Virus record (IMG/VR): IMGVR_UViG_3300017973_000001 | Span: 45,431 to 109,430 of that record | DNA: 64,000 nucleotides | DNA from: a virus | Direction: 5' to 3' (one strand) | Shown: one piece after another, positions 1 through 64,000 of the stretch | How positions within the stretch are numbered: position 1 is the first letter of the stretch | Layout of the letters: each line of letters begins with the position of its first letter | Translations under genes and position numbers: made by a program | The notes under the pieces: model-generated | What the model was told of the DNA's origin: nothing | Seen by the model: the letters and a program-made list of their open reading frames with translations, nothing else | Database searches by the model: none

Positions 1-197
1 CTTCCCCTCTTTTGAGTTCTTTTGGAGAAGGGTGTTTTGTCCATCCTACAATTTGGTGGCCTCTTTCTTGTTGTCTACGTTCTGCTCTATTCATATGTAT
101 ATCAATTCTCCTTTTCTTACTTCAATTACTTAATTATATCTCCCCCACTTCTTATAAATAAAGAGGTAGCACCTAACAATTAAGGGGGATTTTTTCC

Positions 198-608
198 ATG
201 ATGACTATTAAAACTGAAGAACAACAAGTTACTGAATTAATGCTTGAATCATTAATCGAGAAGTTTATCCATGTTCCAAAAAATATGCATGACAACCTTC
301 AAGAAAACGGTCAATCAGAAAAAGTAAATGTATGGTTTGCCGGCAAGGTGGCCGGTTTCGAAAAAGCAGTTATCCGTTATGACTATGAAACTGCTACTTA
401 TGTAGACGAGGCAAAAATCTATTACAACGTACTTCTAAGTGATGGTATGGCTTACGTACTAGGTGAAGAAGTTGTAATTAACTTAATCAGTGAAGATGAG
501 TTTGCTGACTTACTTGCTAGATTCCAAGCTGAAAATTCAATGACTGAGGCTGGCCAAGAGATCATTGAAGGTCAAAACAAGATTTTAATTCCCGGTGAGG
601 ATTTCTAA
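198..608 (+). CDS. hypothetical acidic protein
   Basis: ORF with SD AAGGGGG; stop overlaps next start. Confidence 0.75.
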   Translation: MMTIKTEEQQVTELMLESLIEKFIHVPKNMHDNLQENGQSEKVNVWFAGKVAGFEKAVIRYDYETATYVDEAKIYYNVLLSDGMAYVLGEEVVINLISEDEFADLLARFQAENSMTEAGQEIIEGQNKILIPGEDF

Positions 609-1309
609 TGAAAGACTTTCACACGGAACTAGAAAAACACTTGTCAGCTAAGAGTGAAATGTTCCCGGAGGTTGGGGCTAAATCAAGTCCCCTCCCTCCT
701 ATTATCGCTTTTGAAGGTATAGACGCATGTGGTAAAGAGACTCAAACAAAAATGTTATCTGAAGCGTTACATAACTCCGGATACATGGTTTGGTCTGAGA
801 CATTCCCTCGTTATCATACCCCAATCGGTAAATTAATCCGTTCCTGGTTAACTGGGAAGGTTGCAATAAATGATGAAGCTTTACACATGCTCTATGAAGC
901 TGACCGTTACGACTTTAAATTCGAGCTTGAGTTCTTTGAAGATAACCATGACGTATGTGACTTAATCATCTTAGATCGTTTCACTTTATCGAATTTAGCT
1001 TTTGCTAAGGCTAAAGGAATTGACGAGTCCTGGTTACTCAAATTGCAGTCTGCAATTCCGAAACCGGACTTAACCATCATTTTAGATATACCAGTAGAGG
1101 AGTCATTCAGCCGTAGAACTACTAGAGATAAGCATGAGAAAGACACTGAACTACTAGGTAAAGTGAGAAATGAATACAAAGAGCTAGCTAAAAACTCTAG
1201 CAAACTAGGTCAACAAATTATCATCCTAGACGGTACTAAAAGTCCTCAAGCAATACACGAAAATATCATGACGTTCATACATAAAAACTCAATAATACCA
1301 ACGCTTTGA
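608..1309 (+). CDS. tmk: thymidylate kinase
   Basis: IIAFEGIDACGKETQ P-loop, LYEADR, IILDRF and PDLTIILD motifs. Confidence 0.93.
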   Translation: MKDFHTELEKHLSAKSEMFPEVGAKSSPLPPIIAFEGIDACGKETQTKMLSEALHNSGYMVWSETFPRYHTPIGKLIRSWLTGKVAINDEALHMLYEADRYDFKFELEFFEDNHDVCDLIILDRFTLSNLAFAKAKGIDESWLLKLQSAIPKPDLTIILDIPVEESFSRRTTRDKHEKDTELLGKVRNEYKELAKNSSKLGQQIIILDGTKSPQAIHENIMTFIHKNSIIPTL

Positions 1310-1351
1310 CCCCATCTGTCTATCCTAAATGTGAAAAGGAGGTTGAAAATT

Positions 1352-1660
1352 ATGAAAGTTTTTAAAGATGACATAATCCGTGAGTATTCACAACGTCAAG
1401 GCATTAATGGTTCTGAAGCTAAAAGACGTTTCGACGACATAATCGACATTATTACTGAAAATCTTATTGCCGGTAATGACATAAAAATACCTAACTTCTT
1501 TAACTTCTTTGTAAAAGAATTGAAAGCTAAGCCAGGTATTAATCCGATCACAAAGGACCCAATCATTATCCAGGCAACTAAGACGATCCAGGTCAAAATG
1601 ACAAAGCCATTAAAGGATCAGTTAAAGGCTAACAATCTACCAAAATACTTATACGAATAA
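1352..1660 (+). CDS. HU/IHF-family DNA-binding protein
   Basis: IKIPNFFNF..KPGINPITKDPIII arm motif; SD AAGGAGG favours ATG at 1352. Confidence 0.88.
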   Translation: MKVFKDDIIREYSQRQGINGSEAKRRFDDIIDIITENLIAGNDIKIPNFFNFFVKELKAKPGINPITKDPIIIQATKTIQVKMTKPLKDQLKANNLPKYLYE

Positions 1661-1684
1661 ACTATCAAAGGAGGGCTCAACATC

Positions 1685-2476
1685 TTGTTACCACATCACA
1701 TTCAACAAAATCTACAACAAAATAAACTATACTACTCAATGGATGAAGTTGAGAACATAATCAGAGCTAAAACTGACGCTGATTATTTGGGTGATGTAGT
1801 CATTGCAAACGAAAGTTTAATATGGCATGCAGTATACAAGTATGTTGGTAGCCCTAAATACATAACCCGAAATGGTGGCCTTGAAAAAGACGACATTCTT
1901 CAGTTAGGTCGCTTAGGTTTTATAAAAGCCGTTTATGCATTTGATATTAACCGTGGTGTCAAATTTAGTAGTTTCTCAGTGACGGCCATATTTAGAGAAG
2001 TACGTTGTTTTTTACGTGATAGCTCTAGTATTATTCGTCCTACACGTACTGCTAATAGCTTAATAAATAGATTGCGTTCACTAGAATTGAAGTTAGGCTA
2101 CCTACCCCATACATCTGAATTATCAGTGTTATTGGATGAGGATGAATCTAAGATTATTAAAGCATTATTAGTAGGTCAAAATATCAAATATTTGGACGAG
2201 CCAGTAAAAAGTAAGATTGAATTTTTGGAGATACCAATATCAATGACTGATAACTTATTGTCAGACATTGATGAAGATACCATTCTTGATGAAGTGTATC
2301 TAAACAACATCACCGAAAAATTGGCTCAGAAATTGACTGACGTTGAAATGGAAGTCTTTAAAAATAGACTATCCGGGTTGAATCAGACTCAAACTGCTAA
2401 AAAGCAAAACATATCTCAAATGCGAGTTTCTAGGATCACTAGAAAAATAGCTAAGTTAATTCGAGAAGAAATGTAA
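1685..2476 (+). CDS. sigma-70 family factor, SigB/SigF/SigG type
   Basis: DDILQLGRLGFIKAVYAFD..GVKFSSF region 2; TQTAKKQNISQMRVSRI region 4. Confidence 0.9.
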   Translation: MLPHHIQQNLQQNKLYYSMDEVENIIRAKTDADYLGDVVIANESLIWHAVYKYVGSPKYITRNGGLEKDDILQLGRLGFIKAVYAFDINRGVKFSSFSVTAIFREVRCFLRDSSSIIRPTRTANSLINRLRSLELKLGYLPHTSELSVLLDEDESKIIKALLVGQNIKYLDEPVKSKIEFLEIPISMTDNLLSDIDEDTILDEVYLNNITEKLAQKLTDVEMEVFKNRLSGLNQTQTAKKQNISQMRVSRITRKIAKLIREEM

Positions 2477-2499
2477 GCTAGGAATATACCTAGCTTTTT
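2477..2499. terminator. intrinsic terminator between convergent genes
   Basis: AAGCTAGG-aatata-CCTAGCTTTTT. Confidence 0.7.
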
Positions 2500-2610
2500 C
2501 TATTCGCAATCCTCACATGTTCTTGGGTGGCCTGGGGCTTTCTCATCAATAAACACCCCACAAAATTGACATAAATATCCTTCAATGACTAATTCAGCTA
2601 CTTCGCCCAT
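2500..2610 (-). CDS. 36-aa zinc-finger microprotein (not in ORF track)
   Basis: MGEVAELVIEGYLCQFCGVFIDEKAPGHPRTCEDCE; SD AAGGGGAG; two CxxC. Confidence 0.7.
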   Translation of the reverse strand: MGEVAELVIEGYLCQFCGVFIDEKAPGHPRTCEDCE

Positions 2611-2639
2611 TATTACTCCCCTTTTCTTGTTGTATTATT

Positions 2640-4082
2640 CTAGAAGACCTCGGAAGTATCTCCGAATGACATAGCAACCCTTACAAACTCAGTCACATTG
2701 TCAAACTTAGTCCTTATAGACCTTAGTGAATTTGCTAGGAAATCTGCTATTATCCCATTCAAATCATGTGGGTATAGATTTATCCCCTTTTTAACCAATG
2801 TTTTCACAGTTGAATAAGCCTCATCTTTTGTAAAGCTTAAGTCTTTCACTAACCGATTGCAAATATCCCCCGGATATTCCTTAACTACTTCTACTGCTTC
2901 AGCATTAGGTTTATTCTCAAGCCAATTATGGAACGGTATCTTGCCAGTGTATGGAGTCTCCACTTTAGGTTCCAATTCATCTTTTGCTATTTGGTTGGTT
3001 TTTTGATTACCAATTTCATTGTCTATGAACCTAGCAAAACAACTTCCAGGAGACGAAACTGCATTTTTATATTTATACTTCTTGTAGTCAATTAAAGTTT
3101 GTTGGACTACTAAGTTAGAAATCTCAGTATGCCTGTACACCTTATATAGCTTATTAAGTGCTTGTAGTATCTGCCCTTCTGTAAACCCATTGTTAGACAT
3201 TACTTGATAAATATTTTGATAACTTAAATTAGTTTGTAACACATTTAATATTTCTTCGTCATCATGCTTTTTCTTTGGTTCTATTTCTTGATTATATTCA
3301 TATTCTGTTATAGGAGCCTTATCATGATGATTATTATATAGTGTATTACCATTATAAGTATGGAAAGTAAGTATGCTTATTAATAGGGATTCAATTCGTT
3401 GAACCTGGTCGCTTAACTCATTTGAACCCCCTATTTCTACTGAAGTGTTGGTATCACTAGGTTTTTCGGGAGGAGCTTCAGATTGAACTTCTTTTTGAAC
3501 CCCTGGAATTTTGAACCCTTCAGCTTCAGCTAGGTCCTCTATAGTTATTCCGTTTTTACGCATAAGCTCACGGATTTTATCTATTGGGCTAACTGCGTTT
3601 TTTAAGCGAGTAATTAGACTCTTTTTAGCCCCTTCAATACCGGATTTACGGTGTTTAACGTTAAGCTCCTTATGGTTGCGTACTTTAACAAGAGGTTTAT
3701 TACGTAACTCATAATCCCCTAATGGATAGTTCTGAATTATAACGACTGTTTTAGGAGTTCCAGTTGTATGTTCATTGGATTTTACAAAGTCTACTAACCC
3801 GTAGTCATACATTATGTTTAAATATTTACGCATTGTGTTAGAGGCTATACCACGGATTCTAGCCAACCCTTTAATTCCGTATGTAATTCTTCCAACGTTA
3901 CTCTCTTTAGTACGAGTAGCCATTGTATGTAGTTTACATAGTTCTAAGTAGACCTTGTCCCCTAATACGCCAATCCATTGGTCAATGCATGTATATGAAT
4001 TAAACGGTATATATAATTCATTACGTTTACGTTTTTTCTGTACATCAATATCTATAATATTTTCTGCATGCGAAAAAGACAT
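2640..4082 (-). CDS. HTH replication initiator protein
   Basis: N-terminal winged HTH (GIKGLARIRGIASNTMRKYLNIMYDYGLV), low-complexity linker with DNA iterons, KIPFHNWLE motif like Bacillus phage/plasmid Rep proteins. Confidence 0.7.
   Translation of the reverse strand: MSFSHAENIIDIDVQKKRKRNELYIPFNSYTCIDQWIGVLGDKVYLELCKLHTMATRTKESNVGRITYGIKGLARIRGIASNTMRKYLNIMYDYGLVDFVKSNEHTTGTPKTVVIIQNYPLGDYELRNKPLVKVRNHKELNVKHRKSGIEGAKKSLITRLKNAVSPIDKIRELMRKNGITIEDLAEAEGFKIPGVQKEVQSEAPPEKPSDTNTSVEIGGSNELSDQVQRIESLLISILTFHTYNGNTLYNNHHDKAPITEYEYNQEIEPKKKHDDEEILNVLQTNLSYQNIYQVMSNNGFTEGQILQALNKLYKVYRHTEISNLVVQQTLIDYKKYKYKNAVSSPGSCFARFIDNEIGNQKTNQIAKDELEPKVETPYTGKIPFHNWLENKPNAEAVEVVKEYPGDICNRLVKDLSFTKDEAYSTVKTLVKKGINLYPHDLNGIIADFLANSLRSIRTKFDNVTEFVRVAMSFGDTSEVF
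3399..3517. repeat. iterons inside rep (candidate origin)
   Basis: TTGAAC at 3399, 3422, 3483, 3495 and 3511, next to AT-rich 3230-3390. Confidence 0.55.
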
Positions 4083-4286
4083 TATTATGCGATCCTCCTA
4101 CAGAGTGGTCCCCAAAGAAAACCTCACACACACAACAACGTCTCTCTTTATCTATCTCTATATCTGTCTATTTACCCATAGATTTATTAAAATTTATATT
4201 ATATTCTATTAAAATATGTAATATTTTTTTAATAAAAAATGTACGGTAAAACCTTGCATACCCCTAATTTTATATGTATAATGGGG

Positions 4287-4370
4287 TTATCAATATTGTT
4301 TAAGCGTTTTTATACGCTTTGTTGTTGTGTGAGTGGTGAACTTTGGACGGTTGAACCACTCTTTTTTTTA
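4287..4370 (+). ncRNA. counter-transcribed antisense RNA in rep leader
   Basis: TTGCAT-17-TATAAT promoter (4254-4282); terminator GAGTGGT..ACCACTC-T8; opposite the rep leader. Confidence 0.65.
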
Positions 4371-4485
4371 TTTGATTAAGCACATAATACCATTGTCTAA
4401 AACGTTTGCATAGTCCCTATTTTAAATTTCCATAAAATATAAATATTTAGAACATTGTAAAATATACGGTAACACCATATAAATA

Positions 4486-4513
4486 AAGAGCTCCTAATGT
4501 GGGAGCTCTTTTT
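4486..4513. terminator. intrinsic terminator
   Basis: AAAGAGCTCC-taatgtg-GGAGCTCTTTTT. Confidence 0.7.
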
Positions 4514-4528
4514 GTTTGTCGAAATGTT

Positions 4529-4813
4529 TTAGTATTTTATTCCGGTATACTGTCTAAAATTTTTACCTCCGTCTTTCATGTAAGTCTTTAATTTATTCAT
4601 AAATTGTTCGTCCTGTAATGCAAGTTCGACAATAAATGCCTGGGCACTTCCTAAACTTCGATTACGTTTACAACGTTCATTAAAACGGGGGTGGCGAAAA
4701 TCAATGTTTTTACATACTTCCTCTAATGTAAAGAAATTCATACCAGTATAAGTACTAGTGACCCGTTCATATATTTCATGATTACCTTCATAAGTATGTT
4801 TCTTTTTAGCCAT
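4529..4813 (-). CDS. hypothetical protein
   Basis: ORF with SD AAGGGGG. Confidence 0.7.
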   Translation of the reverse strand: MAKKKHTYEGNHEIYERVTSTYTGMNFFTLEEVCKNIDFRHPRFNERCKRNRSLGSAQAFIVELALQDEQFMNKLKTYMKDGGKNFRQYTGIKY

Positions 4814-4888
4814 AGTAAAAAGCCCCCCTTCTCTTTGTAAGAGTATATGAGGGCTTTTCCAATTTTAGAACACAGAGCACACTAAAAG

Positions 4889-5599
4889 TTAGATTTCATC
4901 AAAGAATTTTGTAGTCCACGGTGAAGCTTCTTCAACTTCCTTACGGATCAACTCAGCTAACTCCTGGATTTCATCTTGTGCATGCGTACCTTTACGTCTC
5001 TTAGAATAAAAATCTAGTATTCCACGTAAGTTACCAGTCATTACAAAATTACATGAAGCTGACAACGGTAAAGCCATACGTGCTTTTTCTGCTGATACAC
5101 CTAACTCGCGTAATTTATCATAAGCAACCTGGGACTGATCCATTGCGTCTAGGAAAGTTTCTAATGCCTCCCCTTCTAGACCGTCCGGAACAACAAATGA
5201 CATTCCTTGAGATTTATCTTCGCTACCAAACTTTACATATCGCATACTTTGAACACTAAATGAGTACATACGGTGGCGAGTAATCTGTCCAAGAAGAACT
5301 CTCGATACCCCTTCGACTGCAAATGTGTAGTTGTCATGTTCTAATGTACTAGTATGGCCACTACGTACAATGTGACGAATTAAACGGTCAGATTCAGTTC
5401 CACCTTCCCCGTCTTTTGCTATTTCGCCAAAATATTTTCCCCCTTCAACCTCTACGATCTCAGTTGGTTTCAAGTGAGAATAACATGTACGAATTGCAGT
5501 TAGTGATAAGATTTCGCTATCTTTCACATTTCTATACTTAGCTAATTTTTTCCTAAATTTGTCGGATAATTGTGTATGTGCTAGTAACGTGATTTCCAT
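4889..5599 (-). CDS. thyX: flavin-dependent thymidylate synthase
   Basis: GHTSTLEH, RHRMYSFSVQSMRY (RHRx7S) and HAQDEI motifs. Confidence 0.96.
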   Translation of the reverse strand: MEITLLAHTQLSDKFRKKLAKYRNVKDSEILSLTAIRTCYSHLKPTEIVEVEGGKYFGEIAKDGEGGTESDRLIRHIVRSGHTSTLEHDNYTFAVEGVSRVLLGQITRHRMYSFSVQSMRYVKFGSEDKSQGMSFVVPDGLEGEALETFLDAMDQSQVAYDKLRELGVSAEKARMALPLSASCNFVMTGNLRGILDFYSKRRKGTHAQDEIQELAELIRKEVEEASPWTTKFFDEI

Positions 5600-5678
5600 A
5601 ATTCAGCAATTTCCCCTTTTCGTTCGACTATGTAGGTTAGACCTCACATAGTTCTTATACGAAAAAGAGAGACGTTAA

Positions 5679-5870
5679 TTAACGTCCCCTTTTCTTCATT
5701 CTCTTGCTGAGAGTTTTCATTACTATCACACACTCATCTGAACAGATGTAAGTAGCAAAATCATTATGAATTTGGTAAGTGTGTTTACCACAAACACCAC
5801 ATTCCCCGGCTTGCTCTACATTGTAAGTCAATACTTCTGACTTGTTTTTTAATATAGCTTTATTCTCCAT
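5679..5870 (-). CDS. small zinc-binding protein
   Basis: CGVC..CSDEC; SD AGGGGG. Confidence 0.65.
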   Translation of the reverse strand: MENKAILKNKSEVLTYNVEQAGECGVCGKHTYQIHNDFATYICSDECVIVMKTLSKRMKKRGR

Positions 5871-6044
5871 AATGTACTGACCCCCTAGAATAAGTTAAGC
5901 CCCATTAAGGGGCCCCGGAAGAAAATAAAATCCACACATTAACTTATACTACTTAGTCAGCCTGGAAGTTAATTTTTATCATAAAATAAATTATTTTACG
6001 TTTTCTATGTATAAAATATTATTCGTTTGGCAATACTAATAATA

Positions 6045-6230
6045 CTGAAGAATGGTAACAAGTAAACTTTCTGAAGTGATCTGAGTTTGCTAATTGTTAT
6101 TGGGTTATTATTTTGTTACCCTATTCCCTACCTAAAAATTTTTCTATCACTCCGTCCCCTCCTTAGACCTAAACTGCGTTATTGTGTGCAGAGCACATTA
6201 ATGCATGGTCGAGAGGAGGAGGCTTTTTTA
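6045..6230 (+). ncRNA. candidate sRNA from a SigF/SigG-type promoter
   Basis: GTATA-15-GGCAATACTA (6009-6038); two long hairpins, pyrimidine-rich linker, U-tract; no ORF. Confidence 0.55.
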
Positions 6231-6267
6231 TTTTTATTCTATTAATATAGTAACCTATAAGTATACA

Positions 6268-6303
6268 AAAACCCCTTAAAGGAACATTCCTCTAAGGGGT
6301 TTA
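6268..6303 (-). terminator. terminator after par operon
   Basis: AAACCCCTTA..TAAGGGGTTT hairpin. Confidence 0.65.
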
Positions 6304-6314
6304 CTATTTTAATA

Positions 6315-6701
6315 TTAAGATAGACGGCCACTTATCATTTCGTCAGAAAATCTTTTTTCTAGCTCCTCATTTTTACCAGTCTCTTTTTTAGGTATTTGAG
6401 GCTTAACTGGTTTTTGTGTCGGTGGCTTAATAGGTTTAGTCTTAGGTTGCTCCACTTCCTCCATAATTTCTATATCAGTATTGTTACTTAATATATTTTG
6501 GATAAAGTCATTATGATTATTCTTAATCTCAAAACCACGGTATTTTAACCCGTCATAGAGAAGATCACGGACAAACTCACTCAACTCACCTTTAGGTAGG
6601 TTATCAAGAATTGACACTAGCTCTTTATCTCGTACACTTCTAAGTGAGAAAGAAAAGATTGGACTTCTTTTCCCACCGTCAGCAGTTTTTTGGTTAGCCA
6701 T
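6315..6701 (-). CDS. ParR-like centromere-binding adaptor
   Basis: ribbon-helix-helix-like IFSFSL..LSEFVRDLLYDGL directly after the actin-like gene; Pro/Lys-rich tail. Confidence 0.7.
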   Translation of the reverse strand: MANQKTADGGKRSPIFSFSLRSVRDKELVSILDNLPKGELSEFVRDLLYDGLKYRGFEIKNNHNDFIQNILSNNTDIEIMEEVEQPKTKPIKPPTQKPVKPQIPKKETGKNEELEKRFSDEMISGRLS

Positions 6702-6715
6702 GATAACCCTCCTAT

Positions 6716-7774
6716 TTATGATTTTTTACGTGATTTTCCGTAAGTTTCTCTTGCAGAACGGTTAGCTAATTTATGGTACCCACGAACACATGAGAATCTA
6801 CCTTCATTAACGATTTCAGCTCTAGGGAAGTTTGCTTTTAATATTGGAGTTATGTACTTACGTAGTACGTCACAACCTCCCCCAGTAAGAATAATAGTGT
6901 CGATTTCACTCTTAATATGGATTAACTTTTTGTCGAGTTCACCTACTAAACTTTGAGCATGAATTTGATAATTCTCCTCAACAATTTTTCTAATATCAGT
7001 ATCATTTGAGATAAATCCGGATTGAACGTATTGTGGGATACGTGCAATATTTATGCTTTTACCATAATTAATTTCAATGTCGCTTTGAATACCGAGCCAC
7101 GCTTCATACATACCTTCGTTAAGCGTTGTATTAATTTCCGGGATTGGTGTAAATCCTCTTGAAGCAGTTAAATTCCATGTACGAGCGCCTAAATCAAATA
7201 CTATAGTAATTTTTGATAATTCTACACTGTCGGTAACAGAGCCATCATCTTGCAGTAGATAATTAGCAGTAGTACCAAAAGCCTGGTCCGTTATGAATGT
7301 CTTTTTAATATTTATAGCTTTTTGAATAATTGTCCCGTCAGCTAAAGTTACTTTCATTTCATGTGGTTTCTCAGTAAGTTTTTTTAATAATGCTATACGT
7401 TCCGGTACATATTGTTTAACTGGTAAGCCCATTACTAGTACATCTATGTCATCTTGATCCGGACCATTTTCTGTTAATAGCGTTAGCATTGTTTTAAACA
7501 GTGGGTCAAAATCATTTGCAAAATTATGTTTATTTTCTACGCCTTGCCACTTAGCTTTAGGGTTAAGATTTTGTGCTCCATACCCTACTAGCTTTCTAAT
7601 ATCATCACCGTATTCTACAGTTATATGGCTATGAGGCTCACTATAATCTCCGTCAATACCATTGTCTGGTTTTGGTACGAATTTGTGTACAAAATTAGGT
7701 AAAAATATCTCTAAATCGCCCTTTTTTCCTTTGAAATCTCCAAAGCCATCATCAATCCCAAGCACATTATACAT
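6716..7774 (-). CDS. parM: ParM/StbA actin-like segregation ATPase
   Basis: GIDDGFGDFK, LVMGLP, VFDLGARTWN and IILTGGG actin-fold motifs. Confidence 0.9.
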   Translation of the reverse strand: MYNVLGIDDGFGDFKGKKGDLEIFLPNFVHKFVPKPDNGIDGDYSEPHSHITVEYGDDIRKLVGYGAQNLNPKAKWQGVENKHNFANDFDPLFKTMLTLLTENGPDQDDIDVLVMGLPVKQYVPERIALLKKLTEKPHEMKVTLADGTIIQKAINIKKTFITDQAFGTTANYLLQDDGSVTDSVELSKITIVFDLGARTWNLTASRGFTPIPEINTTLNEGMYEAWLGIQSDIEINYGKSINIARIPQYVQSGFISNDTDIRKIVEENYQIHAQSLVGELDKKLIHIKSEIDTIILTGGGCDVLRKYITPILKANFPRAEIVNEGRFSCVRGYHKLANRSARETYGKSRKKS

Positions 7775-7864
7775 ATTAAATCCCTCCGGTTTTTAAAATA
7801 CTAAACTACTTACAGTTAAATATTACCATCTGTAAAACTAGTAATCAAGCTTTTTTATTGGTTA

Positions 7865-8025
7865 AACCTATAAAACTTATAAACTTTTTAATAATATGTT
7901 TTATTTTTACAATGAAAAAACTAAGAAAGTTTATAACATGTTATGAAAAAGTTTATAACATTTATGAACATGTTATGAAAAGTTATAAACTTTTATGAAT
8001 ATATTCATAAAAACTATTAACATTG
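7865..8025. repeat. parC-like centromere repeats
   Basis: dense AAAGTTTATAACAT / ACATGTTATGAAAA repeats upstream of parM. Confidence 0.7.
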
Positions 8026-8104
8026 GAGCTTTAAACCTACAAAATGCCTAACTAATACGTGGGTATATTGTCTAATCTAAGTTAGAAGTAGGGGAGGGGG
8101 TACT

Positions 8105-8479
8105 ATGTTGAAATTCAATCCATTCTCTAGCATTAGTAGTGTAGAAAAAGTAGGGATATGTTCTCTAACAATTTGGTGGGGGCTTATATCGATCTTGCCG
8201 TTAGGGAAACTATTAAGTGAGCCATACTACACTCTATTAGCTGAGGTCAAAGACACTGGTTTTCTAGTAATGATATTAGGTCTATTACTTCTGTATTCAT
8301 TTTTAAATCATAAAAGAAAACTAGAAAAGTTCTGCTTACTATTTCTCACTTTTTACTGGTTTTATGTCGCCAAACTAGTAAATATCGAGGAAACATTTTT
8401 TATGCCTAGCACCATCTATCTGTTAATTGGTCTAGTAACAAGTTATTTATACGTCAAAGTGGGGGTGTTGGAGAAATGA
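8105..8479 (+). CDS. membrane protein (~4 TM) of the lysis cassette
   Basis: hydrophobic segments; first gene of the unit ending in the endolysin. Confidence 0.65.
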   Translation: MLKFNPFSSISSVEKVGICSLTIWWGLISILPLGKLLSEPYYTLLAEVKDTGFLVMILGLLLLYSFLNHKRKLEKFCLLFLTFYWFYVAKLVNIEETFFMPSTIYLLIGLVTSYLYVKVGVLEK

Positions 8480-8823
8480 AACTAGATAGCACAGTTGTTA
8501 GCGCTCTATTTGGAGCTTCGGGAGTCGTTGTTACTAGCTTAGTAGGATTGATAGTAACAAAGGTCAATAACAAGAAAGACGTTAAACTCTCAACAAGCGA
8601 GCGACTGTCTAACGATCAAACACAATTCTACGAAATGGTCATGAATGAAATTAAAGAAGTAAAAAAACGAGCTGACGAGGTTGAGCAAGAACTTGTACAG
8701 TGGCGTGAGGAAGCATTACAACTACGGATAGAAAACAAATCTCTTAAAAATAGGGTGGAAGAACTTGAAAAACTGATTACAAAATATCAAAAGGGAGAGA
8801 TCAAAAATGAAACATATTCTTAA
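8476..8823 (+). CDS. TM plus coiled-coil protein (holin accessory)
   Basis: one N-terminal TM then coiled coil; coupled to neighbours. Confidence 0.65.
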   Translation: MKLDSTVVSALFGASGVVVTSLVGLIVTKVNNKKDVKLSTSERLSNDQTQFYEMVMNEIKEVKKRADEVEQELVQWREEALQLRIENKSLKNRVEELEKLITKYQKGEIKNETYS

Positions 8824-9043
8824 AGAAGGTTTTTCAATCAATGAAGCTAAGTTTTCAGTGATTGTTCTAATGACGTTAATTACGTTTGGTATAACGTTAT
8901 ACCAATTATTCAGTATAGGGCATATTACTAAGTCTTTACTGGACTTATTACAGTACCTATTGATGACTTTATTTGGAGTGAATGTTGCAAATGGAGTTAC
9001 TGGCGCTATATCAGATTTTAATAGCAATAAAGACGATAATTAA
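8807..9043 (+). CDS. holin
   Basis: 78 aa, two TM, charged C-terminus, directly before the endolysin. Confidence 0.6.
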   Translation: MKHILKEGFSINEAKFSVIVLMTLITFGITLYQLFSIGHITKSLLDLLQYLLMTLFGVNVANGVTGAISDFNSNKDDN

Positions 9044-9088
9044 CTTTCTACCTATACTAACGTATAAGATTAATAGGAGGGGATTAAT

Positions 9089-9832
9089 ATGACGTTTAAT
9101 ATGAAATATAACATCAACAAAGATTACATAGCTAAGGGTACTATGAAACGCCCTGGAAATGGGATTAAAGTACAATTTATCGTGGCTCATGACACTGGGA
9201 ACCCTGGTTCAACTGCTCAAAATAACGTAGATTACTATAAACGTGTTGCTAATGAGTCTTATGCTTCAGCTCATATTTTCGTAGATGATAAGCAAATTCT
9301 TGAGTGTATCCCGGCTTTAACTGGTCCTACAGAAAGGGCTTATCACGTAATCTATGATGTTACTAAAGATAATGAGTTATTTGGTGTTGACGCAAATGAT
9401 GGGGCGATTGGAGTAGAGTTTTGCTATGGAAATGGCATTAATTTTACTGAAGCTTACAAGAAGTATGTATGGGTTATTGCTTACATCTGCTTTAAGTTTA
9501 ACATTGACCCACGTAAGAAAATTACTGGCCATTTCATCTTGGACCCGGCTCGTAAAACAGACCCGGTAGGGGGGCTGAAATTTGGTGGAAAGACTTTCCC
9601 ACAATTTTTAGCTGATGTAGTTACTGAGTACAATAACTGTATCATTCCGGATCAACAAGTAAAGCCAATACCTCAACCAACTGGTGTAACTTATAAAATT
9701 CAAAAAGATGATACATTTTGGGGAATAGCTACACGTTTACATATGAATGTAAATGACTTAATGAAGTTAAACCCAGGTGTTGATCCTAAAAAGTTATCAG
9801 AAGGTATGGAGATTATCATTGGAAAAAAGTAG
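9089..9832 (+). CDS. endolysin: N-acetylmuramoyl-L-alanine amidase (Amidase_2) plus LysM
   Basis: IVAHDTGN, SAHIFVDD, IGVEFC, GH..RKTDP; LysM YKIQKDDTFWGIA..LMKLNP. Confidence 0.93.
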   Translation: MTFNMKYNINKDYIAKGTMKRPGNGIKVQFIVAHDTGNPGSTAQNNVDYYKRVANESYASAHIFVDDKQILECIPALTGPTERAYHVIYDVTKDNELFGVDANDGAIGVEFCYGNGINFTEAYKKYVWVIAYICFKFNIDPRKKITGHFILDPARKTDPVGGLKFGGKTFPQFLADVVTEYNNCIIPDQQVKPIPQPTGVTYKIQKDDTFWGIATRLHMNVNDLMKLNPGVDPKKLSEGMEIIIGKK

Positions 9833-10080
9833 AGGAATATATTAGGCCAACTGAAGCAAGTTCGCCTTTTATAGTAAAAGAAGTACCGTACCCAGGAGAC
9901 TTGAGAAAAGGCTCTAGAGGGGAGGGTGTTAAGTTACTTCAGCAGTACTTAGGAGCTGAACCGGATGGTATATTTGGACCTAAGACTGAGAAGTTGCTTA
10001 TTACCTACAAGAAAAGGGAAAGAATGAAGGACGTTAGTGGAGTTCTTAATTTCATGACCTGGTACAAGCTTGTTAAATAA
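9829..10080 (+). CDS. -1 frame extension of endolysin: PG_binding_1-type domain
   Basis: LRKGSRGEGVKLLQQYLG..PDGIFGPKTE..TW; reached via A_AAA_AAG at 9823-9829. Confidence 0.7.
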   Translation, partial: VEEYIRPTEASSPFIVKEVPYPGDLRKGSRGEGVKLLQQYLGAEPDGIFGPKTEKLLITYKKRERMKDVSGVLNFMTWYKLVK

Positions 10081-10081
10081 T

Positions 10082-10110
10082 AAATACCCACCTTAATCGG
10101 TGGGTATTTT
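10082..10110. terminator. bidirectional terminator
   Basis: AAATACCCACC-ttaatc-GGTGGGTATTTT. Confidence 0.75.
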
Positions 10111-10320
10111 AAAATCTTCTAGAACTGTTCTAACCACAGATATGTCATAACCTAGATGTGGCTCATAAGATATTACATACGTATGTTGGTTTTTAAACCT
10201 AAGAAAAGTTTTTTTACGTCCTATCCTATGGATAACCTCAGAATTGTTTACTTCATATAGAATACGGTTAATACACTGTATCCTATCCTCAATAATATTA
10301 ACTCTTTGGTTATACCTCAT
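10093..10320 (-). CDS. hypothetical protein
   Basis: ORF at the end of the leftward unit. Confidence 0.55.
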   Translation of the reverse strand: MRYNQRVNIIEDRIQCINRILYEVNNSEVIHRIGRKKTFLRFKNQHTYVISYEPHLGYDISVVRTVLEDFKIPTD

Positions 10321-10348
10321 AATCGCATGATCGCCTATCCAAAGTTGT

Positions 10349-11233
10349 TCAAAGACACTCCTTTGATTGTTTTTCTATTTCTTTAACAAATAGCATGGAA
10401 ATGTCCGGGTTAAATACTTTTTGAGCTTCTACAATACTACGCATAGTCCTAACAAGGCCATGTTGTTGTACACTGCTCGCTAAAAGGTCTATTGCTTCAT
10501 CACTTCTTAATTCAATATCTGCAAATTCTTTAATAAATCCGATTACATCTAAAAAGTCTTTTGTTTCTTTTAATTTCCCAGTATCAGAAGGTGCTATATC
10601 TAAAGGTGCAAGGTCAATTTTATTTATATTTTTTCTTTTTGAGTTATCGATACCGATTGTGCTAAGTTCCATTTCATTTCGATTATTAATCTTATGGAAA
10701 CTAGCTTTGATTAGATCGCCTTCCTCAAAGTATTCATGAATATCAGCTATATATGCGTCCTTAATACGTGATACATGGACTAATCCTTGATATTTACCAT
10801 CTAACGTTTTACATACTGCTCCAACATTAGTGAGTACTTTTACAACTTTTAAATCCAATAATTGTCCGTAGTAGAAAGGGGGCTTGTCAAAAGGTTTACT
10901 GTTGGTATCTTCTGAAGATTTATCTTTCAATGACTTGTTTTCTGTACTATAAACGACTTCTCTTTCATCAACTTGATTATCTAGTTCGTTATCTAGTGGT
11001 GTATCAGTAGAATCATCATCTTTATACAAAAGTTCTTTGACGTTTAAGTCTTTATATATTCTGTAATAGTAGTAATTTACGTTTGCATACTGCATGTCAT
11101 ATTTAGTACATAGCCCACGGATGAAGTCAACACTAGTCATTTTATTTGTACCTTCAACCAGTGATATTAAATAATCGTGAATTTCTTTTTTTAATTCTTC
11201 TTTTACTTTTTGTGAAAGCCTATTAGTTGCCAT
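10349..11233 (-). CDS. S1 RNA-binding domain protein
   Basis: GQLLDLKVVKVLTNVGAV..GLVHVSRI..FEEGDLIKA; SD AAGGAG before ATG 11233. Confidence 0.8.
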   Translation of the reverse strand: MATNRLSQKVKEELKKEIHDYLISLVEGTNKMTSVDFIRGLCTKYDMQYANVNYYYYRIYKDLNVKELLYKDDDSTDTPLDNELDNQVDEREVVYSTENKSLKDKSSEDTNSKPFDKPPFYYGQLLDLKVVKVLTNVGAVCKTLDGKYQGLVHVSRIKDAYIADIHEYFEEGDLIKASFHKINNRNEMELSTIGIDNSKRKNINKIDLAPLDIAPSDTGKLKETKDFLDVIGFIKEFADIELRSDEAIDLLASSVQQHGLVRTMRSIVEAQKVFNPDISMLFVKEIEKQSKECL

Positions 11234-11282
11234 ACTGTGCTCCTTTGTAAACACTTTGAAGTTTTTAAATTTTTACATAATA

Positions 11283-11310
11283 AAAAGGGCTATGTGCTAT
11301 AAGCCCTTTT
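11283..11310. terminator. intrinsic terminator
   Basis: AAAAAGGGCT..AGCCCTTTTT. Confidence 0.65.
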
Positions 11311-11515
11311 TCATTGATTTTCGGCCATCATTAAACAACTCAAGTTGTTCATTGATCTGTTTGCCGGCCTCATCCCATGCTGTTTTATAAACGGCAATAT
11401 GATTTTCGCTTTCTTCAACTTCCACGCTAATTCCGGCATGGAATTGAATTGACTCATAGTTAGGGAGAGATTTCTTATAAGTTACCGATACGTTTATGTT
11501 GTTTACTTTAGCCAT
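11297..11515 (-). CDS. hypothetical phage protein
   Basis: SD GGAGG before MAKVNN. Confidence 0.7.
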   Translation of the reverse strand: MAKVNNINVSVTYKKSLPNYESIQFHAGISVEVEESENHIAVYKTAWDEAGKQINEQLELFNDGRKSMKKGL

Positions 11516-11891
11516 GTTGTTCTTCCTCCAAGCAGTTATCACAAATATCAAATATATTAGTAGATTCTTCGCCACAATCGGGACAGAAAGTAATTGGGTA
11601 ACTTTCAAAAATTGAGCATGAGATTCCTTCTTTAGTAAGAAGACCGTTTCCGGAAAAACTAGCTAATACCTTTTTTGAGTCGTTTGTATAAAAGGGTTTG
11701 CCAGTAGTGAACCAGTTTTTAAACTGCTCTACGCTCAAAAACTCGTTCTCGAAAAAGCCATAGAGCAATCCATTTTCCTCAAACTGAATAAGGTGGGGTA
11801 GACCTCTAGAGTAGTCTACCTTTTTTACCTTACCCCATTTCCCACTAAATTTAATAGAACAAGAGGGTAGAATAAATACCTTATTACTCAT
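11508..11891 (-). CDS. hypothetical protein with C-terminal zinc ribbon
   Basis: CPDC..CDNC; overlaps neighbours. Confidence 0.7.
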   Translation of the reverse strand: MSNKVFILPSCSIKFSGKWGKVKKVDYSRGLPHLIQFEENGLLYGFFENEFLSVEQFKNWFTTGKPFYTNDSKKVLASFSGNGLLTKEGISCSIFESYPITFCPDCGEESTNIFDICDNCLEEEQHG

Positions 11892-12285
11892 TGGGTAGAT
11901 CCTTTATAATTAAACGTTCAATACCTGGTGACTGAAGCCAGGCATGTTCTTTTAATTCATCAAGGTTTATTACGCCACTGTCAATCGCTCCGACTAATTT
12001 TTCCTCATCAACAATTAATTTACCGAACTCTTTTAAAAATCCCTTTGATTCAAGATATTCTGCGACTTTATCCATATCGAACTTAGAGTTATCGCTTACA
12101 GAAACCTGTACTCTAAAGTTACCAATATCGGTTTTAGGCTTACCCATTCGTTGCAAGATAGAGACTATATACGGTTTATGCTCCTTCAACCAATTTTGGT
12201 CCTCTTTCACTCGTTTGTTACGGTAGTTATATTGTTCAAGAATAGTTAAATCTTCGGGTGTATAGTTGGAAAATATTGAACTCAT
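11884..12285 (-). CDS. hypothetical phage protein
   Basis: SD AGGAGG. Confidence 0.75.
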   Translation of the reverse strand: MSSIFSNYTPEDLTILEQYNYRNKRVKEDQNWLKEHKPYIVSILQRMGKPKTDIGNFRVQVSVSDNSKFDMDKVAEYLESKGFLKEFGKLIVDEEKLVGAIDSGVINLDELKEHAWLQSPGIERLIIKDLPNE

Positions 12286-12337
12286 TTTATCCCTCCTAGT
12301 TGTACACTTAAAATATACGACTATGGAGTTTAAAATG

Positions 12338-12526
12338 TTAATTTACTAATGTAAATGCTGAAACAATGGTAAGGATAACTGATGTAATAGCTGAGTTAGT
12401 AGTTAAGTCTCTAAATATATCATTGTCTTTTGTGATCGCTAGTATGTGAAAAATAATACTCAACGAAACTAGTATAATTGCCAACACTAAGAATACCATA
12501 GACTTATACCCCTCCCTATAAGTCAT
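12338..12526 (-). CDS. small 2-TM membrane protein (start may be 12499)
   Basis: hydrophobic ORF; SD AGGGAGGG before the second Met. Confidence 0.55.
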   Translation of the reverse strand: MTYREGYKSMVFLVLAIILVSLSIIFHILAITKDNDIFRDLTTNSAITSVILTIVSAFTLVN

Positions 12527-12629
12527 AGTATAACCTAGCTTTTAGGCCAATACAAACAGAAGTTTGGAAAAATGAGGAATTTATTGAAGATTTTAGAAAA
12601 AGGGGTAGGAGAGGTTGTTAAATAATAAA

Positions 12630-12650
12630 ATAGGGGGCAAAATGCCCCCA
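12630..12650 (-). terminator. terminator after abrB
   Basis: GGGGGCA-ttt-TGCCCCC then TATTTT on the minus strand. Confidence 0.6.
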
Positions 12651-12657
12651 GTTAATA

Positions 12658-12936
12658 CTATAAAATGCTCTTTAATTTTTCGATTTCATTTTTAAGTATA
12701 AGTAGCCCTTCTGTACTGATTATATTTCCATTTGGTAGCTTTATACAATCTGAAGAAACTTTACCAGTAATTACACAAGCAGATTCTTTTTCATATTTTC
12801 TAAGTACAATACTATCTTCATCTACAAACATTTCAATTGGATCACGGGGTTTTATTCCCCATGTTCTTCTCATTTCCATAGGTATTACAATTCTCCCAAG
12901 TTCGTCCATCTTACGGACTACTCCTGTTGCTTTCAT
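12658..12936 (-). CDS. abrB: AbrB-family transition-state regulator
   Basis: MKATGVVRKMDELGRIVIPMEMRR..IEMFVD..IVLRKY..ACVITG. Confidence 0.92.
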   Translation of the reverse strand: MKATGVVRKMDELGRIVIPMEMRRTWGIKPRDPIEMFVDEDSIVLRKYEKESACVITGKVSSDCIKLPNGNIISTEGLLILKNEIEKLKSIL

Positions 12937-12981
12937 TCTACTTCCTCTTTTCTACGTATGCTCCATGTTGTTATTTTAACA

Positions 12982-13257
12982 CTACTTATCTTTTCGGTGG
13001 GAAAGTAGATTTTTTAACTGTTTAGTATTTAATCTGATACCGACTTTATTATTTTCCTCGGTTGAATTATACAAGGTTACTTCATCTGCTTTATTATTAT
13101 TCAGATACTCTAACATGTAATCTACGTATTTATACAGAAATTGGAAAATATGTACCTTTTTGTTATCTTTAAAAATATTAATAACAAATTTATCATCATG
13201 AAATTCTAGGTCATACTTAAACTCTTTATCTTCAACATCATTAATATATAAAATCAT
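12982..13257 (-). CDS. hypothetical protein
   Basis: SD AGGAG. Confidence 0.65.
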   Translation of the reverse strand: MILYINDVEDKEFKYDLEFHDDKFVINIFKDNKKVHIFQFLYKYVDYMLEYLNNNKADEVTLYNSTEENNKVGIRLNTKQLKNLLSHRKDK

Positions 13258-13274
13258 ATATTATTCTCCTAATC

Positions 13275-13523
13275 TTAAATCCATATTTCAACAATAACTG
13301 GATCATCTACCTCAGAGCGATCCAACCTTGAAAATCGTCCATACGGAATAGACTTACGAACTTCTTCTAAACTATCAGCTACAACATGGTATTTAGTAGG
13401 AAGGGGGGCTTCAAATAATCTAGCAACGTACTTACCAGGAAAATCTTTAGTATTAAAGTACACCGTAATAATTGGTAGTTCAATTTTTGATAGGTCTAGT
13501 TCTGCGAAATTTGCTATTTGCAT
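13275..13523 (-). CDS. hypothetical phage protein
   Basis: DFPGKYVAR..DDPVIVEIW; SD AAGGAG. Confidence 0.75.
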   Translation of the reverse strand: MQIANFAELDLSKIELPIITVYFNTKDFPGKYVARLFEAPLPTKYHVVADSLEEVRKSIPYGRFSRLDRSEVDDPVIVEIWI

Positions 13524-13548
13524 TGATGTACTCCTTAAATTTTATTTT

Positions 13549-13902
13549 CTAAATTAAATCGTAAGACTTAAATCCCTCTAACACTTTACCTAATCTATCT
13601 ATTTCTAAGTTAAGTGCATAAATGCATGCTTGATGGCTTACTTGTGTAAGACCAATTTTTAGTTCATCTATTGCCGTTTCTACATTTTTAATATCTTCCT
13701 TGATTTTTACGAAAAACTCATCTAGTTTTTCAAGTGCTTCAGTCTGATTTTTGACGTAAGCTACATTCTTATCTTTAACATATAATATTTTAGAGCCACT
13801 ACGTCCAACATAACTACGGCTATATTCGATTCTACCTACAATCTTATCACCACTGAGTATACTCCATTCATCTTCGTGTTCTTTCCGTACCTTTAAATCC
13901 AT
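13549..13902 (-). CDS. hypothetical protein
   Basis: SD AAGGAG. Confidence 0.7.
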   Translation of the reverse strand: MDLKVRKEHEDEWSILSGDKIVGRIEYSRSYVGRSGSKILYVKDKNVAYVKNQTEALEKLDEFFVKIKEDIKNVETAIDELKIGLTQVSHQACIYALNLEIDRLGKVLEGFKSYDLI

Positions 13903-13916
13903 TATTATTCAGCTCC

Positions 13917-14249
13917 TTACTTCTTAACTGGTGGGATAATTTTTTCCATACCTTCTAGTTTTGAATCATCATACTGATCCATAGCCCTCATAACTTTAAG
14001 GTATTGAGTGTCTATTCCTTCACGTTTCATGTATAAAAGGGAACCGGCACATAATTCATTACCTTGTTTTGGTTTGAATTTCTCCCCATGCTCACCCTTA
14101 GTATAATCAATGGTCTTATGACAGAAGAAATGTCCGTTGTTCTCTAAATCATGTACAATATCTTTTAAACGGTTTTCATGTAATGTTTCATTAGTGAGGC
14201 TATCTTTTACAAAAGGGCAGTCCTTACACGGAGTCTTTAAGTTAAACAT
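13917..14249 (-). CDS. Cys-rich phage protein (DUF6283-like)
   Basis: PCKDCPF..FFCHKT..LCAG. Confidence 0.65.
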   Translation of the reverse strand: MFNLKTPCKDCPFVKDSLTNETLHENRLKDIVHDLENNGHFFCHKTIDYTKGEHGEKFKPKQGNELCAGSLLYMKREGIDTQYLKVMRAMDQYDDSKLEGMEKIIPPVKK

Positions 14250-14264
14250 TGTAACGTCTCCTTT

Positions 14265-14507
14265 TTAATCTAAGTGTTCCTCTAAGTCTGAGTAAAGCTC
14301 TTGAATACTTTGTGTAATAGCTTCTAGCTTTTCAACCATTTCAGCATAAGCCTCAGCTTTTTCTTCATTACCTTTTTCATCATAGTCATTAGCTTTATCG
14401 CTTAATTCACTGATAAACTCCTCAACATCTAGGTCATTAAATTGTGATAATTGTTCTTTCCAAATCTTTATTACTTTATTAAGGTCTGACTTATTTAATT
14501 GAGCCAT
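14265..14507 (-). CDS. hypothetical acidic protein
   Basis: ORF abutting upstream stop. Confidence 0.7.
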   Translation of the reverse strand: MAQLNKSDLNKVIKIWKEQLSQFNDLDVEEFISELSDKANDYDEKGNEEKAEAYAEMVEKLEAITQSIQELYSDLEEHLD

Positions 14508-14969
14508 TTATTCTTCCACCTTTACCCATAATTTATCACTGGTAATTAGTTGGTATTTCTCAACTAAACCAATATATACCTTTTCCATTAGTTCTGCAAT
14601 CTGAGTGTATTTTTTAGGAATATCGTAATCATAAGAATAATCTACACATTTACTAGGGTTTTCGTATTCCCCTAAAAAGGTAAGTCTAGCACTGTGCATG
14701 TACGTTGTCCCTTTTGCTTTTAGTGAGAATTTATCATTAACTCTGTAAGAGAGGTATACATATTCTCTAGCTAATTGAACCTTTACACCCTCGATTTCTA
14801 GCTCTCCCTCAATAGTATTCATGTATTCATAGTAACTCAGTCCACCAAAACGTTCACGATTCCCCATATCTATAAGCTCCTCCATCATACGTTCAACACT
14901 ACGAGCTTCTTGTAGTAGGATAGTTCTTTTTTCAGCTAATTCCAGGTACCTTTCTTTTAAGCTACTCAA
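14508..14969 (-). CDS. hypothetical protein
   Basis: SD AGGAGG, TTG start. Confidence 0.7.
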   Translation of the reverse strand: MSSLKERYLELAEKRTILLQEARSVERMMEELIDMGNRERFGGLSYYEYMNTIEGELEIEGVKVQLAREYVYLSYRVNDKFSLKAKGTTYMHSARLTFLGEYENPSKCVDYSYDYDIPKKYTQIAELMEKVYIGLVEKYQLITSDKLWVKVEE

Positions 14970-14980
14970 TACTTTCCCTC

Positions 14981-15310
14981 CTAAAAATTCTCATTAAATG
15001 TAATTATAGTATCTAAATCAGATGTACCTTCAACCTTTCTTTGTGTTTCTTTATTTAGGTTGTCGAAACCAATTTTTACAATTTCAATTTCATCTTTTCT
15101 AAGAATTTCACCTACATGGTGGGTAAGATAATCTTCAATTTCTTCATATGCTACTACTCTAACTTTATTTGTGCCTTCAAGTGTATTAAAATCGTGAATT
15201 ATTCCTTCTCTTGACGATCTTACATTTACAAGTGCAAGTATGCCTTTTGCAAAGCTATTTATTTCTTCATTTCCCTCAACTAAATACTCAAATCCTTTTA
15301 CTAGTTCCAT
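14981..15310 (-). CDS. hypothetical protein
   Basis: SD GGAG. Confidence 0.7.
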   Translation of the reverse strand: MELVKGFEYLVEGNEEINSFAKGILALVNVRSSREGIIHDFNTLEGTNKVRVVAYEEIEDYLTHHVGEILRKDEIEIVKIGFDNLNKETQRKVEGTSDLDTIITFNENF

Positions 15311-15324
15311 TTAAAACTCTCCAA

Positions 15325-15756
15325 TCAATATTTTTTCTCTCTTACTCGGACTGTAAGACCTTCCATTTTTACATCTTTATCACCATAAATATAATAATCA
15401 TTACCGTTATGCTCAACCCTTGAAGTACGCCAAATTTTCTTATAATCCTCGATTACCATATACTCAATACCTTCACCACTTGTATAGTAGTCGTCCATAT
15501 CAGTGATCCAATATCGGCCATCTTCTTTTTGAAATAGGGTACCAGTATGAATTACCTTTCTAGTGAAGTATTCTAACGTATGGTTTATATCAAAAAGTTT
15601 ATCTACAATAGTTTCATACTCACTTGCTAGCTGACGCTCATTAGGGCTACTAGTATTATACTGAATGTTGTCGGTATAACCATCCATTCCTCTATCAATT
15701 TGTTTAATAAGTGTAGATATTTTAGCAAGATTTAACTTCAAATCCTCTAGTTTCAT
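15325..15756 (-). CDS. DUF5348-like domain protein
   Basis: GRYWI..YYTSGEGIE..SRVEHNGNDYY..GLTVR; SD AAGGAGG. Confidence 0.65.
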   Translation of the reverse strand: MKLEDLKLNLAKISTLIKQIDRGMDGYTDNIQYNTSSPNERQLASEYETIVDKLFDINHTLEYFTRKVIHTGTLFQKEDGRYWITDMDDYYTSGEGIEYMVIEDYKKIWRTSRVEHNGNDYYIYGDKDVKMEGLTVRVREKKY

Positions 15757-15855
15757 TTTTGCTCCTCCTTATTAAGTTCTAGTTTTAATATTACACATGG
15801 TAAACGAAATTCCTTCTCGATACAACCACCACCTTACCATAAATAAAAAAGGCCA

Positions 15856-17709
15856 CTATGCAGTGACCTTCGTTTCTTTAACTTGTTTACCTATTAATTC
15901 CTTAATTAGTTGCTTAGCAGTAACTAGACCGACAACCTCAACACCATTATCTAGTAAGTTCTGAGCCATACTCTCCTTACGATCCACGGTAGCTTTTACA
16001 TGTTCATCTATTGTATCGACACATTGTAGGTAGTGAACTGTTACTGCGTTACGTTGACCGATACGGTGGGCCCTTGAGAAAGCTTGCTCTACATATGCAT
16101 AAGACCATTCTAAGTCAGTAAATACAACGTGAGTAGCTTTAGTAAGTGTCAGCCCCTCACGACAAGCAGTAGAGGTACCTAAGAATATTTTAGATGAGTC
16201 ATCTTTTTGGAACTTATATACTTGGAGCTGACGTTCAGACGTAGTTCTATCTTCAACTAACTTTTCACGTTCTTTCTGAGTTAACCGGCTCCACTTAGTT
16301 CCGTATTCACGTTTCAACTCACGTACTGCTGAAGTAATTGTTTTACCTTGAGCGTCCACGTCTCCATGAATAATTGCCGGATTGTAGTGAGCATATCGTT
16401 CTTCAAGAAGGTGGATGAGTGACTTAAATCTACTGAACACGATAACCTTTTCGCCACCCTCGATTAAATCCTCTAGTAAATCATCTAATGCTTTTAACTT
16501 AGCTGAGTCATCTTTTCCACCGATTAAAGCCGGGGTGTTCGTGATCTGCTGAAGCCTCATCAATTTAGCTAAGCTAGATGGTATTTGCTCAAGGGACGTA
16601 TCGGTTAAATCCTCAAGTATCTCACGTTTAACTGCATTGTATAGTTTCTTCTGTCCAGGAGTCATTTCTATTTTAATTGTTCTAAAAGTAACTTCCGGAA
16701 GTTCCTTCAGCTTATCTATCTTTCTTCTACGTAACATGTTTCTTTGAATATTCGTTTTTAACTCAAGTATATTTTGATACCCAATTACTTCCTTACCACC
16801 ATATCCACCTAAGATAGCATATCTTTGTTGGAACTCAAACCAATGCATATCTACTTGCTTACCTAACTTCAAGTAGTTATAAGCTTCAAGTGGTGAGTTG
16901 GGAAGGGGGGTGGCCGTTAAGATATACTTACATTTAAACGGGATCTTATGGATAGAGTCACCCATCTTAGACATAGGGTTTTTAATCTTATGTGCTTCAT
17001 CCAGGACGATGAAATCTAGTGATTTTTTAGTGTCCAGGTGTTGGAAACACGGGTAAGTATCACGGAAAGTCTCATAACTAACTATAATAAATGTCCAATC
17101 GTCTGAGTAAGTAAGCTCACTAAACATTTTACTTCTCTGTTTTACATTACCAGTTAATACAACTGCTTTCTCATTAGTGTGCATATGAATTTCATCACGC
17201 CAGTTATAAACTAAGCTTGCTTTAGCTACAATAACACCACGTTTTACTTTACCGAGCTTTTTCTTGGCCTCCATAGCCGTAGCTACTTGCCAACTTTTAC
17301 CAAGTCCTTGCTCATCTGCCAGGATTAAAAAGTCTTTCTCGACTAATAAGTTATGACCCTTTACTTGATACTCACCCCACGGTGTAGTTTTAAATCCAGT
17401 ACTATTAATAATCTTCCCAGTTAAATCATACTTAATTGAGTAACCAGGAGTAGTAGGGTAGGATGGAATAGTATCCTCACTAATCCCACCACCGTTAGGT
17501 TCCTCGTTATCCCAAACAATAAGGTGCTCAGCCATAAGACTATTAAATTTATCTAACTGAGAGTAGGGGACTGCCCAACATTCCCTTACTGGTGAATAAC
17601 TTGCTCCCGGAATAGTTCCCATCTTTTCTGTATATTCTTTGTTCTTTTTGAATGAGACTTTTAACCAGTCAGAATCATCAAAACCCTTAATTTTTTCTGC
17701 TTTAATCAT
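15856..17709 (-). CDS. SNF2-family helicase
   Basis: LADEQGLGKS, VLDEAH, LTATP, EKVIVFS, EGLTLT and QAFSRAHRIGQ motifs. Confidence 0.95.
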   Translation of the reverse strand: MIKAEKIKGFDDSDWLKVSFKKNKEYTEKMGTIPGASYSPVRECWAVPYSQLDKFNSLMAEHLIVWDNEEPNGGGISEDTIPSYPTTPGYSIKYDLTGKIINSTGFKTTPWGEYQVKGHNLLVEKDFLILADEQGLGKSWQVATAMEAKKKLGKVKRGVIVAKASLVYNWRDEIHMHTNEKAVVLTGNVKQRSKMFSELTYSDDWTFIIVSYETFRDTYPCFQHLDTKKSLDFIVLDEAHKIKNPMSKMGDSIHKIPFKCKYILTATPLPNSPLEAYNYLKLGKQVDMHWFEFQQRYAILGGYGGKEVIGYQNILELKTNIQRNMLRRRKIDKLKELPEVTFRTIKIEMTPGQKKLYNAVKREILEDLTDTSLEQIPSSLAKLMRLQQITNTPALIGGKDDSAKLKALDDLLEDLIEGGEKVIVFSRFKSLIHLLEERYAHYNPAIIHGDVDAQGKTITSAVRELKREYGTKWSRLTQKEREKLVEDRTTSERQLQVYKFQKDDSSKIFLGTSTACREGLTLTKATHVVFTDLEWSYAYVEQAFSRAHRIGQRNAVTVHYLQCVDTIDEHVKATVDRKESMAQNLLDNGVEVVGLVTAKQLIKELIGKQVKETKVTA

Positions 17710-18313
17710 TTTGTTTCACCTCCATATATCTTCTATATACTGTAGTAAGAGAGAGTTTTAGAATCTTAGAAATCTCTCTAAAAGACTTTTGCTCAATATC
17801 TCTGAGTTTTATAATCTCATCTTTGAAATCACTATAAACTATACCGTACTCTCTTAATAGTTCCCAAACTGATTGACCTTTCATTCTTGCATGGTAATAC
17901 AAACGGTCATATAGTTTCTTATCGATATAATTACCATTTTCTTTTACCATTTCTATTAACTCATCTAGGCTAGCAAATTTATCATATTCAATAATAAAAC
18001 CTTCTTTAAGTAATGAGTCTGAAATTCCTCCGAAAGTGGATATATAATTATATATATTTCTATTTTCTTTTCTTAATTTTGTAAGATTTACCTTCTCTCC
18101 ATGATTATAGAGAAGGTACATAATACATTTATCATAACTTTTTAATCCTCTTTGGTCATCTAAGATCATAATTCCTTGCTCATCTAATTCTTTAGATAAC
18201 CTCACACTATTACTTTTATAGTAAGAGAAAAGAGGGTAGTTTGTTCTTCTTAATACTGATAAAGGAAGAACATTATTTCTTGCTAAACTACTTAGAATTT
18301 TAGGTATACTCAT
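17702..18313 (-). CDS. HTH DNA-binding protein
   Basis: C-terminal SFREISKILKLSLTTVYRR. Confidence 0.7.
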   Translation of the reverse strand: MSIPKILSSLARNNVLPLSVLRRTNYPLFSYYKSNSVRLSKELDEQGIMILDDQRGLKSYDKCIMYLLYNHGEKVNLTKLRKENRNIYNYISTFGGISDSLLKEGFIIEYDKFASLDELIEMVKENGNYIDKKLYDRLYYHARMKGQSVWELLREYGIVYSDFKDEIIKLRDIEQKSFREISKILKLSLTTVYRRYMEVKQND

Positions 18314-18357
18314 AAAAACACCCCCTTAATATTTATACTAAGGAGGTGGGGGAGGAG

Positions 18358-18540
18358 TTAAATTCCTACATATTTAGCAACTTTAATATTTACAAAAGTT
18401 AGGATAGATAAAAGTATAGCTACTCTAAATAGCTCTAATATATTAAGGTGTATAATACTTCTAAAAAGGCTACCTAATAAGAAACAATAACAAATCAAAT
18501 CTAGACCTAATAAACAGAATAAAGAAAAACAACCGACCAT
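18358..18540 (-). CDS. small membrane protein
   Basis: hydrophobic 60-aa ORF in operon. Confidence 0.5.
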   Translation of the reverse strand: MVGCFSLFCLLGLDLICYCFLLGSLFRSIIHLNILELFRVAILLSILTFVNIKVAKYVGI

Positions 18541-18546
18541 ATCTAT

Positions 18547-18780
18547 CTATCTCCTAAATACATTCTCTGCATTTTTAAAACTTTTCCCATTTTCTAAATC
18601 ACTTTGTAACTGGAATACTAAGAAAACAATGTCCATCTTACTTACGTTTAATATACTAGCCATTTCATCATAATCATGTTCTTTTTTATTAGTAATATAT
18701 AAGTATATAACTTCTATTTTAGTTAGTTTCTCACTATTAAATAAATTCCTCAATTTATGCTCTAAAGACATTTCCCTCAC
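18547..18780 (-). CDS. small HTH-like protein
   Basis: YDEMASILNVSK. Confidence 0.55.
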   Translation of the reverse strand: MREMSLEHKLRNLFNSEKLTKIEVIYLYITNKKEHDYDEMASILNVSKMDIVFLVFQLQSDLENGKSFKNAENVFRR

Positions 18781-18966
18781 CTACAATATATCTATTTCTT
18801 TACATCTACGGCACTTCATACTTACTGAACCTTTTTTATAATCTTTACTTGCTTTAAACAAGAGGTGGTTACAATTCTTACATCTTATATTAGTCCATTC
18901 ATTATTCTTATTAAAAAATCTCTTTAATAAATTAAACAATTCAACCCTCCAAATAGAAGTATGCAT
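18781..18966 (-). CDS. Com-like zinc-ribbon protein
   Basis: IRCKNCNHLLFK..MKCRRCK, pattern of the Mu Com family; true start may be TTG 18938. Confidence 0.65.
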   Translation of the reverse strand: MHTSIWRVELFNLLKRFFNKNNEWTNIRCKNCNHLLFKASKDYKKGSVSMKCRRCKEIDIL

Positions 18967-19120
18967 ATTTATGTTCTGTTAGACCTAAAGGTAAATCTAT
19001 TACTTTATACTCTATCCCGTTTAAAAACCATACATCACGATCCTCAATATACTGAACTTCCCAGTCCTCAACGTTGAATAATCGGGCGAATAATTCTACA
19101 ATTTCAGCGATATTTAACAT
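18941..19120 (-). CDS. 59-aa hypothetical protein (not in ORF track)
   Basis: MLNIAEIVELF..YLEG; SD GGAGGAG. Confidence 0.6.
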   Translation of the reverse strand: MLNIAEIVELFARLFNVEDWEVQYIEDRDVWFLNGIEYKVIDLPLGLTEHKYAYFYLEG

Positions 19121-19206
19121 ACTTCTCCTCCATAGATAACTCCTAAATAATATAGGAGTTACCTATATTTTATCATTATTGGTTATTATATCCTATCGGT
19201 ATATTC

Positions 19207-19497
19207 TTACTTTTTAGAATTTCTTTCTAAAATTTCCATAGGAATACTAGATAATAGATTTTTATATTCAGCTACTACATTTGAATATTTATCCACATGG
19301 CCACATTCATTAATCCATCCGTCACAATCTAATCTTCTAGAACCATCAAAAGATTGAGTCTTGTATACTGGACCTCTTGGTTTATGGCAAACTGGACATT
19401 CCCATTTCACGGTAACGTGAATACCGTCAGTGCCCCCATGTTCTTCTTTAGATGGAATAAATACTGTTTTAAAGTTATCCATTTTAAACCTCCTCAA
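19207..19497 (-). CDS. zinc-finger phage protein
   Basis: WECPVCHKPRG..WINECGHVDKY. Confidence 0.7.
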   Translation of the reverse strand: MRRFKMDNFKTVFIPSKEEHGGTDGIHVTVKWECPVCHKPRGPVYKTQSFDGSRRLDCDGWINECGHVDKYSNVVAEYKNLLSSIPMEILERNSKK

Positions 19498-19757
19498 TAA
19501 TAAATGTATTCAATAGCTGAGTGTCTTATATAAGCTACCTCTTTACCGTTAGGTGTCTTAGATTTAAAGTATTCAACGTGCCAATCGTCTTTTAATTTCA
19601 ACTCATTATTATAATGTAGCTCAACTTCTAACGCTTGATAATTTACATTACCAATTTTCTTTTTAAACGTAGAATTTTTTATTTCTCTTGCGTTATCTAT
19701 AATATATTGTAGTTCCTTCGTACTTTTAGGTGATACGCAATTATAACGGTATTCCAA
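19494..19757 (-). CDS. hypothetical phage protein
   Basis: DWHVEYFKS..HSAIEYIY; SD AAGGAGG. Confidence 0.7.
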   Translation of the reverse strand: MEYRYNCVSPKSTKELQYIIDNAREIKNSTFKKKIGNVNYQALEVELHYNNELKLKDDWHVEYFKSKTPNGKEVAYIRHSAIEYIYY

Positions 19758-19785
19758 AATACTCCTCCTTAATAATAATAATTAA

Positions 19786-20106
19786 TCATTTTATTAGCCC
19801 TTTATTAAATAACTCTTTTTTATGTCCTCTATGCGATTTCATGTATTCCTTATGTTTTTCTTTATCATAATATCGACCGTCTTTTTGCCTTTCAGCAAAT
19901 TGTTGTTTAGCTTTTTCTTTCCTTTCGGGAAATAAAGTGAATTGAATTAACCGTTTACTGACATTGTATTTCCTAGCTAACGCATTAATACTAACTGTGC
20001 CAGTTTCATATTCTTTCTTAATGTTTTCTTTATCTACATCTGTTAGTTTGACTCGTTTATCTAGTTTTTGATTATTGATTGGGATATTTTCAAATTGATA
20101 AGGCAT
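19786..20106 (-). CDS. HTH protein
   Basis: SINALARKYNVSKRLIQF. Confidence 0.75.
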   Translation of the reverse strand: MPYQFENIPINNQKLDKRVKLTDVDKENIKKEYETGTVSINALARKYNVSKRLIQFTLFPERKEKAKQQFAERQKDGRYYDKEKHKEYMKSHRGHKKELFNKGLIK

Positions 20107-20156
20107 AATTCCTCCTAGAATATTTTAACCATCCCGGAAGGGGGAGGTTAGATTAA

Positions 20157-20771
20157 TCAACCATAAACCCATTCACCAAATATAGCGTATTGAATAATAC
20201 CATCACAATCACCTGCGTCAATTTGACCAGTCTCTAACTGATTACGATTATTAATATAATTTGAAAGAGTACCTTGTTTAGCACGGTGGGTTAAGAACAT
20301 ATTAATCCCAACTACCATACGTTCTACATTAAGTGGGAACTCCGGTAGATCATCATTGTCACCAGGGGTAATATCTACATGACCATCTTCTTTAATACAT
20401 TTATAAGCCCAGTTAATGTAACCTATATCTGAAGGCTTTTCTTCAGAAGGGTGGGTACCTTTGATATTGGCTATCCAGTAGTCGCTACCACCTTCGAATG
20501 AGCCTACAACTATATCTTCAATATCTTGTTTAGTAATCTTAATATTAAGGCTGACTGGCACAAGAATTTCTTCAATAACTTCAAAATCATCCATTTCAAT
20601 ACTAGTCATAGGTTGCCCTTTTAAATAAATGGACTTACGCCCGTTATGCTCATAAATATCTGAAATATAATAACTATCTGAACATCTGATATGTGGGTAT
20701 TTCTCAGTAACATTAACCCCATCCTTAAATTTAATACGTGTTCCTTTTTTAATTGTTTCCATTATTATCAT
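20157..20771 (-). CDS. hypothetical phage protein
   Basis: EGGSDYW..DGIIQYAIFGEWVYG. Confidence 0.75.
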   Translation of the reverse strand: MIIMETIKKGTRIKFKDGVNVTEKYPHIRCSDSYYISDIYEHNGRKSIYLKGQPMTSIEMDDFEVIEEILVPVSLNIKITKQDIEDIVVGSFEGGSDYWIANIKGTHPSEEKPSDIGYINWAYKCIKEDGHVDITPGDNDDLPEFPLNVERMVVGINMFLTHRAKQGTLSNYINNRNQLETGQIDAGDCDGIIQYAIFGEWVYG

Positions 20772-20943
20772 CCTCCGGTTTAGTAGTTTCTAACTCTTTA
20801 ATAATTTCATTATAGTCTTCGAACGTATCTTTACAGTCACAACTAACGTGTCCAGGACCATTTGCACGTTCACAACAATCATCTAGCCATTTTATATCAT
20901 CTTTTATTAAACCAATAACATAAGATATTTGATGTGTTTTCAT
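20749..20943 (-). CDS. hypothetical protein
   Basis: SD AAGGAGG. Confidence 0.6.
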   Translation of the reverse strand: MKTHQISYVIGLIKDDIKWLDDCCERANGPGHVSCDCKDTFEDYNEIIKELETTKPEDDNNGNN

Positions 20944-20961
20944 AAAATCCTCCTTTGAGGA

Positions 20962-21720
20962 TTACACGGCTTTAATACCAGTATAATCCTCTAGATATAT
21001 TGGTTGTTTTCCTTTCATGAACATGGTGTGACCAATTTTCTTTTCTAGTTCAACGTACTCTCTATATAAATCCGGATTTTGCTCAGCTCCGTGCCTCAGA
21101 TCATTAAGGCAACCCATAATGCAAAATACACAACTTAATCTCTCATTCTTCTCATAAGCCCAAAATGGTTTCTCACCGGCAGAATAGATAGTTTCAAAAA
21201 CTTCTTCTGTAGTTAAGTAGAATATAGGGAGCCAGTCATAAATATGCCTTACTACACGTCCATTACAACTTTCACGTTTATTATATTCAAATGGATTTTT
21301 CTTAGCTCTAGCAGAAGATTCTTGAGCTCTTAATCCCATACAGTTAATTCCAATCGTAGCCCCACGTTCTTTTAAGTCATTACGAATGAACTTAAATATA
21401 GGGCCACGTTTTAAGTCACTCGTACATTGACGGTAAGCAGAGCTTGGCCAGTAGCGTCTTTGTTCAACCATTTCAAAAAAAGTCTTTTTAGCTCTTACTA
21501 CATTTACGTCCGTGTAAGTGTATTCAAAAATATGCTCTCTAACACCGGGCCACTCAACCTTACCTAGATCAGCATGGACCACTACCAGTTGTTGAGGAGG
21601 GACTATATCTCTAAGAAGTATATACATAGATTGGGAGTCTTTCCCTCCGGAATGGGAGCAGTAAAATACTGCTCCTTCTTCAGCTAGGTTAGAAATCTCT
21701 AAAGGCATATAGATTTTCAT
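20962..21720 (-). CDS. PAPS-reductase-family PP-loop protein
   Basis: SHSGGKDS, RQCTSDLK, GLRAQESSAR and RLSCVFC motifs. Confidence 0.88.
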   Translation of the reverse strand: MKIYMPLEISNLAEEGAVFYCSHSGGKDSQSMYILLRDIVPPQQLVVVHADLGKVEWPGVREHIFEYTYTDVNVVRAKKTFFEMVEQRRYWPSSAYRQCTSDLKRGPIFKFIRNDLKERGATIGINCMGLRAQESSARAKKNPFEYNKRESCNGRVVRHIYDWLPIFYLTTEEVFETIYSAGEKPFWAYEKNERLSCVFCIMGCLNDLRHGAEQNPDLYREYVELEKKIGHTMFMKGKQPIYLEDYTGIKAV

Positions 21721-21721
21721 T

Positions 21722-21874
21722 TTACTTATCCTCGTTATCTAGGAAACTCCCAAACTGAGCATATAATCTAACTGCCAGTTCTTTTAAACTAGCAGTGTCC
21801 ATTTTATCCAAAAAAGAAGGGGAGTATCCTTTTCTTTTAAGATATTCCACTGCTTGTTCTTCAGTAAGTCTCAA
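21722..21874 (-). CDS. 50-aa hypothetical protein (not in ORF track)
   Basis: TTG start with SD AAGGGGGTG; ends next to the following ATG. Confidence 0.5.
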   Translation of the reverse strand: MRLTEEQAVEYLKRKGYSPSFLDKMDTASLKELAVRLYAQFGSFLDNEDK

Positions 21875-21916
21875 ACTAACCACCCCCTTTAACAAGCAGT
21901 GGGGGAGGTGGGTGTA

Positions 21917-22888
21917 TTAAGCCGTCTTAGTTCTTCTACCGGGCTTAGCTACTAAGTGCCCTAGATTGTTCTCTTTAATAAACTGTTTACAAACTTCAGT
22001 CCATGTATATTTAAGAGTGCCACCATCTACTTTTATATCAATATCAACACCTTTGACTCTACATTGATAGAAACCGTGAATGAAAGTTAAACTACCACCG
22101 GCAAAAGATTTACCATAATTCATCTTGAAATAATTTACCAGTTCTTGTAGTTTGAAAGTTTTACTTTGGCTCTTTAAGCTATCTAAACCATTAGGGTTTA
22201 ACTTAGTTCTTACAAAATACTCAAGTACTAAGTCTTTATCGTAATAGCCATTAGCAAATGGGTCAGTATCTTCAAAAACAGTATTTTTCACTTCAACCAC
22301 CGGATCAGCTTTCTCCTCGATAGGTTCATTTTCTTCCTCGATAGGGTCATCACCGAACTCATCTTCTTCAGCAATTTCAATAACTTCAGTATCAACCTTT
22401 GATTCAACATTTTCAGTTGCAGTTGATGTAGCTTCTTCAAGCTTAAATACTTTCATAAGTAGACTTTCAAAAGCGTCTAGTTCCTCAAAGTCCATAGATA
22501 GTAAATCAATGGTTCCACCACGGCCTACTTTATCTACTGCTAGTAGAGGGAACACTTGGAACTTACCATGTTCAACATAAATTCTCACTTCATTCTTATC
22601 AGACTTGAATACCGTAGGTTTTTCAAAATCCCAATAAGTTGGATTAGCTTTTTGCTCTCCACCCTCACGGATCAAGTTGTTCACCATTTGTAGTTCATTG
22701 AATAAATCTTGTAATACTTCAGCACTGAAGCTAGTAACATCAAGTGTAGCTCCACGGCCAACTTTACCACTGAATTTAGGGAATACTTGAACCTTACCAT
22801 GCCCATTGAAGAAACGGATTTCATTACGAACATTTGAAATTACTTCCGGTGTTTCTACTTCCCAATACTTTACATAACCTCTAGCCAT
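21917..22888 (-). CDS. protein with tandem duplicated domain and acidic linker
   Basis: two copies of YW..E.P....NE.R....HGK.QVFP....KVGRG.T.D. Confidence 0.75.
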   Translation of the reverse strand: MARGYVKYWEVETPEVISNVRNEIRFFNGHGKVQVFPKFSGKVGRGATLDVTSFSAEVLQDLFNELQMVNNLIREGGEQKANPTYWDFEKPTVFKSDKNEVRIYVEHGKFQVFPLLAVDKVGRGGTIDLLSMDFEELDAFESLLMKVFKLEEATSTATENVESKVDTEVIEIAEEDEFGDDPIEEENEPIEEKADPVVEVKNTVFEDTDPFANGYYDKDLVLEYFVRTKLNPNGLDSLKSQSKTFKLQELVNYFKMNYGKSFAGGSLTFIHGFYQCRVKGVDIDIKVDGGTLKYTWTEVCKQFIKENNLGHLVAKPGRRTKTA

Positions 22889-22990
22889 TTTAAATACTCT
22901 CCTTTTGTGCTCTTGGCACTATTTATGTAGGTATTAAAATACCCCATTGAAAAACCCCTCCGAATAGGGGAGGGGTTAATCTAGCGATAT

Positions 22991-23206
22991 TTAATTCTTC
23001 ATAATAGCCAGTATTTCTTTTGCCGTTTTTATATCTTCTTTAGGATTTTCACAATCAATTAGATTGTTCTCAATATTATGTAGCTCATTTTCAACAATAC
23101 CTCCAACTATGGAAACTAGTGGAGAGTTATCTTCACGTTCTACGAAAAATAATTCCTTTGCGATACATTCAGCAATAAATTTTATGTGTTGCTCTTTGAA
23201 CTCCAC
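22991..23206 (-). CDS. hypothetical protein
   Basis: SD AAGGAGG, GTG start. Confidence 0.65.
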   Translation of the reverse strand: MEFKEQHIKFIAECIAKELFFVEREDNSPLVSIVGGIVENELHNIENNLIDCENPKEDIKTAKEILAIMKN

Positions 23207-23219
23207 AATTAAGACCTCC

Positions 23220-23834
23220 TTAATATTTATAAGTTACATTCTGTACACCATAGTAAGCATTGTTACCGTCAGCGTCAGTATCGCTACCGTCTCTTGTTAA
23301 ATCCTTCAATTCAAAGAATAAACAGTATTTACCAGTCTGAGGAGCAACGAACGTTTGTGTAATTGTTTTTGCAGTTTTAAAGTCCATCACTCCGAATTTT
23401 TGTGGTGTACCTATGTCTGTTTTCTGAGTTAGTAAGTAATTATATGCAGTGAATAGAGCCCCACCATTACCTTTATCCACACTATCCCATTGTGCAAATC
23501 TCACGGTTGCATAAGCAGTATTCAAAGTACCATTAAATGCGTTCTTAAAAACTAGGTGAGATAACATTTTAAAAGATACCGTGATCTTAGCTCCTTTTTT
23601 AACCACGTCAGTTGGTTCAGTTACAAGACCACCCGGTTCTGCAAAGTTAGCTGACCATGTTCTTTGATAGAATGAACCATTGTTAGCGTAGAAATTTTGA
23701 TTCGCATAGCCAGGAGAAGATAAATACACTTTCTTAACAACTTTTACTTTTTGTGTTGTTGCTTCAGAATGGGGAGGGGCTATTAAACAAGCTCCTACCA
23801 ATAAAGACATTAATAATTTACCAGTACGTTTCAT
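23220..23834 (-). CDS. secreted beta-rich protein
   Basis: signal peptide MKRTGKLLMSLLVGACLIAPPHSEA; SD GAGGAGG. Confidence 0.7.
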   Translation of the reverse strand: MKRTGKLLMSLLVGACLIAPPHSEATTQKVKVVKKVYLSSPGYANQNFYANNGSFYQRTWSANFAEPGGLVTEPTDVVKKGAKITVSFKMLSHLVFKNAFNGTLNTAYATVRFAQWDSVDKGNGGALFTAYNYLLTQKTDIGTPQKFGVMDFKTAKTITQTFVAPQTGKYCLFFELKDLTRDGSDTDADGNNAYYGVQNVTYKY

Positions 23835-23835
23835 T

Positions 23836-24081
23836 TTACTTTTCCTCCTCTTTTTTAGGTATGAATGTAGGACTAAGACATACGCAATAACGGTGTCTAT
23901 CTTCTTTAAGCTCACAATCTATGTAATACTCAATGTCATTGTCATACTCATCCTCTAATAGTTTCTTACCTTCCTCATCTAGTATTTTCTCAATGAAGTA
24001 GTTTACTAATCCTTGTGGTTCTTCAAATATTATTGTTTCTGTATGACAACCAGTATCACTAAATAATACTAGTACAACCAT
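23836..24081 (-). CDS. hypothetical protein
   Basis: SD GAGGAGG before MVVLV. Confidence 0.6.
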   Translation of the reverse strand: MVVLVLFSDTGCHTETIIFEEPQGLVNYFIEKILDEEGKKLLEDEYDNDIEYYIDCELKEDRHRYCVCLSPTFIPKKEEEK

Positions 24082-24184
24082 ATGGACCTCCTCATTATAC
24101 TTTTCGTCATAATTGTTGTAATTTTTTACCAATTGAAAAAACCCCAACCGGAAAGGGGTGGAGGAATTAAAAAAGGATTAACCA

Positions 24185-24577
24185 TCACACTTGTTTTTGA
24201 GCGTGTTGTTTAATCCATTCTATTACATATTCTATTGGTGGTCTTGTTTTGTCATTTGCTACCAGTGAAACAAAGTCATAAACTTCTTCATCTGAAGCGA
24301 TTAAATCGTAACCATTCAAATCAAGAAATGCTGACGTTGACATATACGCAGTACGTTTATTACCATCTTTAAAACAATGACCTGAAGCTAGAAAGAAAAG
24401 GTAAGCTCCGGCTTTATCAAATATTGTAGGGTATTTCTCAAAATCACCAAATCCGGAACATGGAATCATTAACTTTGCTTCAAGATTACCCGGTTCCCTA
24501 CCTGGAAAGCCACCGTATAAGTCTAGTGCAACTTGGTGGATATATTCTACTTCATCAACTTCCAAGTAGATAACCAT
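24185..24577 (-). CDS. doc: Doc/Fic-family toxin
   Basis: HCFKDGNKRTA Doc motif. Confidence 0.92.
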   Translation of the reverse strand: MVIYLEVDEVEYIHQVALDLYGGFPGREPGNLEAKLMIPCSGFGDFEKYPTIFDKAGAYLFFLASGHCFKDGNKRTAYMSTSAFLDLNGYDLIASDEEVYDFVSLVANDKTRPPIEYVIEWIKQHAQKQV

Positions 24578-24717
24578 TAGTTTTTACTCAATCTTTCTAA
24601 AGCTTTACCGTTACGTGCAATAACTTTAGCAACGCTTTTTTCAATCATTTTTTGACGTTCTGTTTTTTCTTGTTTTTCTTTTAGTAACATTTCATCATCC
24701 CTCTTTTTCTCATCCAT
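24577..24717 (-). CDS. 46-aa putative Phd-like antitoxin
   Basis: SD GGGGGTG; ends ALERLSKN; stop overlaps doc start. Confidence 0.65.
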   Translation of the reverse strand: MDEKKRDDEMLLKEKQEKTERQKMIEKSVAKVIARNGKALERLSKN

Positions 24718-24850
24718 ACCGGACACCCCCAATCTATACTGAATAGTATATGATATGATAGGTTGTCCAGTTATAGGATAGTTTATTCTAAATATTATAT
24801 AATTTAAGAATATTCGTCCACAAAAACTATTCGACAAATATTCATAAACA

Positions 24851-25381
24851 CTAGAGTAATATAACTTCTTCGATATAAGAATTTACTAACTCAGCTCCGT
24901 GAGTATCACGTTTCTCATTACCTATAATTAAATTATGCTTGTAAATTTTAGCAAGCAAGTCGTTAGGTACATTCATAGGAACTATTGTTTGAGGTACTGA
25001 TCCACCCATAGCTACATGTTCACGTAATTCAATATCCGTAAATCGTTGTGAAGGGGCAAAAGAATAATCACTTACACAAGTTAATGCCCAATTACATGAG
25101 GTAAGGTCTAGGTAATATAAAAGGTAAGGTGCCTTTTCAAATAACGTTTTCATGTATTCACGCATTTCCGGAATCTCAAATAATTCATCTGTTGTATCGT
25201 CATAAGCTGAAGTGAATAGGTTCAGACCTTGAAAGTGCTCTTTATTTAATTGTTTTAAGAAATTAACTAACGGCTTTACATAGTTGTTAGTTATGTCTTC
25301 ACCTTTAATTTGATAAATTATAACTGTTGTTTCTTTAGCTGATTTTCTACGTAAGCTCTCAGCTACCATTGGGTGTATCAT
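24851..25381 (-). CDS. CRR6/DUF1817-like protein
   Basis: YDDTTDELFEIPEMREY..PYLLYYL. Confidence 0.55.
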   Translation of the reverse strand: MIHPMVAESLRRKSAKETTVIIYQIKGEDITNNYVKPLVNFLKQLNKEHFQGLNLFTSAYDDTTDELFEIPEMREYMKTLFEKAPYLLYYLDLTSCNWALTCVSDYSFAPSQRFTDIELREHVAMGGSVPQTIVPMNVPNDLLAKIYKHNLIIGNEKRDTHGAELVNSYIEEVILL

Positions 25382-25391
25382 ATAATTCCTC

Positions 25392-25979
25392 CTAGTTTTT
25401 AACCATTGTTGCTAATACTTCAGCTACTTCTTTAGTTATCTCGGCTACTTTTTCTACATCACCGTCAAACTTTTCAATTAGTTTATCTACTATCTCATGA
25501 GCTTGAGGTGTATCAACCTCTTTCTCATCAACCCATTCCTTACTTACGTCATTATAAGTGCTATCCAACTTTGTTTGAATGAAGTCATATATGTCTGAGT
25601 AGTGTTTATCTTGGAGTTCCCCTAAAAGTTCGTCTACTTTATCTAGGTCATGTAAGTTTTCTTTTTTAACTTCATCATCAACTTGAGTTCTATCTTCAAT
25701 AATCGTCGCCATAGCAACTTCATGAATAGCGTGTGATAAGATAGTGCCATTTGGGTTCTTAGCATAAACTTTAAAGTATACTCCATGATCGTGGTCCTTA
25801 ACAACTTCGATAGAGTCTATTTTAAAAAATCCTAATCTACCAATTAGGAAATTTTTAAGTTGAGAACTACTCGCTAGACTGAACACTTCTGTTACAGTTT
25901 GCCATTCTAAACCCAGTTCTTTAATAACATCATCAACACTTACTAGAGTTTCAACGTAAAAATTAGTTGTCGTTTTCAT
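25392..25979 (-). CDS. hypothetical protein
   Basis: SD GGGGAG. Confidence 0.7.
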   Translation of the reverse strand: MKTTTNFYVETLVSVDDVIKELGLEWQTVTEVFSLASSSQLKNFLIGRLGFFKIDSIEVVKDHDHGVYFKVYAKNPNGTILSHAIHEVAMATIIEDRTQVDDEVKKENLHDLDKVDELLGELQDKHYSDIYDFIQTKLDSTYNDVSKEWVDEKEVDTPQAHEIVDKLIEKFDGDVEKVAEITKEVAEVLATMVKN

Positions 25980-25990
25980 AATATCTCCCC

Positions 25991-26308
25991 TTAAATGTAT
26001 TGGTCAAACGATACTTTTCTGATTGTGCCTCTTTCTAGGTTGCAAAGAAACAATTTACCTCGGCCACTATCAATGTAATGGCCCCGTGCTTTTTGGATAA
26101 TTTTTATATACTGCTTACCACCGTCAGTATCAATACTGTCCATGAGGTGGGTACCACACGTATGGACAAACCAAAGGAATTGCTTTTCGTTATTCTCAAC
26201 CACTTGCTCAATCCTTGCCATATCATGAATGTAGAAATCATCTTGATAGTGCTCCATGATAGATTTAACTTTTTTCTCCATGCCTTCTTTTAATTTTTCT
26301 AGTTTCAT
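25991..26308 (-). CDS. hypothetical phage protein
   Basis: DFYIHD..FLWFVHTCGTHL; SD GGAGGAG before MKLEK. Confidence 0.7.
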   Translation of the reverse strand: MKLEKLKEGMEKKVKSIMEHYQDDFYIHDMARIEQVVENNEKQFLWFVHTCGTHLMDSIDTDGGKQYIKIIQKARGHYIDSGRGKLFLCNLERGTIRKVSFDQYI

Positions 26309-26366
26309 AGTCTCCTCCATATGAAAATCCCTCCCGGAAGGGGGAGGGGGGTAGCTTTTACCTCTT

Positions 26367-26654
26367 TTATATTACATTCTCGATTCTACCCTCTAAATAA
26401 TTTTTGTATTCGTCTACTTTGTTAAGATCGTTAGTTAATATGATAGTATAATTGCTTTCCCATACATTTTTTGTAGTTACTATTGCAATAATATATTTAG
26501 CTACATTTTTATTAATATTAATTCTTTCAGCGTCATAAAAAATATAACTATCTAAAAGTGTACCTTCAAAACATTGACATTCAATGTCTAACTTTACTGA
26601 TAAAGATAACACTTCTTCTAATTTATCAGAACTAACATTATTTATCTTAATCAT
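26367..26654 (-). CDS. hypothetical phage protein
   Basis: EGTLLDSY..NVWES. Confidence 0.7.
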   Translation of the reverse strand: MIKINNVSSDKLEEVLSLSVKLDIECQCFEGTLLDSYIFYDAERININKNVAKYIIAIVTTKNVWESNYTIILTNDLNKVDEYKNYLEGRIENVI

Positions 26655-26899
26655 ACAGTATCCTTACCTCCAACTTTCACATGCTTTTTCCAATATTTCT
26701 GTGGTAAAGTAATAACTTTATATGTGTAACCTTGTTGCCTAAATGCAAGTTTGTATTCACGCATTAAGTGGTCTCTATCTGCTTTATCTTCTGCATAATC
26801 AAGATGTTCATATGCTCTATCATAAGGTGTTTTAACTAACAACTGAAACATATATCCTTGTTGTGGGTCATAAGCTTTTGGGTGTGCCATAATATCCAT
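26651..26899 (-). CDS. hypothetical phage protein
   Basis: PKAYDPQQGY..LPQKYW. Confidence 0.7.
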   Translation of the reverse strand: MDIMAHPKAYDPQQGYMFQLLVKTPYDRAYEHLDYAEDKADRDHLMREYKLAFRQQGYTYKVITLPQKYWKKHVKVGGKDTV

Positions 26900-26904
26900 C
26901 CTTT

Positions 26905-27189
26905 CTAGTTTATATTTAAGGCTTTTCTATATTCCGGTTTGTCTAATATATACCATCCCATTAAATCACCTTGATTTACCGTAAAGAGTTTGTAACCATC
27001 TTTCAATGCTTGTTCTCCGGCTTCAGTATCACTTTTAAATTTTGCGATACCGTACTCATCTAAACAATCAAGTTTTTGTATGAGTTCTACACCATGTTGG
27101 CTATCATAAAAAACGGTGTAACCTCTCTTTAGTTCTTCGGTAGTCCACCCTTGTTCTTTAGAAATTTGTTCATAATCAACATTACCCAT
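26905..27189 (-). CDS. hypothetical protein
   Basis: SD AGGAGG. Confidence 0.7.
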   Translation of the reverse strand: MGNVDYEQISKEQGWTTEELKRGYTVFYDSQHGVELIQKLDCLDEYGIAKFKSDTEAGEQALKDGYKLFTVNQGDLMGWYILDKPEYRKALNIN

Positions 27190-27270
27190 AATAAATACCT
27201 CCTAAAGTATTTTTGGAATTAGTAACTCCATGAGTACCCCTATGATCCAGGGAGGGGTACCTAGCAATCA

Positions 27271-27711
27271 CTAATTATTTTCGTACCATTCTTTCTGAGA
27301 TTTAATTGCTTTATTTAAACCATGCTTAAGTTTTTCACTTGCATTAACCTCATCAATCGTAAGACATAAAGCGTCAAGTGTATCTTCTACATCATAGGTA
27401 ATTACAAACTCATGATTTCCTAACTCATAGTTGAACATATCAAAGATATATCCGTCTCCCGTTTCATCACCTTCAATAGCTTCTTGCCTTTCTTTTTCGT
27501 GTCTATTCATCATTTCTTTAAGTTTTTCTGAGTCTGTACGTTTGTAAAATCCACCAGTACCACTAAGGCTATATATCTTATCTGTATCCTCCGGTTTTAG
27601 TCCAAATTTAGCCATACCTTCATTAAATTGTTCATTACTAAATGCGAAAAACATAGGAAACTCATTAACCTCTTTTTGTTGTTTATCTTTCAATACTGTA
27701 TATGCGTTCAT
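27271..27711 (-). CDS. conserved phage protein
   Basis: FFAFSNEQF..YELGNHE; SD GAGGAGG before MNAYT. Confidence 0.7.
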   Translation of the reverse strand: MNAYTVLKDKQQKEVNEFPMFFAFSNEQFNEGMAKFGLKPEDTDKIYSLSGTGGFYKRTDSEKLKEMMNRHEKERQEAIEGDETGDGYIFDMFNYELGNHEFVITYDVEDTLDALCLTIDEVNASEKLKHGLNKAIKSQKEWYENN

Positions 27712-27766
27712 TTTAAAATTCCTCCTCATAGTTAAACCCTCCCGGAAGGGGGAGGGCATATTTATT

Positions 27767-28054
27767 TTATTTAACTTCACTAAAAGCTACTAAGTCCTCT
27801 AATGCTTCATTCCCGTAAGATACTTGTGTTTCATGGAAACCCCTTTTAACAGACTTGATAAATTTATCTACATTTTCATCACTAGTAGGTAAGCCTTTTT
27901 TCTCAAGTGCTGACTCAACATCTTCTCTACTCCAACGGATAGTATCAAATACAGTAGATACATCACGAATTTCTTCAATGATACCCATACAACCTAATAA
28001 ACTTCGGATTTCACTCTCACTAAAATTAGTGTCTATTGTAATACTATATTTCAT
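27767..28054 (-). CDS. hypothetical protein
   Basis: IRWSREDV motif; SD present. Confidence 0.7.
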   Translation of the reverse strand: MKYSITIDTNFSESEIRSLLGCMGIIEEIRDVSTVFDTIRWSREDVESALEKKGLPTSDENVDKFIKSVKRGFHETQVSYGNEALEDLVAFSEVK

Positions 28055-28067
28055 TTCCCAATTCCTC

Positions 28068-28958
28068 CTAGTCTAATGTAGTAACTGCATATAACTTTTC
28101 ACTGGTATATTTTTCTGCAATTAATATAATTCTATCTACCATCTTTCTCTGAATATTGGTAGACTGTGTGAAAATAGGTAGGTCGATCTTCAACCATTTT
28201 GGGCGTTTAAATTCTGTATGTTCTAATAAGGTAACTCCGTTATTAAACTCCTCATTAGTGGTATAGATTTTAACCCACCCACTATCTAAACCGTACTGGT
28301 TTTCATCAAGACCTTTAACAGTATCAGCTATTTCACCTTTATACGGTTCAATACATTCTTTGATACGATTTTCAAAGTTTGTGATTGAGTCATTCAGCTC
28401 CGATAACTCAAGTTCACCCATTTGCTTAGTCTTGAATGAAGCTTGAATGGTTTTAGCTATTCTACTATCCATGCGACCTTCACATAGTTTAGTGAACTCA
28501 TCACGGGTAACACTTTCATCTGTGTACACTTCAGACCAACCGGACTCAACTAATAAAATTTGGTTTGCATATAAGCCGTAACTCATAAGATATTTATTCC
28601 CGGTTTTATTAATCTCATATCGGTAGATAAAAGGACAGTCACGATTCCACCAATCATATACAAACTTAGGTGTTAAACTAGGGGAGTAATTAATTTCATC
28701 ATTTAGCTCAAACCCATAGAATGTATCAATACTGTTTTCATCAATCTCAACTTCATTTAGGTAAGGTCTAATCTCATTTACACGAAGGAAATATTCTAGG
28801 AATTTGAGATTAATAGATAGATTGTATTCACCAACTGTATTGTGTCTAACAATACATCTACTAGGTACTTTAAATTGGGTTGTACCATCTAAAAACTTCA
28901 TTCTTACTCTAATCACTGTACTGCTAGCTTTCTCAATCAAAAGCTTTATCTTTTTCAC
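28068..28958 (-). CDS. hypothetical protein
   Basis: 296 aa; SD AAGGAGG, GTG start. Confidence 0.75.
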   Translation of the reverse strand: MKKIKLLIEKASSTVIRVRMKFLDGTTQFKVPSRCIVRHNTVGEYNLSINLKFLEYFLRVNEIRPYLNEVEIDENSIDTFYGFELNDEINYSPSLTPKFVYDWWNRDCPFIYRYEINKTGNKYLMSYGLYANQILLVESGWSEVYTDESVTRDEFTKLCEGRMDSRIAKTIQASFKTKQMGELELSELNDSITNFENRIKECIEPYKGEIADTVKGLDENQYGLDSGWVKIYTTNEEFNNGVTLLEHTEFKRPKWLKIDLPIFTQSTNIQRKMVDRIILIAEKYTSEKLYAVTTLD

Positions 28959-29170
28959 ATTAGGTCCTCCTTGTGCTCAGTGGCACTAATTTAGGTAATA
29001 GTTACCCCATAGTACTCACAACTATTTTCCGTTCGTTGTGAGCACTAGCAATAACTATTAAGTCACTGCAACCTATAATCCAAAAACAATTAGGAGTTGG
29101 AGTGTTTGACACTCCTTGATACACCCCACCCGTGGATCATAAGGGGGGAGGTGCATTAGGAATTTCAAAC

Positions 29171-29416
29171 TCACTTAATGTAAGCGTATTGTGGTGTACG
29201 TTCACCTAACTTGTACCCAATTAGGTCAGTATATTCTTGTTCGATAATATGAGGATTCTCTTTTAGTAAGTTAGCCTTAGCTTCTTCAATATCAGCTCCA
29301 GTAGAAAACCCTAATACTTGATAGTTTTCACATTCATCACCATCTTTAGGGGGAAGGGTAACTCCTTGTTCATTAATGAATATCCAGTGTTGAACGCCCT
29401 CATGCTTTTGTTTCAT
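29171..29416 (-). CDS. hypothetical protein
   Basis: ENYQVLGF; SD AAGGAGG. Confidence 0.7.
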   Translation of the reverse strand: MKQKHEGVQHWIFINEQGVTLPPKDGDECENYQVLGFSTGADIEEAKANLLKENPHIIEQEYTDLIGYKLGERTPQYAYIK

Positions 29417-29711
29417 TTTCTATTTCCTCCTTATTTTCCTCACCTAAATTGTGTACATCAAACACATCTCTTACTTTTTCCATTATTTCTTGCTTATCTG
29501 TTAATCGGTTATTTCCTTCTTCGCCAAAATCTTCACCCTCGAACAATTCCATAAAACTAACTGCGTCATCTAATGCCCAGTACAACATAACAATTAGTCT
29601 ATCCTTATCCGAGGCTTTCTCAATACATCGTTCAGAACAGAAGTTAGAACTTCCAATACACCAACCTTCTGTAAACCCATTATGGCAAACTGTACACTCT
29701 CTCACTTTCAC
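29400..29711 (-). CDS. zinc-binding hypothetical protein
   Basis: CTVC..EGW..FCSERC. Confidence 0.7.
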   Translation of the reverse strand: MKVRECTVCHNGFTEGWCIGSSNFCSERCIEKASDKDRLIVMLYWALDDAVSFMELFEGEDFGEEGNNRLTDKQEIMEKVRDVFDVHNLGEENKEEIENETKA

Positions 29712-29755
29712 TGGTTTTCCTCCTTATTTCCCACCCCGGAGGGTGGGGGCTCCTA

Positions 29756-30247
29756 TTAAAGTATTCCTCGTTCTACTAGCATATCGTCAATTTCACAAGT
29801 GTAAGCGTCCCATACCCACTCTTTAAGTCTACCGTTATCATCAAGGATACTTCTATCATTAGGTAAGTCCTCACCTTGTATTGTGAACAAGTGCTCCTCA
29901 CCTTCATCTACTACAATAATTTCGTCACGTCTAGGTGAGTATTGCACTTCAAAGTACGTCCAAGTAGAAGGCCACCCTAGAATTACCTCTACACTCTCTA
30001 AGTCCATGTGCTTTAAACCAATAAACGAATACATATGGTCTACGATAGATATTCCATTCGTCGCAACCCACCACTCATTACCAACACATGAGTAATAATG
30101 TAACTCTCTACCTTGAGGGTCTACATACTCATGCACATCACTACGTAAATCGAACGTTAATACTTCACCTTTCTCATCACGGACAACTTCAATTTTTCCG
30201 TAAAATTCTTCATCACTCATTCTTACAAGCTCTGTAACTGCTGACAT
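29756..30247 (-). CDS. hypothetical protein
   Basis: SD AAGGAGG. Confidence 0.7.
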   Translation of the reverse strand: MSAVTELVRMSDEEFYGKIEVVRDEKGEVLTFDLRSDVHEYVDPQGRELHYYSCVGNEWWVATNGISIVDHMYSFIGLKHMDLESVEVILGWPSTWTYFEVQYSPRRDEIIVVDEGEEHLFTIQGEDLPNDRSILDDNGRLKEWVWDAYTCEIDDMLVERGIL

Positions 30248-30365
30248 ATTAATTTCCTCCTTGTGCTCAATGGCACTCTAGTTTTTGAAGTATAGGTAAC
30301 TCCATGAGTACCCCCCGGATCGAGGGAGGGGGTACCTAGCAACTACCTATTGACGATTACCTTAA

Positions 30366-30623
30366 TTAATCCCCGTTTAAATCGTTATAATTAATCATGC
30401 TACGGCAAGCTCTTAATTGGTGTTCTAGTTCTTCTTTATCAACTTCAATCCCTGTATCCTGAATCCCTTTGAATACGAATAGTGAAACAACAGTTAGAAA
30501 GGTGTCGTACTGTTCAATTTCACTAAGAACTTGATTGATTTGTTCAGTTGTTAAGTTTAGATTAAGTATTTCTTTTGCAATCACTTCTACTTCATTACGA
30601 ATTGAAAAATCTGTTTTGTTCAT
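30366..30623 (-). CDS. hypothetical protein
   Basis: coupled to upstream gene; SD GAGGTG. Confidence 0.7.
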   Translation of the reverse strand: MNKTDFSIRNEVEVIAKEILNLNLTTEQINQVLSEIEQYDTFLTVVSLFVFKGIQDTGIEVDKEELEHQLRACRSMINYNDLNGD

Positions 30624-30967
30624 GCGTTCACCTCATTCATAAGTTTTTGTTCTTTACAACGCTTACGCCAGTTGAGAGCGTGTTTATTTTCTGTAGGGGA
30701 GAGCTTCAGTAATATATGGTCAGTCGCTCCAAAGTAGAAAGGCATAACACTCTCGTCCATTATTTTATACGAAACTTCATTACCTTTTTGTTCAGTTAAA
30801 ACAATAACTCCCACAACTTTTCCAGTGTGGGAGCTCTCTACTGCTAAATATACGGTTGTACCTACTTGCTCTGAAGCTTTTACCTTGACTTCATTTTCTT
30901 CTATCATATCAACTACAAATTTCTCAACACTAACTCCACTTGAAATACTTTCTGTCCACCAACCCAT
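30620..30967 (-). CDS. DUF6927-like protein
   Basis: MGW..YKIMDESVMP..LSPT..ALNWR. Confidence 0.7.
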   Translation of the reverse strand: MGWWTESISSGVSVEKFVVDMIEENEVKVKASEQVGTTVYLAVESSHTGKVVGVIVLTEQKGNEVSYKIMDESVMPFYFGATDHILLKLSPTENKHALNWRKRCKEQKLMNEVNA

Positions 30968-30981
30968 TATTAATTCCTCCT

Positions 30982-31320
30982 TTATTCAACCCAAAAGTAA
31001 GCATAAATTTCTTCGTTATCGTTATCCTCTTGGCAATAAGCCAGTACTTGCTCATCACCTCTAAGTAAAAACGCTTGTATCTTATAGGTTTTTTCAGTTT
31101 GACTATCGAACACTGGTATTGAACCACCGACTACCCAAAGAGCGTCATGCTCACCGTGATGGCTACCACTAATAGGAGCTACCTCGTAATCAAAAGAATA
31201 TTCAAGTTCAGTTAATATACACTCTACTATTCTTTGAATACCCATAAACTCTACGAAGTTCAGTTTTTCTTTAAGGTTACTTAAATCAACGTCTTGACCA
31301 ACTTTTTCTAATTCCCACAT
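30982..31320 (-). CDS. hypothetical protein
   Basis: SD AGGAGG. Confidence 0.7.
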   Translation of the reverse strand: MWELEKVGQDVDLSNLKEKLNFVEFMGIQRIVECILTELEYSFDYEVAPISGSHHGEHDALWVVGGSIPVFDSQTEKTYKIQAFLLRGDEQVLAYCQEDNDNEEIYAYFWVE

Positions 31321-31403
31321 AATGAGACCTCCTAAATATATTGGAGTATAGGTAACTCCATTGAAAGCCCACCGGTGGGGGTGGACTCTCTAGCAACTAC
31401 CTA

Positions 31404-31601
31404 TTAAGCATTAACTGGTGAGCCTACTGGTTTATATACATTCAACCCAATTTTGATACCGTCTTTACCGGGCACTGATTTATTTCCTTGTGTGCTTGCA
31501 ATAATTTGTGACTTACCACTTGATGATAAACCGTAGTCTTTATCAAGCTCAACCACGATAGTTAATTTGTTACCTTTGATTGTCATTTGTACGTTTTGCA
31601 T
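31404..31601 (-). CDS. 65-aa beta protein (SSSGKS..ASTxGN family)
   Basis: LTIVVELDKDYGLSSSGKSQIIASTQGN..KIGLNVY. Confidence 0.8.
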   Translation of the reverse strand: MQNVQMTIKGNKLTIVVELDKDYGLSSSGKSQIIASTQGNKSVPGKDGIKIGLNVYKPVGSPVNA

Positions 31602-31696
31602 TATAATTTCCTCCTATGTGCTCAACGGCACTCTGTTTTAGAGTTGATAACTCCACAAGTACCCCCATGATCCAGGGGAGGGGTACCTAGCAACCA

Positions 31697-31951
31697 TCAA
31701 CGATACATTACTTCAATCCTAGATAGGTCAACGTGATTTTTACCTACTAAGAATCCAACCCTATCAGAAATTCTCCAACCATTATCGACGGTAAAGTGTA
31801 CATTACCACGTACAGTATATACATATGACTCACCGTGTTTTTCTTTCACTTGCTCCAACAATGCTTCAGCTTCTTTACTGGTAGCTATCTCGTAGTTACC
31901 ATGTTCATCTACTACTAAATCTGCTTTTTCCTTAAATTCCTCAAACGTCAT
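31697..31951 (-). CDS. hypothetical protein
   Basis: SD AAGGAGG. Confidence 0.7.
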   Translation of the reverse strand: MTFEEFKEKADLVVDEHGNYEIATSKEAEALLEQVKEKHGESYVYTVRGNVHFTVDNGWRISDRVGFLVGKNHVDLSRIEVMYR

Positions 31952-31967
31952 AGTATTCCCTCCTTAA

Positions 31968-32198
31968 TTAACACGTCCCACAATAAGAGATTGCAAGTTC
32001 TATAGGGTTTTGTCCAGGGTCATCATGCTCAGTTCCGATAAAGTCACGTCTGCATATATCACAAGTATCCCAAACAATGCCAACCTCGTTGTTAACGTGG
32101 TTAAGCAGTATGTTATAAGGTTTCTCATATCCATGTACGAACTGAGAAGGGATGAGTTTAACTGTTTCTCCAAATTGTTGCGTAGTTCCTAAAGCCAT
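31968..32198 (-). CDS. zinc-binding hypothetical protein
   Basis: CDIC..CGTC; SD AAGGAGG. Confidence 0.65.
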   Translation of the reverse strand: MALGTTQQFGETVKLIPSQFVHGYEKPYNILLNHVNNEVGIVWDTCDICRRDFIGTEHDDPGQNPIELAISYCGTC

Positions 32199-32344
32199 TT
32201 TGTTGAACCTCCTTGTCGTCTGATGAAGTTCTGTAATTCCTTAATACGTTCGTTATTCTTCTTCAGCTTCTTGAAATCATAGTCAATACCCATGTTTTCA
32301 AATTCAAGGTTACGTATCTCTCTTTCAGCTTGTTCGATTGTCAT
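32189..32344 (-). CDS. 51-aa hypothetical protein (not in ORF track)
   Basis: MTIEQAEREIRNL..; SD GGAGG. Confidence 0.6.
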   Translation of the reverse strand: MTIEQAEREIRNLEFENMGIDYDFKKLKKNNERIKELQNFIRRQGGSTKWL

Positions 32345-32422
32345 ATGAGAACCCTCCGATTTTAGTTTTTGGGTAGGCCCCCGTGGATCATAGGGGGTGG
32401 GGGGGGGCTACCAATTAGTTAG

Positions 32423-32488
32423 TTACTTTTGCCAACCATAACCAACTTCCTCTAAGTATTCTAAAAACTCATCTAATACGTTGTTCAT
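32423..32488 (-). CDS. 21-aa micropeptide (not in ORF track)
   Basis: MNNVLDEFLEYLEEVGYGWQK; SD AGGAGG in its own hairpin-bounded unit. Confidence 0.5.
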   Translation of the reverse strand: MNNVLDEFLEYLEEVGYGWQK

Positions 32489-32572
32489 CTTAAAGCCTCC
32501 TAAAGTTTTTGGATTGATAACTCCATGCTATCTCCACCCATTGATGAGGAGGGTGGAAATACGTAGCAATTA

Positions 32573-32911
32573 TCAATCAGCTACTATTGTGTAAAGGTTA
32601 CAGTTCTCGATAGTCTTACTAGTTCCATTAGCAAACCCAATAGCTCTTACATTTTCAGTGCCAGTATATTTCACATCTACACAAGTCTGCTCATCACCAG
32701 GAGCCATTACACATAATGTTACATACTTACCGTGAGGTAATTTCACTGATAAGGTGTGCATAGAGTTGCCAGTTCTTGGGGCTAACCCCGATAAGTCTAT
32801 AAGTGAGTGGTCACAGTTATTGAAGGTAGGATATGTCTTAATATCTAACTCCTCCATTAGCTCCGGTGTAACCGTACCGATATAAACTTTCTTCTTTAAA
32901 TCGATTGCCAT
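32573..32911 (-). CDS. hypothetical protein
   Basis: SD AGGAGG. Confidence 0.7.
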   Translation of the reverse strand: MAIDLKKKVYIGTVTPELMEELDIKTYPTFNNCDHSLIDLSGLAPRTGNSMHTLSVKLPHGKYVTLCVMAPGDEQTCVDVKYTGTENVRAIGFANGTSKTIENCNLYTIVAD

Positions 32912-32997
32912 TGTAAATTCCTCCTATATGGTTGTTTTGGATTAAGGGTAGGTACCCTTATTGGAGCTCCCACTGGTGGGGGCAACCTAAAGATTAC

Positions 32998-33255
32998 CTA
33001 CATGAATAATGGCATGATGATGAAGAATATAATAGATAACCCACATATACCTCCAACTGCTAACCCTATAAGGAGTGTGTTCAGTATGTCTTGACCTCTA
33101 AGTACATAAGCTTTCTTAAGTAGGGTAGTATCACCATCAAATACACGCTCTGTTAATTCGTTCAAACTACCTTTGCCATACTGTATAGGTCTTGAATTAG
33201 GTTGAGCACCTTCACCCATACGGATTTTTGCTAACTTTTCACTAACTGTCATCAT
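32998..33255 (-). CDS. C-terminally anchored membrane protein
   Basis: C-terminal TM; SD GAGGT. Confidence 0.65.
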   Translation of the reverse strand: MMTVSEKLAKIRMGEGAQPNSRPIQYGKGSLNELTERVFDGDTTLLKKAYVLRGQDILNTLLIGLAVGGICGLSIIFFIIMPLFM

Positions 33256-33311
33256 TAAAATTACCTCGTTTCAATTTTCTGATTTTTTACACTCATAATT
33301 TTACGGTTACA

Positions 33312-33364
33312 TAAAAAAGAGAGCCGATAATGATACGGTTACACCGTACATATTTACCGACTCT
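33312..33364 (-). terminator. intrinsic terminator within the leftward unit
   Basis: GAGTCGGTAA..TTATCGGCTC-TCTTTTTT on the minus strand. Confidence 0.6.
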
Positions 33365-33410
33365 AAAAGGGGACCTAATAGATACTTATATGGGGTATCT
33401 GTTCAAGGCA

Positions 33411-33617
33411 CTAAAACAGTACCTTTACGCAAGAATGGGGGACGGGGAATGTACCTTTTGGGGTGTGAATATAATAGCTTCTTGCTCCCAATTTAGTACA
33501 CTCATATAACTTACCTTCCTCAATACGGTATCTAGTACCTTCCCATTTAACTACGCAACTTTTAATAGCTCTAATCATGTTCAACACTCCTTTTAGTATT
33601 TTGAACACATACTCCAT
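33411..33617 (-). CDS. hypothetical protein (start may be 33578)
   Basis: SD AAGGAG before MIRAIK. Confidence 0.6.
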   Translation of the reverse strand: MEYVFKILKGVLNMIRAIKSCVVKWEGTRYRIEEGKLYECTKLGARSYYIHTPKGTFPVPHSCVKVLF

Positions 33618-33667
33618 AAAAAGTTCAGTCTACAACTCTACCCCTATTCACAAGGGAGGGGGGGGGC

Positions 33668-33925
33668 TTAAAGCTGACGTACTCTACTAACAAAACTCAT
33701 AGTATAGTTCATATATAGAGTACATATAGATACAAGTCCATCACGTAACCTATTACTCTCTTTCTCTGCTAACTTCTCAATACGTTTGTTCACGCTATGT
33801 ACAAACTCTGCTGAATACATTACTCTAACTCTCTCAATACAAGTCAGTCCTTCAATTACTTGCTGAGCCACTGACTCCACATTTTCCATATATTCCTCTA
33901 TATCTAACGTAAATAGTCTCATCAT
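33668..33925 (-). CDS. hypothetical protein
   Basis: SD GGAGGT. Confidence 0.65.
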   Translation of the reverse strand: MMRLFTLDIEEYMENVESVAQQVIEGLTCIERVRVMYSAEFVHSVNKRIEKLAEKESNRLRDGLVSICTLYMNYTMSFVSRVRQL

Positions 33926-34029
33926 AATACCTCCGGTTATAGTTTAGTTCCTTATGAATACGGGTTGAGTTGTAGACTGATATAATAGCCAACCCAAAGA
34001 ACCCCCAGGAGGTGGGGGCGGGCTGACCT

Positions 34030-35222
34030 TGAAGCACAATCAAGACATATAATCATATACATATAGACACTATACACACTCACTCTCTCTATAGAGTCCT
34101 CACTAGCACCATACGTACAACATCACCGGTTTCTTTGAAACCTACTCCGTACCAATAGATAGGGTTGTACCATGAGAATGTGTAGGACTCGACGTTGAGA
34201 ATGATAGTGTAAGAGCCTCCGGATATGGAGAGTTTATGGTATGGGTACATAGAATCTGAGAGTGATACTCTAGCTAAATGCGTTCCAAACTACGAAACTC
34301 GTAACCATGCCCAAAAGCTCGACTTTATGCTTAATCTCATAATATCCATTATGTGCTTAGCCTTGCTACTAACAAGAGACACCTAACGGTGTCCCTACTT
34401 TGCTTACAGATACGGTAGGATTCTCTCTTGTTGCTCCACTGTTAAGTCGTGGAACTTGCTTATGTCTTTGTTCACTAAGTCGATTAGTATTTGAGTACCT
34501 TTATCGACAAGGGGTTTGCTAGCCTTAGCTTCTTGTCTTTCAAGTGTAATCTGTTTAATTTCTTCCTTTTGCTTACGTGCTGATACTTCTTTCTTAATAT
34601 CCTCGTCGCCTACTATTGCGAATACTTGAAGTTTGATATGTTCATACCCAGGAGCCTTCAGCTTTATCCATGCACCACTATTACCTACTGCATATGATTT
34701 ACCACTACCACTTCTAGGCATTTTCTCTAGGTTCTGAAGCATTGTGTCCATATCCCATCCAGTTAAGTCCATAGACATTTTAAGCTTCTTAGATGTAGAA
34801 TCCACACCTATCTTTAAGTTATGTACTGGCTTAGGTGCTTTTTCGCCTTTTACCTTAGTGTCTACTACCTTGTTTTGTTGATTAACTACTGTCATGTTAA
34901 TGACCTCCTATTGTTTTGTTATTGGATTATAAGGGTTAGATAGCCCTTGTTAGTAGCAAGGCAATATAAAGCCTTTTCCCCTATTTCGTCACCATGCCTC
35001 ATAGACTTATTCGCTCTAACCCTTTCGGGGTTGTTATGGCGTACATACTCACGTATGTATTTTCCTATGGACGGGGGAGCCGTTCGCAAGCCGGTAACTT
35101 CTTACTTGCTATCTCTAGTGGTTAGACTACTCACGTCTATATGTGGCGTAAGCCATAGACTGTTAATCTAGGTCACTATGAGGAGACCCAGTTCCTAGCC
35201 AATTAAGACCCGTTATTACAAG
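34030..35222 (-). ncRNA. candidate large structured RNA enclosing ORF 34404-34895
   Basis: perfect 17-bp inverted repeat 34360-34376 / 34946-34962, nested stems, GTGA and GAAA tetraloop hairpins; ends approximate. Confidence 0.55.
34404..34895 (-). CDS. basic protein related to the 65-aa protein at 31404
   Basis: KLKMSMDL..RSGSGKSYAVGNSG..IKLQVF; SD AGGAGG. Confidence 0.75.
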   Translation of the reverse strand: MTVVNQQNKVVDTKVKGEKAPKPVHNLKIGVDSTSKKLKMSMDLTGWDMDTMLQNLEKMPRSGSGKSYAVGNSGAWIKLKAPGYEHIKLQVFAIVGDEDIKKEVSARKQKEEIKQITLERQEAKASKPLVDKGTQILIDLVNKDISKFHDLTVEQQERILPYL

Positions 35223-36157
35223 CTATCATATACACCAGTTTAATACGTGGGGTGTCAACCCTAGCATAGTGAGACTATGCCCGTACATTGAAGTAGTGTA
35301 TAACCCTAACCCGTTTTTCACGTTTGGGAACTACAAGACCCGTTTCAGTGGGGTCAAACTACTATACATAGAGGGGGCAAGAAAACACGTTTTCCACGTC
35401 TTACCCCTTGCCAATGATGGAAGTGACACTTCAATCAAAGGAAAAGAAAGGGGGCTCGATACAGTACAAACCTATTAAAAAGGCAACCCACTATGTAATT
35501 TGTCAAAGAACAATGAAACCGGGAATCTCAAGAACTTTGAAACCCGTAAAGCTATGAACGGGGCTAGGAGCTCCCCGTGTCGCAACCAACAACTCGTTTC
35601 GACAACCGTTATGTATCACGCATTTCAAATCTTGTGTGCAATTTTTTTATTTATTTTATTTTTATTTGCTCTGTTTTTGGTCATGCCGTGGGCATGAAGT
35701 GGAAAAGAGCCAAAACCCTTGATATATAAGGACCTACCCCAGTGCCTAGAGACAAATTTTTAACGAAAATGGGCCGTGGTGGCATAACAACACCTACACA
35801 GTATTTTTGCTGAAGGGCAATTCGGTACAACCGTGCTTTTTCGGATCAATGACATACCATTGGTGTGTTTGGGGGAATTGGGGCGCTAAGGCTCCTGCGT
35901 AATTGGGAATTGGGGGTGGGGGAAAGTGGGAGATGTGGGAATGGTGAGACCCCGTTGGAGCGTTTCCGTGGGGCGTGAGGTGGGCCTGGTAGATCGTAAA
36001 AGTTTGGCATTTAGAATAGGGAACTTTTTGAAATCTGTAAAAGTTGTGGGTTTAGAATGGGTAACTTTTACAATTCCGTGGTCCGGGCACCAGGTAGTGG
36101 GAGCATGTTGGAGTATCTTTCCTGGGGGCGTGAGCTGAGATCATTGGGAGTTCGGAA

Positions 36158-36210
36158 AAGTAGACATTACCCTATAGGAAGTAGACATTACCCTATAGGA
36201 AGTAGACATT
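36158..36210. repeat. 21-bp tandem repeat x2.5
   Basis: AAGTAGACATTACCCTATAGG. Confidence 0.9.
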
Positions 36211-36487
36211 CTCTTATAAATATATTTATAGGAATATGTCTACTTTATGGGAAAAGTGCGAGACTCCTGTGGGTATAGTGGGGTGGGTGGGAACCAATGA
36301 GTGCGAGCAACCCGGAGTGATTGGGGGCCTGGTGCATGATCTATAATATAAAAACGGGGGAGTTGGGAAATACGTGGGAAATATTTATACGGGAAAATTT
36401 TTACTAAAGGGTAAATATGGTAAAACCTATACTTTTCAAGGTTTTGGTGTGGTAAAATAAGGCTATAATGTAAACACGGGGGACAAC

Positions 36488-36940
36488 ATGGACTTATACA
36501 AAATGCTTTTTGGACAGAATGTACAGACAGATAAGATTTTAGATTTAATTAATTTAAAGAAGGAAGATATTAGTAGGTTCCGTGATTGTGGAGTTGATAA
36601 GAAAAACCTCCTTATATGGATTCTTACTAGAACTGGTATTAAGAATGTGATGGGAGCAAGCAACGGGCACCTGGAACTTAAAAGCCATTTTCTACATAGA
36701 GTGAATGAGCCACATGATCCTACATATGAGCTTATTTATTTTACGATTCCAACTCTAGCTGACACTAGTGAGATAGAACATACACGGATTCCTAAGCTGA
36801 AGGAAATGTTTGAGCAAGCTAGTTGGGACGTTGAGAACGGTAAACTAAATGAAATGACACGAAAATTCATGGCCGACTTAGAGTTACAATTAAAAAATGC
36901 TAAACCTGGCCAAGTATTTTCTTTAATAGAGGAAGATTGA
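36488..36940 (+). CDS. hypothetical phage protein
   Basis: RFRDC..ILTRTG; SD GGGGG. Confidence 0.75.
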   Translation: MDLYKMLFGQNVQTDKILDLINLKKEDISRFRDCGVDKKNLLIWILTRTGIKNVMGASNGHLELKSHFLHRVNEPHDPTYELIYFTIPTLADTSEIEHTRIPKLKEMFEQASWDVENGKLNEMTRKFMADLELQLKNAKPGQVFSLIEED

Positions 36941-36941
36941 T

Positions 36942-37511
36942 ATGTCTAAAGCTGAGTACGATTTCGAGAGATTTAAAGTATTGTACAAACATAGAGGCGA
37001 GGCAGAATTTAAAGCGATCCAAGAGGACCAACGCTTGCAGACTGCTCTTAAACAATACATTGGGACAGAAGTATTAACGCAAATTAACGAGGACCCGGAA
37101 ATTGAGACTAAGATAATGCCATTTCTTATTTTCATTCAAAGACAGACGTTAATGAACTACTACCTAATGGCTATAAATAGAGATGACGGTGGTTTTAGTC
37201 TTTTACGCAGTGACTTTACTTTCATGGCTAGTATATCTACGTGCCTGGCTAATAAGCTGACGGCTCCTCATGTATCAAGTAAACGTATCATAGAACTAAA
37301 GAGTATTATGTCGCTCCGTTATAGAAACGCTTATAAGTTCATGAGTAGGTTAATTAAACTAGCCGAGGAAATAGACTGCCCTATTACCTTATGGACAGAA
37401 ACAGACCGTCCAACCGAGTATTTTACAAGGTATGGGTTCAAGGATTGTGGGAAGATTGGGTACAACGGTGAACGTTTAATGGTATTAAATCCGGGAGAAG
37501 GTTCAATATGA
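36942..37511 (+). CDS. possible GNAT-fold protein
   Basis: ITLWTET..EYFTRYGF resembles GNAT motif B. Confidence 0.45.
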   Translation: MSKAEYDFERFKVLYKHRGEAEFKAIQEDQRLQTALKQYIGTEVLTQINEDPEIETKIMPFLIFIQRQTLMNYYLMAINRDDGGFSLLRSDFTFMASISTCLANKLTAPHVSSKRIIELKSIMSLRYRNAYKFMSRLIKLAEEIDCPITLWTETDRPTEYFTRYGFKDCGKIGYNGERLMVLNPGEGSI

Positions 37512-37696
37512 GGAGAGAGCTGACGATTGACGATACAATCTATGAAATGAAATTAAGGGTTAATAAGCTTATTGAGGAAATGGAAAAGTTATCATTTAAA
37601 GAACAACCAGTCGAATACATGAGCTATCAAATGAGAATAACTGAATTAATATCTATGATTGATTGGATCGAGACAAGAGCGAAAATCGGTCTGTAA
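37508..37696 (+). CDS. hypothetical protein
   Basis: ATGA overlap with upstream gene. Confidence 0.65.
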   Translation: MRRELTIDDTIYEMKLRVNKLIEEMEKLSFKEQPVEYMSYQMRITELISMIDWIETRAKIGL

Positions 37697-37709
37697 GGGG
37701 AAATGAAGG

Positions 37710-37862
37710 ATGACAAAAGAGGAGCTACTAGAAAAACTAGCTGATTATCCAAAGGATTTTAAAATAATCGTGCCGAAGAATATACAACAAGAAGGTAGAG
37801 ACTTGTTTGAATGTACGAAAGTATCAACCGTTGGGAATTTTATTGTATTAGAATCTGATTAA
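37710..37862 (+). CDS. 50-aa hypothetical protein (not in ORF track)
   Basis: MTKEELLEKLADYP; SD AAGGGG. Confidence 0.6.
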   Translation: MTKEELLEKLADYPKDFKIIVPKNIQQEGRDLFECTKVSTVGNFIVLESD

Positions 37863-37867
37863 TAGGG

Positions 37868-38257
37868 GTGGTAAGCTTGGCGAGTGAGGTATTTACGAGT
37901 GAATTGTATACCAGTGAAAATGAAAATAGGTTCTTTACGAAAAGTAAGTATGAGTTTATAGGTCATGATTTTAAATTAGAGGCTTTAGAAGAACTGACGA
38001 ACGATCCGAAGTTCATAAAAGAACTTGATTATTCTATAGGTAGTATGTATATTAGGAAGTTTCGTTATAAAGAAGGAGAAAAACATTTTTTCTTTGATTT
38101 TTATTTAACTGATTACGACAAGGAAAGATTTACTCTTATACATGCCTACCACAACAAAGAGGATTACTTTAGTATAGATACAATTAACCACAATTTTTTC
38201 TATGACTTAGAGCTGAACGTCAAGATCACGAACAAACGAGTTAAAAAGGGGAGCTAG
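37868..38257 (+). CDS. hypothetical protein
   Basis: ORF in rightward operon. Confidence 0.65.
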   Translation: MVSLASEVFTSELYTSENENRFFTKSKYEFIGHDFKLEALEELTNDPKFIKELDYSIGSMYIRKFRYKEGEKHFFFDFYLTDYDKERFTLIHAYHNKEDYFSIDTINHNFFYDLELNVKITNKRVKKGS

Positions 38258-38417
38258 TGCCGAGGCTCCTCAGCGTTTGCCCTATACAGGAGGAATGTTT
38301 GTGAAAAAGATTACTGTAACGGTTACTGTTTCAAAAGAATTAGAAGGAACTGAAATCGCCAATTACTTATTGCTAATAGGTCCATGCAAGAAAGATAAGT
38401 AACACCAGGAGGAAACT

Positions 38418-38660
38418 ATGCAACTAGAAAAGATAGGTAAAACCTTTTTATTTAATTCCTATTATGCTTTATCTTATAAGGACGCTCACTTTCAAACAAA
38501 GCAAGCCTACGTTGTTATCTTAGAGGAAATAATTAGAGAAGAATATTTAACATATGATGAACTAATTGCATTTTATTTAGGTATTGAGGATAGTGACATA
38601 GATAAGATTAATGGTATTATCGAATGGATCAAAGCTTGGTCAAAGCTTGTAGTAGTTTAA
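38418..38660 (+). CDS. hypothetical protein
   Basis: SD AGGAGG. Confidence 0.65.
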   Translation: MQLEKIGKTFLFNSYYALSYKDAHFQTKQAYVVILEEIIREEYLTYDELIAFYLGIEDSDIDKINGIIEWIKAWSKLVVV

Positions 38661-38680
38661 TAGATTAAGGGGAGAATATT

Positions 38681-39118
38681 ATGATACGTATACAGTATAT
38701 TTGTAGTAATTGTGGCGCTTTTGAACCTTACCTACCATCTAAGAGCTCATCTATAACTTGTATGAAATGTCACCACAATGAACGTATTCCGGACCCTACT
38801 AAATTAGTAAATGAAGGAGAGATAAGTATGAAAAGGTTAGCTTTTGTAATGAGAGGACATTCTGATTATGATGACCGTTTATGGTCCTTATTAAAAATTT
38901 ATAACGACCAGCTAAGGGTATCGTATTCAGAGTTCTATCAAGGTTATGACCACGTAAAATTTATGCCCTTAATGGTTATGGCCGGAGCAACTATTGTACC
39001 GTTATCTGAGGATGATAGTGAAATTGACGCTTATTCTGTAGAAGTTGAAGAAGCTAAGGTGGAAACATTTCTCAAGCAGTTGGAAAAAGAAATATCGGAT
39101 TATATAAAGTATAGCTAG
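38681..39118 (+). CDS. zinc-ribbon-containing hypothetical protein
   Basis: CSNC..CMKC; second SD AAGGAG before the internal MKRL. Confidence 0.65.
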   Translation: MIRIQYICSNCGAFEPYLPSKSSSITCMKCHHNERIPDPTKLVNEGEISMKRLAFVMRGHSDYDDRLWSLLKIYNDQLRVSYSEFYQGYDHVKFMPLMVMAGATIVPLSEDDSEIDAYSVEVEEAKVETFLKQLEKEISDYIKYS

Positions 39119-39121
39119 GGG

Positions 39122-39322
39122 ATGAGCTTAATGGAGAATAAAGAACTAAAGAAGTACGTAGCTAAGCAGAAAATACAGATGAGAGGTACTATTGAGTCAG
39201 ACGTACCCGTATCCCAGGCAGACATAGAGCAAGCCATGAAAGGGATCGTAGAAGAAAAGTTAAAAGCTCAGTATGATGGCAATTTTAAAGTAGACTCTAT
39301 AAAGGTCACTCTTGATAAATAA
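39122..39322 (+). CDS. hypothetical protein
   Basis: ORF ending the operon. Confidence 0.6.
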   Translation: MSLMENKELKKYVAKQKIQMRGTIESDVPVSQADIEQAMKGIVEEKLKAQYDGNFKVDSIKVTLDK

Positions 39323-39413
39323 TTAACGGTCACACCTCTCTTTTCGTATATGTGAAATAGGGAGGTGTTGTTGTATGAAATGACATAGAATGTCTCACAT
39401 GCTATAATTTAAG

Positions 39414-39592
39414 TACGGTTTAACTGTACGTTGCAAACGAAAATTTCATCATGTATCAATTGAATTTTACAACTCAATAGAATGTTGTTTAGTTGGAATG
39501 GTTTGAACTTCGACAATTCTGAGCCATTGCACAATACCAACTAAATAACATTCAAAACAAAAAGAGTAGGCTTGAGACACCTACTCTTTTTG
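39414..39592 (+). ncRNA. candidate sRNA
   Basis: ATGACA-17-TATAAT with extended TG; 17-bp stem 39480-39553; terminator 39559-39591. Confidence 0.6.
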
Positions 39593-39797
39593 CTATTACG
39601 TCATTGTCAGTTTGCACCTGTCGTTCTACCAGTTTACATCTAGAGATTGGAATTTGAAGGTGATTAAAAATTCCAAATGTTGCAGAAAAGCCATGTTTGT
39701 AATTAGATCGGATTTAAGATTTAAGTTAAAAGCCTTACGAAAAAACGAATAATAGTGTGTGTTGTATTTTCCACTATACGAATAATTAAATGAGTTC
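39559..39797 (-). ncRNA. candidate sRNA convergent with the previous one
   Basis: TTGAAT-17-TATAAT (39832-39804); shared bidirectional terminator; no ORF with an SD. Confidence 0.5.
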
Positions 39798-39840
39798 TGT
39801 AATATTATACTATTCACACAACAATTATTCAAGGTTAGAC

Positions 39841-39990
39841 CTATGTTTCACGTATAATTACCCAAAACAACATAGCCGGAACCAGGCACAATACCCCATA
39901 AATATACCTACCATTACATAAAGATACGACTGAGCATGTTATACCCGAAAATACCATGAACCATAAGAGAAACAATATAGTAAACTTCAT
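39841..39990 (-). CDS. 49-aa 2-TM membrane peptide (not in ORF track)
   Basis: MKFTILFLLWFMVF..; ATGA overlap with upstream ORF. Confidence 0.55.
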   Translation of the reverse strand: MKFTILFLLWFMVFSGITCSVVSLCNGRYIYGVLCLVPAMLFWVIIRET

Positions 39991-40193
39991 ATCTTCTCTA
40001 CCACGTAGTAGTAAGCAAAATCTAACCCCGTGTTTTTGTCATTATAGACGTGATCCACATAAGCATATGTATATTTCTCACCATATAACGTGATTTCTTG
40101 CCCTTCAATTAGTTTAGGGAGCTCATGGTATAACGGTTGCACATCTATTATCTTTTCTTCTCCAATTTCAAAGAAACAAAGTCCTTTTCGCAT
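39987..40193 (-). CDS. hypothetical protein
   Basis: SD AAGGTGGT. Confidence 0.65.
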   Translation of the reverse strand: MRKGLCFFEIGEEKIIDVQPLYHELPKLIEGQEITLYGEKYTYAYVDHVYNDKNTGLDFAYYYVVEKI

Positions 40194-40204
40194 GAAAATA
40201 CCAC

Positions 40205-40575
40205 CTTTTTAGTAAAATTAAGCGTTTTTAGGTGTTTTTGAGCATTTTTTAACGTTTTTTATGATATTTTCGGTGTTTTTTATCACTTTTGAGTAGTTTT
40301 TAAGTGTTTTTATGCTATTTTAAGCGTATTTTAGTACTTTTTGGGCCGTTTTAGGGTGTTTTTAGACGTTTTTGACACATTTTTAGGTCACTTTAAGCCA
40401 TTTTGGACCTATTTTGACTCATTTTAATGCTAATTTCAGCTCTTTTCAGCCCATTTCAGCTCTTTTTTAGCAGTTTTTATTAAAAAATTGGCTATTTTTT
40501 GAATTAAATGAACGTTTTTAAGCCTTTTTAAGCAAAAAATACGGGTTTTTAGACCTTTTTTCAGCTCGTATTTGG
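40205..40575. other. phased T-tract (intrinsically curved) DNA
   Basis: T3-T6 runs recurring every ~10-11 bp over ~370 bp; no ORF of 60 aa or more. Confidence 0.75.
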
Positions 40576-40590
40576 CCTTATTATTCGTGT

Positions 40591-40866
40591 TTATAACATG
40601 CTAACTGTAGCTATAACCTGGGATGGCAAGTTATTTAGACTAGTTAACCCCATAATAAATGTAATACCTAGCTTGCTATTATGTACTAGTCTCATATTGT
40701 CATCATATGTTTTCAAATAGTAGTCTAGCTTTTCCTGGAAGTTTTCACGGGGATTGATAATTAGTTCCTCGTATTTTGCTACTCCTTCGACTGCGATCAT
40801 TACATAACTGAAAGATTCATCCTCTATGATGACATTGAATGTTTGTTCAAACTCAGTTTTCTTCAT
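40591..40866 (-). CDS. conserved Bacillus-phage-type hypothetical protein
   Basis: ELIINPRENFQEKLDYYLKTYDDNM. Confidence 0.75.
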   Translation of the reverse strand: MKKTEFEQTFNVIIEDESFSYVMIAVEGVAKYEELIINPRENFQEKLDYYLKTYDDNMRLVHNSKLGITFIMGLTSLNNLPSQVIATVSML

Positions 40867-40886
40867 GTTGTTCCCCCTTTGTATAT

Positions 40887-40992
40887 GAAAAAAGGTCCCT
40901 CAGCTTGGAAAGGGACCCCTTGACAGTGAAAATAAATGTAAAAACCAATGTATACTTCTAACGGAGAGCAAGAAATATATATTCTTTAGTCC
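40887..40992 (-). ncRNA. candidate sRNA or attenuated leader
   Basis: TTGATT-17-TATATT; hairpin with CTCTCC loop; terminator GGTCCCT..AGGGACC-T6. Confidence 0.55.
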
Positions 40993-41120
40993 ATCTAAAT
41001 ATATCAATATAGTTTATCTAAATCAATAATCCAATAGTAACATTAAAATTTTATGAGCCTCAGTAGATTAATAGAGTTTACACCTATACTAACTGTGATT
41101 AAACAATAGGAGGGATAGGT

Positions 41121-41858
41121 ATGAATTACAAAATTGTAAAAGACTCTCTTGATCTACGGGACAAAATCTACACAAGTAGCAAATACAAAACAGTAAATGA
41201 CGTACCGGCTCAGACAAATAACTCAGCTTTAATTGATTGGGTTTTTGACCAGGGGCATGAGGGATCGTGCACTGCTAATACTTTTGCTAGTATGCGTATG
41301 TATTTGCTTAAAAAGAATGGTCAAACGGCACCAGTATTAAGCCGTGCTTATATCTACTGGCATGAACGTAAATATGAAGGAACTACTAACCAGGATTCCG
41401 GAGCTCTTTCAAGGGATGGAGTAAGAACGTTACTAGAATTTGGAGTATGTACAGATAATGCTATGCCGTACAGTGACCGTTCATATGGGGTTGCTCCATC
41501 AACACAAGCTGAAGCTGAAGCTTTCAGATATAAAATCAACGCTTACTACCGTGTTCCGGACGTTACTACTTTGAAAATGGCTCTTGCTGATGGACTAGTA
41601 GTATCACTGGGAATGACAGTTTATAAATCGTTTGAGTACGGAACAGTAGGTGAGACCGGTATTTTTGAGACACCTGGTTTATTTGAACAGAAATTAGGTG
41701 GCCATGAAGTACTGATTGTAGATTATAAAAAAGTTGGAAATTCATACGAGTACAAAGTGTTAAATAGTTGGGGAGAAAACTGGGGCCAAAGAGGTTATTT
41801 TTGGATTACTGAGACTCAGCTAAAGAAAGTAGCTATGGATTTTTGGACTGCTAACTAA
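41121..41858 (+). CDS. papain-like cysteine peptidase (C1A)
   Basis: DQGHEGSCTA, GGHEVLIV and NSWGENWGQRGY catalytic motifs. Confidence 0.92.
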   Translation: MNYKIVKDSLDLRDKIYTSSKYKTVNDVPAQTNNSALIDWVFDQGHEGSCTANTFASMRMYLLKKNGQTAPVLSRAYIYWHERKYEGTTNQDSGALSRDGVRTLLEFGVCTDNAMPYSDRSYGVAPSTQAEAEAFRYKINAYYRVPDVTTLKMALADGLVVSLGMTVYKSFEYGTVGETGIFETPGLFEQKLGGHEVLIVDYKKVGNSYEYKVLNSWGENWGQRGYFWITETQLKKVAMDFWTAN

Positions 41859-41859
41859 A

Positions 41860-41940
41860 CGAAAAAGAGCCCTCCGGGATTCGGTAGGGTTCTTTCTCTG
41901 TTAAATAAACTAATAGGAGTGCTACCCGTCAGTAGCACAT
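41860..41940 (-). ncRNA. sRNA cassette 4 of tandem array
   Basis: TTGATG-17-TATATT; 5' hairpin GTGCTAC/GTAGCAC then TCCTATT; terminator. Confidence 0.6.
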
Positions 41941-41979
41941 CATCAAATATACCAGGTTTTACCAATATCATCAATAACA

Positions 41980-42043
41980 AAACAAAAAGTACCCCATCCG
42001 ACAAGGGTACTCATTGTTGACAAAAATTAAAATAAAAGGAACT
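41980..42043 (-). ncRNA. sRNA cassette 3 of tandem array
   Basis: TTGCTC-17-TAAATT; TTCCTTT; terminator AGTACCC..GGGTACT-TTTT. Confidence 0.55.
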
Positions 42044-42078
42044 TTTATAATTTACCAGTTATTGGGGATAAGAGCAAG

Positions 42079-42158
42079 AGAAAAAGGTACCAATTAAGGT
42101 ACCAGTTCTCAAAGGAAATTTTAATTTACTAATCATGAAATAATATTAGAAAAAGGTA
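42079..42158 (-). ncRNA. sRNA cassette 2 of tandem array
   Basis: TTGATT-17-TATACT; ACCTTTTTC and TTTCCTTTG; terminator GGTACC-ttaatt-GGTACC-TTTTT. Confidence 0.55.
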
Positions 42159-42182
42159 ATATTAGTATAATTTACACCGTTT

Positions 42183-42258
42183 AAAAAATCAAGAGAGGTA
42201 CTGGACCTCTCCACCTTCTTGTATAGCACACTACTAGATTTTGTTTGGAGAAGGTATT
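42183..42258 (-). ncRNA. sRNA cassette 1 of tandem array
   Basis: SigF/G-like GTATA-15-GGTAATGATA; 5' ACCTTCTCC; terminator GAGAGGT..ACCTCTC. Confidence 0.5.
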
Positions 42259-42386
42259 TTTATCATTACCCTTATTAGCAATGCTTATACTTGTCTACTC
42301 TATATGTGTACCGGGAGGTAACTCCCACCACCAGGAGGGAAGGTTATACCTTTCCTCTTTTAATTTTATAAAGAGGAGGACAAGAT

Positions 42387-43169
42387 ATGTCATTATTTAA
42401 AACGATTCAAGTATTTGATACGTCTGTATTAAGCCCTGGAACTGCAATTGATTATGAAACAAAAACAGTTAAGTTTAATGGCCTTATCACTCGTTCAGAT
42501 AATTTTATCTTAGAGATTGATTACTATGATCCATCTGCCCTTAATACGGGTAGTCTAATGATTGCACTGGATGATGTAGTTAAACAAAAAGTAGCAATTA
42601 ATATTCTAGAAAATACTACACATACTGTTCCGGATACTACTCCACCGGATAATGTAACTGGTGTAACTGTATCTCCTAACTACACTGCCGTTGTTTTAAG
42701 ATGGACTAATCCAACTGGATTCAGTGACTTTAACGGTGTAAACATCTATCGAGACGGAACATTAGTTGTTAAAAACTTAGTTAACACAACGTTTACAGAT
42801 ACTTCTCTAAATGAAGGACAAACTTACACGTACATTATTAAATCAACTGACCTAGCTGATAATGAGTCAGATGGTATTACGAAAGTTACTACTACACTTG
42901 ATTCTGTACCTCCTAGTGATGTAGCTAACTTACGTGGTGGTTTAATTACAACCACAAGTATTGAATTATTATATGACCTACCGACTGACGCTGATTTTGA
43001 CCATTTAGTTATCCTACGTAACAATGTTCAGATCGCAAACAGTGTAAGAACTCCGGCTTTCACAGATAATGGATTATCTACTGGCCAAGTTTATAACTAC
43101 ACTGTAATTGCCGTTGACCTAAGTGGAAATCAGACTGCCGGGGTTGATATTAGTTTATCTGCTTTATAA
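42387..43169 (+). CDS. fibronectin type III domain protein
   Basis: two DxxPP..W..YRDG..FTD..L..YTY..D repeats. Confidence 0.88.
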   Translation: MSLFKTIQVFDTSVLSPGTAIDYETKTVKFNGLITRSDNFILEIDYYDPSALNTGSLMIALDDVVKQKVAINILENTTHTVPDTTPPDNVTGVTVSPNYTAVVLRWTNPTGFSDFNGVNIYRDGTLVVKNLVNTTFTDTSLNEGQTYTYIIKSTDLADNESDGITKVTTTLDSVPPSDVANLRGGLITTTSIELLYDLPTDADFDHLVILRNNVQIANSVRTPAFTDNGLSTGQVYNYTVIAVDLSGNQTAGVDISLSAL

Positions 43170-43171
43170 TG

Positions 43172-43308
43172 CAAAAAAGGCGCACCCTCTATTAAAAGGG
43201 AACGCCTTTTTTGTGACTGTCTGCTTTAGATGTAAGGTGTGAACAAGGTGAAACCAACAAGAAGGTATGCCTTAGAATGGCATTTAAGGGCGCTTCGAAC
43301 ACCCTCAC
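43172..43308 (-). ncRNA. candidate sRNA with three ACCTT motifs
   Basis: TAAC-16-CGTATA promoter; two 5' hairpins; bidirectional terminator 43173-43212. Confidence 0.55.
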
Positions 43309-43314
43309 TATATT

Positions 43315-43365
43315 TATACGAATGGCTATAAGTAATGTTAACCTAATTATTTTTTAATTCGTATA
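43315..43365. promoter_or_regulatory. back-to-back phage-type promoters sharing GTTAAC
   Basis: TAAC-16-CGTATA (minus) and TAAC-17-CGTATA (plus). Confidence 0.55.
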
Positions 43366-43466
43366 AGAACTATGTAGAGAATAATCCACTTTTAATGGTT
43401 TAACCTACGAAACTGGGAAGGAAATAATTTTTCGAGCTTCGCTAAGGTCAAAATATTTTAAAAAAG

Positions 43467-44078
43467 TTGGAAGTATTTAGAGAGGGTTTGGTGTGTATGG
43501 CAGATTTTGGCTCAGCAAAAAAAGGGCGTATTGAGAGATTTAAACTAGAAGTTGACGCTATCAATCTACGAAAAGCCGGCTTGTCATTTCAAGCAATCGC
43601 TAACGAACTGAACAAGAACCCGGCAGTACCGGAGGATGAGCAGATTGATAAGCATGTGGTAATGAGATTCTTTGAAAAGATACCGGAAGTTCAACGTCAG
43701 CTTGTAAGAGAAGATAAAAAACGGTTAGTCCAGGTAGTAAATCAGAACATGGACATTATCAGTGAAATGAATGAGTTGTTTGGTAAGTCTAAAATGCTAC
43801 TGAACTACATGGAGGATAAGGCTTATAACGAGGGCAAGATGATAGACCCTTACCGTTTTAAAGCAGTCAGCTCCGAAATGAGGGAAATGCTGAAGCAGAT
43901 GACTGACGTTCAGAAAGAGATTAGTGACTATGATAATATCCGTAAATTTATGGAAATCGTTATGGAAACATTGAAGTCTGAAGCTCCGGAGTCTATTCCA
44001 ACAATCGTACAGAAGCTACGTATGGCTCAAGGAACAAACTGGTTCGCTAACATGATCGGAGGTAAGGACAATGAATGA
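43467..44078 (+). CDS. putative terminase small subunit
   Basis: N-terminal HTH (GLSFQAIANELN), helical, upstream of TerL; start may be ATG 43497. Confidence 0.55.
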   Translation: MEVFREGLVCMADFGSAKKGRIERFKLEVDAINLRKAGLSFQAIANELNKNPAVPEDEQIDKHVVMRFFEKIPEVQRQLVREDKKRLVQVVNQNMDIISEMNELFGKSKMLLNYMEDKAYNEGKMIDPYRFKAVSSEMREMLKQMTDVQKEISDYDNIRKFMEIVMETLKSEAPESIPTIVQKLRMAQGTNWFANMIGGKDNE

Positions 44079-44628
44079 AGTAGGAACAGTTAGATTATAT
44101 ATGGGCTCAATGTTCAGTGGTAAAACTACTACACTTATTGAAATCTTACGTTTCCGTAGAAACCAGGCTATTTGTTTTAAACCTAGTATAGATAATAGAA
44201 GTGGTTCAGCTACAACATCTTCACATAACGGCTTTGAATATCCTTCTATGATTATTAATCAAGCTAGTGAGATATTCCTTCATGACTTGAATAATATTAC
44301 GCTTATTGGAATTGATGAAGCTAGCTTATTCCTAAACGATCCTACGCTAATTCCAACTGTCCGAGTACTAAGGGATATGGGTTTTGATGTAGTAATTAGT
44401 GGATTGGAGCTTACTTCTGAAGATGAGCCATTTGGACAGATGGGCGACTTAGCTTGTATATCTGATGAAGTCTATAAATTACGTACTTATTGCTCTATGT
44501 GTAAAGATAGACCGGCCTCTATTTCAATGTTTACTGGTTCTGAGAAAGGGTTAGTAAAGATTGGTGGGGAGAGTTTATATAAACCAGTTTGTCGTACTTG
44601 TTATAACGGGGTAAAAGATAATGAGTGA
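44071..44628 (+). CDS. tdk: thymidine kinase
   Basis: GSMFSGKTT, FKPSIDNR, IGIDEA, IGGESLYKPVCRTC. Confidence 0.93.
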   Translation: MNEVGTVRLYMGSMFSGKTTTLIEILRFRRNQAICFKPSIDNRSGSATTSSHNGFEYPSMIINQASEIFLHDLNNITLIGIDEASLFLNDPTLIPTVRVLRDMGFDVVISGLELTSEDEPFGQMGDLACISDEVYKLRTYCSMCKDRPASISMFTGSEKGLVKIGGESLYKPVCRTCYNGVKDNE

Positions 44629-46315
44629 TTTTCTAGATGGTTTATTAGGTGAATTTATTGATATTGCTGAAAGTACTTCAGAAGTAGAAGGGTTATGGAG
44701 AGAAACGCCCGTAGATATTATTACGTTTTTTAAAGACTATATGGGTGAGTCTCCGTATCCAGGCAAGCAAACAGAACTTCTACAAAATGTAAATGACATT
44801 ATGTGGTACAAGCTAACTGGTGACGAGAAGTTTTGCCAGGAGGACTTACAACAAATAACTGAAATGGTTATCTTATTTGGTAAAGGTTCCGGTAAAGACT
44901 TCTTAGCTAGTGGAATACTAACCTATGTTATCTATCTAGTACTTTGCTTAAATGATCCACACACCTACTTTGGGTTTGGTAAGGATGAAAATATTGACTT
45001 TATCAATGTGGCCATCAACGCCTATCAAGCTAATAACGTATATTTTAAAAAGCTTAAGGCACGTTTAAATAACTGTAAGTGGTTCGTGAAAGTTACGAAA
45101 GAGCCGAGAGCATGGAACGAATACCAGGTATTAAAAAACCAGGTTCGATTCTTCAAAGGGGTTACGGCCCATTCTGCCCATTCCGAGGCTGATAGTTTTG
45201 AAGGATTTAACCCGTTAGTTCTGATATACGACGAAATAGGAGGCTTCGAGTTCGAGAAAGCAGAGTTTTGTTATGCTACTCTACGTTCTTCAGCTTCATC
45301 CCGTTTCAATGAAAAGCAGTTACATATTTTCATAAGTTTCCCTAGAAGTGAGTCTGATTTCATGTACTCAAAGTACAAGGAGGCTATTCACTCAAAGGAC
45401 CCGGAGGTTTATGCCATTACGGGGTATTCATGGGAAGTTAACCCTAAGATTAGCCGTAAGTCATTGGAAAAAGATTTCATTCGTGATCCGGAAGGAAGTC
45501 GCATGCGTTACCAATGTATTCCTCCTAAGTATTCTGAAGGTTTATTCCAGTTTCCGGAGAAGATTGATACCGTTGTTCAGCGTGGAAAACATGCCCAATG
45601 CCAAACGTTAACAGTTCAGAATACCATTACAACCCGTGTGCTTAAAAACGGTGAGGAGCGTCATTTTACGGGCCTAGAGATACACGGATTACAACTAGAC
45701 CCTAACTATACTTACTATCTAGGAGGAGACGGTGGGGTTGAGACTGATAGTTACGTATTAGCGCTATTCCACGGGGAGCCAACTAAGATAGAAGTACTAG
45801 AAGAAGGGGAAGTTATAGAAAAGTATGCTAATAAACCAGTAGAGGACCTTATTTTAGAGTGGAAACCTAATAAGGCTGACCGTATCCCGGTAGACCTCAT
45901 GAATGTAGCTGAAGTTATCGAAATGATCTGCAAGCAAGTATACGTGAAAAAGGCTCTTTTCGATAAATTTAACTCGGCTGAAGTTGTTCAAAGGTTGATG
46001 GGTATGGGGGTTGAGGCTGAGGACAAGAACTGGTCGAACCCATTCCAGTTACAAATCTATCAAAATATTAAAGGTCATATCTACACTGGTAATATCGAAC
46101 TCTTAGACCATATCAATCTAGAAGGTATGAACGCTAATGAGGAGCTTAAAAACATAAAGTTATTGAATGGTAACAAAATAGATCACGATAAAGATAAATC
46201 AAAAGACTATAGTGACGCAAGAGCCGGAGCAGTTTGGTTATGTGCAACTGACGAACCGGACGATTCAGAACACTTTGCTATGCCAACTTTACTAGGAGCT
46301 AGGAGGAGAGCTTAA
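44621..46315 (+). CDS. terL: terminase large subunit
   Basis: GKGSGKD Walker A, LIYDE Walker B, LGGDGG, FDKFNS, KIDH..SKDYSDA nuclease motifs. Confidence 0.9.
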   Translation: MSDFLDGLLGEFIDIAESTSEVEGLWRETPVDIITFFKDYMGESPYPGKQTELLQNVNDIMWYKLTGDEKFCQEDLQQITEMVILFGKGSGKDFLASGILTYVIYLVLCLNDPHTYFGFGKDENIDFINVAINAYQANNVYFKKLKARLNNCKWFVKVTKEPRAWNEYQVLKNQVRFFKGVTAHSAHSEADSFEGFNPLVLIYDEIGGFEFEKAEFCYATLRSSASSRFNEKQLHIFISFPRSESDFMYSKYKEAIHSKDPEVYAITGYSWEVNPKISRKSLEKDFIRDPEGSRMRYQCIPPKYSEGLFQFPEKIDTVVQRGKHAQCQTLTVQNTITTRVLKNGEERHFTGLEIHGLQLDPNYTYYLGGDGGVETDSYVLALFHGEPTKIEVLEEGEVIEKYANKPVEDLILEWKPNKADRIPVDLMNVAEVIEMICKQVYVKKALFDKFNSAEVVQRLMGMGVEAEDKNWSNPFQLQIYQNIKGHIYTGNIELLDHINLEGMNANEELKNIKLLNGNKIDHDKDKSKDYSDARAGAVWLCATDEPDDSEHFAMPTLLGARRRA

Positions 46316-46521
46316 TGAAAAGCTTATTTTGTAATCACGATTATCATTTAGTAGAAGAAAGAGACGAGGTAATTCACGGCTCACAAGAAAGTAAATCTAT
46401 GGTTAGTGAAACAATGAGTTACATTTTTTGCCCTAGATGTGGGAAAAGACGTAAGGTATCTCAATTTCAATGGTCAATGATTAAAAAAGAACAAACTATT
46501 AGAATGGCTTATAAAAAATAA
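46315..46521 (+). CDS. small zinc-binding protein
   Basis: LFCNHDY..FCPRCGK. Confidence 0.65.
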   Translation: MKSLFCNHDYHLVEERDEVIHGSQESKSMVSETMSYIFCPRCGKRRKVSQFQWSMIKKEQTIRMAYKK

Positions 46522-46568
46522 TTGGATATTTATTCAATTTATAGCTGAAAAAAAGAATATTTATGCAA

Positions 46569-46740
46569 GGTGTAAAGATTTTTTACTAGGGGTGTAAAAA
46601 TATTTTACCCCCTTGATTTTACTAGGTTTCTAGTATGGAGGTGTAAAAATTTTTAGGGGGGTAGGTGTAAAAAATTTTTACTATAAGAAATATATAATAA
46701 AGAAATATAAAAGAATGGAAGATATATAAATATATCTTCC
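46569..46740. repeat. four GGTGTAAA..TTTTA iterons plus AT-rich tract
   Basis: copies at 46569, 46591, 46640 and 46664. Confidence 0.7.
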
Positions 46741-46830
46741 AGGATAACAGAGTTATCCAGTGGATGAAGGAAAGGAATATTTTATTAATTTGTATTCCTA
46801 GAAATTTTAAACATAAGGGGATTTTTTAAC

Positions 46831-47316
46831 ATGGAAAAATATACTTTATATACTTTTTATCAAAAACAACATCAACTAGATTTATTTATTTTTGAACAAC
46901 GCCAACTGGCGCACCCACACCTCCCGGATCGTGTCCGTGCCCTTAGATGTGAATTAGCTGAGCTTCAAAATGAGTGGAAGGGTTTCAAGTTTTGGAAACA
47001 AGACCAAACTATTAACCGTGAACGCTTATTAGATGAGTACGCTGACGTTTTCCATTTTGCACTTAGTTTAGGTGTTTGGAATAGCCGTATTGATCTAATG
47101 ACTGAGTATACTGCCAAAGTTATGCCTACTATCGGAGAAACATTTGACCAATTATTTATATCTTCTGTAACTATACTAAACCCGGATTCTCATAAAATAT
47201 TTATTGAGTTATTTATCGGATTAGGTAAACAACTTGGAATTAGTTTAGCTGATTGGAAAGAATCTTATGAGAGTAAATACCAGGAAAATATTGACCGTCA
47301 AAATCGAGGCTACTAA
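46831..47316 (+). CDS. dut: dimeric all-alpha dUTPase
   Basis: ELAELQNEWKGFKFWK, EYADVFHFALSLG, YESKYQENIDRQNRGY. Confidence 0.9.
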   Translation: MEKYTLYTFYQKQHQLDLFIFEQRQLAHPHLPDRVRALRCELAELQNEWKGFKFWKQDQTINRERLLDEYADVFHFALSLGVWNSRIDLMTEYTAKVMPTIGETFDQLFISSVTILNPDSHKIFIELFIGLGKQLGISLADWKESYESKYQENIDRQNRGY

Positions 47317-47377
47317 ACCGTTTTAGTAGGTTCAGTCTACTCTATTTTTAGAATGATTAGAGTAGGAGTGAAGTTGA

Positions 47378-48922
47378 ATGGCGATATATGACCGTTTTCT
47401 AAAACTATTACCAAAACGTAATAATACTTTTAAACCTAATAGTCCGGAGATACCTAGACACTTAAACGTTTTTGCTAAAAGTTCCGGTGGTGGAGGACTA
47501 GGTGGTAATCCTTTGAGTGACTTACCACCTACACCGGAATTTGGTGGATCACGTACATCTATTCCTAAATTCTCGCAAGGGGGAGGAAACTTTGGTAACT
47601 TACCTCGTCGTGTAAAGTCGGACTTAGGGTTAGATGAACGTACATTAAATGGTCTTAACATAGAAGATTTAATGGACAAGTTAATGGACGCTCACCCGGA
47701 CATTAGCTTTGCAATTTGGAATTTTCTTCGTATAGCAAATTCCGGATATGACATAAATGTTACTAAACTTGGGACTGGTAAAGCATTTGCTCCTGGTAAG
47801 AAAGATATAGATTTAATTGTTCAAAGATTAGAGTTGCCTAACGTAGCTAACTTTGAGAGTAGTAGAAGTATAGATAAAGTAGTTAACCAGGTAATTCAAG
47901 CAGTTGTAACAAGGGGTGCCGGGGCAGTCGAGTTAGTTTTAACTCCCACACATGATGACATAGCATTTATCGCCCCAGTTGACCCGGCTACTATTACATT
48001 TAAGTTTGAAAATTTCAGATACGTCCCTTATCAGCTTAACGGTAAATTATCACTTGATATACCTACATTCTTCTATGAGGGATTAGATGAACGTATCGAT
48101 AATCCATATGGTCGTTCTCCACTTTTTGGGGCTATCAATATGGTAATGTTCCAGTTACAACTCTTAAACGATATAAAACAAGTAATTCATAATCAAGGTT
48201 ATCCACGTCTTGATATTACAATACTTGAAGAAGTATTACTTAAGCGCATGCCTTTAACTGTGCGTAACAATGAAGCGAAAAAAGCCCAGTGGTTAAATGA
48301 TAAGCTGAAGGAAATTATTGACGCTTATAACAACCTGGAACCGGATGACACATTTGTACATTTTGATTCTATTGCAATGAGTATGGTAGGTGGGAAATCC
48401 GGTGGTGGTGGGGCTTTAATGGACCCGGAGAAATTATTTAGTGTAATTGATAATTTAATTATGGCCGGGTTAAAGACTGTAAGCACCATCTTAGGTAGAC
48501 GTTCTAGTGGTAACACTGAGAGCTTCGCTAAGTTAGAAACAAAGTTATACATAATGGGTGTAAAGGCCATTCAGCAAGTAGTTGAAACTGTAATGTCAAG
48601 AGCGTTAACAATGGCACTTAATATACGTGGTAAACAAGGTGTAGTTGAGTTTAAATTTAAACCGATTGAAATTAGGACCGAATTGGAGCAAGCCCAATTT
48701 GCCCAAATCCATCTACAGAATATTGCTTACATGAGGGATCAAGGATGGATTGACCAAATCGAAGCTTCAAACTTAGCAGTTAGTCATGATCCAGTAAGCG
48801 ATCCAAATTTAGCTATGTTAGGTAAGGGTGGAAGTACAATAACAAATAAAGATGGAGCACCAACTACTGGTCCAACGGATACAGTTGGCCCTAATGGAAC
48901 TCCCCAACAAACAGGCAACTAA
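47378..48922 (+). CDS. portal protein
   Basis: position after TerL, 514 aa, PYGRSPL motif. Confidence 0.8.
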   Translation: MAIYDRFLKLLPKRNNTFKPNSPEIPRHLNVFAKSSGGGGLGGNPLSDLPPTPEFGGSRTSIPKFSQGGGNFGNLPRRVKSDLGLDERTLNGLNIEDLMDKLMDAHPDISFAIWNFLRIANSGYDINVTKLGTGKAFAPGKKDIDLIVQRLELPNVANFESSRSIDKVVNQVIQAVVTRGAGAVELVLTPTHDDIAFIAPVDPATITFKFENFRYVPYQLNGKLSLDIPTFFYEGLDERIDNPYGRSPLFGAINMVMFQLQLLNDIKQVIHNQGYPRLDITILEEVLLKRMPLTVRNNEAKKAQWLNDKLKEIIDAYNNLEPDDTFVHFDSIAMSMVGGKSGGGGALMDPEKLFSVIDNLIMAGLKTVSTILGRRSSGNTESFAKLETKLYIMGVKAIQQVVETVMSRALTMALNIRGKQGVVEFKFKPIEIRTELEQAQFAQIHLQNIAYMRDQGWIDQIEASNLAVSHDPVSDPNLAMLGKGGSTITNKDGAPTTGPTDTVGPNGTPQQTGN

Positions 48923-48952
48923 GTCACTAGGTATAACCTAGTGGCTTTTTTT
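48923..48952 (+). terminator. terminator
   Basis: GTCACTAGGT-ata-ACCTAGTGGC-T7. Confidence 0.7.
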
Positions 48953-49004
48953 ATTTCTGTCTAACCTAATTTTAGAAACTGATTAAAAAAGTGGAGGTGG
49001 AACA

Positions 49005-50444
49005 ATGCCACAGGCGACTGCTGAACAACTTGATAAGATTAATCGTTTTGCCCTTAAACAACTAACTGAAGAAGATGTTTATGTTTTTAAGGACTTAATG
49101 ATAGATAACTGTCCTACTGCCTATTCTTCAATCATTCATGACAACTTACTTAGTAAGTTTGTAGCTGACACTAATAAAGGTGTCGCTCTATTAATGGGCC
49201 ACGATAACAGTAAATTACCGGTGGGGCGTTCGTTCAATGCTTATACGGTTGAAGAACAAGCCAATGACGGCCAAATGGTTAAGAGTGTTTACGGTGATTT
49301 CTATATCGATTTAAACCGTGGAACTGAAAGTGGTATGACCACTAATGATATTGCTAAAGGCATTGATAGTGGAACATTATTTGATACTTCAATCGGCTTT
49401 AGTGCTCAATCATGGGATTGCTCAATTTGTGGGTATGACATTAGGGATTGGAATAACTGTTCTCACATTCCTGGTAAGGATTATCAAGTAGAAGGTGATA
49501 ACGGGGTTTACCAAACTGAAACATGCTACGTAATAGCCGGGAAAGATGGAGTTGGTGATCTATTAGAAAACTCATTGGTATATGCCGGAGCATGTGATAG
49601 AGCGTCTATCGTAAAAACATTCTCTCATAATTCAAATGTTAGAGAAAAAGAAGGTTCGTCTAAGCTAAACGTGATAACAAGCTTCAAAAATGTTCCCGTT
49701 GAGGCAAACATTTTTCAGTACTACACAAAAGACGGCTATGTGATCCTATCAGATATGCCAGAAATTAAGAGAGAACTAGACCGAGAGGGTGAAGAACTAA
49801 TGAATTTAGCTGACGTAAAGCAAACTCTTTCCAAGTTGGGAATCGAGTTTCAAAACGCTGATGAGTTAGGAGCTAAGGTTGAAGGTCTAACTGCTGAACT
49901 TCAGACAAAATTAACTGATGTTGAGGGCCAGTTAGGTGCTAAAACTGAAGAATTAACTCAAGTTAATGCAAAAGTTGAGGAGCTAAACACTGAGTTAGCT
50001 GACACAACTGCAAAAGTTGAAGAATTATCAGTTAAAAATGCTGACTTAGAGAAAACAAACCAAGAACTTAGCGCAAGTAATGAGGTTGCTAAACAGTACC
50101 GTGCTGACCTTGAACAAAAAGCTCAAGAGTTAGGTATCCGTGCTCAAGGCAACGCATTTAACACTGAGTTATATAACAAATTCTTATCTACTTTATCTGT
50201 AGATGAAGTGAAAGAAGTAATTAAAGGCTTTGAAGCTGAGATTAGTACTCGTTTTGAAGGTACTCGTACAACTGAAGTTAAGGTTGTAGATAAAAATACT
50301 GAAGAAACATTCACGGCTGAAAATGAGCAAGAGTTACGTAACAAAATTGCTGAAGAATCTATGAAACTTGCAAAAGCAGAAGGTATTTCAGTAAAAGAAG
50401 CTACTAAAAAACTTTACGCAAAATATACAAGCGAGGGGGAATAA
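49005..50444 (+). CDS. prohead protease plus scaffolding domain
   Basis: GHD..LPVGR, DTSIGF, CSICG..CSH, ENSLVYAGA; C-terminal coiled coil. Confidence 0.8.
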   Translation: MPQATAEQLDKINRFALKQLTEEDVYVFKDLMIDNCPTAYSSIIHDNLLSKFVADTNKGVALLMGHDNSKLPVGRSFNAYTVEEQANDGQMVKSVYGDFYIDLNRGTESGMTTNDIAKGIDSGTLFDTSIGFSAQSWDCSICGYDIRDWNNCSHIPGKDYQVEGDNGVYQTETCYVIAGKDGVGDLLENSLVYAGACDRASIVKTFSHNSNVREKEGSSKLNVITSFKNVPVEANIFQYYTKDGYVILSDMPEIKRELDREGEELMNLADVKQTLSKLGIEFQNADELGAKVEGLTAELQTKLTDVEGQLGAKTEELTQVNAKVEELNTELADTTAKVEELSVKNADLEKTNQELSASNEVAKQYRADLEQKAQELGIRAQGNAFNTELYNKFLSTLSVDEVKEVIKGFEAEISTRFEGTRTTEVKVVDKNTEETFTAENEQELRNKIAEESMKLAKAEGISVKEATKKLYAKYTSEGE

Positions 50445-50447
50445 AAA

Positions 50448-50864
50448 ATGGCAGGTCAATTTACTGATACTCAAAAGACTTATAAGATCAAGGACGCTAG
50501 TGGTGTCGCTATGTACCACGGTGTATCTCGTTCAGCAGAGAACGAAGTTCGAGTACCTACAGACGTTAACGAAATTCCAGTAGGAATCGTATCAAATGAT
50601 GAGCGTTTAAATTTACCATTCCATGCAGACGGTTCACAAGCCGGCCGTAATATCGCAGTTCAGTTAGATGGCATTGCTAACGTTATTTTAGGTGAGCCAA
50701 TCGCAGTTAACGAACGTGTTGTATTAGGTGTTGGTGGAGTACTTATGAAAGCTACTGGCTTACCTAAAGGAACTCAAGCAAACGTTCTTGGCTTTACAGA
50801 AAAAGGTGGCGTTATCGGTGACGTAGTTCCGGTAATGATTGCATACCACGTATACACTATCTAA
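50448..50864 (+). CDS. capsid decoration/cement protein (DUF2190-like)
   Basis: small Gly-rich beta protein just before the major capsid gene. Confidence 0.65.
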   Translation: MAGQFTDTQKTYKIKDASGVAMYHGVSRSAENEVRVPTDVNEIPVGIVSNDERLNLPFHADGSQAGRNIAVQLDGIANVILGEPIAVNERVVLGVGGVLMKATGLPKGTQANVLGFTEKGGVIGDVVPVMIAYHVYTI

Positions 50865-50889
50865 TTAAAATTTAAGGAGGTATTTACAT

Positions 50890-51846
50890 ATGCCAACGGT
50901 TCAACAAGTCCATTTAGACAAGATGCTCTCTAACATTTCGATTGGTTATTCTAACGAAATGTATATCGCAGATCAAATTTTTAAAGATGTAACTGTACAA
51001 AAACAATCAGATAAATACTACGTTTTTGGTAAAGAACGTTTCCGTGCTAATGATGACTTAAGAGCACCTGGTACTGAAGCAAATGAGATTTCATGGCGCT
51101 TCAGCTCGGACCAATATTTCTGTCAAGGTCATGCTTTACGTCACGGAATTGCTGATGAAGAAGTTCAGAACGCAGATGACGCTCTTAACCTAGAAACTGA
51201 AGGTACTGAATTAGTAACTGAGGGTATTTTATTAAACAAGGAAATTGACGCTTCAAACCAAGTCCTTGACCCTAAAAACTACCATTCTGAGTTACAACTA
51301 ACTTTAGGTACTGCTGGTACATATAAATGGTCAGACTACGATCATTCTGATCCAGTTCTAGACATTCAAAGAGCAAAAGAAGCTATCCATAAAAAATCCG
51401 GTGTACGTGCTAATACGTTAATTATCTCTGAGCCAGTTTTAAACATTTTAAAACTTCATCCAAAATTAAAAGAGATTATTAAATACGTTCAACGTGGTAT
51501 CGTTACTGAAGAAATTATGGCAGTGGCTTTCGGAGTAGATAACATTTTAGTAGGTTCTGCTTTAAAATCATCTGCTAATAATCCAGGTCAAGGGGACATT
51601 CTAAACTACATTTGGGGTAACTCAGCAGTTTTAGCTTATATCCCGGCTAACCCTGGTAGAAAACAAGTTGCTTTAGGTTACAACTTTGCATGGAATAAAG
51701 ATGGACAAGGTGCCGTTCAAGTACGTAAATGGTACGAGATTGGTAGACGTGCGACTCTTATTGAGGCTGAAAACTGGTACTCTCAAAAAATCGTATCAAA
51801 TGTTGCCGGCTTCTTATTCCAAGACGCAATCGTACCATTATCATAA
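50890..51846 (+). CDS. major capsid protein
   Basis: LSNISIGYSN..IADQIF, WSD..SDPVLDI; position; strong SD. Confidence 0.85.
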   Translation: MPTVQQVHLDKMLSNISIGYSNEMYIADQIFKDVTVQKQSDKYYVFGKERFRANDDLRAPGTEANEISWRFSSDQYFCQGHALRHGIADEEVQNADDALNLETEGTELVTEGILLNKEIDASNQVLDPKNYHSELQLTLGTAGTYKWSDYDHSDPVLDIQRAKEAIHKKSGVRANTLIISEPVLNILKLHPKLKEIIKYVQRGIVTEEIMAVAFGVDNILVGSALKSSANNPGQGDILNYIWGNSAVLAYIPANPGRKQVALGYNFAWNKDGQGAVQVRKWYEIGRRATLIEAENWYSQKIVSNVAGFLFQDAIVPLS

Positions 51847-51931
51847 TACTGTTCTAAAAAACAATAAGGTATCTATCGAGGGCTATCGGTCTCCCGGTAG
51901 GTACCTTTTTATATACTAGGAGGAAAATAAT

Positions 51932-52261
51932 ATGTCTAAAGAAACAGTTGAAGTACAAGTTGAGCAAGAAGAAACAAAAGTAACAAAGGTAAATACAAAA
52001 GCGAAAAAAGTTGAGTTAGAAGTTATTGCTGAAAATGAAGTTTTAATGCCTATTTTTACAGTTATTCCAGTTACTAAAGGTTTAGTAGCAACTAAAGTAT
52101 CTGTTGAAAATATCGGTGGGGGAGACCTTTACGTAGGTGTTGGTGAAGTAGATATTAAACAAGATTTCTTCTTACCTCAAGGTGAAGTAAGAGAGTTTGA
52201 AACTGATGTATTACTTTACTCAGCGTCTCGTCCAACTGCCCTTATTAAGTACTTACGTTAA
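51932..52261 (+). CDS. virion-associated hypothetical protein
   Basis: position after capsid gene; SD AGGAGG. Confidence 0.6.
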   Translation: MSKETVEVQVEQEETKVTKVNTKAKKVELEVIAENEVLMPIFTVIPVTKGLVATKVSVENIGGGDLYVGVGEVDIKQDFFLPQGEVREFETDVLLYSASRPTALIKYLR

Positions 52262-52273
52262 GGAGGTATTTAT

Positions 52274-52708
52274 ATGCCTTTAATCCTTAAAGAAGGTTAT
52301 GAAAACTCAATTAGAAATAAGATGGGTGTACGTGATGGGGAGCTTATAGATTCAGATATTAATGACAAGTTTGTTCTAGATATATCCGAAGCGTACATTG
52401 TAAAAAGAGTACCAAATTACTCTAAAATTACTGACCCTATCCAACAACTATATTTAGAAAATGCGACAGTTTGTTATATCTGTTATATGTTAGGTCCATC
52501 AATGGACAGACGGTTAAATGATAAAGTATCCACACTTGATCTATCATGGCAAAAGCAAAAGGTAGATTGGGAGGAGAAAGCCCTTGAGTTCCTAGCCGAG
52601 TGTGATAATAGCTTAGCGCAAATAACCGAAGTTGAAGTTGCAATGGAAGTCGCTCAGCAATTAGTAAAAGTATCATCAAATAATAGATTACCAATTGGTA
52701 CTACTTAA
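52274..52708 (+). CDS. putative head-tail adaptor
   Basis: synteny and size. Confidence 0.5.
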   Translation: MPLILKEGYENSIRNKMGVRDGELIDSDINDKFVLDISEAYIVKRVPNYSKITDPIQQLYLENATVCYICYMLGPSMDRRLNDKVSTLDLSWQKQKVDWEEKALEFLAECDNSLAQITEVEVAMEVAQQLVKVSSNNRLPIGTT

Positions 52709-53319
52709 TGAGTTACGATTTAAAGCAGTCTTTAATTTTGACCGAAGGGACTCCGGTTGAAATTATGGACCATACTGGAACTATTTTATTTAAAACAAAA
52801 GCCATTATAGGTAAAGTCAGCAGTACTACTATGAGTGAGATTAACTTTGAGTACTCTCGTAAGGGTTTAATTATCCCAAATTTAGATATACGTAATGGAT
52901 TAATCCTTAGAAAGACTGTTACTGGTGAAACTTTTATTATAGTTGCAGTTTTTGATGAGGTTATTAATAATACAAAGCAATCTACTTCAATCAGACTTAT
53001 ACAAACTAACTCATGGGCCTCTATAAAGGGCTTTACTGAAATTGCAGATGATTATGGGAACATAATTAGTGATGAAGTTACAAAGGCTACTAAGTTACCG
53101 GTACATGTTAGCGTAGCTAATGCTAGACTTATGCAATTTAAACCAGGTCTAAAAGAGATTGTAGAATATCGAATTTACGCTCCTCACTGTGAGGCAGAAA
53201 TTCTTGACCGTGTTGGGTTAATGATTAACGGTGGGGAACTTAATTTTAAAGTAGAATCGGTAGATTTACTTACATTCCCTGGACTTGTTCTATTAGATGT
53301 TCGAACAGAAACTAGGTGA
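52708..53319 (+). CDS. putative head closure protein
   Basis: synteny; DDYGN motif. Confidence 0.5.
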   Translation: MSYDLKQSLILTEGTPVEIMDHTGTILFKTKAIIGKVSSTTMSEINFEYSRKGLIIPNLDIRNGLILRKTVTGETFIIVAVFDEVINNTKQSTSIRLIQTNSWASIKGFTEIADDYGNIISDEVTKATKLPVHVSVANARLMQFKPGLKEIVEYRIYAPHCEAEILDRVGLMINGGELNFKVESVDLLTFPGLVLLDVRTETR

Positions 53320-53323
53320 TTAA

Positions 53324-54052
53324 ATGGGCCGTAGGAAACTAGCCGTTAGATATGATCTAGATGGATATATAAGGGATATACGTAATGCAACTAATAGAGT
53401 CACTAAAGAATACCGTGATTTAATTTTTGCTGACGCTAAGGCTAATGCTGAAGAACTACCTTTCAAGAATACTCCCGTAACATTGTATGGGAATGTAAAG
53501 ACTTCAGACCAGGCAAGATCAAGGGATTTAATAGACTCAATACAAAATAGTTTAAATTACGAGCAATCAAAGATGGTTGATGATATAGCATATCAATTTT
53601 CTTCTAATGCAAGGGTAGAAAATAGTGTAGTAGTAGCCCGTGTTACGGCTATGGGGGATAAAGGCAATTATGCAAATTCGCATATTGGAGTGTACTACGA
53701 ATATGGTACCGGAACTCAAGCCTATGGACCAGGTTATTCTACTGTTAAGTGGCAAGGAGAAGAAAACCCTTTTCGAACTGGGAGCGAGATTGTAACCCAT
53801 GGACGTAGTTGGATAGATATGGGTGGTAATGTCCGTGCGTCCGGAAAAATCGGTGGGTTAAATGAGGACTTCTTTAGAAAGAAAAATAAACCGTGGTTTG
53901 GTACAGAAGTACCGGCCACACATTGGTTTGAGAGTGCATATAAGAAACATATTGAAAATTATAAAAGTGCTCTAGCTAAAGCTGTTTTTAGTATAAATCC
54001 TTTAGCATATACAATTTTTGAGCCGGTTATTAATCTAGGAAAGTTTGGTTGA
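53324..54052 (+). CDS. HK97 gp10-like neck protein
   Basis: YYEYGTG..PATHWF. Confidence 0.6.
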   Translation: MGRRKLAVRYDLDGYIRDIRNATNRVTKEYRDLIFADAKANAEELPFKNTPVTLYGNVKTSDQARSRDLIDSIQNSLNYEQSKMVDDIAYQFSSNARVENSVVVARVTAMGDKGNYANSHIGVYYEYGTGTQAYGPGYSTVKWQGEENPFRTGSEIVTHGRSWIDMGGNVRASGKIGGLNEDFFRKKNKPWFGTEVPATHWFESAYKKHIENYKSALAKAVFSINPLAYTIFEPVINLGKFG

Positions 54053-54058
54053 TATGGT

Positions 54059-54496
54059 ATGACAGTAGTTAATTTAAGCAATGGAATATACAAGACGTTA
54101 GCAAAAGATGGTGTCGTTCTAAACTATTTAGGAATAGGACCGACTGCAACTAGCCTAATGAAAGCAAAACGTATTCAAAAACGTTCCAAACCTACTTCAT
54201 TAATAGAAAATCTACCTCTAATAACTTTCTTTTTACCTCCTGGACGTAGGGGTGGCAACAACATGGACGTGTATAGTACTCAAGCTCAGTTTGATATATA
54301 CACAAAAGATGACGTTGACCTAGCTCAAAAGTTGGGAAGTAGAATTATAGAGTTGTTTGAAGGTGAGATTCCTCCAATGGACGGGGTGACTACGTTTGAG
54401 TCACTTTTTGTTTCAGCTCATGAAACTCCAAGTGATCTAGCTAATACATACTGCTTCACGGTAGTTGTTCAGTTCTCTATCGAAATAGAACGCTAA
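54059..54496 (+). CDS. putative tail terminator
   Basis: PLITF..QFDIY; directly before tail tube. Confidence 0.6.
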   Translation: MTVVNLSNGIYKTLAKDGVVLNYLGIGPTATSLMKAKRIQKRSKPTSLIENLPLITFFLPPGRRGGNNMDVYSTQAQFDIYTKDDVDLAQKLGSRIIELFEGEIPPMDGVTTFESLFVSAHETPSDLANTYCFTVVVQFSIEIER

Positions 54497-54514
54497 AAGG
54501 AGTGAAAATAACTC

Positions 54515-55306
54515 ATGGCTAAGAAAATGATAATTAAAGGCGTTGGCCAAATGCTAGGAAAACGTTATAAAAAAGACGGTACTGGCGTTGAAGTCATTTC
54601 TTTAGGAAGTTTACAAGATTTAAAATTTGACCTTTCTACTGAAATCGAGGACATCTTCGGTGGTGACGGACTATTCAGTATCGATACTCTAGTAAAAACA
54701 AAATCTATTGATGTTTCGGCAACGGACGCAAAATTTGACCTTGACGCTCTACAAGTTATGATGGGCTCTACAGTGCAAGAAGGTAAAAAAGATTATGTTT
54801 GGGTACTAGGAGAACACGGTACTGTAGATGACACTGGTAAGTATACAGTTGAATATGGGGATACATTATTTACTGTACCTAATATGTCAGTTCGCTTAAA
54901 GGATTCTAATACTCTATTAAAACCGGTAACTACTGCTCCGGCTGATAAAACTGAGTATAAATTAGACAAAGCTACTGGTGTAGTTGAGTTCTTTAAAGAC
55001 TTAGCCGGCCAAGACGTTGTTGTAAACTACCAACGTGCTGAAACAGTAGACTTAGTTGATATTTTAGTAGACGAAGTTCCATTCCCGATCCACATTGTCC
55101 ATCATGGTTCATTCATCCAAAAAGATGGTAACTATGCTGGGGTTGAAACTGAGATTTACTCAGCAATTGCAAAAGGTCAATTCACAATTGACGCTCAACG
55201 TAGCAATGCTTCTACTTCTCAAATAACTTTACAAGTTATCGATCCGGAACGTGCTGATGGAAAAATTGGTTCAATCAAGCGTTTCGCAAGTACAAAAAGA
55301 GTCTAA
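54515..55306 (+). CDS. major tail tube protein
   Basis: synteny; followed by terminator and tail assembly chaperone genes. Confidence 0.75.
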   Translation: MAKKMIIKGVGQMLGKRYKKDGTGVEVISLGSLQDLKFDLSTEIEDIFGGDGLFSIDTLVKTKSIDVSATDAKFDLDALQVMMGSTVQEGKKDYVWVLGEHGTVDDTGKYTVEYGDTLFTVPNMSVRLKDSNTLLKPVTTAPADKTEYKLDKATGVVEFFKDLAGQDVVVNYQRAETVDLVDILVDEVPFPIHIVHHGSFIQKDGNYAGVETEIYSAIAKGQFTIDAQRSNASTSQITLQVIDPERADGKIGSIKRFASTKRV

Positions 55307-55379
55307 TCTATAGGTGTAACGAGACTGATATTCGTATCAGTCTTTTTATTTACTTTTAAACTGGTGGGGGTACATAAAA

Positions 55380-55822
55380 TGACTAAAGAAGAAAAAGAAA
55401 AATTAGAGTTAGAGCACTCAAAAACTATGAATGATGAAGCAGTAAAAAGAATTAAAGATGAAGTATTAACTGAAGAACAAAGTAATAAGCAAGCAGACGT
55501 ATTTTTTGAGGAAGATGAGAAATTCCGTTTACGTGATGGTAAGGAGTATTTTGTTCCTCCGGCTTCACTTAAAAATGCCCGTAGAATGATGAAAATTCTA
55601 GGGACTATAAACATGGACGCAATCATTGTCAATTTTATTCCAACTGGTAATGATGAAGAAGATCAAAAACGTGAAGATAATCTTTTCGAGATTCTTCAAA
55701 TGGCTTTTGTTAACTATCCGGAAATTGACCGTGATTTTATAGATGAAAAAGTAGACCTTGAGAGTGCACGTAAGATAATTGAGACACTTATAGGGTTGAA
55801 TGGTCTAAAAAAGTCAATGTAA
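55380..55822 (+). CDS. tail assembly chaperone (G)
   Basis: between tube and tape measure; ends at slippery A_AAA_AAG. Confidence 0.75.
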
Positions 55823-56148
55823 CAGAAGTTGAACCTATAGAAGTTCCGGAGATCGTTGATAAAGAAACGGGAGGAGCTATGAACTGGTCTGAATTATTTT
55901 TCCGTCTACATCACTATTGTAATTTAAGTAAGTGGGAAATATGGGAATATACATTACCACAAATTACAGAGCTGATTATGATGACAAATAAACATATTGA
56001 GTTCCAAGTTCAAGTAATGACTGCCCCACTAGGAATGTTTGGTGGGGGAGTTGCAACTTCTAAAGAGGATTCTTCTGCTGATGATGTTGACTATCATGAA
56101 GTAACTGAAGAAGATGTTGGAATGTTAGCAAAAGCTTTCGGTGGATAA
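55813..56148 (+). CDS. tail assembly chaperone -1 frame extension (T)
   Basis: -1 frame open from the slippery site into ORF 55879; IWEYTLPQI motif. Confidence 0.75.
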   Translation, partial: VNVTEVEPIEVPEIVDKETGGAMNWSELFFRLHHYCNLSKWEIWEYTLPQITELIMMTNKHIEFQVQVMTAPLGMFGGGVATSKEDSSADDVDYHEVTEEDVGMLAKAFGG

Positions 56149-56199
56149 TGCCTACTCTATTAGTGAGTAGGTTTATTTTTTATAGGTGGTGAGTATAAA

Positions 56200-59100
56200 A
56201 TGCCAAGTCAAGACAAGCACGAATTGGTAACGGAGATAAAAGCCGAATATGGAGATACGATTGCCAAAGCATTAGAGTACGCCAATGCCATTGGTACACT
56301 AGCTACCAACTTCGGTAAGGCTCAAGAACATATGACAGGTCTATCCGGATTCACTAAGGATTTAAACCTGGATTTCAAAAAACAACTTGAAGAAGTTTTC
56401 AAATTGATCGGTGTTGGTGGTGGAGCTACCGTTAAACTCACCAAAACTAAGTTAAAAGAAAACATTAAAGAAAAGTTTGAGGACGCTATCAGTAACTTTG
56501 ATCCGGAAATTGTCCTTGCAAATGACGGTGATAATAAAGTTACACTTTCAGTAAGTGATACGCTAAAACAAAAACTACAAATAGAGTATGAAAAAGCACT
56601 AACAAAATTTGTAGATGTAACGGAAATAGACCCAAATGGTATGGTGCCAATTAAACTTCCGTTAAGTGCCATGACTAATATGCAAGAACGGTTTAAAAAA
56701 GTTTTTATGGACGATATAGAGAAAATAAACTTTGTATGGGACCGTAAACGTGTTGAGAAAGGCATGAAGATAGACCAAATGCCTTTAGCTTCTTTTGAGC
56801 TGAATGGAGAACATCTTCAATCTTTATTTAATAAGGTACGTGACCGTTTTATTGAAGAACTCAAAAAGCCGGATATGATTAACTTACAAAACGTAAAGAA
56901 AATGGAAATACCGGTTGGGGAGTTAAATAAAGCAGTAGACCTTATTAGAGAAAGCATTGGTAATTTAGATGAGTCTTTAAAAGTAGACGCAACTAAACTT
57001 ATGGAGCTACCTAAAGTCCAAACACGTATTACAGATTTAAAGACTAATTTGCAATTAATTGTTGGTACTATTTACCAAATTACCGAGAGTGCTAAAGATA
57101 TAGGTCTAACTGAAGAAGATAAGAAAAAACTTGAGCAAGTACAGACGAAAATAAAAGGACTATCTCAAGGTATATTAACAAAAGTTGTTAATGATATAGG
57201 TGAAATGACAAAGGGCTTAAAAGGAAAAGCAGAATTTTCACAAGCTGACTTAGCTCAAGTAATGCAACCTATAAACAAGATTAAAGAAATTGTCCGTGAG
57301 TTTGTTGAGGTAGAAATAGTAAAAGCTGAAGAAATCTTACGTCAACAATCAATCGCTCCTCCAAAAATTAGAAAAAACTCAAAAGAAGCAACTGAGAATT
57401 TTACAACTTTCTCTAAAATTCAAAATGATATTATCAATGCTTCTAAAAAAGCGTTAGAGAACTTAGATACTCATGGTGTAGTTTTTAATACTGCCCCAGT
57501 TATCGAAGGGATCAATGCGTGGGCAGAAAAAGTAGTATTAGATTTAAAAGCTAATGTTGATACAGAGTTAGCAAGTGTCGGATTAAATTTAGCACGAAGT
57601 CAAAGAACAGTCATTGAAGGATTTTATGAATCACTTCTAAAAGTGTCTAAATTAAAATTAGGACCTAAAAAAGTTCAAGAAGGTCTCGAAGTAAAAATTT
57701 CATCTGAAGAAATTTTTGCTGAAATTACTGAACAGATAAAAGGTCTAGTAACTGAATACTTAGGTAATATCAAACCTACAGACTCAGCTAAAGCAAAACT
57801 AGATAAAGGTCTAGAAATCACACAACCTATGGTAGTCAAAATGGAAACTGCCCTAAAAGGTACACTTAATAAAATGGTTGATGATGTTGTTTTAAAGTTA
57901 AATGCACATGAGCCGAGTACTTTAGGGTCAGAGGAAATATCAGCATTAGATCGTGTTCTTTCTGATGAGTCCAGGGCTATTGTAAGTCGTATTGTTGCTG
58001 AAGCTAGGTCTATTTCCAATAGTTTATCTGAAAGTTTTTATACAGGTAATTCTAAAGGAATTAGTAAAGAAGAACATACACAAATGGCTCAATCGTTAAA
58101 AGAAACTGCTAATAAAGTCGTCTCAGAGTATGGAAATATGTTTGAGGGAGCTTTAGGGGCGTTTGTAATCACTGCTTCAACAGTTGAAGATATTCATAAC
58201 AAAATATCTAGTGAATTAAATGTATTTGCTAAGAAAACGAATATTGAGTTAAGTGATTACGATACTCCATTTATGATTAAAGGTATCGTTAGAAAACTTC
58301 AAGTAGAAGTTCAAAAAGCAATTAGGCAAAATGTTGAAGCTTGGAGACCTTCCCTTGAAGCTTTTAACCCTAACATGGATTTTGAAGCATTAGTTTCTTC
58401 ATTACGTGATCCTATGCAAAATATGGTTCGTCAAATGAGCTTAGATTTTGAACACGAATTGAGAAAACTATATGACACTTCAAAAATTGAGTTTACGGAT
58501 GAGCATACACCTATCCAGGCGAAAGGTGTTGTTAAAAAAGCTCAACAAAAACTTCAATCTGCTATAAAGGGGAATGTTGAAGCTTGGGACCCAACGGAGG
58601 GGCTTGAACCGTTCGAACCTAAAATTAATTACAAAAAAGTAGGTAATGCAGTCGAACAGTTAGTAAATAACATGCTTAATCATGCAGTATCTAATGTTAA
58701 AGATAGAGCAACTGCAATAAAAACTTCTTCAATCCATACAGAGAATGATACGAATAACAACGAAATAAACAACGCTAAAGCAGAAAGTGAAGGATATTTT
58801 AATCCAAAAACAGAGTTACATTTAATCAATGAATCAGTGTTGAGATACGTAAGTAATTATGTTCATTATGTTTCTAGATTAATACGTGAATTTACTGCTG
58901 AAGTTGATAATTTTTCTGTCAGTAAAAAATCATTAAATGCTGACGTTCGTAAATCAATAGCTCAAAAGTTAGATATGTCAGTGAAAGATTGGATGAAAGA
59001 CGGTAATGAAATGAGTGGGGATGAAGATTTTAAAAATATTCTCCACGAAAGCGTTAATAGTATCTATAGAAAATTCCATGATGTTGTACAAAGTCATACT

Positions 59101-62100
59101 TCTGACATTATTAAAGAATACAAAACTGAATTAAAAAACGTAAAACTAGAGCCGGATACTTCTGTAGTTTACTTCCTTGCAGACCAACTTCATGATATGC
59201 AGTCAGCTATTACTAAAAAAATTCGTGATGTACTTAGAGCTCAATTTAATGCCATGAAAGATGAGCTTAAAGCAATGAGAATTGGTACACAATCTATGGG
59301 TTATGAAGTACCTAAAGGTGTTGTTAATGAGCTAGAAAGAACACAAAAAGCTCAAGTAGTACAACAAATAGTGGTCGCAAACCAGGTACCTAGAGACGGT
59401 GGTGGATATGTAGGTAGATACACTGCTTATAACAATGGTTACAGTAAACAAAATTTTGGTAATGAAGGTTCATATGGTAATGGTACTGATTACTATAACG
59501 AAACTAAAAGTGCTGAATCGTTTAAAAAATCCATTGTTAACACAATGCGCTATATCATGGCCGGCTCACTTATGGGTGTACCTAGTATGCTTTTATATCA
59601 AGCGTTTGACTCTGCTAAGACATATGATTACGAAATGGAAAAAGCTCGTCAGAACTTCATGATTGACGGTGGTAAGGCGACATTGGCCGGTAATGGGTTC
59701 AGTAGTAAAGATGTTAATAGGAGCGTTCAAGACATTGGTATTATGAATGGTGTTTCAATGGATGACTCAGCTAAAGCTTTCCAAATAGCGTCACGGACGA
59801 CTGATAACTCAGCACAAGCTTTACAAGTAACTAGAGAGATCACAAAAATGAAGTCTCTTGAGGACATTGACATAATAAAAGCGTCTGAAGGTCTTGAGTC
59901 TGTACTAAAGCAGTGGGGTCAAAAAGCCGGAGCTTCAAAAGATATGACTAACATGATGATTATTGGTTCAAATATTTCCAATGCAAGTATCGAAGATATT
60001 CTTGACGCTCAAAGTCGTTCGGGTGCCCTTTTCAATCAAAATCTTAAAGGTATGGGTACTGCTGAAAAATTTGCTACTTCTGTAGCTTTAACATCTATCT
60101 TTAAACAAGCAACTGGGCGCTCCGGTACGGAGGCCGGGACTTTCTTTAAAGCCATGCTTCAACGTCCATATACAAAACAAGGCCGACAGGAGCTTGAAAC
60201 AATGTCAGAAGATAAGCGATTTAAAGACTTAAATCCTTACTACACTGATAAAGACGGTGTAAAACGTCAGAAGAATTTCTTAGACCTTTTCGGAAGTATC
60301 TTAGATGTTTCTGACAAATTGAACGACTCTGATCGTGCTAATATGTGGTCTAAATTAGTACCTGGATGGCACTCCGGTTCTATGGGTGCGATTGACTCAT
60401 TTACTCAAGGATTAAAGCAAGATGTAGAAGAAATGAAAAAGAACGCTGAGAAAAAAGGTGGGAAATCTGTTGATACAGATAAGGATGGAAAAGTCTCATC
60501 TAAAGAAGCCTTAGAATTTGTAGTAAAGAAAATATATGACAAAAATGATCCAAACGCATTGAAGAATAATGCAGATACAGTAACTAATATGCAGATGGGA
60601 ATGGCCAATACATGGGCGTACCAGGGTCGTAAAATGAAATCAGAGTTTGAAGTTTCATTGGTTGACGTATTTGGGAATTTAAAAGATGAGTTCAGTTCAT
60701 TGAGTGTATATATTAGTACACTCTTACGTTATGTAAGAGACAATGCTAGTACATTTGCTGAAATGGTTAAAAAGTTCGTTCAAGTTGGGGCGTATGCACT
60801 TGGTAAACAAGGTGTTAAACTTCTTAAAAATCAACTACAACAACGAAAAGAAGAAAAATTAAATAACATGTTTGGGGAAAATGTACGTTATCTAAATGAG
60901 GAAGGACGTTACCATAACTTAAGAAGATTGGCTTTATCAGAAGAAATGGGGTCCCATAGAGATAGCTACAATAATGCATTAGAAAAACATAATTCAGCTA
61001 ATTCAAGACTAGCCGAAATTGACAATGAGTTGAACGGTATTGGCAAACAAAGAGAAGAACATCAAGAAGCTCATGACCATGCTGATAAAAGACTTAAGGA
61101 GTCTAAGCCAGGTGAAGATACACAAGACCTTACAAACACATTAGTTCGTTCCGGAAGGGCACTTGAAGGTTTGGATGAAGAAGAAAAAAAATTAATAGCT
61201 GAACAAAAGAAATTAACTGCTGAAGCAAGTAAATATTCAAGAGAAATGACCCATGCTCAAAAAAATATGCAAGGTCTTGAAGATGAGATGATCTCCACTA
61301 ATAACTCTATGGCAAAAGTTAATGGCCGTTATAAAGCATTGACTATGGCTATGGAAGATATGGGCCTAGACGCAACTAAGTTAAAAGTTAAATTTAACGA
61401 ACTTCAAAGTGGTATGTCCGAAACTAGTGCCGGTTCAAATTCATTAGAGAGAAATCTTACTGAAATTGGCGAACGTGCCGGACTTAGTGAAGGTCAAATT
61501 TCTGAATTACGTAGTCAAGTAGAAAAGCTTAACCAGGAATTTAAAGATGGTGACATTACTGCTGAAGAATATATTAAGTCGTTAAATAAACTGGAAAGAC
61601 AACATCAATTAGGTTCTATGGGATTTGACGGTGTTGGAGGAAACTTTAACAGGCAGAACGGTAGAGGTCTTGTCGATACTGCTATTGAGGGTTCTATGTT
61701 TGAAAGTAGTATGAACGGTGCTGAAGATATGCCGAAATCCCTCGGTAATAGAATAGGGGCTATGTTAACCACTGCCGGTACGCTAATATTCGGGCGTAAG
61801 CTAATGGGTGCAACTGGTGGATGGCTTGGTAAACTTAAAGGTTTATTTGCTGAAGGAGGCAAACTAGGTAGTATCGGTAAAATTTTTTCAATGGGTGGTA
61901 AATTCGGTCAAGTCTTGAAACTAGGTAAACTTGGAAAGGCAATACCGTATGTTGGAGAAGCTTTATTGGGTATGGACGCTGGCGACGCTATGTTTGACGC
62001 TATGTTTGCTCAAGGAATGAATAAATATGAAAAAACTAAAGAACAAGGTTCTAGACGTGAAACAGTAGCAAATGACATAAAAAGCGCAAGCGAGGGTGGT

Positions 62101-63615
62101 TTTTTTCAAAAGTTTCTTTTTAGTTTTGATACTTTGTTTAAAATGCCTATGTCCGGATTAAATCACATGTTCGGTGGTAACATGACTTCATTCTCAGAGT
62201 ACGGGAAAGCATTAAAAGACTATGCTCTATATTCCGGGGATGAATTAGACAAGCACTTAAAGAAAGATTTAGGTTATGAGGAGAAAAAAAGAGAAGCTTT
62301 TAAACAAGAAGAAGAAGAACGACTGAAAAAGTTAGATATGTTCGACCAAAACCATGACGGAATTGTAGATCGCCCACAAGATCGTACAACTCCAATTTCA
62401 TTTGAAGATGTTCAAACATACTTAGAAGGACTGCAAGATAGATTATCAATGTCTCAAAGTCGTAATGATACGGCTTTTACTGTCGGTACTACTAAACTAT
62501 TAATCAATGGTAATAGCCAAAACTCAGCTTCAATGAGAATGGCAAAAGAAGGCTATATAAGTACAACTATGGCTGATATGAACCAGGCTTTAAAAGATGT
62601 AACTGACCGTATGAACACTTTAGAAGGTGGGACAGACACTCAATCATACATTACTATGGAGAAATATGCACAAGAGCTTAAAAACAATTTAGCTAATTTA
62701 AAACTTCAACAATACCAAAATAAAATGTCTGTCGTAGATGATATTAATGAGAAGATGGGCATTGGGTTGAACTACAATCAATCTCGTAGTGGTATCCAAC
62801 GTTCAAATTTATTAATGAATGGGTACCGTGAGGACTCAACTGAGTTACGAAAAACAATGAAAGAGTTCTTCACGAAAAACATTGAAGTATTAAATATCGC
62901 TATTAATAAAATTGGAGCTCAGATGAGTACTGTACCAGTTGGGTCAGATAAGTGGTACGAACTTCGTAACGATAAAGCTAGTCTTGAATCACAAAAAGCT
63001 GAGCAAAAACTACAACTATTCCAAAATGATTTTTCTGAAGTAGACAATATCATGAACAACATGCAAGATAAATTAACGCTTCAGAATGGTAAGTTTGAAA
63101 TACAAAAGGATAACGCTATTCTTGGTGGGGCACAAAAAGACTCGTCAGTACTAAAAGGTATTGAAAATAATAGGGTTTATTCTACTAATTCAATTATGCA
63201 AGGTGCTGAAAGTCAATTACGTGCATTACTTACTAAGTATGACGGTAAACAAGCTCAGCGAAACCAAATTCTACTAGCGATCCAACAACTTCAAGTAGAG
63301 CAGAAAAATCAGTTAGTAGGGATCAAAGATACTTTAGACTACAATAAATCAACATTCAATTTACCGAGTGGTGTACAACCAATGGGTTACTTTGATTATG
63401 TTATGTCGAGAGGGACAAATAAAAACGTCTCAGTATCTCAAGGTGACGTAAAAATTAATGTAACTATCGGTAATATGAGTGGGGCACAAAATGATGTAGA
63501 TAAGGTCACTAAGTCAATAACTGACGCAGTTAAGAAAGCACAAAAAGATTTAGTTAATGCCTTTACTACCAACGTAACAAGTGGTATGGGTACTAACTAT
63601 CCTAATATGGGGTGA
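56200..63615 (+). CDS. tape measure protein
   Basis: 2471 aa, helical; TMP core (ATGRSGTEAGTFFKAM); Gly-rich hydrophobic segments. Confidence 0.9.
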   Translation: MPSQDKHELVTEIKAEYGDTIAKALEYANAIGTLATNFGKAQEHMTGLSGFTKDLNLDFKKQLEEVFKLIGVGGGATVKLTKTKLKENIKEKFEDAISNFDPEIVLANDGDNKVTLSVSDTLKQKLQIEYEKALTKFVDVTEIDPNGMVPIKLPLSAMTNMQERFKKVFMDDIEKINFVWDRKRVEKGMKIDQMPLASFELNGEHLQSLFNKVRDRFIEELKKPDMINLQNVKKMEIPVGELNKAVDLIRESIGNLDESLKVDATKLMELPKVQTRITDLKTNLQLIVGTIYQITESAKDIGLTEEDKKKLEQVQTKIKGLSQGILTKVVNDIGEMTKGLKGKAEFSQADLAQVMQPINKIKEIVREFVEVEIVKAEEILRQQSIAPPKIRKNSKEATENFTTFSKIQNDIINASKKALENLDTHGVVFNTAPVIEGINAWAEKVVLDLKANVDTELASVGLNLARSQRTVIEGFYESLLKVSKLKLGPKKVQEGLEVKISSEEIFAEITEQIKGLVTEYLGNIKPTDSAKAKLDKGLEITQPMVVKMETALKGTLNKMVDDVVLKLNAHEPSTLGSEEISALDRVLSDESRAIVSRIVAEARSISNSLSESFYTGNSKGISKEEHTQMAQSLKETANKVVSEYGNMFEGALGAFVITASTVEDIHNKISSELNVFAKKTNIELSDYDTPFMIKGIVRKLQVEVQKAIRQNVEAWRPSLEAFNPNMDFEALVSSLRDPMQNMVRQMSLDFEHELRKLYDTSKIEFTDEHTPIQAKGVVKKAQQKLQSAIKGNVEAWDPTEGLEPFEPKINYKKVGNAVEQLVNNMLNHAVSNVKDRATAIKTSSIHTENDTNNNEINNAKAESEGYFNPKTELHLINESVLRYVSNYVHYVSRLIREFTAEVDNFSVSKKSLNADVRKSIAQKLDMSVKDWMKDGNEMSGDEDFKNILHESVNSIYRKFHDVVQSHTSDIIKEYKTELKNVKLEPDTSVVYFLADQLHDMQSAITKKIRDVLRAQFNAMKDELKAMRIGTQSMGYEVPKGVVNELERTQKAQVVQQIVVANQVPRDGGGYVGRYTAYNNGYSKQNFGNEGSYGNGTDYYNETKSAESFKKSIVNTMRYIMAGSLMGVPSMLLYQAFDSAKTYDYEMEKARQNFMIDGGKATLAGNGFSSKDVNRSVQDIGIMNGVSMDDSAKAFQIASRTTDNSAQALQVTREITKMKSLEDIDIIKASEGLESVLKQWGQKAGASKDMTNMMIIGSNISNASIEDILDAQSRSGALFNQNLKGMGTAEKFATSVALTSIFKQATGRSGTEAGTFFKAMLQRPYTKQGRQELETMSEDKRFKDLNPYYTDKDGVKRQKNFLDLFGSILDVSDKLNDSDRANMWSKLVPGWHSGSMGAIDSFTQGLKQDVEEMKKNAEKKGGKSVDTDKDGKVSSKEALEFVVKKIYDKNDPNALKNNADTVTNMQMGMANTWAYQGRKMKSEFEVSLVDVFGNLKDEFSSLSVYISTLLRYVRDNASTFAEMVKKFVQVGAYALGKQGVKLLKNQLQQRKEEKLNNMFGENVRYLNEEGRYHNLRRLALSEEMGSHRDSYNNALEKHNSANSRLAEIDNELNGIGKQREEHQEAHDHADKRLKESKPGEDTQDLTNTLVRSGRALEGLDEEEKKLIAEQKKLTAEASKYSREMTHAQKNMQGLEDEMISTNNSMAKVNGRYKALTMAMEDMGLDATKLKVKFNELQSGMSETSAGSNSLERNLTEIGERAGLSEGQISELRSQVEKLNQEFKDGDITAEEYIKSLNKLERQHQLGSMGFDGVGGNFNRQNGRGLVDTAIEGSMFESSMNGAEDMPKSLGNRIGAMLTTAGTLIFGRKLMGATGGWLGKLKGLFAEGGKLGSIGKIFSMGGKFGQVLKLGKLGKAIPYVGEALLGMDAGDAMFDAMFAQGMNKYEKTKEQGSRRETVANDIKSASEGGFFQKFLFSFDTLFKMPMSGLNHMFGGNMTSFSEYGKALKDYALYSGDELDKHLKKDLGYEEKKREAFKQEEEERLKKLDMFDQNHDGIVDRPQDRTTPISFEDVQTYLEGLQDRLSMSQSRNDTAFTVGTTKLLINGNSQNSASMRMAKEGYISTTMADMNQALKDVTDRMNTLEGGTDTQSYITMEKYAQELKNNLANLKLQQYQNKMSVVDDINEKMGIGLNYNQSRSGIQRSNLLMNGYREDSTELRKTMKEFFTKNIEVLNIAINKIGAQMSTVPVGSDKWYELRNDKASLESQKAEQKLQLFQNDFSEVDNIMNNMQDKLTLQNGKFEIQKDNAILGGAQKDSSVLKGIENNRVYSTNSIMQGAESQLRALLTKYDGKQAQRNQILLAIQQLQVEQKNQLVGIKDTLDYNKSTFNLPSGVQPMGYFDYVMSRGTNKNVSVSQGDVKINVTIGNMSGAQNDVDKVTKSITDAVKKAQKDLVNAFTTNVTSGMGTNYPNMG

Positions 63616-63619
63616 TTAA

Positions 63620-64000
63620 ATGTCGCAACAAACATCATTAAGCAACGCACGAAAAAGGTATAAACGAAAACTCTTTGTAGACAGTGGTATAGGTTTTGAG
63701 GAGGTTACGGGCCGAATTATTGAGCCCTATTCTCCTCCGATACCAACTTTAAAAGTAAAAGAGCTTGAAATAATCGGTGGACCTTCACATTTCCACCACA
63801 TGGGTTCATCTAGTTATAAGTTGACATTAAATATACTTTTTAAAGATAAATTGTACTATTCAAGATATATGGCTACTGTGGGTGGCGTTCATAAATTTTA
63901 TGATGAAAAAGGTTCAATATTTGAGGGATTTGTAGAGAGTATCCGTTCAACTACTGCTGAAGCTAATAGAAAATACAAAGTAGAAATTTCACTTACCGTA
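63620..64000 (+). CDS. putative distal tail protein (partial, runs off window)
   Basis: ATG 4 nt after the TMP stop; frame open to window end. Confidence 0.55.
   Translation, partial: MSQQTSLSNARKRYKRKLFVDSGIGFEEVTGRIIEPYSPPIPTLKVKELEIIGGPSHFHHMGSSSYKLTLNILFKDKLYYSRYMATVGGVHKFYDEKGSIFEGFVESIRSTTAEANRKYKVEISLTV

Follow-up and report, generated by a model that had tools for sequence, protein, structure and literature searches.

Earlier work on restriction-site avoidance is said to include that of Sharp in 1986 and of Karlin in 1992. Among the large phages of Firmicutes, Staphylococcus phage K and other Kayvirus members have lost GATC and GGNCC almost completely. For the words considered here, Type II systems exist in low-GC Firmicutes and are documented in Listeria, where LmoJ2 recognizes GCWGC and LmoJ3 recognizes GCNGC (PMC10059834). 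Both sites are under-represented in the lytic Listeria phages A511 and P100 (PMC10059834, its ref. 32). Over 50 kb of A511, we counted 24 GCNGC sites versus 52 expected and 22 Ala-Ala dipeptides versus 61 expected, while CCGC is not avoided (78 observed, 65 expected). According to the survey by Rusinov et al. (2018), GCNGC is usually not avoided (22.5% of pairs below 1) and is often over-abundant; amino acids and codons are not mentioned in that survey (PMC6286503). A limited literature search revealed no work that links restriction avoidance to the loss of a dipeptide.

The phage analysed here, a Jenst-like siphovirus, has not been cultured and is known from the metagenome assembly of a single peat sample; its host is probably a spore-forming member of the Bacillota. 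The window, i.e. the whole stretch of 64,000 nt in which positions are given, corresponds to bases 45431-109430 of the complete 109,430-bp genome and contains the following structural and packaging genes:

44621..46315, + strand, terminase large subunit without Ala-Ala (phrog_2)
47378..48922, + strand, portal protein without Ala-Ala (phrog_3753, E 3e-97)
50890..51846, + strand, major head protein without Ala-Ala (phrog_1005, E 2e-87)
56200..63615, + strand, tape measure protein of 2,471 aa (phrog_32382, tail length tape measure)

PHROGs bear out the names that an earlier note on this DNA had given to these four proteins, and Pfam does the same for an SNF2 helicase and a papain-like peptidase. 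ParB and ParA domains were not found.

GCNGC is completely absent from both strands of the window, where Markov models of order 0, 1, 2 and 3 predict 64, 47, 41 and 30 occurrences, respectively, and it is also absent from the entire 109,430-bp genome (72.6 expected at order 1). Among all 256 words of the type XXNXX, none is more strongly depleted. Since GCNGC is missing on both strands, Ala-Ala is impossible in any reading frame under the standard code. The argument that this dipeptide is always encoded by GCNGCN, and therefore cannot be recoded away from GCNGC, is supported. A crude set of 161 open reading frames (32,974 residues, 4.58% Ala) contains no Ala-Ala, although 69 are expected, whereas AxA occurs at a normal frequency (82 versus 69 expected). 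The tape measure protein alone contains 162 Ala residues but no Ala-Ala (10.6 expected), and the tape measure protein of the relative G001 contains nine. Thus, the recount confirms what had been noticed by reading the translations, with both GCNGC and Ala-Ala at zero and far below expectation.

The absence of GCNGC can be broken down into two shorter losses. CCGC/GCGG occurs only twice in the whole genome versus 162 expected, and it is scarce in every flanking context (ACCGC 1 of 53 expected, TCCGC 0 of 50, CCCGC 1 of 35). As both GCCGC and GCGGC contain CCGC or GCGG, the CCGC purge alone removes these two words, and only GCWGC, with 0 occurrences in the whole genome versus 49 expected, counts as an additional loss. 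For the same reason, avoidance of GCWGC plus CCGC is indistinguishable from avoidance of GCNGC plus CCGC within this genome. The constraint is also visible in codon choice: Pro-Ala is spelled CCG-GCN in 29 of 30 cases, and Thr-Ala uses ACA in only 2 of 97 cases, although ACA represents 33% of all Thr codons.

Relatives of this phage show what happens when only one of the two words is avoided. We collected 79 IMG/VR loci and counted words in 66 related loci with a length of 8 kb or more. GCWGC is avoided in ten of these, all of which contain Ala-Ala at normal frequency, and the first Ala codon of their Ala-Ala pairs is GCW in 4 and GCS in 252 cases. CCGC avoidance, GCSGC avoidance and the absence of Ala-Ala were not found in any of the 66 loci. 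G001 (103 kb, whole genome) has 3 GCWGC versus 82 expected, 168 GCSGC versus 51 and 571 CCGC versus 266; the first 50 kb of the Brevibacillus laterosporus phage Jenst have 1 GCWGC versus 67 and 84 GCSGC versus 40. Ala-Ala is present 98 times in G001 (112 expected) and 48 times in the first 50 kb of Jenst (66.5 expected), and its first codon is GCC or GCG in 98 of 98 and 48 of 48 cases, even though about 65% of all Ala codons in both phages are GCT or GCA.

G001, Jenst and eight further loci belong to the same group as this phage (portal proteins 45-65% identical) and share the avoidance of GCWGC. Many palindromes of six bases are likewise missing from G001 and from the first 50 kb of Jenst. 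In contrast to this phage, all ten keep CCGC, and Ala-Ala survives in them as GCC/GCG-GCN. In the portal tree, GCWGC avoidance switches state at least five times, at least three of them on well-supported branches, and of the 27 words avoided by this phage and the 19 avoided by G001 only about four are common to both. The G001 portal protein is labelled as originating from Moorella sp. E308F. The nearest relative compared is only distantly related (portal about 65% identical), and the closest portal matches, with 69-70% identity, lie on contigs of 110-125 kb. A megablast search of the structural module against a phage collection and a first scan of genome contigs with the portal alone gave no match. 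Portal homologues by themselves are uninformative for Ala-Ala, as only about two are expected per protein.

Amino acid replacements are found at conserved Ala-Ala sites, as seen at two positions:

48764..48769, + strand, portal residues 463-464, Ala-Ser (GCT TCA), with Ala-Ala in 59 of 78 homologues
51250..51255, + strand, major head residues 121-122, Ala-Ser (GCT TCA), with Ala-Ala in 28 of 35 homologues

At 60 aligned sites with Ala-Ala in G001, this phage has no Ala-Ala; about eight would be expected to be kept at a single-Ala retention of 0.36, which at 43% identity provides modest support. Ala-Ser and Ser-Ala are the most common replacements, as the earlier note had predicted for an alignment with orthologues. 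Ala itself is reduced by 21% in the columns aligned with G001, yet similar reductions affect Trp, Arg, Cys and Gln, and the lower GC content may account for part of this. No general effect on dipeptides was found: how strongly a dipeptide is depleted is unrelated to the fraction of its codon pairs that remain allowed (Spearman rho 0.02, p 0.66). The effect at the protein level is shown for Ala-Ala only, which is the sole unencodable dipeptide. We also note a slight deficit of Pro-Ala, Ala-Gly and Asp-Ala (0.60-0.65), to which we attach no claim.

Synonymous shuffling within genes, which keeps proteins and codon usage constant, predicts 20.5 +/- 4.5 GCNGC sites with a minimum of nine in 100 shuffles, compared to zero observed; it also predicts 102 CCGC and 78 GCATC sites, of which one and two, respectively, are observed. 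The claim of a purge at the DNA level, of the kind expected for restriction avoidance and reaching into protein sequence, is supported by these shuffles and by the conserved Ala-Ala positions that are now Ala-Ser. GCNGC is no special case but one of about 27 minimal words that are purged (observed/expected ratio below 0.1, expectation of 15 or more). Of the 64 palindromic hexamers, 22 are absent when about one absence is expected, and these include the A/T-rich words GAATTC (34 expected), GATATC (26 expected) and TGATCA (28 expected). Many other words, such as GGATG, ACTGG, CCWGG and CCNGG, are at or above expectation, and the loss is therefore word-specific. The 55 residual sites of purged words are evenly spread, without the clustering that would be a sign of recently acquired DNA. 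The residual sites include the following two:

5107..5110, + strand, the sole CGCG left in the whole genome
34018..34021, + strand, the sole CCGC/GCGG left in the window, intergenic

The complete genome gave no match to four methyltransferase families (PF00145, PF01555, PF02384 and PF02086). The suggested link to methyltransferases of the SPbeta type was therefore not sustained: phages of that type carry a multispecific C5 methyltransferase (GGCC/GCNGC), while the corresponding domain, PF00145, is missing here. We take GCWGC to be a target of the TseI/ApeKI/LmoJ2 type, or of the BbvI type in the form of GCAGC, and CCGC/GCGG to be a target of the AciI type. Many of the purged words match the Type II or IIS specificities of AciI, BstUI, TseI/BbvI, SfaNI, EarI, BsmI and EcoRI, as well as those of BglII, BclI, EcoRV, StyI, BssSI, AvaI and BstYI. 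For the purged 5-mers CCAGA, CCTGA, ACAGC and CATCG, we know of no matching enzyme. The interpretation of the earlier note is thus supported in part, but its GCNGC-reading nuclease is not what the data point to: a TseI/BbvI-like word and an AciI-like word suffice to account for all of the Ala-Ala loss, and an enzyme reading GCNGC is possible but not needed.

Such an enzyme had been proposed by the earlier note. A nuclease of the Fnu4HI/LmoJ3 type would have purged all four GCNGC words, with the CCGC purge being a separate coincidence. Each of the four words is indeed at zero, and comparable systems occur in low-GC Firmicutes, with lytic Listeria phages being poor in their sites (PMC10059834). 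However, the context-independent purge of CCGC already removes GCCGC and GCGGC and leaves nothing for a GCNGC nuclease to explain, the ten relatives avoid GCWGC alone while none avoids GCSGC, and the proposal requires one assumption more than a model with two words. We therefore consider it unlikely.

Mutational decay is far less probable still. Methylation to m5C is known for several of the purged words, and words methylated by a host or a lost phage methyltransferase could disappear via deamination of 5-methylcytosine. This process would cause depletion rather than 0 versus 73 expected, it would not in this way affect A/T-rich words like the missing GAATTC, GATATC and TGATCA, and it is difficult to reconcile with the lack of the four methyltransferase families and with the different sets of words lost among relatives. 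We give hardly any credence to selection against Ala-Ala at the protein level, e.g. through proteolysis or constraints on folding, with the GCNGC loss as a by-product, because GCNGC is also at zero out of frame (about 20 expected) and in non-coding DNA (about 4 expected), AxA is normal and orthologous proteins of relatives retain Ala-Ala. An assembly artefact or a chimeric contig, which a metagenome assembly from one peat sample might suggest, is equally improbable: the IMG/VR record is classified as having direct terminal repeats with an estimated completeness of 100%, all sampled 31-mers are also present in an independent assembly of the same run (Logan contigs), and no assembly error strips specific words evenly over 109 kb while leaving scattered residual sites.

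The likely explanation is passive anti-restriction by site avoidance, in which two avoided words jointly make Ala-Ala unencodable. Host restriction would have led to the near-total loss of about 27 short, restriction-like words. Avoidance of GCWGC, seen repeatedly in this phage group, permits a silent escape, with Ala-Ala being encoded as GCC-GCN or GCG-GCN. Avoidance of CCGC/GCGG, in this sample specific to this phage, bars exactly these two spellings; by closing the recoding route via GCC and GCG, it makes an amino acid change necessary. With all four GCN-GC spellings barred, Ala-Ala would have been replaced, mostly by Ala-Ser, Ser-Ala or combinations of Ala and Lys, while every other constrained dipeptide is handled by forced codon choice, as for Pro-Ala with its almost exclusive CCG-GCN. 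We infer that host restriction endonucleases with these specificities were the selecting agents; GCWGC may have been avoided before CCGC. Host restriction repertoires can probably act jointly on phage proteins, with the overlap between the two words GCWGC and CCGC forcing replacements even where the capsid and portal proteins are conserved. On this joint-action reading, each avoided word would by itself quite probably be neutral for the protein, since it can be recoded.

These data suggest that a defence operating at the DNA level can dictate protein sequence beyond silent codon choice. The two-step route is unusually clear, because relatives preserve the intermediate state with one avoided word and Ala-Ala rescued by GCC or GCG. 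The list of avoided words may further serve as a fingerprint of the host restriction repertoire, for which it predicts activities against CCGC, CGCG, GCWGC, GCATC, RGATCY, CCWWGG and others. Should the principle hold generally, one could derive the unencodable peptides of any phage from its genome sequence and use them as a readout of combinations of host defences; one could also test them as a cost of escaping restriction that is measurable at the protein level.

The mechanism itself is not new: this phage represents an extreme form of an anti-restriction strategy that is already known, and Firmicute phages depleted in GCNGC and GCWGC have been described in the literature. In Kayvirus, the loss of GGNCC would likewise bar Gly-Pro, although words and host differ from those of this phage. 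A511 and P100 are phages of low-GC Firmicutes in which the same words are depleted, presumably also through host Type II restriction. Nonetheless, A511 shows only incomplete depletion and does not avoid CCGC, whereas this phage shows a total purge through two words together. As in site avoidance by prokaryotic viruses in general, the loss is word- and lineage-specific, mostly palindromic and without self-methylation; different from this general pattern (PMC6286503), the phage described here purges about 27 words and loses a dipeptide.

GCNGC is absent from the window, where 30-64 sites were expected (Markov orders 3 to 0), and from the whole 109,430-bp phage genome that contains it as bases 45431-109430 (G000; 72.6 expected), and it ranks first in depletion among all 256 words of the form XXNXX. 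With no GCNGC on either strand, Ala-Ala cannot be encoded in any frame. Accordingly, the 32,974 residues of 161 crude ORF genes contain no Ala-Ala (69 expected), and AxA is found 82 times versus 69 expected. In the tape measure, 10.6 Ala-Ala were expected and none is present; the tape measure of G001, a 103-kb relative (IMGVR_UViG_2894708747_000001), has 9. The earlier note had described translated ORFs without Ala-Ala and with common AxA, and both descriptions hold upon recount; the GCNGC avoidance that it inferred is borne out by the counts against Markov expectation.

Selection against the Ala-Ala peptide itself was ruled out, because GCNGC is also missing where no Ala-Ala is at stake. Synonymous shuffles, in which protein sequences and codon usage were held fixed, predicted 20.5 +/- 4.5 GCNGC from out-of-frame contexts and none is observed; non-coding DNA likewise contains 0 versus about 4 expected. 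Thus, the loss of GCNGC acts at the DNA level.

GCNGC is one among many avoided words. If a minimal word counts as purged when it has 15 or more expected occurrences and an observed/expected ratio under 0.1, there are 27 such words in G000, including the following.

Purged words in G000 (observed/expected; W = A or T)
CCGC: 2/162
CGCG: 1/51
GCWGC: 0/49
GCATC: 2/86
CATCG: 2/78
CCAGA: 6/149
CCTGA: 7/148
CCTGC: 3/71
ACAGC: 6/110
CTCTTC: 0/45
GAATGC: 0/30
GAATTC: 0/34
AGATCT: 0/34
TGATCA: 0/28
GATATC: 0/26
RGATCY: 3/90
CCWWGG: 2/66
CACGAG: 0/17
CYCGRG: 0/28

Furthermore, 22 of the 64 palindromic hexamers are missing, versus about 1 expected, and the 55 residual purged-word sites are scattered. Because GGATG (110/126), ACTGG (240/161), CCWGG (175/102), CCNGG (246/151) and CCGG (284/116) are near or above expectation, the depletion is word-specific and does not reflect a general bias. 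A search of G000 for four DNA methyltransferase families (PF00145, PF01555, PF02384, PF02086) gave no match; together with the purge of many words, this is the pattern that passive restriction-site avoidance leaves. To our knowledge, several of the purged asymmetric 5-mers match no nameable enzyme. The 2.5-fold over-representation of CCGG may be due in part to forced codon choice, for instance where Pro-Ala is written CCG-GCN, and the excess of TCAGC (297/103) and CTGAAG (147/45) may compensate for purged neighbouring words. The sole GCGG left in the window (34018-34021) lies inside a long non-coding stretch (33970-35610), and its survival might reflect an RNA-structure constraint.

GCCGC includes CCGC, and GCGGC includes GCGG. 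Since CCGC/GCGG is purged whatever the flank (ACCGC 1/53, TCCGC 0/50, CCCGC 1/35), half of the GCNGC loss is already explained, and GCWGC is the only extra loss. The interpretation in the earlier note is partly supported: avoidance at the DNA level does reach the proteins, but a nuclease that reads GCNGC is not needed to account for it. GCWGC avoidance alone would spare proteins, as Ala-Ala could still be spelled GCS-GCN (S = C or G), and CCGC avoidance, seen in G000 only, bars the GCC-GC and GCG-GC spellings. Under both avoidances, 0 of the 16 codon pairs for Ala-Ala are left. The simplest account is a two-step loss of GCWGC and CCGC, in either order, from which a pairing of GCNGC with CCGC is inseparable within G000 alone; the nearest available relative shares only about 65% portal identity.

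G000 (GC 35.4%) was recovered from a peat metagenome (sequencing year 2018) and is recorded in the direct terminal repeats class with an estimated completeness of 100%; all sampled 31-mers from a tested 7.4 kb were also present in an independent assembly of the same run. PHROGs confirmed the terminase large subunit, portal, major head and tape measure, and Pfam the SNF2 helicase, papain-like peptidase and amidase-LysM lysin. Named relatives were picked by portal identity.

Nearest named relatives of G000 (portal identity)
Peribacillus contig: 66%
G001, portal named as from Moorella sp. E308F: 65%
Solibacillus contig: 64%
Paenibacillus sp. S-38 plasmid: 62%
Brevibacillus phage Jenst: 45%
Bacillus pumilus and B. 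tequilensis elements: about 45%

Based on these relatives, the host is probably a spore-forming member of the Bacillota. Moorella genomes have a GC content much higher than the 37.5% of G001, so either G001 departs strongly in composition from the host it is named for or that host assignment is questionable. Two further genes may bear on the lifestyle of G000.

Window 6716-7774, minus strand: actin-like protein, 352 aa, Pfam ALP_N and MreB-like_C
G000 25976-26464: tyrosine recombinase

Together with the Paenibacillus plasmid relative, they suggest that G000 lives as a plasmid-prophage and segregates by an actin-based system; neither ParA nor ParB was found in G000.

The relatives preserve the one-word state. 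GCWGC is avoided in G001 (3/82) and in the first 50 kb of Jenst (1/67), GCSGC is abundant (168/51 and 84/40), CCGC in G001 reaches 571/266, and Ala-Ala is near expectation (98/112 and 48/66.5). Its first codon is GCC or GCG in 98 of 98 and 48 of 48 cases, whereas GCT and GCA make up about 65% of Ala codons in both. Among 66 related loci of at least 8 kb, 10 avoid GCWGC and all 10 keep Ala-Ala, with a first-codon GCW:GCS ratio of 4:252; CCGC avoidance and Ala-Ala absence were each found in 0 of the 66. The portal tree requires at least five state changes in GCWGC avoidance, at least three of them on well-supported branches. GCWGC alone is thus a real and recurrent target in relatives. Of the 64 palindromic hexamers, about 20 are missing in G000 and about 20 in G001, and the two sets mostly differ; GCWGC, GAATGC, GAATTC, GATATC and CYCGRG are common losses, and CCGG (3/159), GGWCC (0/104) and AAGCTT (2/49) are avoided by G001 but kept or over-used in G000. 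A related prophage-like element, a 21-kb locus on a B. tequilensis contig (L012), has two avoided words in common with G000, CGCG (1/25) and GCATC (0/27), and avoids neither GCWGC nor CCGC.

The avoidance is visible in gene sequences. Because CCA-GC, CCT-GC and CCC-GC each create an avoided word, Pro-Ala in G000 is spelled CCG-GCN 29 times out of 30; ACA serves in 2 of 97 Thr-Ala pairs, although it represents 33% of Thr codons. Across 48 reciprocal best pairs between G000 and G001 (43% identity), none of 60 aligned G001 Ala-Ala sites stays Ala-Ala. One Ala is retained at 30 of them, and AS and SA, the replacements anticipated in the earlier note, are most frequent together with KA. At portal residues 463-464, 59 of 78 homologues carry Ala-Ala, and at major head residues 121-122, 28 of 35 do; both sites are Ala-Ser in G000, spelled GCT TCA. 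Codon-pair constraint showed no general relation to dipeptide depletion (rho 0.02), and the Ala content of G000 is 21% below that of G001, a drop that is not Ala-specific.

Restriction-site avoidance in phages has long been established. In a 2018 survey, which leaves amino acids and codons unmentioned, avoidance of GCNGC was the exception and the word was often over-abundant (PMC6286503). In Listeria, the Type II systems LmoJ2 and LmoJ3 read GCWGC and GCNGC, respectively, and a depletion of their sites has been reported for A511 and P100, both lytic phages (PMC10059834). In 50 kb of A511 (L092, 50001-100000), we counted 24 GCNGC versus 52 expected and 22 Ala-Ala versus 61 expected, which is the G000 effect in incomplete form. 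The published depletion already seems to reach the proteins in part; GATC is absent from the same region (102 expected). A limited literature search found no paper on dipeptide loss via restriction avoidance. In G000, an anti-restriction strategy of a known kind is taken to an extreme, and what this case adds is a clear two-word route whose intermediate state is preserved in relatives of the phage.

Follow-up and report, generated by a model that had tools for sequence, protein, structure and literature searches.

Covarying intergenic hairpins in the early block of an uncultured peat phage carry the core of annotated SPO1 RNase III sites

Hairpins between the early genes

The DNA analysed here, a window of 64,000 nucleotides, belongs to an uncultured phage of 109 kb that is distantly related to Brevibacillus phage Jenst; the only sequencing run containing its DNA is a peat metagenome, its probable source. 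Between the early genes, on the minus strand, lie the eight hairpins that an earlier sequence-only reading had placed there, to which we add a ninth, degenerate copy (E8; Table 1). All nine are located between ORFs on the gene strand, in sense orientation, and across the whole 109-kb genome the elements are confined to this early block. In each, the outer stem is variable and covaries, the core (5' UUGCUAG / 3' AUGGAG) is conserved and the inner stem-loop is rich in GC; every copy folds as outer stem, internal loop and inner stem, with z-scores from -2.1 to -8.7. The resulting stem / internal loop / stem helix of about 20-26 bp has the length, about two helical turns, that characterises SP82/SPO1-type sites. 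The outer-stem sequences quoted in the sequence-only reading were correct. It had also described the core as conserved in seven copies; six elements carry the linear motif (TTGCTA..TGGRG) exactly. This motif occurs eight times in the window, two of these being nested or chance matches, against 1.6 expected, and 0 of 100 shuffles reached eight. Degenerate versions of the core are carried by E1, E8 and E14, of which E8 scores 24 bits with R1, the covariance model built from the eight window copies only, and 51 bits with model R2, while E14 is a terminator/processing hybrid that closes the block.

Table 1. Positions of the RS-type hairpins and of the other hairpins of the early block (window coordinates)
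Feature	Position	Strand	Remarks
RS-type hairpin E1	32948..33001	-	degenerate core UCUUUAGG / AAUAAGGG; 56 bits with R1; z -2.5; 5' arm holds TAG stop of upstream gene
RS-type hairpin E2	32512..32578	-	full core; z -6.6; 5' arm with tandem in-frame stops TGA TAA
Plain GC hairpin E3, non-member	32373..32413	-	without RS core; no R1 or R2 match
RS-type hairpin E4	31643..31701	-	full core, GUGGAG variant
Mini hairpin AGUGCC..GAGCACA	31617..31632	-	between E4 and next SD
RS-type hairpin E5	31348..31404	-	full core; z -4.9
RS-type hairpin E6	30292..30350	-	full core; top-scoring copy, 75.5 bits with R1
Mini hairpin AGUGCC..GAGCACA	30262..30277	-	between E6 and next SD
Plain GC hairpin E7, non-member	29730..29748	-	intergenic
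RS-type hairpin E8, ninth copy	29104..29170	-	degenerate, UUCCUAAU / UCAAGGAG; z -4.1
RS-type hairpin E9	28996..29060	-	AUGGGG variant; inner stem AU-richer; z -8.7
Mini hairpin AGUGCC..GAGCACA	28972..28987	-	between E9 and next SD
Plain GC hairpin E11, non-member	27735..27757	-	weakly terminator-like
RS-type hairpin E10	27217..27276	-	full core; 5' arm with in-frame stops TAG TGA
Plain GC hairpin E12, non-member	26327..26349	-	terminator-like
RS-type frame E14	22933..22995	-	UCGCUAG / AAUGGGG; inner hairpin then UUUUU; z -4.1
Mini hairpin AGUGCC..GAGCACA	22906..22920	-	between E14 and next SD

Seven of the nine elements begin between -2 and +5 nt from the upstream stop codon, and each copy is followed, 18-51 nt downstream, by a strong AGGAGG-type SD that the hairpin does not sequester. 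Eight copies lack a U tract and have A-rich sequence downstream, the only U run being that of E14. This agrees with the arrangement described previously: in most copies a start at the stop codon, then an A-rich spacer and a strong SD. The mini hairpin is present in four copies where none is expected, and the core is missing from the four other intergenic GC hairpins of the block, which stand outside the family. Promoter-like sites are fewer than chance would give (56, with 67.8 expected), and the 18-51 nt from a hairpin to its start codon never contain one; a promoter within the element, with TTGCTA as its -35 box, was considered and discarded, as it has no correctly spaced -10 box.

Covariation and recurrence of the core

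Among the eight window copies, 15 of 20 pairs have changed on both sides, which bears out the covariation noted in the sequence-only reading. In an alignment of 44 distinct family members drawn from three lineages, 93.9% of cells pair, compared with 65.8% after shuffling and 30-54% when slid, and covariation is seen in all three helices. U13 and G91 are invariant in these 44 sequences, and G89, A86, U87, G11, A14 and U10 are 86-98% conserved. C12-G88, for its part, covaries to A-U or U-A, which speaks for a conserved G-G mismatch between G11 and G89, together with a UA/NAU internal loop, rather than the bulged G that had been proposed. The core thus runs through a U-G or C-G pair, a U-A pair, the G-G mismatch, a C-G pair and the UA/NAU internal loop. 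Readings of the core as a K-turn or a loop E (bulged-G) motif were abandoned on inspection, its letters misfitting the tandem G-A and AGUA/GAA consensus. Within the stems, G-U far exceeds A-C (24:1 in the window, 12:1 in SPO1), so that the fold is read on the mRNA strand.

When the whole 132,562-bp SPO1 genome was searched with R1, five matches were obtained at E<=1. Four of them are the 'RNAse III site RS-A, -B, -C, -D' of GenBank AF031901.1 (coordinate offset to the SPO1 genome, 1685), labels that are GenBank annotation, whether they were mapped in SPO1 itself or taken over from SP82. The fifth match, which carries no annotation, is a hairpin at the junction of genes 58 and 57. The four annotated matches separate early genes, lie in sense orientation and have UUGCUAG...AUGGAG in common, and the SPO1 RS sites keep their sense orientation for genes on both strands. 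In SP82G, R1 finds the same five matches. RS-E and RS-F of SPO1 bear no resemblance to the core, which is therefore not required at every annotated site.

The two closest relatives of the peat phage, the proviruses G001 and G002, each have 8-10 copies in the same early block, and almost none of their early genes is common to the peat phage. No match came from the remaining Bacillota phages in the test set, other B. subtilis phages among them, or from the relatives G003-G005, so phages do not universally rely on the motif; the early region of G003 has no comparable hairpin family. Rfam, one of the searches proposed with the sequence-only reading, matched nothing in the window at the gathering threshold and nothing relevant at E<=1 in 22800-33200, and phage annotation pipelines consequently miss this hairpin family. 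No Rfam ribozyme was found in the sampled regions of G001-G004, and the region had no megablast match among 50,697 phage records. A scan of viral contigs with the linear core pattern yielded at least 80 loci; among the matches listed, all were single and all were rejected by the model. The search of genome contigs for a host returned one Bacillota MAG only, and R2 had no match in 121 bacterial genomes from the class of a MAG with a related terminase, a search with 45 candidates per genome and without a positive control.

Probable processing signals and alternative readings

We put at roughly 75% the probability that these hairpins are mRNA processing signals of the SP82/SPO1 type, cut by host RNase III; a processing or stabilising role was one of the options of the sequence-only reading, and it is supported by the fact that R1, made from window copies alone, finds RS-A to RS-D of SPO1 and their SP82G counterparts, whose core letters are identical. 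The phage genome encodes no RNase III domain, and the host enzyme would thus do the cutting. Most likely, as our analysis suggests, the hairpins would serve to divide a long early message, by cutting, into single-gene messages that are each stable on their own. The leftward early block would be transcribed into a long polycistronic RNA, in which the intergenic RNA at many gene junctions would fold into the 20-26 bp helix, with the upstream stop codon within the outer stem and with outer stem and inner stem-loop flanking the non-canonical core. Host RNase III, of the narrow-specificity Bacillus type, would recognise this core and, by analogy with SP82, cleave the 3' strand once, at the internal loop. 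SP82 RNAs have served as Bs-RNase III targets, with internal loops and a single cut in the downstream strand (PMC1935012; PMC4838370). The upstream message would end in the stable inner hairpin and be shielded from 3' exonucleases, and the downstream message would start about 25-60 nt before the SD, where bound ribosomes would shield it from 5' decay. As cited in later articles, an RBS-dependent 5' stabiliser is provided by SP82 RNA lying downstream of a site of this kind (Hue et al. 1995, via PMC7509114, PMC11805744). In four copies the GUGCC..GAGCAC mini hairpin may aid 5' protection, to which the freed 3' arm would possibly add by forming a small hairpin of its own.

The same structure could instead be the site of a sequence-specific phage or host RNA-binding protein, for example a translational operator or coupling device with the core as recognition surface. 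Such a site would suit a core conserved in sequence as well as structure, a stop codon in the 5' arm, where a terminating ribosome would open the helix, and a 3' strand able to pair with the bases just downstream, as it is in 31 of 31 copies. However, the SPO1 copies bear an RNase III site annotation and the SD is not sequestered by the hairpin, and we consider this unlikely. For a phage-encoded protein, as envisaged in the sequence-only reading, nothing was found in favour, no early ORF being matched by an RNA-binding or nuclease family of Pfam. Since SPO1-type phages have the same core, and since the peat phage shares almost no early genes even with G001 and G002, any partner common to all of them would have to come from the host. 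A shade less likely again is a role that involves no cleavage, in which the hairpins would attenuate transcription or passively hold back 3' exonucleases. The very stable GC-rich inner stems, the U run after the inner hairpin of E14 and the terminator-like plain hairpins E11 and E12 would fit this; but the U tract is absent from the other copies, for which reason we also set aside the intrinsic terminator (GC hairpin plus U tract), and a passive barrier would make the invariant non-canonical core and the covarying outer stem of 10-12 bp superfluous.

Least probable of all, to the point that we give it very little weight, is that these are DNA-level recombination sites, attC-like or PeSL-like hot spots that shuffle early-gene cassettes. 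Between G001 and G002 the elements are conserved while the flanking genes differ; the SPO1 relatives Goe9 and SPO1L1 carry extra genes that directly abut an RS hairpin, and in Goe16 extra genes replace RS-C. In addition, inner hairpins have been flipped, which shows DNA-level events at the palindromes: the E8 loop is inverted relative to those of E4 and E10, the E3 loop reads as the reverse complement of that of E10, and RS-C differs in the same way between SPO1 and SP82G. Like integron attC sites, the elements are imperfect hairpins in which some bases stay unpaired, and they lie between small genes. Unlike them, they have no R''/R' boxes (RYYYAAC ... GTTRRRY), the 3' arms being GTTACCT, GTTATCA and GTTACTA, none of which fits GTTRRRY, and no integron integrase accompanies them: the single tyrosine recombinase, 42 kb away, is best matched by XerC/XerD models (about 200 bits), and the integron model gives 107 bits against a cut-off of 265. 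The attC-like option of the sequence-only reading thus fails on these points, and the bias of G-U over A-C reveals selection on one strand, the sense strand, as RNA. Nor are homology breakpoints, a check proposed with that reading, enriched at the elements beyond intergenic position (6 of 18 nearby, where intergenic positions would give 3.6, p 0.14); at most, any association would follow secondarily from the conservation of intergenic sequence. The PeSL (promoter-early stem-loop) cassettes of T4-type phages, reportedly described by Arbiol et al. in 2010, are similar in that stem-loops recur between early genes that are small and change quickly, with genes gained and lost beside them. PeSLs, however, carry an early promoter, whereas the peat-phage hairpins have an SD only, with no promoter signal above chance and without a breakpoint excess specific to RS hairpins.

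Comparison with known processing sites

If the hairpins are processing signals, the punctuation of this early block is ordinary and in principle already described. SP82/SPO1-type RNase III processing sites have been known since 1983, and the work on them as Bs-RNase III sites is said to be that of Panganiban and Whiteley in 1983, Mitra and Bechhofer in 1994 and Stewart et al. in 1998. The early-region signals of T7 (R0.3, R0.5, R1, R1.1 and R1.3) are likewise intergenic hairpins, and a protective 3' hairpin is left after the cut. Like the peat-phage elements, the signals of this coliphage have an internal loop, and they direct a single 3'-side cut (PMC1935012), but they show no sequence similarity to the peat-phage hairpins and belong with a different enzyme specificity. 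E. coli RNase III fails to cut those Bs-RNase III targets that were tested (PMC8708148). Rfam has no model of the T7 RNase III signals.

The target features of the B. subtilis-type enzyme have been called 'uncharacterized features' (DiChiara et al. 2016, PMC4838370). The presence of one core in SPO1 and in a Jenst-like peat phage, with both stems drifting, makes the G-G mismatch plus UA/NAU loop, including the invariant U13 and G91, a candidate determinant of RNase III targeting, and our alignments could seed an Rfam family. A broader proposal is speculative, and on balance we doubt it: the RS hairpin might be a portable, two-state punctuation module of unrelated Bacillota phages, in which the G-G / UA-NAU core would be the RNase III determinant, the cut 3' strand (GGAG...) would refold as a 5'-terminal cap, and the module would act as a homology patch for early-gene swaps.

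The peat-phage hairpins differ from the SPO1/SP82 sites in several respects: (i) their carrier is a siphovirus-like phage of 109 kb, with a terminase 51% identical to that of Jenst, whereas SPO1 and SP82 are Herelleviridae. (ii) The outer stems measure 10-12 bp, compared with 7-8 bp. (iii) The core is followed by UUA instead of CC. (iv) The downstream mini hairpin is the peat phage's own. (v) SP82 RNAs have served as targets of the enzyme, whereas cleavage of the peat-phage hairpins is predicted from sequence. In their architecture, by contrast, they are like RS-A to RS-D of SPO1: both consist of stem, internal loop and stem around identical core letters (UUGCUAG / AUGGAG), both hold the stop codon within the 5' arm and have a strong SD downstream, and both occupy the sense strand between early genes.

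Hairpins of the early block and the RNase III sites of SPO1 and SP82G

All eight of the hairpins that the sequence-only reading had described on the minus strand are present where it placed them. The linear core motif has 8 matches in the window against 1.6 expected and, within the whole genome, both the motif and its covariance model are confined to the early block. Every copy folds, at -21 to -31 kcal/mol (z-scores -2.1 to -8.7), into an outer and an inner stem separated by an internal loop, and the outer stems do differ in sequence yet pair, with both-sided changes in 15 of 20 consensus pairs in the eight window copies alone. Together with a ninth, degenerate copy (E8), they keep the placement first reported: 7 of the 9 copies start -2 to +5 nt from the upstream stop codon, the stop codons there being often tandem and in frame, and a strong SD of AGGAGG type follows 18-51 nt downstream. 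Four other GC hairpins between genes do not have the core and are not counted in the family, and one short RS-like hairpin could be the remnant of a copy or a terminator serving the plus strand.

A covariance model built exclusively from the eight window copies (R1) found clusters of matches in the equivalent block of two related uncultured phage genomes, G001 and G002, and in SPO1 it found five intergenic hairpins with identical core letters within the first 14 kb, which are its only matches at E<=1 across the whole 132,562-bp genome. GenBank entry AF031901.1, an older record covering the host-takeover module of SPO1, carries the annotations 'RNAse III site RS-A' to 'RS-F', and four of the five matches are RS-A, RS-B, RS-C and RS-D (coordinate offset 1685). 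The fifth and best match, a hairpin between genes 58 and 57, has no RNase III annotation in AF031901, and RS-E and RS-F are divergent and gave no R1 match. The same five matches were obtained in SP82G. The names RS-A to RS-C reportedly follow the three sites that Panganiban and Whiteley (1983) described in SP82. This cross-detection of annotated SPO1 sites supports the RNase III processing sites that were the first of three readings offered for the elements: the window hairpins belong to the already known SP82/SPO1 type of RNase III site, and by analogy they would be cleaved in this phage too. Among the non-native targets of B. subtilis RNase III, the RNAs of SP82 are the classical ones (PMC4838370). 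A B. subtilis strain deleted for rnc can live provided that it lacks the toxin genes of its prophages (Durand et al. 2012, cited in PMC4838370).

Conserved core, covariation and fold

A second covariance model (R2) gave 50 matches (44 distinct sequences), which come from this phage, G001, G002, SPO1, SP82G, SP8, SPO1L1, Goe9 and Goe16. In its alignment 93.9% of cells are paired, compared with 65.8% in shuffled alignments and 30-54% when the partners are slid, and both-sided changes occur in 18 of 19 pairs; these pairing figures are flattered by the fitting of the alignment to the model, and the unfitted eight-copy alignment gives the same picture. The conserved letters are (U/C)9 U10 G11 C12 U13 A14 G15 on the 5' strand and A86 U87 G88 G89 A90 G91 on the 3' strand, with U13 and G91 invariant in the R2 alignment. 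Thus the core proposed from the sequence alone is indeed conserved, but its bulged G is better read as a G11-G89 mismatch beside a UA/NAU internal loop, because in nine sequences C12-G88 has become A-U or U-A and G89 is still G.

The inner stem-loop is constrained in its helix alone. Its loops are found in both orientations, those of E3 (a hairpin without the core) and E8 being the reverse complement of the E10/E4 loops with 13-nt identity, and RS-C is likewise flipped in SP82G relative to SPO1; the loop sequence is therefore not read, and the switch looks like a DNA-level flip inversion of what lies between the arms of the stem. The ratio of G-U pairs to A-C mismatches is 24:1 in the window and 12:1 in SPO1, and every copy is in sense orientation, in SPO1 on both strands, which fits a fold read in mRNA. 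The ratio is 15:13 in G001 and G002, since one outer-stem A-C mismatch is itself conserved there. Most copies in these two genomes retain this mismatch (AUAGA.. / ..CCUAU), conserved and not corrected.

Genome setting, distribution and rival readings

The source record, an IMG/VR virus entry of 109,430 bp, has direct terminal repeats; the window takes up its bases 45431-109430, and a peat metagenome is the only sequencing run that contains this DNA. The large terminase shares 51% identity with its counterparts in Brevibacillus phage Jenst and Bacillus phage EZ-2018a and 61-71% with the terminases encoded by 17 uncultured contigs, the complete records G001-G004 included. A leftward block, from ~37 kb down to ~2.6 kb, holds small ORFs without Pfam matches, then an SNF2 helicase and an actin-like protein, and a rightward block from 42 kb holds the terminase and structural genes; from this layout we infer that the hairpin-bearing region is the early one. 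Inside it, a Fic/DOC-family ORF has upstream of it an ORF of 46 aa and a gene-free, AT-rich stretch, and the two ORFs look like a Phd/Doc-type toxin-antitoxin pair. Besides the actin-like protein the genome encodes a XerC/D-like recombinase, G001 and G002 are flagged as proviruses in isolate genomes, and the group may have a phage-plasmid lifestyle.

Coordinates of hairpins and neighbouring features (window positions unless a locus is named)
Feature	Position	Strand	Remarks
Copy E14	22933-22995	minus	encloses terminator-like hairpin with U run
Degenerate RS-type copy E8	29104-29170	minus	ninth copy
GC hairpins without core	32373-32413, 29730-29748, 27735-27757, 26327-26349		intergenic
Loops in opposite orientations	32373-32413 and 29104-29170 vs 27217-27276
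RS-like short hairpin	19132-19166	minus	outer stem AUAGGUAAC...GUUAUCUAU + GGAG, no inner stem; 20 bits with R1
SPO1 gene 58/57 RS-type hairpin	L047 (NC_011421) 12230-12276	minus	partly overlaps annotated terminator TL2.7
Weaker R2 match in SPO1	L047 5801-5849	plus	leader of gene 44
RS-C of SPO1	L047 11808-11855
RS-C of SP82G	L184 8247-8294		flipped form
Fic/DOC-family ORF with the 46-aa ORF before it	24188-24717	minus	Fic/DOC ORF 130 aa; Pfam E 3e-12
AT-rich gene-free stretch	24740-24850
DUF7659 member, strong	27274-27711	minus	one early ORF; E 1e-51
PAPS-reductase-domain protein	20965-21720	minus	after early block
Tandem repeats	35996-36220		21 nt x3 + 41 nt x2; upstream of early block, near its presumed start
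Actin-like (ParM/Alp) protein	6719-7774	minus
XerC/D-like recombinase	G000:C1:25976-26464		whole phage genome
Array of ~13 tRNA genes in G002	L044 15562-17811		strand opposite to G002 early block

R2 counts 9 copies in this genome, 9-10 in G001, 8 in G002 and 6 in SPO1, with one marginal match in A511; it found none in the related genomes G003-G005, Jenst, EZ-2018a, SP10, phiNIT1, SPP1, SPbeta, Bastille, phage K or 000TH008, in a search whose first-look filter may lose weak copies.

RNase III is the factor that acts on the SPO1/SP82 copies. This phage encodes no RNase III domain, Pfam places none of 30 ORFs from the early block and its surroundings in an RNA-binding or nuclease family, and only three early ORFs are common to it and G001/G002, so that a factor shared by the hosts is the economical partner of the elements and the phage RNA-binding protein suggested as a second reading finds no support. 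The third reading saw in the hairpins attC-like sites that promote cassette shuffling, and gene content does change around them: several homology blocks between G001 and G002 stop at or inside an element, three elements are kept although both flanks differ, in Goe9 and SPO1L1 the gene 58/57 hairpin has an additional gene inserted exactly against its 5' edge, Goe16 carries a divergent hairpin and a gene in place of RS-C, and in SP8 the gene 57 ORF is replaced between its SD and RS-C. Block ends between G001 and G002 fall within 15 nt of an element in 6 of 28 cases, against 1.9 expected under uniform placement (p 0.012). Breakpoints, however, fall between genes, many gene junctions contain an element, and for intergenic positions the count, 6 of 18, compares with 3.6 expected (p 0.14), which does not single out a recombination role for the elements. 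As attC sites they fail on the defining features: there are no R boxes, and the recombinase, 42 kb away, is XerC/D-like and not an integron integrase.

Proposed processing and comparison with SP82

Starting from the structure, core, strand and position of the elements as observed here, we propose a mechanism in which RNase III would be the acting enzyme: (i) it would bind a two-turn helix that has the internal loop at its centre, ~11-12 bp lying below the loop and 9-13 bp above it; (ii) it would nick the 3' strand; (iii) the upstream RNA would then terminate in the GC-rich inner hairpin; and (iv) the downstream RNA would begin shortly before the strong SD, by analogy the same arrangement as in the SP82 5' stabiliser.

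Just before the SD, a conserved mini hairpin (AGUGCC..GAGCACA) follows four copies, with 0 expected, and G001 and G002 contain 4 and 6 such mini hairpins, respectively, on the same strand and abutting or overlapping the 3' arm of an element. The 3' core strand and arm are also able to pair with the bases directly downstream in 31 of 31 copies examined, in an alternative hairpin starting at most 4 nt from the presumed new 5' end, and each lineage has complements of its own (GGAGU/ACUCC here, AGCAC/GUGCU or GUGCC/GGCAC in G001/G002, AGCC/GGCU in SPO1). Since the mean z against shuffled downstream sequence is only -1.0, this predicted second fold of the freed 3' strand is suggestive, not established.

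Three points are modestly new: Rfam holds no entry for this hairpin family, the letters of its invariant core can now be given, and it extends beyond the Herelleviridae. In SP82, such a site followed by an SD is described as a 5' stabiliser (Hue et al. 1995, as cited in PMC7509114 and PMC11805744).

Follow-up and report, generated by a model that had tools for sequence, protein, structure and literature searches.

A phage early transcript that seems to be built like a ribosomal RNA operon

Where the leftward early region of an uncultured phage begins, a 163-aa open reading frame (ORF) lies between two sequences that are complementary to each other across the whole gene, which raises the question of what such long-range complementarity does around a protein-coding unit. 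The window analysed here is a 64,000-nt stretch of the 109,430-bp genome. A first-pass annotation of the window had taken positions 34030–35260 for a single large structured RNA that carries its partner protein in a loop, and had compared it with put- and conAn-type antiterminators and, alternatively, with noncoding RNAs of the GOLLD/ROOL class.

The perfect 17-bp inverted repeat on which this reading was built was found exactly where it had been placed (Table 1). When extended, it spans 28 nt with 86% complementarity. Among exact inverted repeats whose arms are at most 2.5 kb apart, it is the longest of the whole genome, and its score exceeded that of each of 40 dinucleotide-shuffled versions of the locus. 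We refer to such a repeat around a gene as a bracket, and to this one as bracket 1. The exact 17-mer also occurs in six other viral contigs; as the flanks there are dissimilar, we regard these matches as chance. The finer details of the annotation fared less well. The 13-nt near-direct repeat is present on both sides of the ORF (34299–34311 and 34986–34998, 12 of 13 positions identical) but has no counterpart in relatives, and the small hairpins and the 8-bp CCTCATAG/CTATGAGG complement can be read in the sequence but are not significant on their own.

Table 1. Features at the head of the leftward early region, in the order of transcription (window positions).
Feature	Position	Strand	Remarks
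Conserved leader block CAAAAAU...GUAGGUGU...GGCACUGGGG	35732..35823	-	Profile match, nhmmer E 0.0011
boxA-like 13-mer UGUUCUUUGACAA	35500..35512	-	Early leader
Bracket 1, 5' arm	34946..34962	-	Weaker extension to 34935
163-aa ORF, uncharacterised family of 138-165-aa proteins	34404..34895	-	AGGAGG at 34904-34909; syntenic homologues
Bracket 1, 3' arm	34360..34376	-	Weaker extension to 34387; begins 27 nt past stop codon
Hairpin CAUAAU-GGAU-AUUAUG	34338..34353	-	6 nt beyond bracket 1 3' arm
Two long imperfect hairpins between brackets 1 and 2	34030..34322	-	Folding stability
Bracket 2, 5' arm	33950..33980	-	31-nt inverted repeat, 28/31 paired
85-aa ORF (ORF85) within bracket 2	33668..33925	-	GGAGG ribosome-binding site between arm and start
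Bracket 2, 3' arm	33625..33655	-	Partner arm of 31-nt repeat

The 163-aa ORF, which is preceded by an AGGAGG ribosome-binding site, is a genuine gene and belongs to an uncharacterised family with at least 11 proteins; the family protein of G001 is recorded from Moorella sp. E308F and another member from Solibacillus silvestris. Neither this ORF nor its neighbours matched Pfam or PHROGs, and no match was obtained when GenBank phages were searched by blastn/tblastn with the region and the ORF, or by tblastn with two family members, P0009 (against plasmids and phages) and P0005 (against plasmids). A word-index protein search returned the protein itself only, a viral scan with the single protein as query and two metagenome scans found none, and the sole match in a genome scan was doubtful and C-terminal. 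The two predicted structure models are of moderate quality (pLDDT 69–70). Foldseek gave no PDB hit at E ≤0.001, a wide structural search reached a best Z of 3.0 and a protein atlas search yielded no usable hit. A known RNA-binding or antiterminator fold was not found in the 163-aa protein, whose model is itself only moderate (pLDDT 70). The protein was also considered as an IS200-type TnpA, an identity that we dropped because both the HUH motif and a Pfam hit are absent.

Comparison with about 10 related genomes, several of which are close pairs, showed that the bracket is kept around the gene. In five relatives, with portal proteins about 60–65% identical, the syntenic ORF is enclosed by repeats of 24–37 nt, in which most positions pair (26/29 in G001, 24/26 in G003, 33/37 in G004, 31/34 in G009 and 23/24 in G007). 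The arm sequences themselves are unrelated between lineages and near-identical only in the close relatives G003 and G004. Counting all loci, 12 brackets in eight genomes have arms that are unrelated in sequence and 88–100% paired, and at every locus the bracket score exceeded 40 of 40 shuffles. Thus, among lineages only the pairing and not the arm sequence is conserved, and complementarity has persisted through complete sequence turnover. Covariation was judged by whole stem, since arms from different lineages cannot be aligned in register, which precludes a column-by-column test of the RNAalifold/R-scape type. On this basis, the relatives support a long-range helix that loops out an entire protein gene at the start of the leftward early region. 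With the detection used, G006 and G008 have no bracket.

The position of the arms relative to the gene follows a constant pattern. The 5' arm ends 29–50 nt before the AUG and leaves a GGAGG-type ribosome-binding site free in the five aligned loci, and the 3' arm begins 9–28 nt past the stop codon. The arms therefore always lie outside the translated unit, which fits a design at the level of mRNA. Over 33926–35300, folding also favours the minus strand (-396 kcal/mol) over the plus strand (-355 kcal/mol). The enclosed genes are co-oriented with the operon in all eight bracketed genomes.

Bracket 1 is not the only one of its kind. Downstream of it, a second bracket encloses ORF85, an 85-aa ORF for which Pfam and PHROGs gave no family match, and second brackets are also found in G001, G004, G009, G007 and G010. 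Brackets in G005 and G010 contain RadC-like JAB genes and a bracket in G007 contains three small ORFs; two G007 brackets have arm sequence in common. The enclosed ORFs code for proteins and are equipped with ribosome-binding sites, and Rfam found no rRNA. As the same design surrounds unrelated ORFs, the bracket is not tied to the 163-aa protein, which speaks against the view of one RNA fold with a dedicated partner protein.

Between brackets 1 and 2 lies a 16-nt hairpin, CAUAAU-N4-AUUAUG, which occurs once per genome and has one exact copy in this one. It is found 4–23 nt 3' of bracket 1 in G001, G003, G004 and G009, and with one mismatch 13 nt after bracket 1 in G007. In G005, G008, G010 and G006 (the last with one mismatch) it has the opposite loop orientation; G006 and G008 thus have the hairpin although they have no detectable bracket. 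At the syntenic place in Jenst-type phages it was not found, and a scan of viral contigs for the motif returned only the four known relatives; a 103-nt inverted repeat in a giant-virus contig from the same scan is unrelated. Reading CATAAT as a -10 box was rejected because a plausible -35 box exists in the window only and is absent in relatives, and a protelomerase target was dropped because the centre of the palindrome is asymmetric.

These features could in principle act in DNA. The repeats would then mark the borders of gene cassettes that can be exchanged or inverted, the unique 16-bp palindrome CATAAT-N4-ATTATG would be a protein-binding or recombination site, and recombination or gene conversion rather than selection for an RNA helix would keep the arms alike. 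Of the mismatches in the 12 brackets, 12 would be compatible with G-U pairing on the sense strand and 7 with such pairing on the antisense strand, and 12 are of other types; they do not single out the sense strand and so leave room for a constraint on DNA. The exchange of genes at the same genomic place (163-aa family versus RadC-like), the occurrence of the palindrome in either loop orientation relative to transcription, as for a symmetric DNA site, the arm sequence common to two G007 brackets and a tyrosine recombinase encoded in the genome also speak for this explanation. However, transposase or recombinase sites would not be expected to differ between lineages as the arms do, relatives do not keep a target-site duplication (the flanking direct repeat has no counterpart there), a serine recombinase is absent and the only tyrosine recombinase is encoded about 53 kb away. 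Moreover, the uniform direction of the enclosed genes argues against invertible cassettes, and arms that respect ribosome-binding site and stop codon follow an RNA-level logic, although a cassette would carry its ribosome-binding site too. Taken together, we consider an action in DNA rather unlikely. Among sequencing runs, one DNA run, probably that of the source peat metagenome, contains the sequence, and no RNA run is listed for it. The contigs of the DNA run showed no joint, inversion or variant at the locus, a result that is neutral between the readings because assembly into contigs drops rare forms.

Far less probable, in our judgement, is the original reading of 34030–35260 as a large structured RNA with a partner protein, be it a put/conAn-type antiterminator or a GOLLD/ROOL-like noncoding RNA. 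The region does head a long leftward operon with terminator-like hairpins, among them one at 33312–33364, ORF and bracket are co-conserved in six genomes, and the 3' flank (34030–34359) is unusually stable, folding at -106.2 kcal/mol where shuffled sequences reach -81.6 (minus strand z -5.0, plus strand z -2.7). A pair of long hairpins like that in this flank is also present in G001 (z -7.9), but not in G003 and G009. In contrast, shuffled sequences fold as well as the 5' flank (34963–35262; minus strand z -0.17, plus strand z +0.04). The roughly 700 nt of flanking sequence do not behave as one structured RNA. The leaders of relatives have z values between -1.8 and +1.2 and are not alignable, and the flanks of bracket 1 cannot be aligned with those of relatives except for the 16-nt hairpin. 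An Rfam search of the window returned no match at gathering score and nothing relevant at E ≤10 in 33600–36500, which removes the support for a GOLLD/ROOL-type RNA; nor did Rfam find anything in the bracket or leader regions of relatives. The range of unrelated genes in brackets leaves such an RNA without a fixed protein partner, the moderate model of the 163-aa protein (pLDDT 70) offers it no known RNA-binding or antiterminator fold, and a simpler antitermination signal lies upstream, as described below. A put/conAn-type antiterminator was rejected specifically, as there is neither a compact conserved leader RNA nor a co-conserved dedicated partner protein. A group I or II intron with an ORF in its loop was likewise rejected, with no intron model matching at E ≤10 and no open frames abutting, and a retron was dropped because a reverse transcriptase is absent. 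Removal or processing of the ORF-containing loop would nevertheless be plausible.

The leader upstream of bracket 1 contains two further conserved elements. A block of about 100 nt is common to G001, G003, G004 and G009, and a profile built from it matches the window; it probably lies at or near the early leftward promoter, a role that we infer. In 33000–37000, sigma-70-like promoters and simple terminators were not enriched. The boxA consensus is UGCUCUUUAACAA in E. coli and of the UGUUCUUUGAAAA type in Firmicutes, and in rrn operons boxA nucleates the Nus-factor complex. About 540 nt upstream of the first bracket, the phage leader carries the 13-mer UGUUCUUUGACAA, the sole exact match to TGYTCTTTRAMAA in the 109-kb genome. 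In 7 of 10 clade genomes an element with up to 2 mismatches occupies the same relative place, downstream of the conserved block and ahead of the first bracket on the sense strand, against a background rate of 0.22 matches per kb; the three other clade genomes have no match within 2 mismatches. Hairpins are present upstream of the 13-mer, and neither a boxB nor a boxC that is conserved could be made out. The suggestion of antitermination at the head of the operon hence keeps a signature in its favour, but this signature lies outside 34030–35260 and points to host Nus factors rather than to a put- or conAn-like RNA.

In bacterial rrn operons, the leader carries a boxB-boxA-boxC antitermination site and RNase III cuts the leader-trailer helices around 16S and 23S rRNA. 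We propose, with a probability of about 0.5, that the early transcript of this phage is organised in a similar way, with boxA antitermination and long-range stalks that are probably cut by RNase III; the phage seems to make its first messages as bacteria make and cut out their rRNA. Read 5' to 3' on the minus strand, the transcript would consist of the promoter-proximal conserved block, the boxA-like element and a series of modules. The boxA-like element would recruit host NusB/NusE and give rise to a termination-resistant transcription complex. Within each module, sequence upstream of the ribosome-binding site would pair with sequence downstream of the stop codon, forming a near-perfect helix of 17–37 bp that closes the whole gene into a loop. 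These helices would serve as processing stalks, cut most likely by host RNase III, and each gene would thereby be set free as a message of its own, with its two ends still paired and thus shielded from exonucleases. The hairpin between the first two stalks may be a recognition site for some factor.

Several observations fit the rrn-like organisation poorly. The mismatch types fail to single out the sense strand, the boxA-like element is about 540 nt away from the first stalk whereas in rrn operons boxC, the neighbour of boxA, belongs to the stalk, three clade genomes lack a boxA-like element at up to 2 mismatches, and G006 and G008 have the hairpin and no detected bracket. In addition, the proposal leaves both the long hairpins in 34030–34322 and the conserved hairpin unexplained.

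The same covariation and placement of the arms would also be expected if the helices formed in RNA and stayed uncut, acting as insulators of the local context of each ribosome-binding site or, by clamping the two ends together, as brakes on RNase J1, RNase Y or PNPase. A gene for RNase III is absent from the phage. Host RNase III, however, is near-universal in bacteria and near-perfect duplexes such as these, of 17–37 bp, are its classic substrate; furthermore, uncut internal stems in a polycistronic transcript would leave no free ends to protect. A precedent for uncut helices is hbs of Bacillus subtilis, where a 14-bp interaction between the 5'UTR and the 3'UTR modulates access of RNase Y and its cleavage (PMC5737220). 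On balance, helices that remain uncut appear unlikely to us.

The rrn-like organisation can be compared with known systems. Its likeness to rrn operons themselves consists in a boxA-type 13-mer on the transcribed strand of the leader, putative long helices between sequences up- and downstream of a payload and several modules arranged serially in one transcript. It differs in that the payloads are protein genes with free ribosome-binding sites instead of rRNA, that boxA is hundreds of nt from the first stalk, and that no boxC/boxB was identified. The early mRNA of T7 is processed by RNase III at sites R0.3 to R1.3. As proposed here, an early polycistronic transcript would likewise be cut by host RNase III to stable single-gene messages with duplex remnants at their ends; however, the T7 sites are local intergenic hairpins, whereas the arms described here are 350–900 nt apart and enclose a gene.

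Complementary untranslated ends of one message are known in Firmicutes from hbs and from icaR of Staphylococcus aureus, in which 5'UTR-3'UTR pairing creates an RNase III substrate (PMC3868564). The icaR pairing masks the Shine-Dalgarno sequence, whereas here, in the five aligned loci, this sequence is unpaired between the 5' arm and the AUG; compared to both examples, the phage helices are longer (17–37 bp), serial and situated within an operon. Lambda nut/N and HK022 put resemble the locus in that an early phage operon begins with an RNA signal acting in cis, and the lambda nut site includes a boxA that is bound by NusB-NusE (PMC8632103). Unlike in these phages, neither a boxB/N pair nor a put-like two-hairpin RNA was identified, and nothing in those systems corresponds to the bracket helices.

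More tentatively, and with less confidence than in the rrn-like organisation as such, we suggest that this clade might borrow the host machinery of rRNA transcription and maturation for protein genes. A Nus complex nucleated at boxA would keep the 5' arm with the moving RNA polymerase and hand it over to the 3' arm, RNase III would excise end-paired, exonuclease-resistant messages, and the hairpin would be a dedicated recognition element. If true, this would be a distinct and portable mRNA architecture that extends the logic of rRNA operons to mRNAs and lets a single antiterminated transcript yield early messages that are stable and dosed independently, with no factors beyond those of the host (Nus proteins and RNase III). 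It would also account for puzzling long inverted repeats around small early genes of uncultured phages, and give synthetic operons a compact, transferable part with which genes could be stabilised or insulated. The family of ~140–165-aa proteins and the conserved hairpin open new ways into the first minutes of infection by a little-known group, roughly 100–125-kb Firmicute phages or phage-plasmids.

A further parallel exists with the promoter-stem-loop (PeSL) cassettes of T4-type phages (PMC2839356, PMC4122927). There too, recurring noncoding motifs delimit variable early ORFs, and gene content at the same place varies among close relatives. PeSLs, however, are direct repeats of one conserved promoter-terminator motif, whereas in the phages described here each gene has a private inverted repeat.

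The first-pass annotation had described a perfect 17-bp inverted repeat around a 163-aa ORF (ORF163). The repeat is present in the sequence and extends to 28 nt at 86%. This structure, bracket 1 (a bracket being a long inverted repeat with one arm on each side of a gene), is the longest exact inverted repeat genome-wide among those with arms at most 2.5 kb apart, and by our own estimate about 0.02 such repeats would be expected by chance. The second-ranked repeat, bracket 2, is 31 nt long and surrounds an 85-aa ORF (ORF85). The small hairpins and the 12/13 direct repeat noted in the first pass are likewise found.

The window covers positions 45431-109430 of a viral contig of 109,430 bp that bears terminal repeats, and the sequence occurs in only one sequencing run, a peat metagenome. 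The genes it carries are typical of a tailed phage, with terminase, portal and major head genes running rightward from ~44.6 kb and the leftward genes including a helicase and a ParB-like partition protein (6716-7774, minus strand; PHROG 691). Among named phages, Brevibacillus phage Jenst and its kin are closest (portal identity 45%). ORF163 is the sole ORF of at least 100 aa in the 2.56-kb gap (33926-36487) that separates divergent gene blocks and in which the GC skew turns.

ORF163 is a real gene, with an AGGAGG site 8 nt ahead of its AUG. An exhaustive HMMER search returned two weak relatives and a profile search 11 family members of 138-165 aa; the latter set includes entries assigned to Moorella sp. 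E308F and to Solibacillus silvestris, on contigs of ~100-115 kb. The family has no model in Pfam or PHROG, and the predicted fold (pLDDT ~70), in which a small beta domain leads into long helices, matched no solved structure. A 65-aa ORF at 31404-31601 (minus strand) matches the core domain of the family (profile E 3e-5, 10-sequence search), which makes it a short paralogue within this phage.

Scanning with a portal profile yielded ~80 related viral loci, and we used a clade of ten near-complete genomes with 56-65% portal identity. In G001, G003, G004 and G009, a member of the ORF163 family is encoded 11-15 kb from the portal gene and on the other strand, and a weak homologue occupies the same place in G007. 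A long inverted repeat closely flanks each of the five homologues. The arm sequences share nothing between the window, G001, G003/G004, G009 and G007, and the bracket score exceeded 40/40 dinucleotide shuffles in each locus. We read this pattern as covariation of the whole helix, which suggests that selection acts on pairing and not on sequence. Placement was compared in the window, G001, G003, G004 and G009; the 5' arm (relative to leftward transcription) ends 29-50 nt upstream of the start codon, with a GGAG(G) site in the unpaired spacer, and the 3' arm starts 9-28 nt past the stop codon. Since the arms lie outside both signals, the predicted helix would close a complete translation unit without occluding initiation.

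Coordinates and pairing of brackets and associated elements (positions without a genome label are those of the window)
Feature	Genome	Position	Strand	Remark
ORF163	window	34404-34895	minus	163 aa
Bracket 1, exact arms	window	34360-34376 and 34946-34962		encloses ORF163
ORF85	window	33668-33925	minus	85 aa
Bracket 2 arms	window	33625-33655 and 33950-33980		28/31 paired; encloses ORF85
Hairpin CAUAAU-N4-AUUAUG	window	34338-34353		16 nt
Long hairpins	window	34030-34322		counterpart also in G001
BoxA-like element	window	35500-35512	minus	UGUUCUUUGACAA; genome's only exact match to TGYTCTTTRAMAA
Bracket, ORF163 homologue	G001			26/29 paired
Bracket, ORF163 homologue	G003			24/26 paired
Bracket, ORF163 homologue	G004			33/37 paired
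Bracket, ORF163 homologue	G009			31/34 paired
Bracket, ORF163 homologue	G007			23/24 paired

Other genes are enclosed in the same way. A second bracket follows the first in the window, G001, G004 and G009; in G005 and G010 the bracketed gene is RadC-like, of the JAB type (Pfam E 1e-43 to 1e-45). G010 additionally has a 72-aa ORF enclosed by a perfect 18-bp bracket, and G007 has three brackets in series, one containing three ORFs. G006 and G008 have none at our thresholds. The brackets are not specific to the ORF163 protein, which removes the earlier idea of an RNA looping out its own partner protein; the comparison suggests instead that early genes are packaged in this manner more generally. 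Two consecutive brackets of G007 (L178 3259-4718) have related arm sequences (GCGTGTTGTAATGAC core), and the first of them encloses three small ORFs in an 871-nt loop.

The flanks of bracket 1 do not support the single large fold (34030-35260) that had been proposed. The 330 nt downstream are unusually stable (z -5.0 on the minus strand), forming two long imperfect hairpins; on neither strand are the 300 nt upstream more stable than shuffled sequence, and the Rfam search found no match. At 33312-33364 (minus strand), downstream of a 68-aa ORF, a long hairpin precedes a U-run. Judged by eye, it is plausible as the internal terminator suggested in the first pass; its loop exceeds the length that a simple terminator scan admits, and the scan did not report it.

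In the window, G001, G003, G004 and G009, a conserved hairpin, CAUAAU-N4-AUUAUG, follows the 3' arm of bracket 1 at a distance of 4-23 nt; in G007 it lies 13 nt past the arm, with one mismatch. There is a single exact copy per genome. G005, G008 and G010 have it at the syntenic place with the opposite loop orientation, as does G006 with one mismatch; at the syntenic place in Jenst-type phages it was not found. In G004 and G010 a bracket helix adjoins it on either side. Given its palindromic stem and the existence of both loop orientations, the element may be a duplex-DNA site.

Versions of the boxA-like element (at most 2 mismatches, consensus UGYUCUUUGAYAA) are found on the sense strand of 7/10 clade genomes, downstream of a conserved, probably promoter-proximal block and upstream of the first bracket, against a background rate of 0.22 matches per kb. 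In the window, a tandem 20-nt direct repeat (35506-35549, 80% identical; upstream copy AGUUCUUGAGA) overlaps the 13-mer and may represent two boxA-like elements in a row. At 27225-31693 (minus strand), an element made up of UUGCUAG, a GC-rich hairpin and then UGGAGU recurs between genes of the early operon, with five intergenic copies versus 0.5 expected by chance; UGGAGU may be the ribosome-binding site of the next gene.

The bracket helices probably form in RNA (a probability of roughly 0.7), as suggested by the consistent arm placement around ribosome-binding site and stop codon, the modules in series along one operon, the boxA-like element and the better folding of the sense strand. Mismatches in 12 brackets show no clear strand bias (G-U-compatible on the sense strand in 12 cases and on the antisense strand in 7, with 12 others), which would also suit brackets acting in DNA, as exchangeable or invertible gene cassettes, and so would the way relatives differ in the enclosed gene, as if cassettes had been replaced, and the orientation-free CAUAAU-N4-AUUAUG palindrome. 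We consider action in DNA unlikely: inversion or transposition is difficult to reconcile with unrelated arm sequences, the lack of a conserved target duplication or a serine recombinase, a sole tyrosine recombinase 53 kb away, and the same orientation in 8/8 genomes. Contigs of the one sequencing run, which would miss rare inverted forms, showed no inversion.

Transcription of rrn operons resists termination through a Nus-factor complex that boxA nucleates. In the mechanism we propose, the early transcript would resemble an rrn operon whose logic encloses protein genes, and RNase III would cut the helices to release single-gene messages with paired ends, an outcome analogous to T7 early mRNA processing. 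We give this complete model of processing and antitermination, which accounts neither for the long hairpins at 34030-34322 nor for the conserved hairpin, even odds. The 5'/3'-UTR pairings of icaR (PMC3868564) and hbs (PMC5737220) are related to the proposed stems; the PeSL cassettes of T4-type phages (PMC2839356, PMC4122927) are direct repeats of one motif and so differ from brackets. In the literature we searched, stems that enclose genes in the early operons of phages are not described; rRNA-type stalks and boxA are known, and their proposed application to mRNAs would be new.

Besides the ParB-like protein of the window, several relatives (among G003-G006 and G010) carry a provirus classification or come from ~100-kb contigs of Moorella and Solibacillus, and the clade may consist of phage-plasmids. 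The rightward side of the divergent gap bears tRNA genes in relatives, 14 in G004 (L108 6662-8911) and one in G001 (L021 6587-6728); the window itself has none. After the G001 tRNA comes a DUF3800-VIII RNA match of borderline score (43.2 bits, cut-off 40.2). At 36158-36245 of the window, in a G-rich stretch upstream of the rightward genes, a 21-bp unit (AAGTAGACATTACCCTATAGG) is repeated perfectly 2.5 times and runs into a 46-bp imperfect palindrome of the same unit. Contigs of the sequencing run break exactly there, and the repeat could be an operator, an iteron or a recombination site.

Follow-up and report, generated by a model that had tools for sequence, protein, structure and literature searches.

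Stacked terminators and candidate small transcription units in an ORF-free gap of a large phage

What does a phage keep between two genes where neither strand encodes a protein? In the stretch of phage DNA studied here, a gap free of open reading frames separates a cysteine peptidase gene from a gene for an FN3-domain protein. The initial annotation parsed this gap on the minus strand into four head-to-tail cassettes and interpreted them as a modular RNA-silencing array, that is, four trans-acting sRNAs with CU-rich seeds resembling the anti-Shine-Dalgarno (anti-SD) sequence. We asked which parts of this description hold, and whether the gap is better understood as a set of small RNA genes, as a stack of terminators, as the remains of former genes or as a binding site on DNA.

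Phage and genomic setting of the gap

The source record is a genome of 109,430 bp with direct terminal repeats and a G+C content of 35%. The window, the whole stretch of 64,000 nucleotides that we analyzed, corresponds to bases 45431-109430 of this IMG/VR record, and positions below are those of the window. A leftward early arm occupies 2.6-34.9 kb, and rightward genes run from 36.5 kb on. The sequence is carried by one public run, a peat DNA metagenome that is its probable source, and the contig of this run matches the window exactly, without variant joints. Among the public sequencing runs listed, no RNA run carried the phage sequence. The large terminase subunit TerL is 61-71% identical to those of uncultured phages and proviruses of approximately 103-113 kb found by an IMG/VR search; its best cultured relatives, the Brevibacillus phages Jenst and SecTim467 and the Bacillus phage EZ-2018a, share 51% identity. 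No DNA match was found in the GenBank phage collection, and a scan for tRNA and tmRNA genes found none.

The left flank of the gap is a plus-strand gene for a papain-family (C1) cysteine peptidase (41121-41858; Pfam Peptidase_C1 PF00112, E 6e-16). Protein searches returned peptidase relatives with up to 70% identity; the amino acid sequence is 70% identical to the product of a Gottfriedia endophytica chromosomal gene and 71% identical to that of a gene on a bacterial contig from peat, which also bears class-B RNase P RNA, RlmL and a DinG-like helicase. When the peptidase profile was run against metagenome contigs and GTDB genomes, all homologues retrieved were bacterial chromosomal genes. At the nucleotide level, the homology to bacterial chromosomes amounts to 68% and is confined to 41108-41864, bounded by the ribosome site and the stop codon. 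With such relatives, and with homology that ends at the borders of the gene, the peptidase gene is a captured host gene, a host-derived moron oriented opposite to the leftward block described below, and the host of this uncultured soil phage is probably a spore-former of the Bacillaceae.

The right flank, also on the plus strand, is the gene for the FN3-domain protein (42387-43169; Pfam fn3, E 7e-6). This protein is an orphan with a sole homologue, at 31% identity, among 5.8 billion proteins. When the peptidase, the FN3 protein and TerL were used as queries, the IMG/VR relatives with 61-71% identical TerL turned out to have neither the peptidase gene nor the FN3 gene nor the gap. The DNA upstream of terS, the small terminase gene located 1.1 kb downstream of the gap, is different in every relative. 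Judged by this difference among all relatives, the region upstream of terS is a variable accessory region. A phased A-tract array lies 1.3 kb from the gap.

To the left of the peptidase gene, a leftward series begins with a promoter (41026-40998) and a leader terminator (40918-40893) preceding a gene at 40591-40866. Further on, it continues with three small leftward ORFs and finishes at a terminator (39592-39558).

We found no homologues of the gap in GenBank phages, IMG/VR relatives or peptidase-bearing bacterial contigs and genomes, and no similarity to it in the whole genomes of three relatives. No Rfam family reached its gathering score over the whole window. In a permissive Rfam search of the minus strand of the gap, the best scores were 20.7 bits for Yfr10 (gathering score 43) and 20.5 bits for ncr1015 (gathering score 60), both with E >2.

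Terminator hairpins and promoter-like sites

The ORF-free gap between the two plus-strand genes measures 528 bp (41859-42386), not 430 bp as first described. It was said to hold no ORF, and this is borne out: no SD-led ORF of at least 8 aa is present, barring an implausible frame with a TTG start that extends across two terminators, and no credible small ORF with a ribosome site was found on either strand.

The four minus-strand GC hairpins followed by T tracts, each closing one of the proposed units, are likewise present. T1 (42212-42192), the weaker of them, has the form GGAGAGGU-CCAGU-ACCUCUCU with the tail TGATTTTTT, an 8-bp stem and a dG of -10.4; its d-score is -27.9 on the minus strand versus -58 on the plus strand. 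T2 (42103-42086), written GGTACC-TTAATT-GGTACC with the tail TTTTTCTCTT, has a 6-bp stem (dG -9.0) and a d-score of +11.5 on the minus strand versus -58 on the plus strand. T3 (41981-42018, core 41987-42012) combines a 9-bp stem with the tail TTTGTTTTGTT; its dG is -12.7 on the minus strand versus -9.1 on the plus strand, and the corresponding d-scores are +7.1 and -55. Two G-U pairs in the stem of T3 become A-C mismatches on the plus strand, and G-U pairing in T1 is lost in the same way. A GGTACC core is common to the terminators of units 2 and 3. Given T tails on the minus strand only, these d-scores and the G-U pairs, the polarity of T1-T3 is clear, and they clearly have the sequence features of minus-strand terminators. 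Their d-scores fall inside the range of the obvious gene-end terminators of this phage (-33 to +27).

T4 (41861-41898, core 41866-41893) is a hairpin with T tails on both sides, TTTTCGTTT on the minus strand and TTCTCTGTT on the plus strand. Its dG is -11.6 for the minus-strand core, -18.2 for the extended minus-strand form and -15.9 on the plus strand, with d-scores of -8.3 (minus) versus -13.9 (plus). The most suitable reading of T4 is that of a bidirectional terminator, which serves unit 4 on the minus strand and the peptidase gene on the plus strand. The peptidase gene would need T4 in any case. A further terminator-like hairpin is found on the plus strand just upstream of the FN3 ribosome site (42333-42359; 12-bp stem, dG -14.8); it has the tail TTTAATTTT, and its loop bears the motif GGTATAACCT. 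Terminators are thus located directly before ribosome sites at both 40893-40918 and 42333-42359.

We compared the number of terminators with that in shuffled sequences. A consensus scan found five terminator-like sites in 2.2 kb versus 1.1 +/- 1.0 in shuffles. In 300 dinucleotide shuffles of the gap, the mean number of minus-strand terminator sites was 0.39, and the probability of at least three on one strand was 0.003. The gap is the only cluster of at least four same-strand terminator sites in the 109-kb genome, a count that depends on a permissive site definition under which sites placed uniformly would form a cluster of four at some point in the genome with a probability of 0.06-0.18. It is also the only ORF-free same-strand cluster of at least three sites among this genome and three related complete genomes; chance clusters of three or four sites occur within the coding DNA of the relatives. 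The structural feature of the gap is real. Folding of the whole gap is equally strong on both strands relative to shuffles (z -4.8 and -4.9), so that the strand is assigned from the T tracts and the G-U pairs.

The initial annotation gave each unit its own promoter. All four promoter strings are present as written, and for units 2 and 4 the claim is supported by nine of 12 sigma-A matches. P2 (TTGATT-17-TATACT; 42164-42192, minus strand) has a -35 element that overlaps the T tail of T1, and it lies 78 nt upstream of T2. P4 (TTGATG-17-TGgTATATT; 41946-41974, minus strand) has a TG extension in addition and lies 85 nt upstream of T4. The claim is weaker for the other two units. P3 (TTGCTC-17-TGgTAAATT; 42049-42077, minus strand) is a weak promoter-like site with seven of 12 matches plus TG, below the scan threshold. 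The promoter claimed for unit 1, whose body and promoter together cover 42213-42290 on the minus strand, is not of the sigma-A type; this sigma-F-like string, GTATA-15-GGTAATGATA, was found as a regex match, and it lacks one conserved position of the sigma-F -10 consensus.

Promoter-like sites as such are not enriched: at a threshold of nine of 12 matches, 2.2 kb contained 5 sites versus 8.9 in shuffles, and 13 kb contained 37 versus 43. Across the genome, a promoter-like site precedes 16% of the terminator-like sites at a distance of 45-140 nt, and the chance of finding a promoter at the right distance for two of four terminators is approximately 0.09. The more specific form TTGATK-N16-18-TATAYT, a pattern defined post hoc, has four genome matches versus 0.4 expected. 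The range 40998-42192 contains three of these matches, all on the minus strand, one of which is upstream of a real leftward gene, that at 40591-40866. The spacer of P4 holds the quasi-palindrome GGTAAAACCT (41954-41963), a copy of GGTWWRACCT. This motif occurs 10 times in the window versus 1.4 expected, a 7-fold excess, and almost always in intergenic DNA, with two copies in the gap; its distribution is as would be expected of an operator or promoter element. As leftward promoter-to-terminator units without ORFs, units 2 and 4 are reasonable candidates, and units 1 and 3 are possible ones.

A shared 5′ module, predicted folds and CU motifs

The bodies of the four units had been described as different. 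This is true of their spacers, which have diverged, but units 1-3 share a 5′ module of approximately 25 nt, an observation absent from the initial annotation. Alignments on the minus strand place four copies of (G)GTAAAT(TA)TAAAA.T(T/A)CCTT(T/C) at 42245-42275, 42147-42176, 42108-42134 and 42031-42059, and the module (GTAAATTA...CCTTT) thereby occurs in unit 1, twice in unit 2 and in unit 3. The exact sequence GTAAATTA is present in three copies within 121 nt versus 17 in 219 kb, both strands counted. The composite module pattern has four matches in the genome, three of them in the gap, versus 0.5 in shuffles. A search with a sequence-only model found no further module copies elsewhere in the genome or in the three relatives. 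Leave-one-out profiles recovered two of the four copies, with E >1.

Among the duplicates, the module copies are approximately 85-90% identical, while the spacers between them have diverged. The shared 5′ module suggests a duplication that retained the promoter-proximal part, and it is likely but not proven that units 1-3 are diverged local duplicates. If the duplication is real, the module, which contains a -10-like element and CCUU, would have been kept while the spacers diverged. We also considered a plus-strand reading of the module as a decayed ribosome-binding site (RBS) with mini-ORFs, and rejected it as it lacks start codons. We likewise rejected a toxin-antitoxin system of type I or type III, a CRISPR-repeat mimic and a retron, as there is no hydrophobic peptide, no set of identical repeats and no RT gene.

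Unit 4 has the most pronounced predicted fold. The minus-strand RNA of 41856-41940 folds with -32 kcal/mol (z -5.4), and 0 of 200 shuffles folded as well. The predicted order is a 5′ hairpin, GUGCUACUGACGGGUAGCAC (41919-41938), then the single-stranded stretch UCCUAUUAG, and then the terminator. The z-scores of units 1-3 range from -2.0 to -3.6 and are mainly owed to the terminators; unit 1, for instance, folds with -17.8 kcal/mol (z -2.0).

The CU motifs that were proposed as anti-SD seeds, ACCUUCUCC, UUUCCUUU, UUCCUUU and CUCCUAUU, are all present as written. They are CU runs with two C residues, and the bodies of units 1-4 contain no UCCC; the single UCCC of the gap lies partly in the loop of T4. 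A UCCC motif in loops or single strands defines the sRNAs RsaE, FsrA, SprD and LhrC, and RoxS is counted with RsaE, FsrA and LhrC as an sRNA with UCCC or a C-rich loop (PMC4132741). In unit 1, the motif ACCUUCU pairs with AGAAGGU in a predicted stem.

Using RNAduplex, we compared the pairing of each unit with 150 phage start regions to that of 100 shuffles per unit. The fraction of shuffled bodies with duplex energies at least as good was 0.60, 0.81, 0.34 and 0.06 for units 1-4, respectively. The blocking of RBSs through anti-SD seeds is therefore not supported: pairing is no better than that of shuffled bodies, and the UCCC that marks the sRNAs named above is missing from the unit bodies. The idea that each cassette blocks a different mRNA fares no better, as the motifs would pair with any SD sequence. 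The minus strand of the gap owes its richness in pyrimidines simply to the plus-strand orientation of the flanking genes.

We found no extended antisense match of the units in the phage genome, in a Gottfriedia genome or in 105 genomes of the Gottfriedia family. When these bacterial genomes were searched for DNA resembling the gap, the single hit was a 31-nt T-rich match (E 9e-5 per genome); it lies in an unrelated context, and we judged it to be due to chance.

Readings of the gap and comparison with known systems

Our preferred reading, to which we give somewhat less than an even chance, is that the gap, within a variable accessory region, contains a row of mini transcription units that lack ORFs, point leftward and probably produce RNAs of 45-90 nt. 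The gap would then be the upstream end of a leftward accessory block (approximately 39.5-42.3 kb) that sits between the rightward middle genes and the terminase/structural operon, and into which the host-derived peptidase gene would have been inserted in the opposite orientation. Unit 2 (P2 to T2, approximately 80 nt) and unit 4 (P4 to T4, approximately 85 nt, with a strong 5′ hairpin) would be complete; units 1 and 3 would have weak or non-standard promoters only, and units 1-3, with their common 5′ module, look like diverged local duplicates. If the promoters fire, the host sigma-A RNA polymerase would synthesize non-coding RNAs of 45-90 nt, which would be complementary over their whole length to any RNA that reads through rightward from the peptidase gene towards the FN3 gene. 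As leftward transcription would be halted by the stacked terminators before it enters the peptidase gene, the first-order effect would be local insulation together with antisense control. A trans-acting role of the putative RNAs is possible.

The observations that favor such a row of units are the enrichment of terminators and the uniqueness of their cluster, the strand asymmetry of T1-T3 and the fold of unit 4. They are joined by the form TTGATK-17-TATAYT, which P2 and P4 share with the promoter of the minus-strand gene at 40591-40866, by the GGTWWRACCT copy in the P4 spacer and by the lack of an SD-led ORF. The borders of the peptidase homology at the ends of its ORF, the apparent variability of the region and the probable common origin of the shared 5′ module also point in this direction. 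Against it count that such promoter-like sites are common in AT-rich DNA and would be found for two of four terminators with the chance given above, that T1 is weak, that T4 is explained by the peptidase gene alone, that both strands fold equally well, that the module fails two of four leave-one-out tests and that the gap has no homologue. On balance, small non-coding RNAs from the gap are plausible as judged from its sequence, and the RNA-silencing mechanism of the initial annotation is over-interpreted.

We consider that silencing array quite improbable. It would account for CU motifs in all four units, for the CCUU in the module kept among units 1-3, at or near the putative 5′ end of the RNAs, and for the one UCCC in the T4 loop, which recalls LhrC (PMC4132741). 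Units 1-3 have neither UCCC nor a C-rich loop, however, and the motif of unit 1 is paired in the predicted fold. Pairing with the 150 phage start regions did not exceed that of shuffled bodies, and neither the phage nor the Gottfriedia-family genomes showed any extended complementarity. The minus strand is rich in pyrimidines by composition, and the motifs fit any SD sequence and give no sign of different targets. A variant of the idea takes the duplication into account: the units might form a tandem-duplicated family of phage sRNAs whose preserved 5′ end (..UUCCUUU.., a sequence also found in the anti-SD tail of 16S rRNA) binds SD regions and which, with a separately regulated unit 4, acts as a dosage-tunable brake on host or phage translation. 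We regard this variant as very doubtful.

The gap might instead act as a terminator stack or insulator only, which stops stray leftward transcription into the peptidase gene and the leftward genes, the promoters being due to chance and no discrete sRNAs being made. This is unlikely in our view, though it has a real chance of being correct: the terminators are the only statistically supported feature, the promoter-like sites are not enriched, a TTG after a T tract is expected from composition, and the terminators before the ribosome sites at 40893-40918 and 42333-42359 suggest a control by read-through or in the style of antitermination. On the other hand, there is no evident strong leftward promoter upstream, all genes to the right being on the plus strand, and three to four serial terminators for no known transcript would be unusual; moreover, P2 and P4 match the promoter form of the neighboring gene, and P4 contains an operator-like motif. 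It is improbable that the gap has no function and is the debris of a hyperplastic region, made up of decaying tandem duplications and empty moron cassettes whose ORFs were lost by recombination, in which hairpins survive merely because they are recent. The variability of the region among relatives, the recent insertion of the peptidase gene, the local repeats and the lack of conservation anywhere searched would agree with debris, and cassettes of the PeSL (promoter-early stem-loop) type show that such units shuffle and may lose their ORF (PMC2839356). Yet the stems are intact, with perfect helices of 6-9 bp and correctly placed T tracts, and a module that is approximately 85-90% identical between diverged spacers looks like selection rather than uniform decay. 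We hold it to be highly improbable that the gap works at the level of DNA, with its inverted repeats and GGTWWRACCT sites serving for protein binding in packaging, in replication or as an operator cluster near the terminase genes. Both strands do fold equally well, the gap has its two quasi-palindrome copies, and the phased A-tract array and terS are 1.3 kb away and 1.1 kb downstream, respectively; every hairpin, however, carries its T tract on the same side, a hallmark of intrinsic terminators rather than of binding sites, the G-U pairs of T1 and T3 can be explained only if the stems form in minus-strand RNA, and the stems share no sequence that would point to a single binding protein.

If the preferred row of mini units is transcribed, the gap would represent a compact head-to-tail stack of small RNA genes in a large phage of spore-forming bacilli; to our knowledge, RNA regulators of such phages are almost unstudied. 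If it is not transcribed, it would still clearly exemplify a stack of terminators by which a recently captured host gene is insulated.

The short phage antisense RNAs lambda OOP and P22 sar, of approximately 70-90 nt, have their own promoter and terminator. OOP overlaps the 3′ end of the cII coding sequence and is conserved among lambdoid phages. Unlike OOP, unit 4 overlaps the terminator only and is found in one genome; like OOP and sar, it would be antisense to its neighbor and end at or near the 3′ end of this gene, sharing the terminator with the convergent peptidase gene.

In Listeria monocytogenes, LhrC copies lie side by side in tandem. LhrC1-4 are paralogous over their full length, with three UCCC motifs located in loops or single strands; they are controlled by the regulator LisRK and have verified targets (PMC4132741, PMC5880928). 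The units of the gap differ from them in sharing only the module of approximately 25 nt, in having no UCCC save that in the T4 loop and in matching no Rfam family. In plan, they are similar to LhrC1-4, RsaE/RoxS and FsrA, Firmicute sRNAs of approximately 100 nt with their own promoter and an intrinsic terminator; the pyrimidine-rich motifs of these sRNAs pair with SD regions, and the units of the gap have CU runs.

The PeSLs of T4-type phages are cassettes of a sigma-70-type promoter and a terminator stem-loop (Arbiol et al. 2010, PMC2839356). They form a dispersed repeat family of approximately 50 copies per genome with a consensus promoter, usually lie just upstream of a co-oriented ORF, and have been shown to possess both promoter and terminator activity (PMC2839356). 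Units of a promoter and a stem-loop of this type can be shuffled, and the ORF between them can be lost (PMC2839356). Unlike the dispersed PeSLs, the four copies of the module are confined to the gap, and its promoters have 7-9 of 12 matches rather than a consensus sequence; furthermore, the units of the gap enclose no ORF, point against both flanking genes and are known from sequence alone. Both are nevertheless small cassettes of promoter and terminator in a hyperplastic region rich in ORFans, beside highly plastic genes. Their location is also comparable, as the gap is flanked by the host-derived peptidase gene and the orphan FN3 gene in the variable region upstream of terS. Like PeSLs, the units of the gap are predicted to have the capacity to insulate neighboring units from each other.

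A recurrent quasi-palindrome in intergenic DNA

The quasi-palindromic sequence GGTWWRACCT occurs ten times in the window (positions 4245, 5635, 7860, 36419, 38436, 39833, 41954, 42341, 43397 and 48930), as compared with 1.4 expected copies, and three further copies are found outside the window, within the initial 45 kb of the phage genome. Nearly all of the copies are intergenic, and a -10-like TATxxx is frequently located directly 3′ of the motif. One copy is contained in the spacer of P4, the minus-strand promoter-like site TTGATG-17-TATATT at 41946-41974, and another in the loop of the terminator preceding the FN3 gene (42387-43169). The motif probably serves either as an operator bound by a phage regulator or as a promoter element specific to the phage.

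Terminator-like hairpins and phased A-tracts

Both the FN3 gene and the orf at 40591-40866, the latter with a promoter ~105 nt upstream, carry a terminator-like hairpin and T tract directly 5′ of the ribosome site (within the regions 42333-42386, plus strand, and 40893-41026, minus strand, respectively). This position of the hairpins suggests that the two genes may be expressed under leader attenuation or depend on antitermination. Elsewhere, two pairs of near-identical terminator hairpins lie far apart in the phage genome. The hairpin GGAGACGTT(T)AATTAACGTCTC with the tail TTTTTCGTA is present on the minus strand at 5668-5689 and on the plus strand at ~32076-32100 of the whole genome (window -13355 to -13331), while CCCTCCC..GGGAGGG is shared by 26329-26348 and 27737-27756. 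Because they recur at distant sites, these hairpins hint at mobile or recombining terminator cassettes.

Between the leftward ORFs 39987-40193 and 40591-40866, ~35 phased A5/T5 tracts (e.g., GCTTAAAAA) with a period of 10-11 bp span 370 bp without an ORF (40218-40590). Such an arrangement resembles iteron-like or intrinsically curved DNA, which makes the stretch a candidate for an origin or for a site related to packaging.

Bacterial relatives of the peptidase gene

The phage C1 peptidase gene shares 68% nucleotide identity with a chromosomal gene of Gottfriedia-like Bacillaceae, which is flanked there by RNase P RNA/RlmL and a DinG-like helicase. The aligned segments are 41108-41864 in the window, 2325-3080 in the peat bacterial contig L054 and 2989-3739 in Gottfriedia endophytica (L073). 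In L054, the gap 3′ of the peptidase homologue includes a GC-rich, structured-looking segment of ~120 nt (3220-3340), which had no Rfam match at the gathering score. The nucleotide homology between the phage and bacterial genes ends at the ORF borders. Judged from these alignments, the phage cleanly captured this gene from a host, and its bacterial kinship provides a clue to the host.
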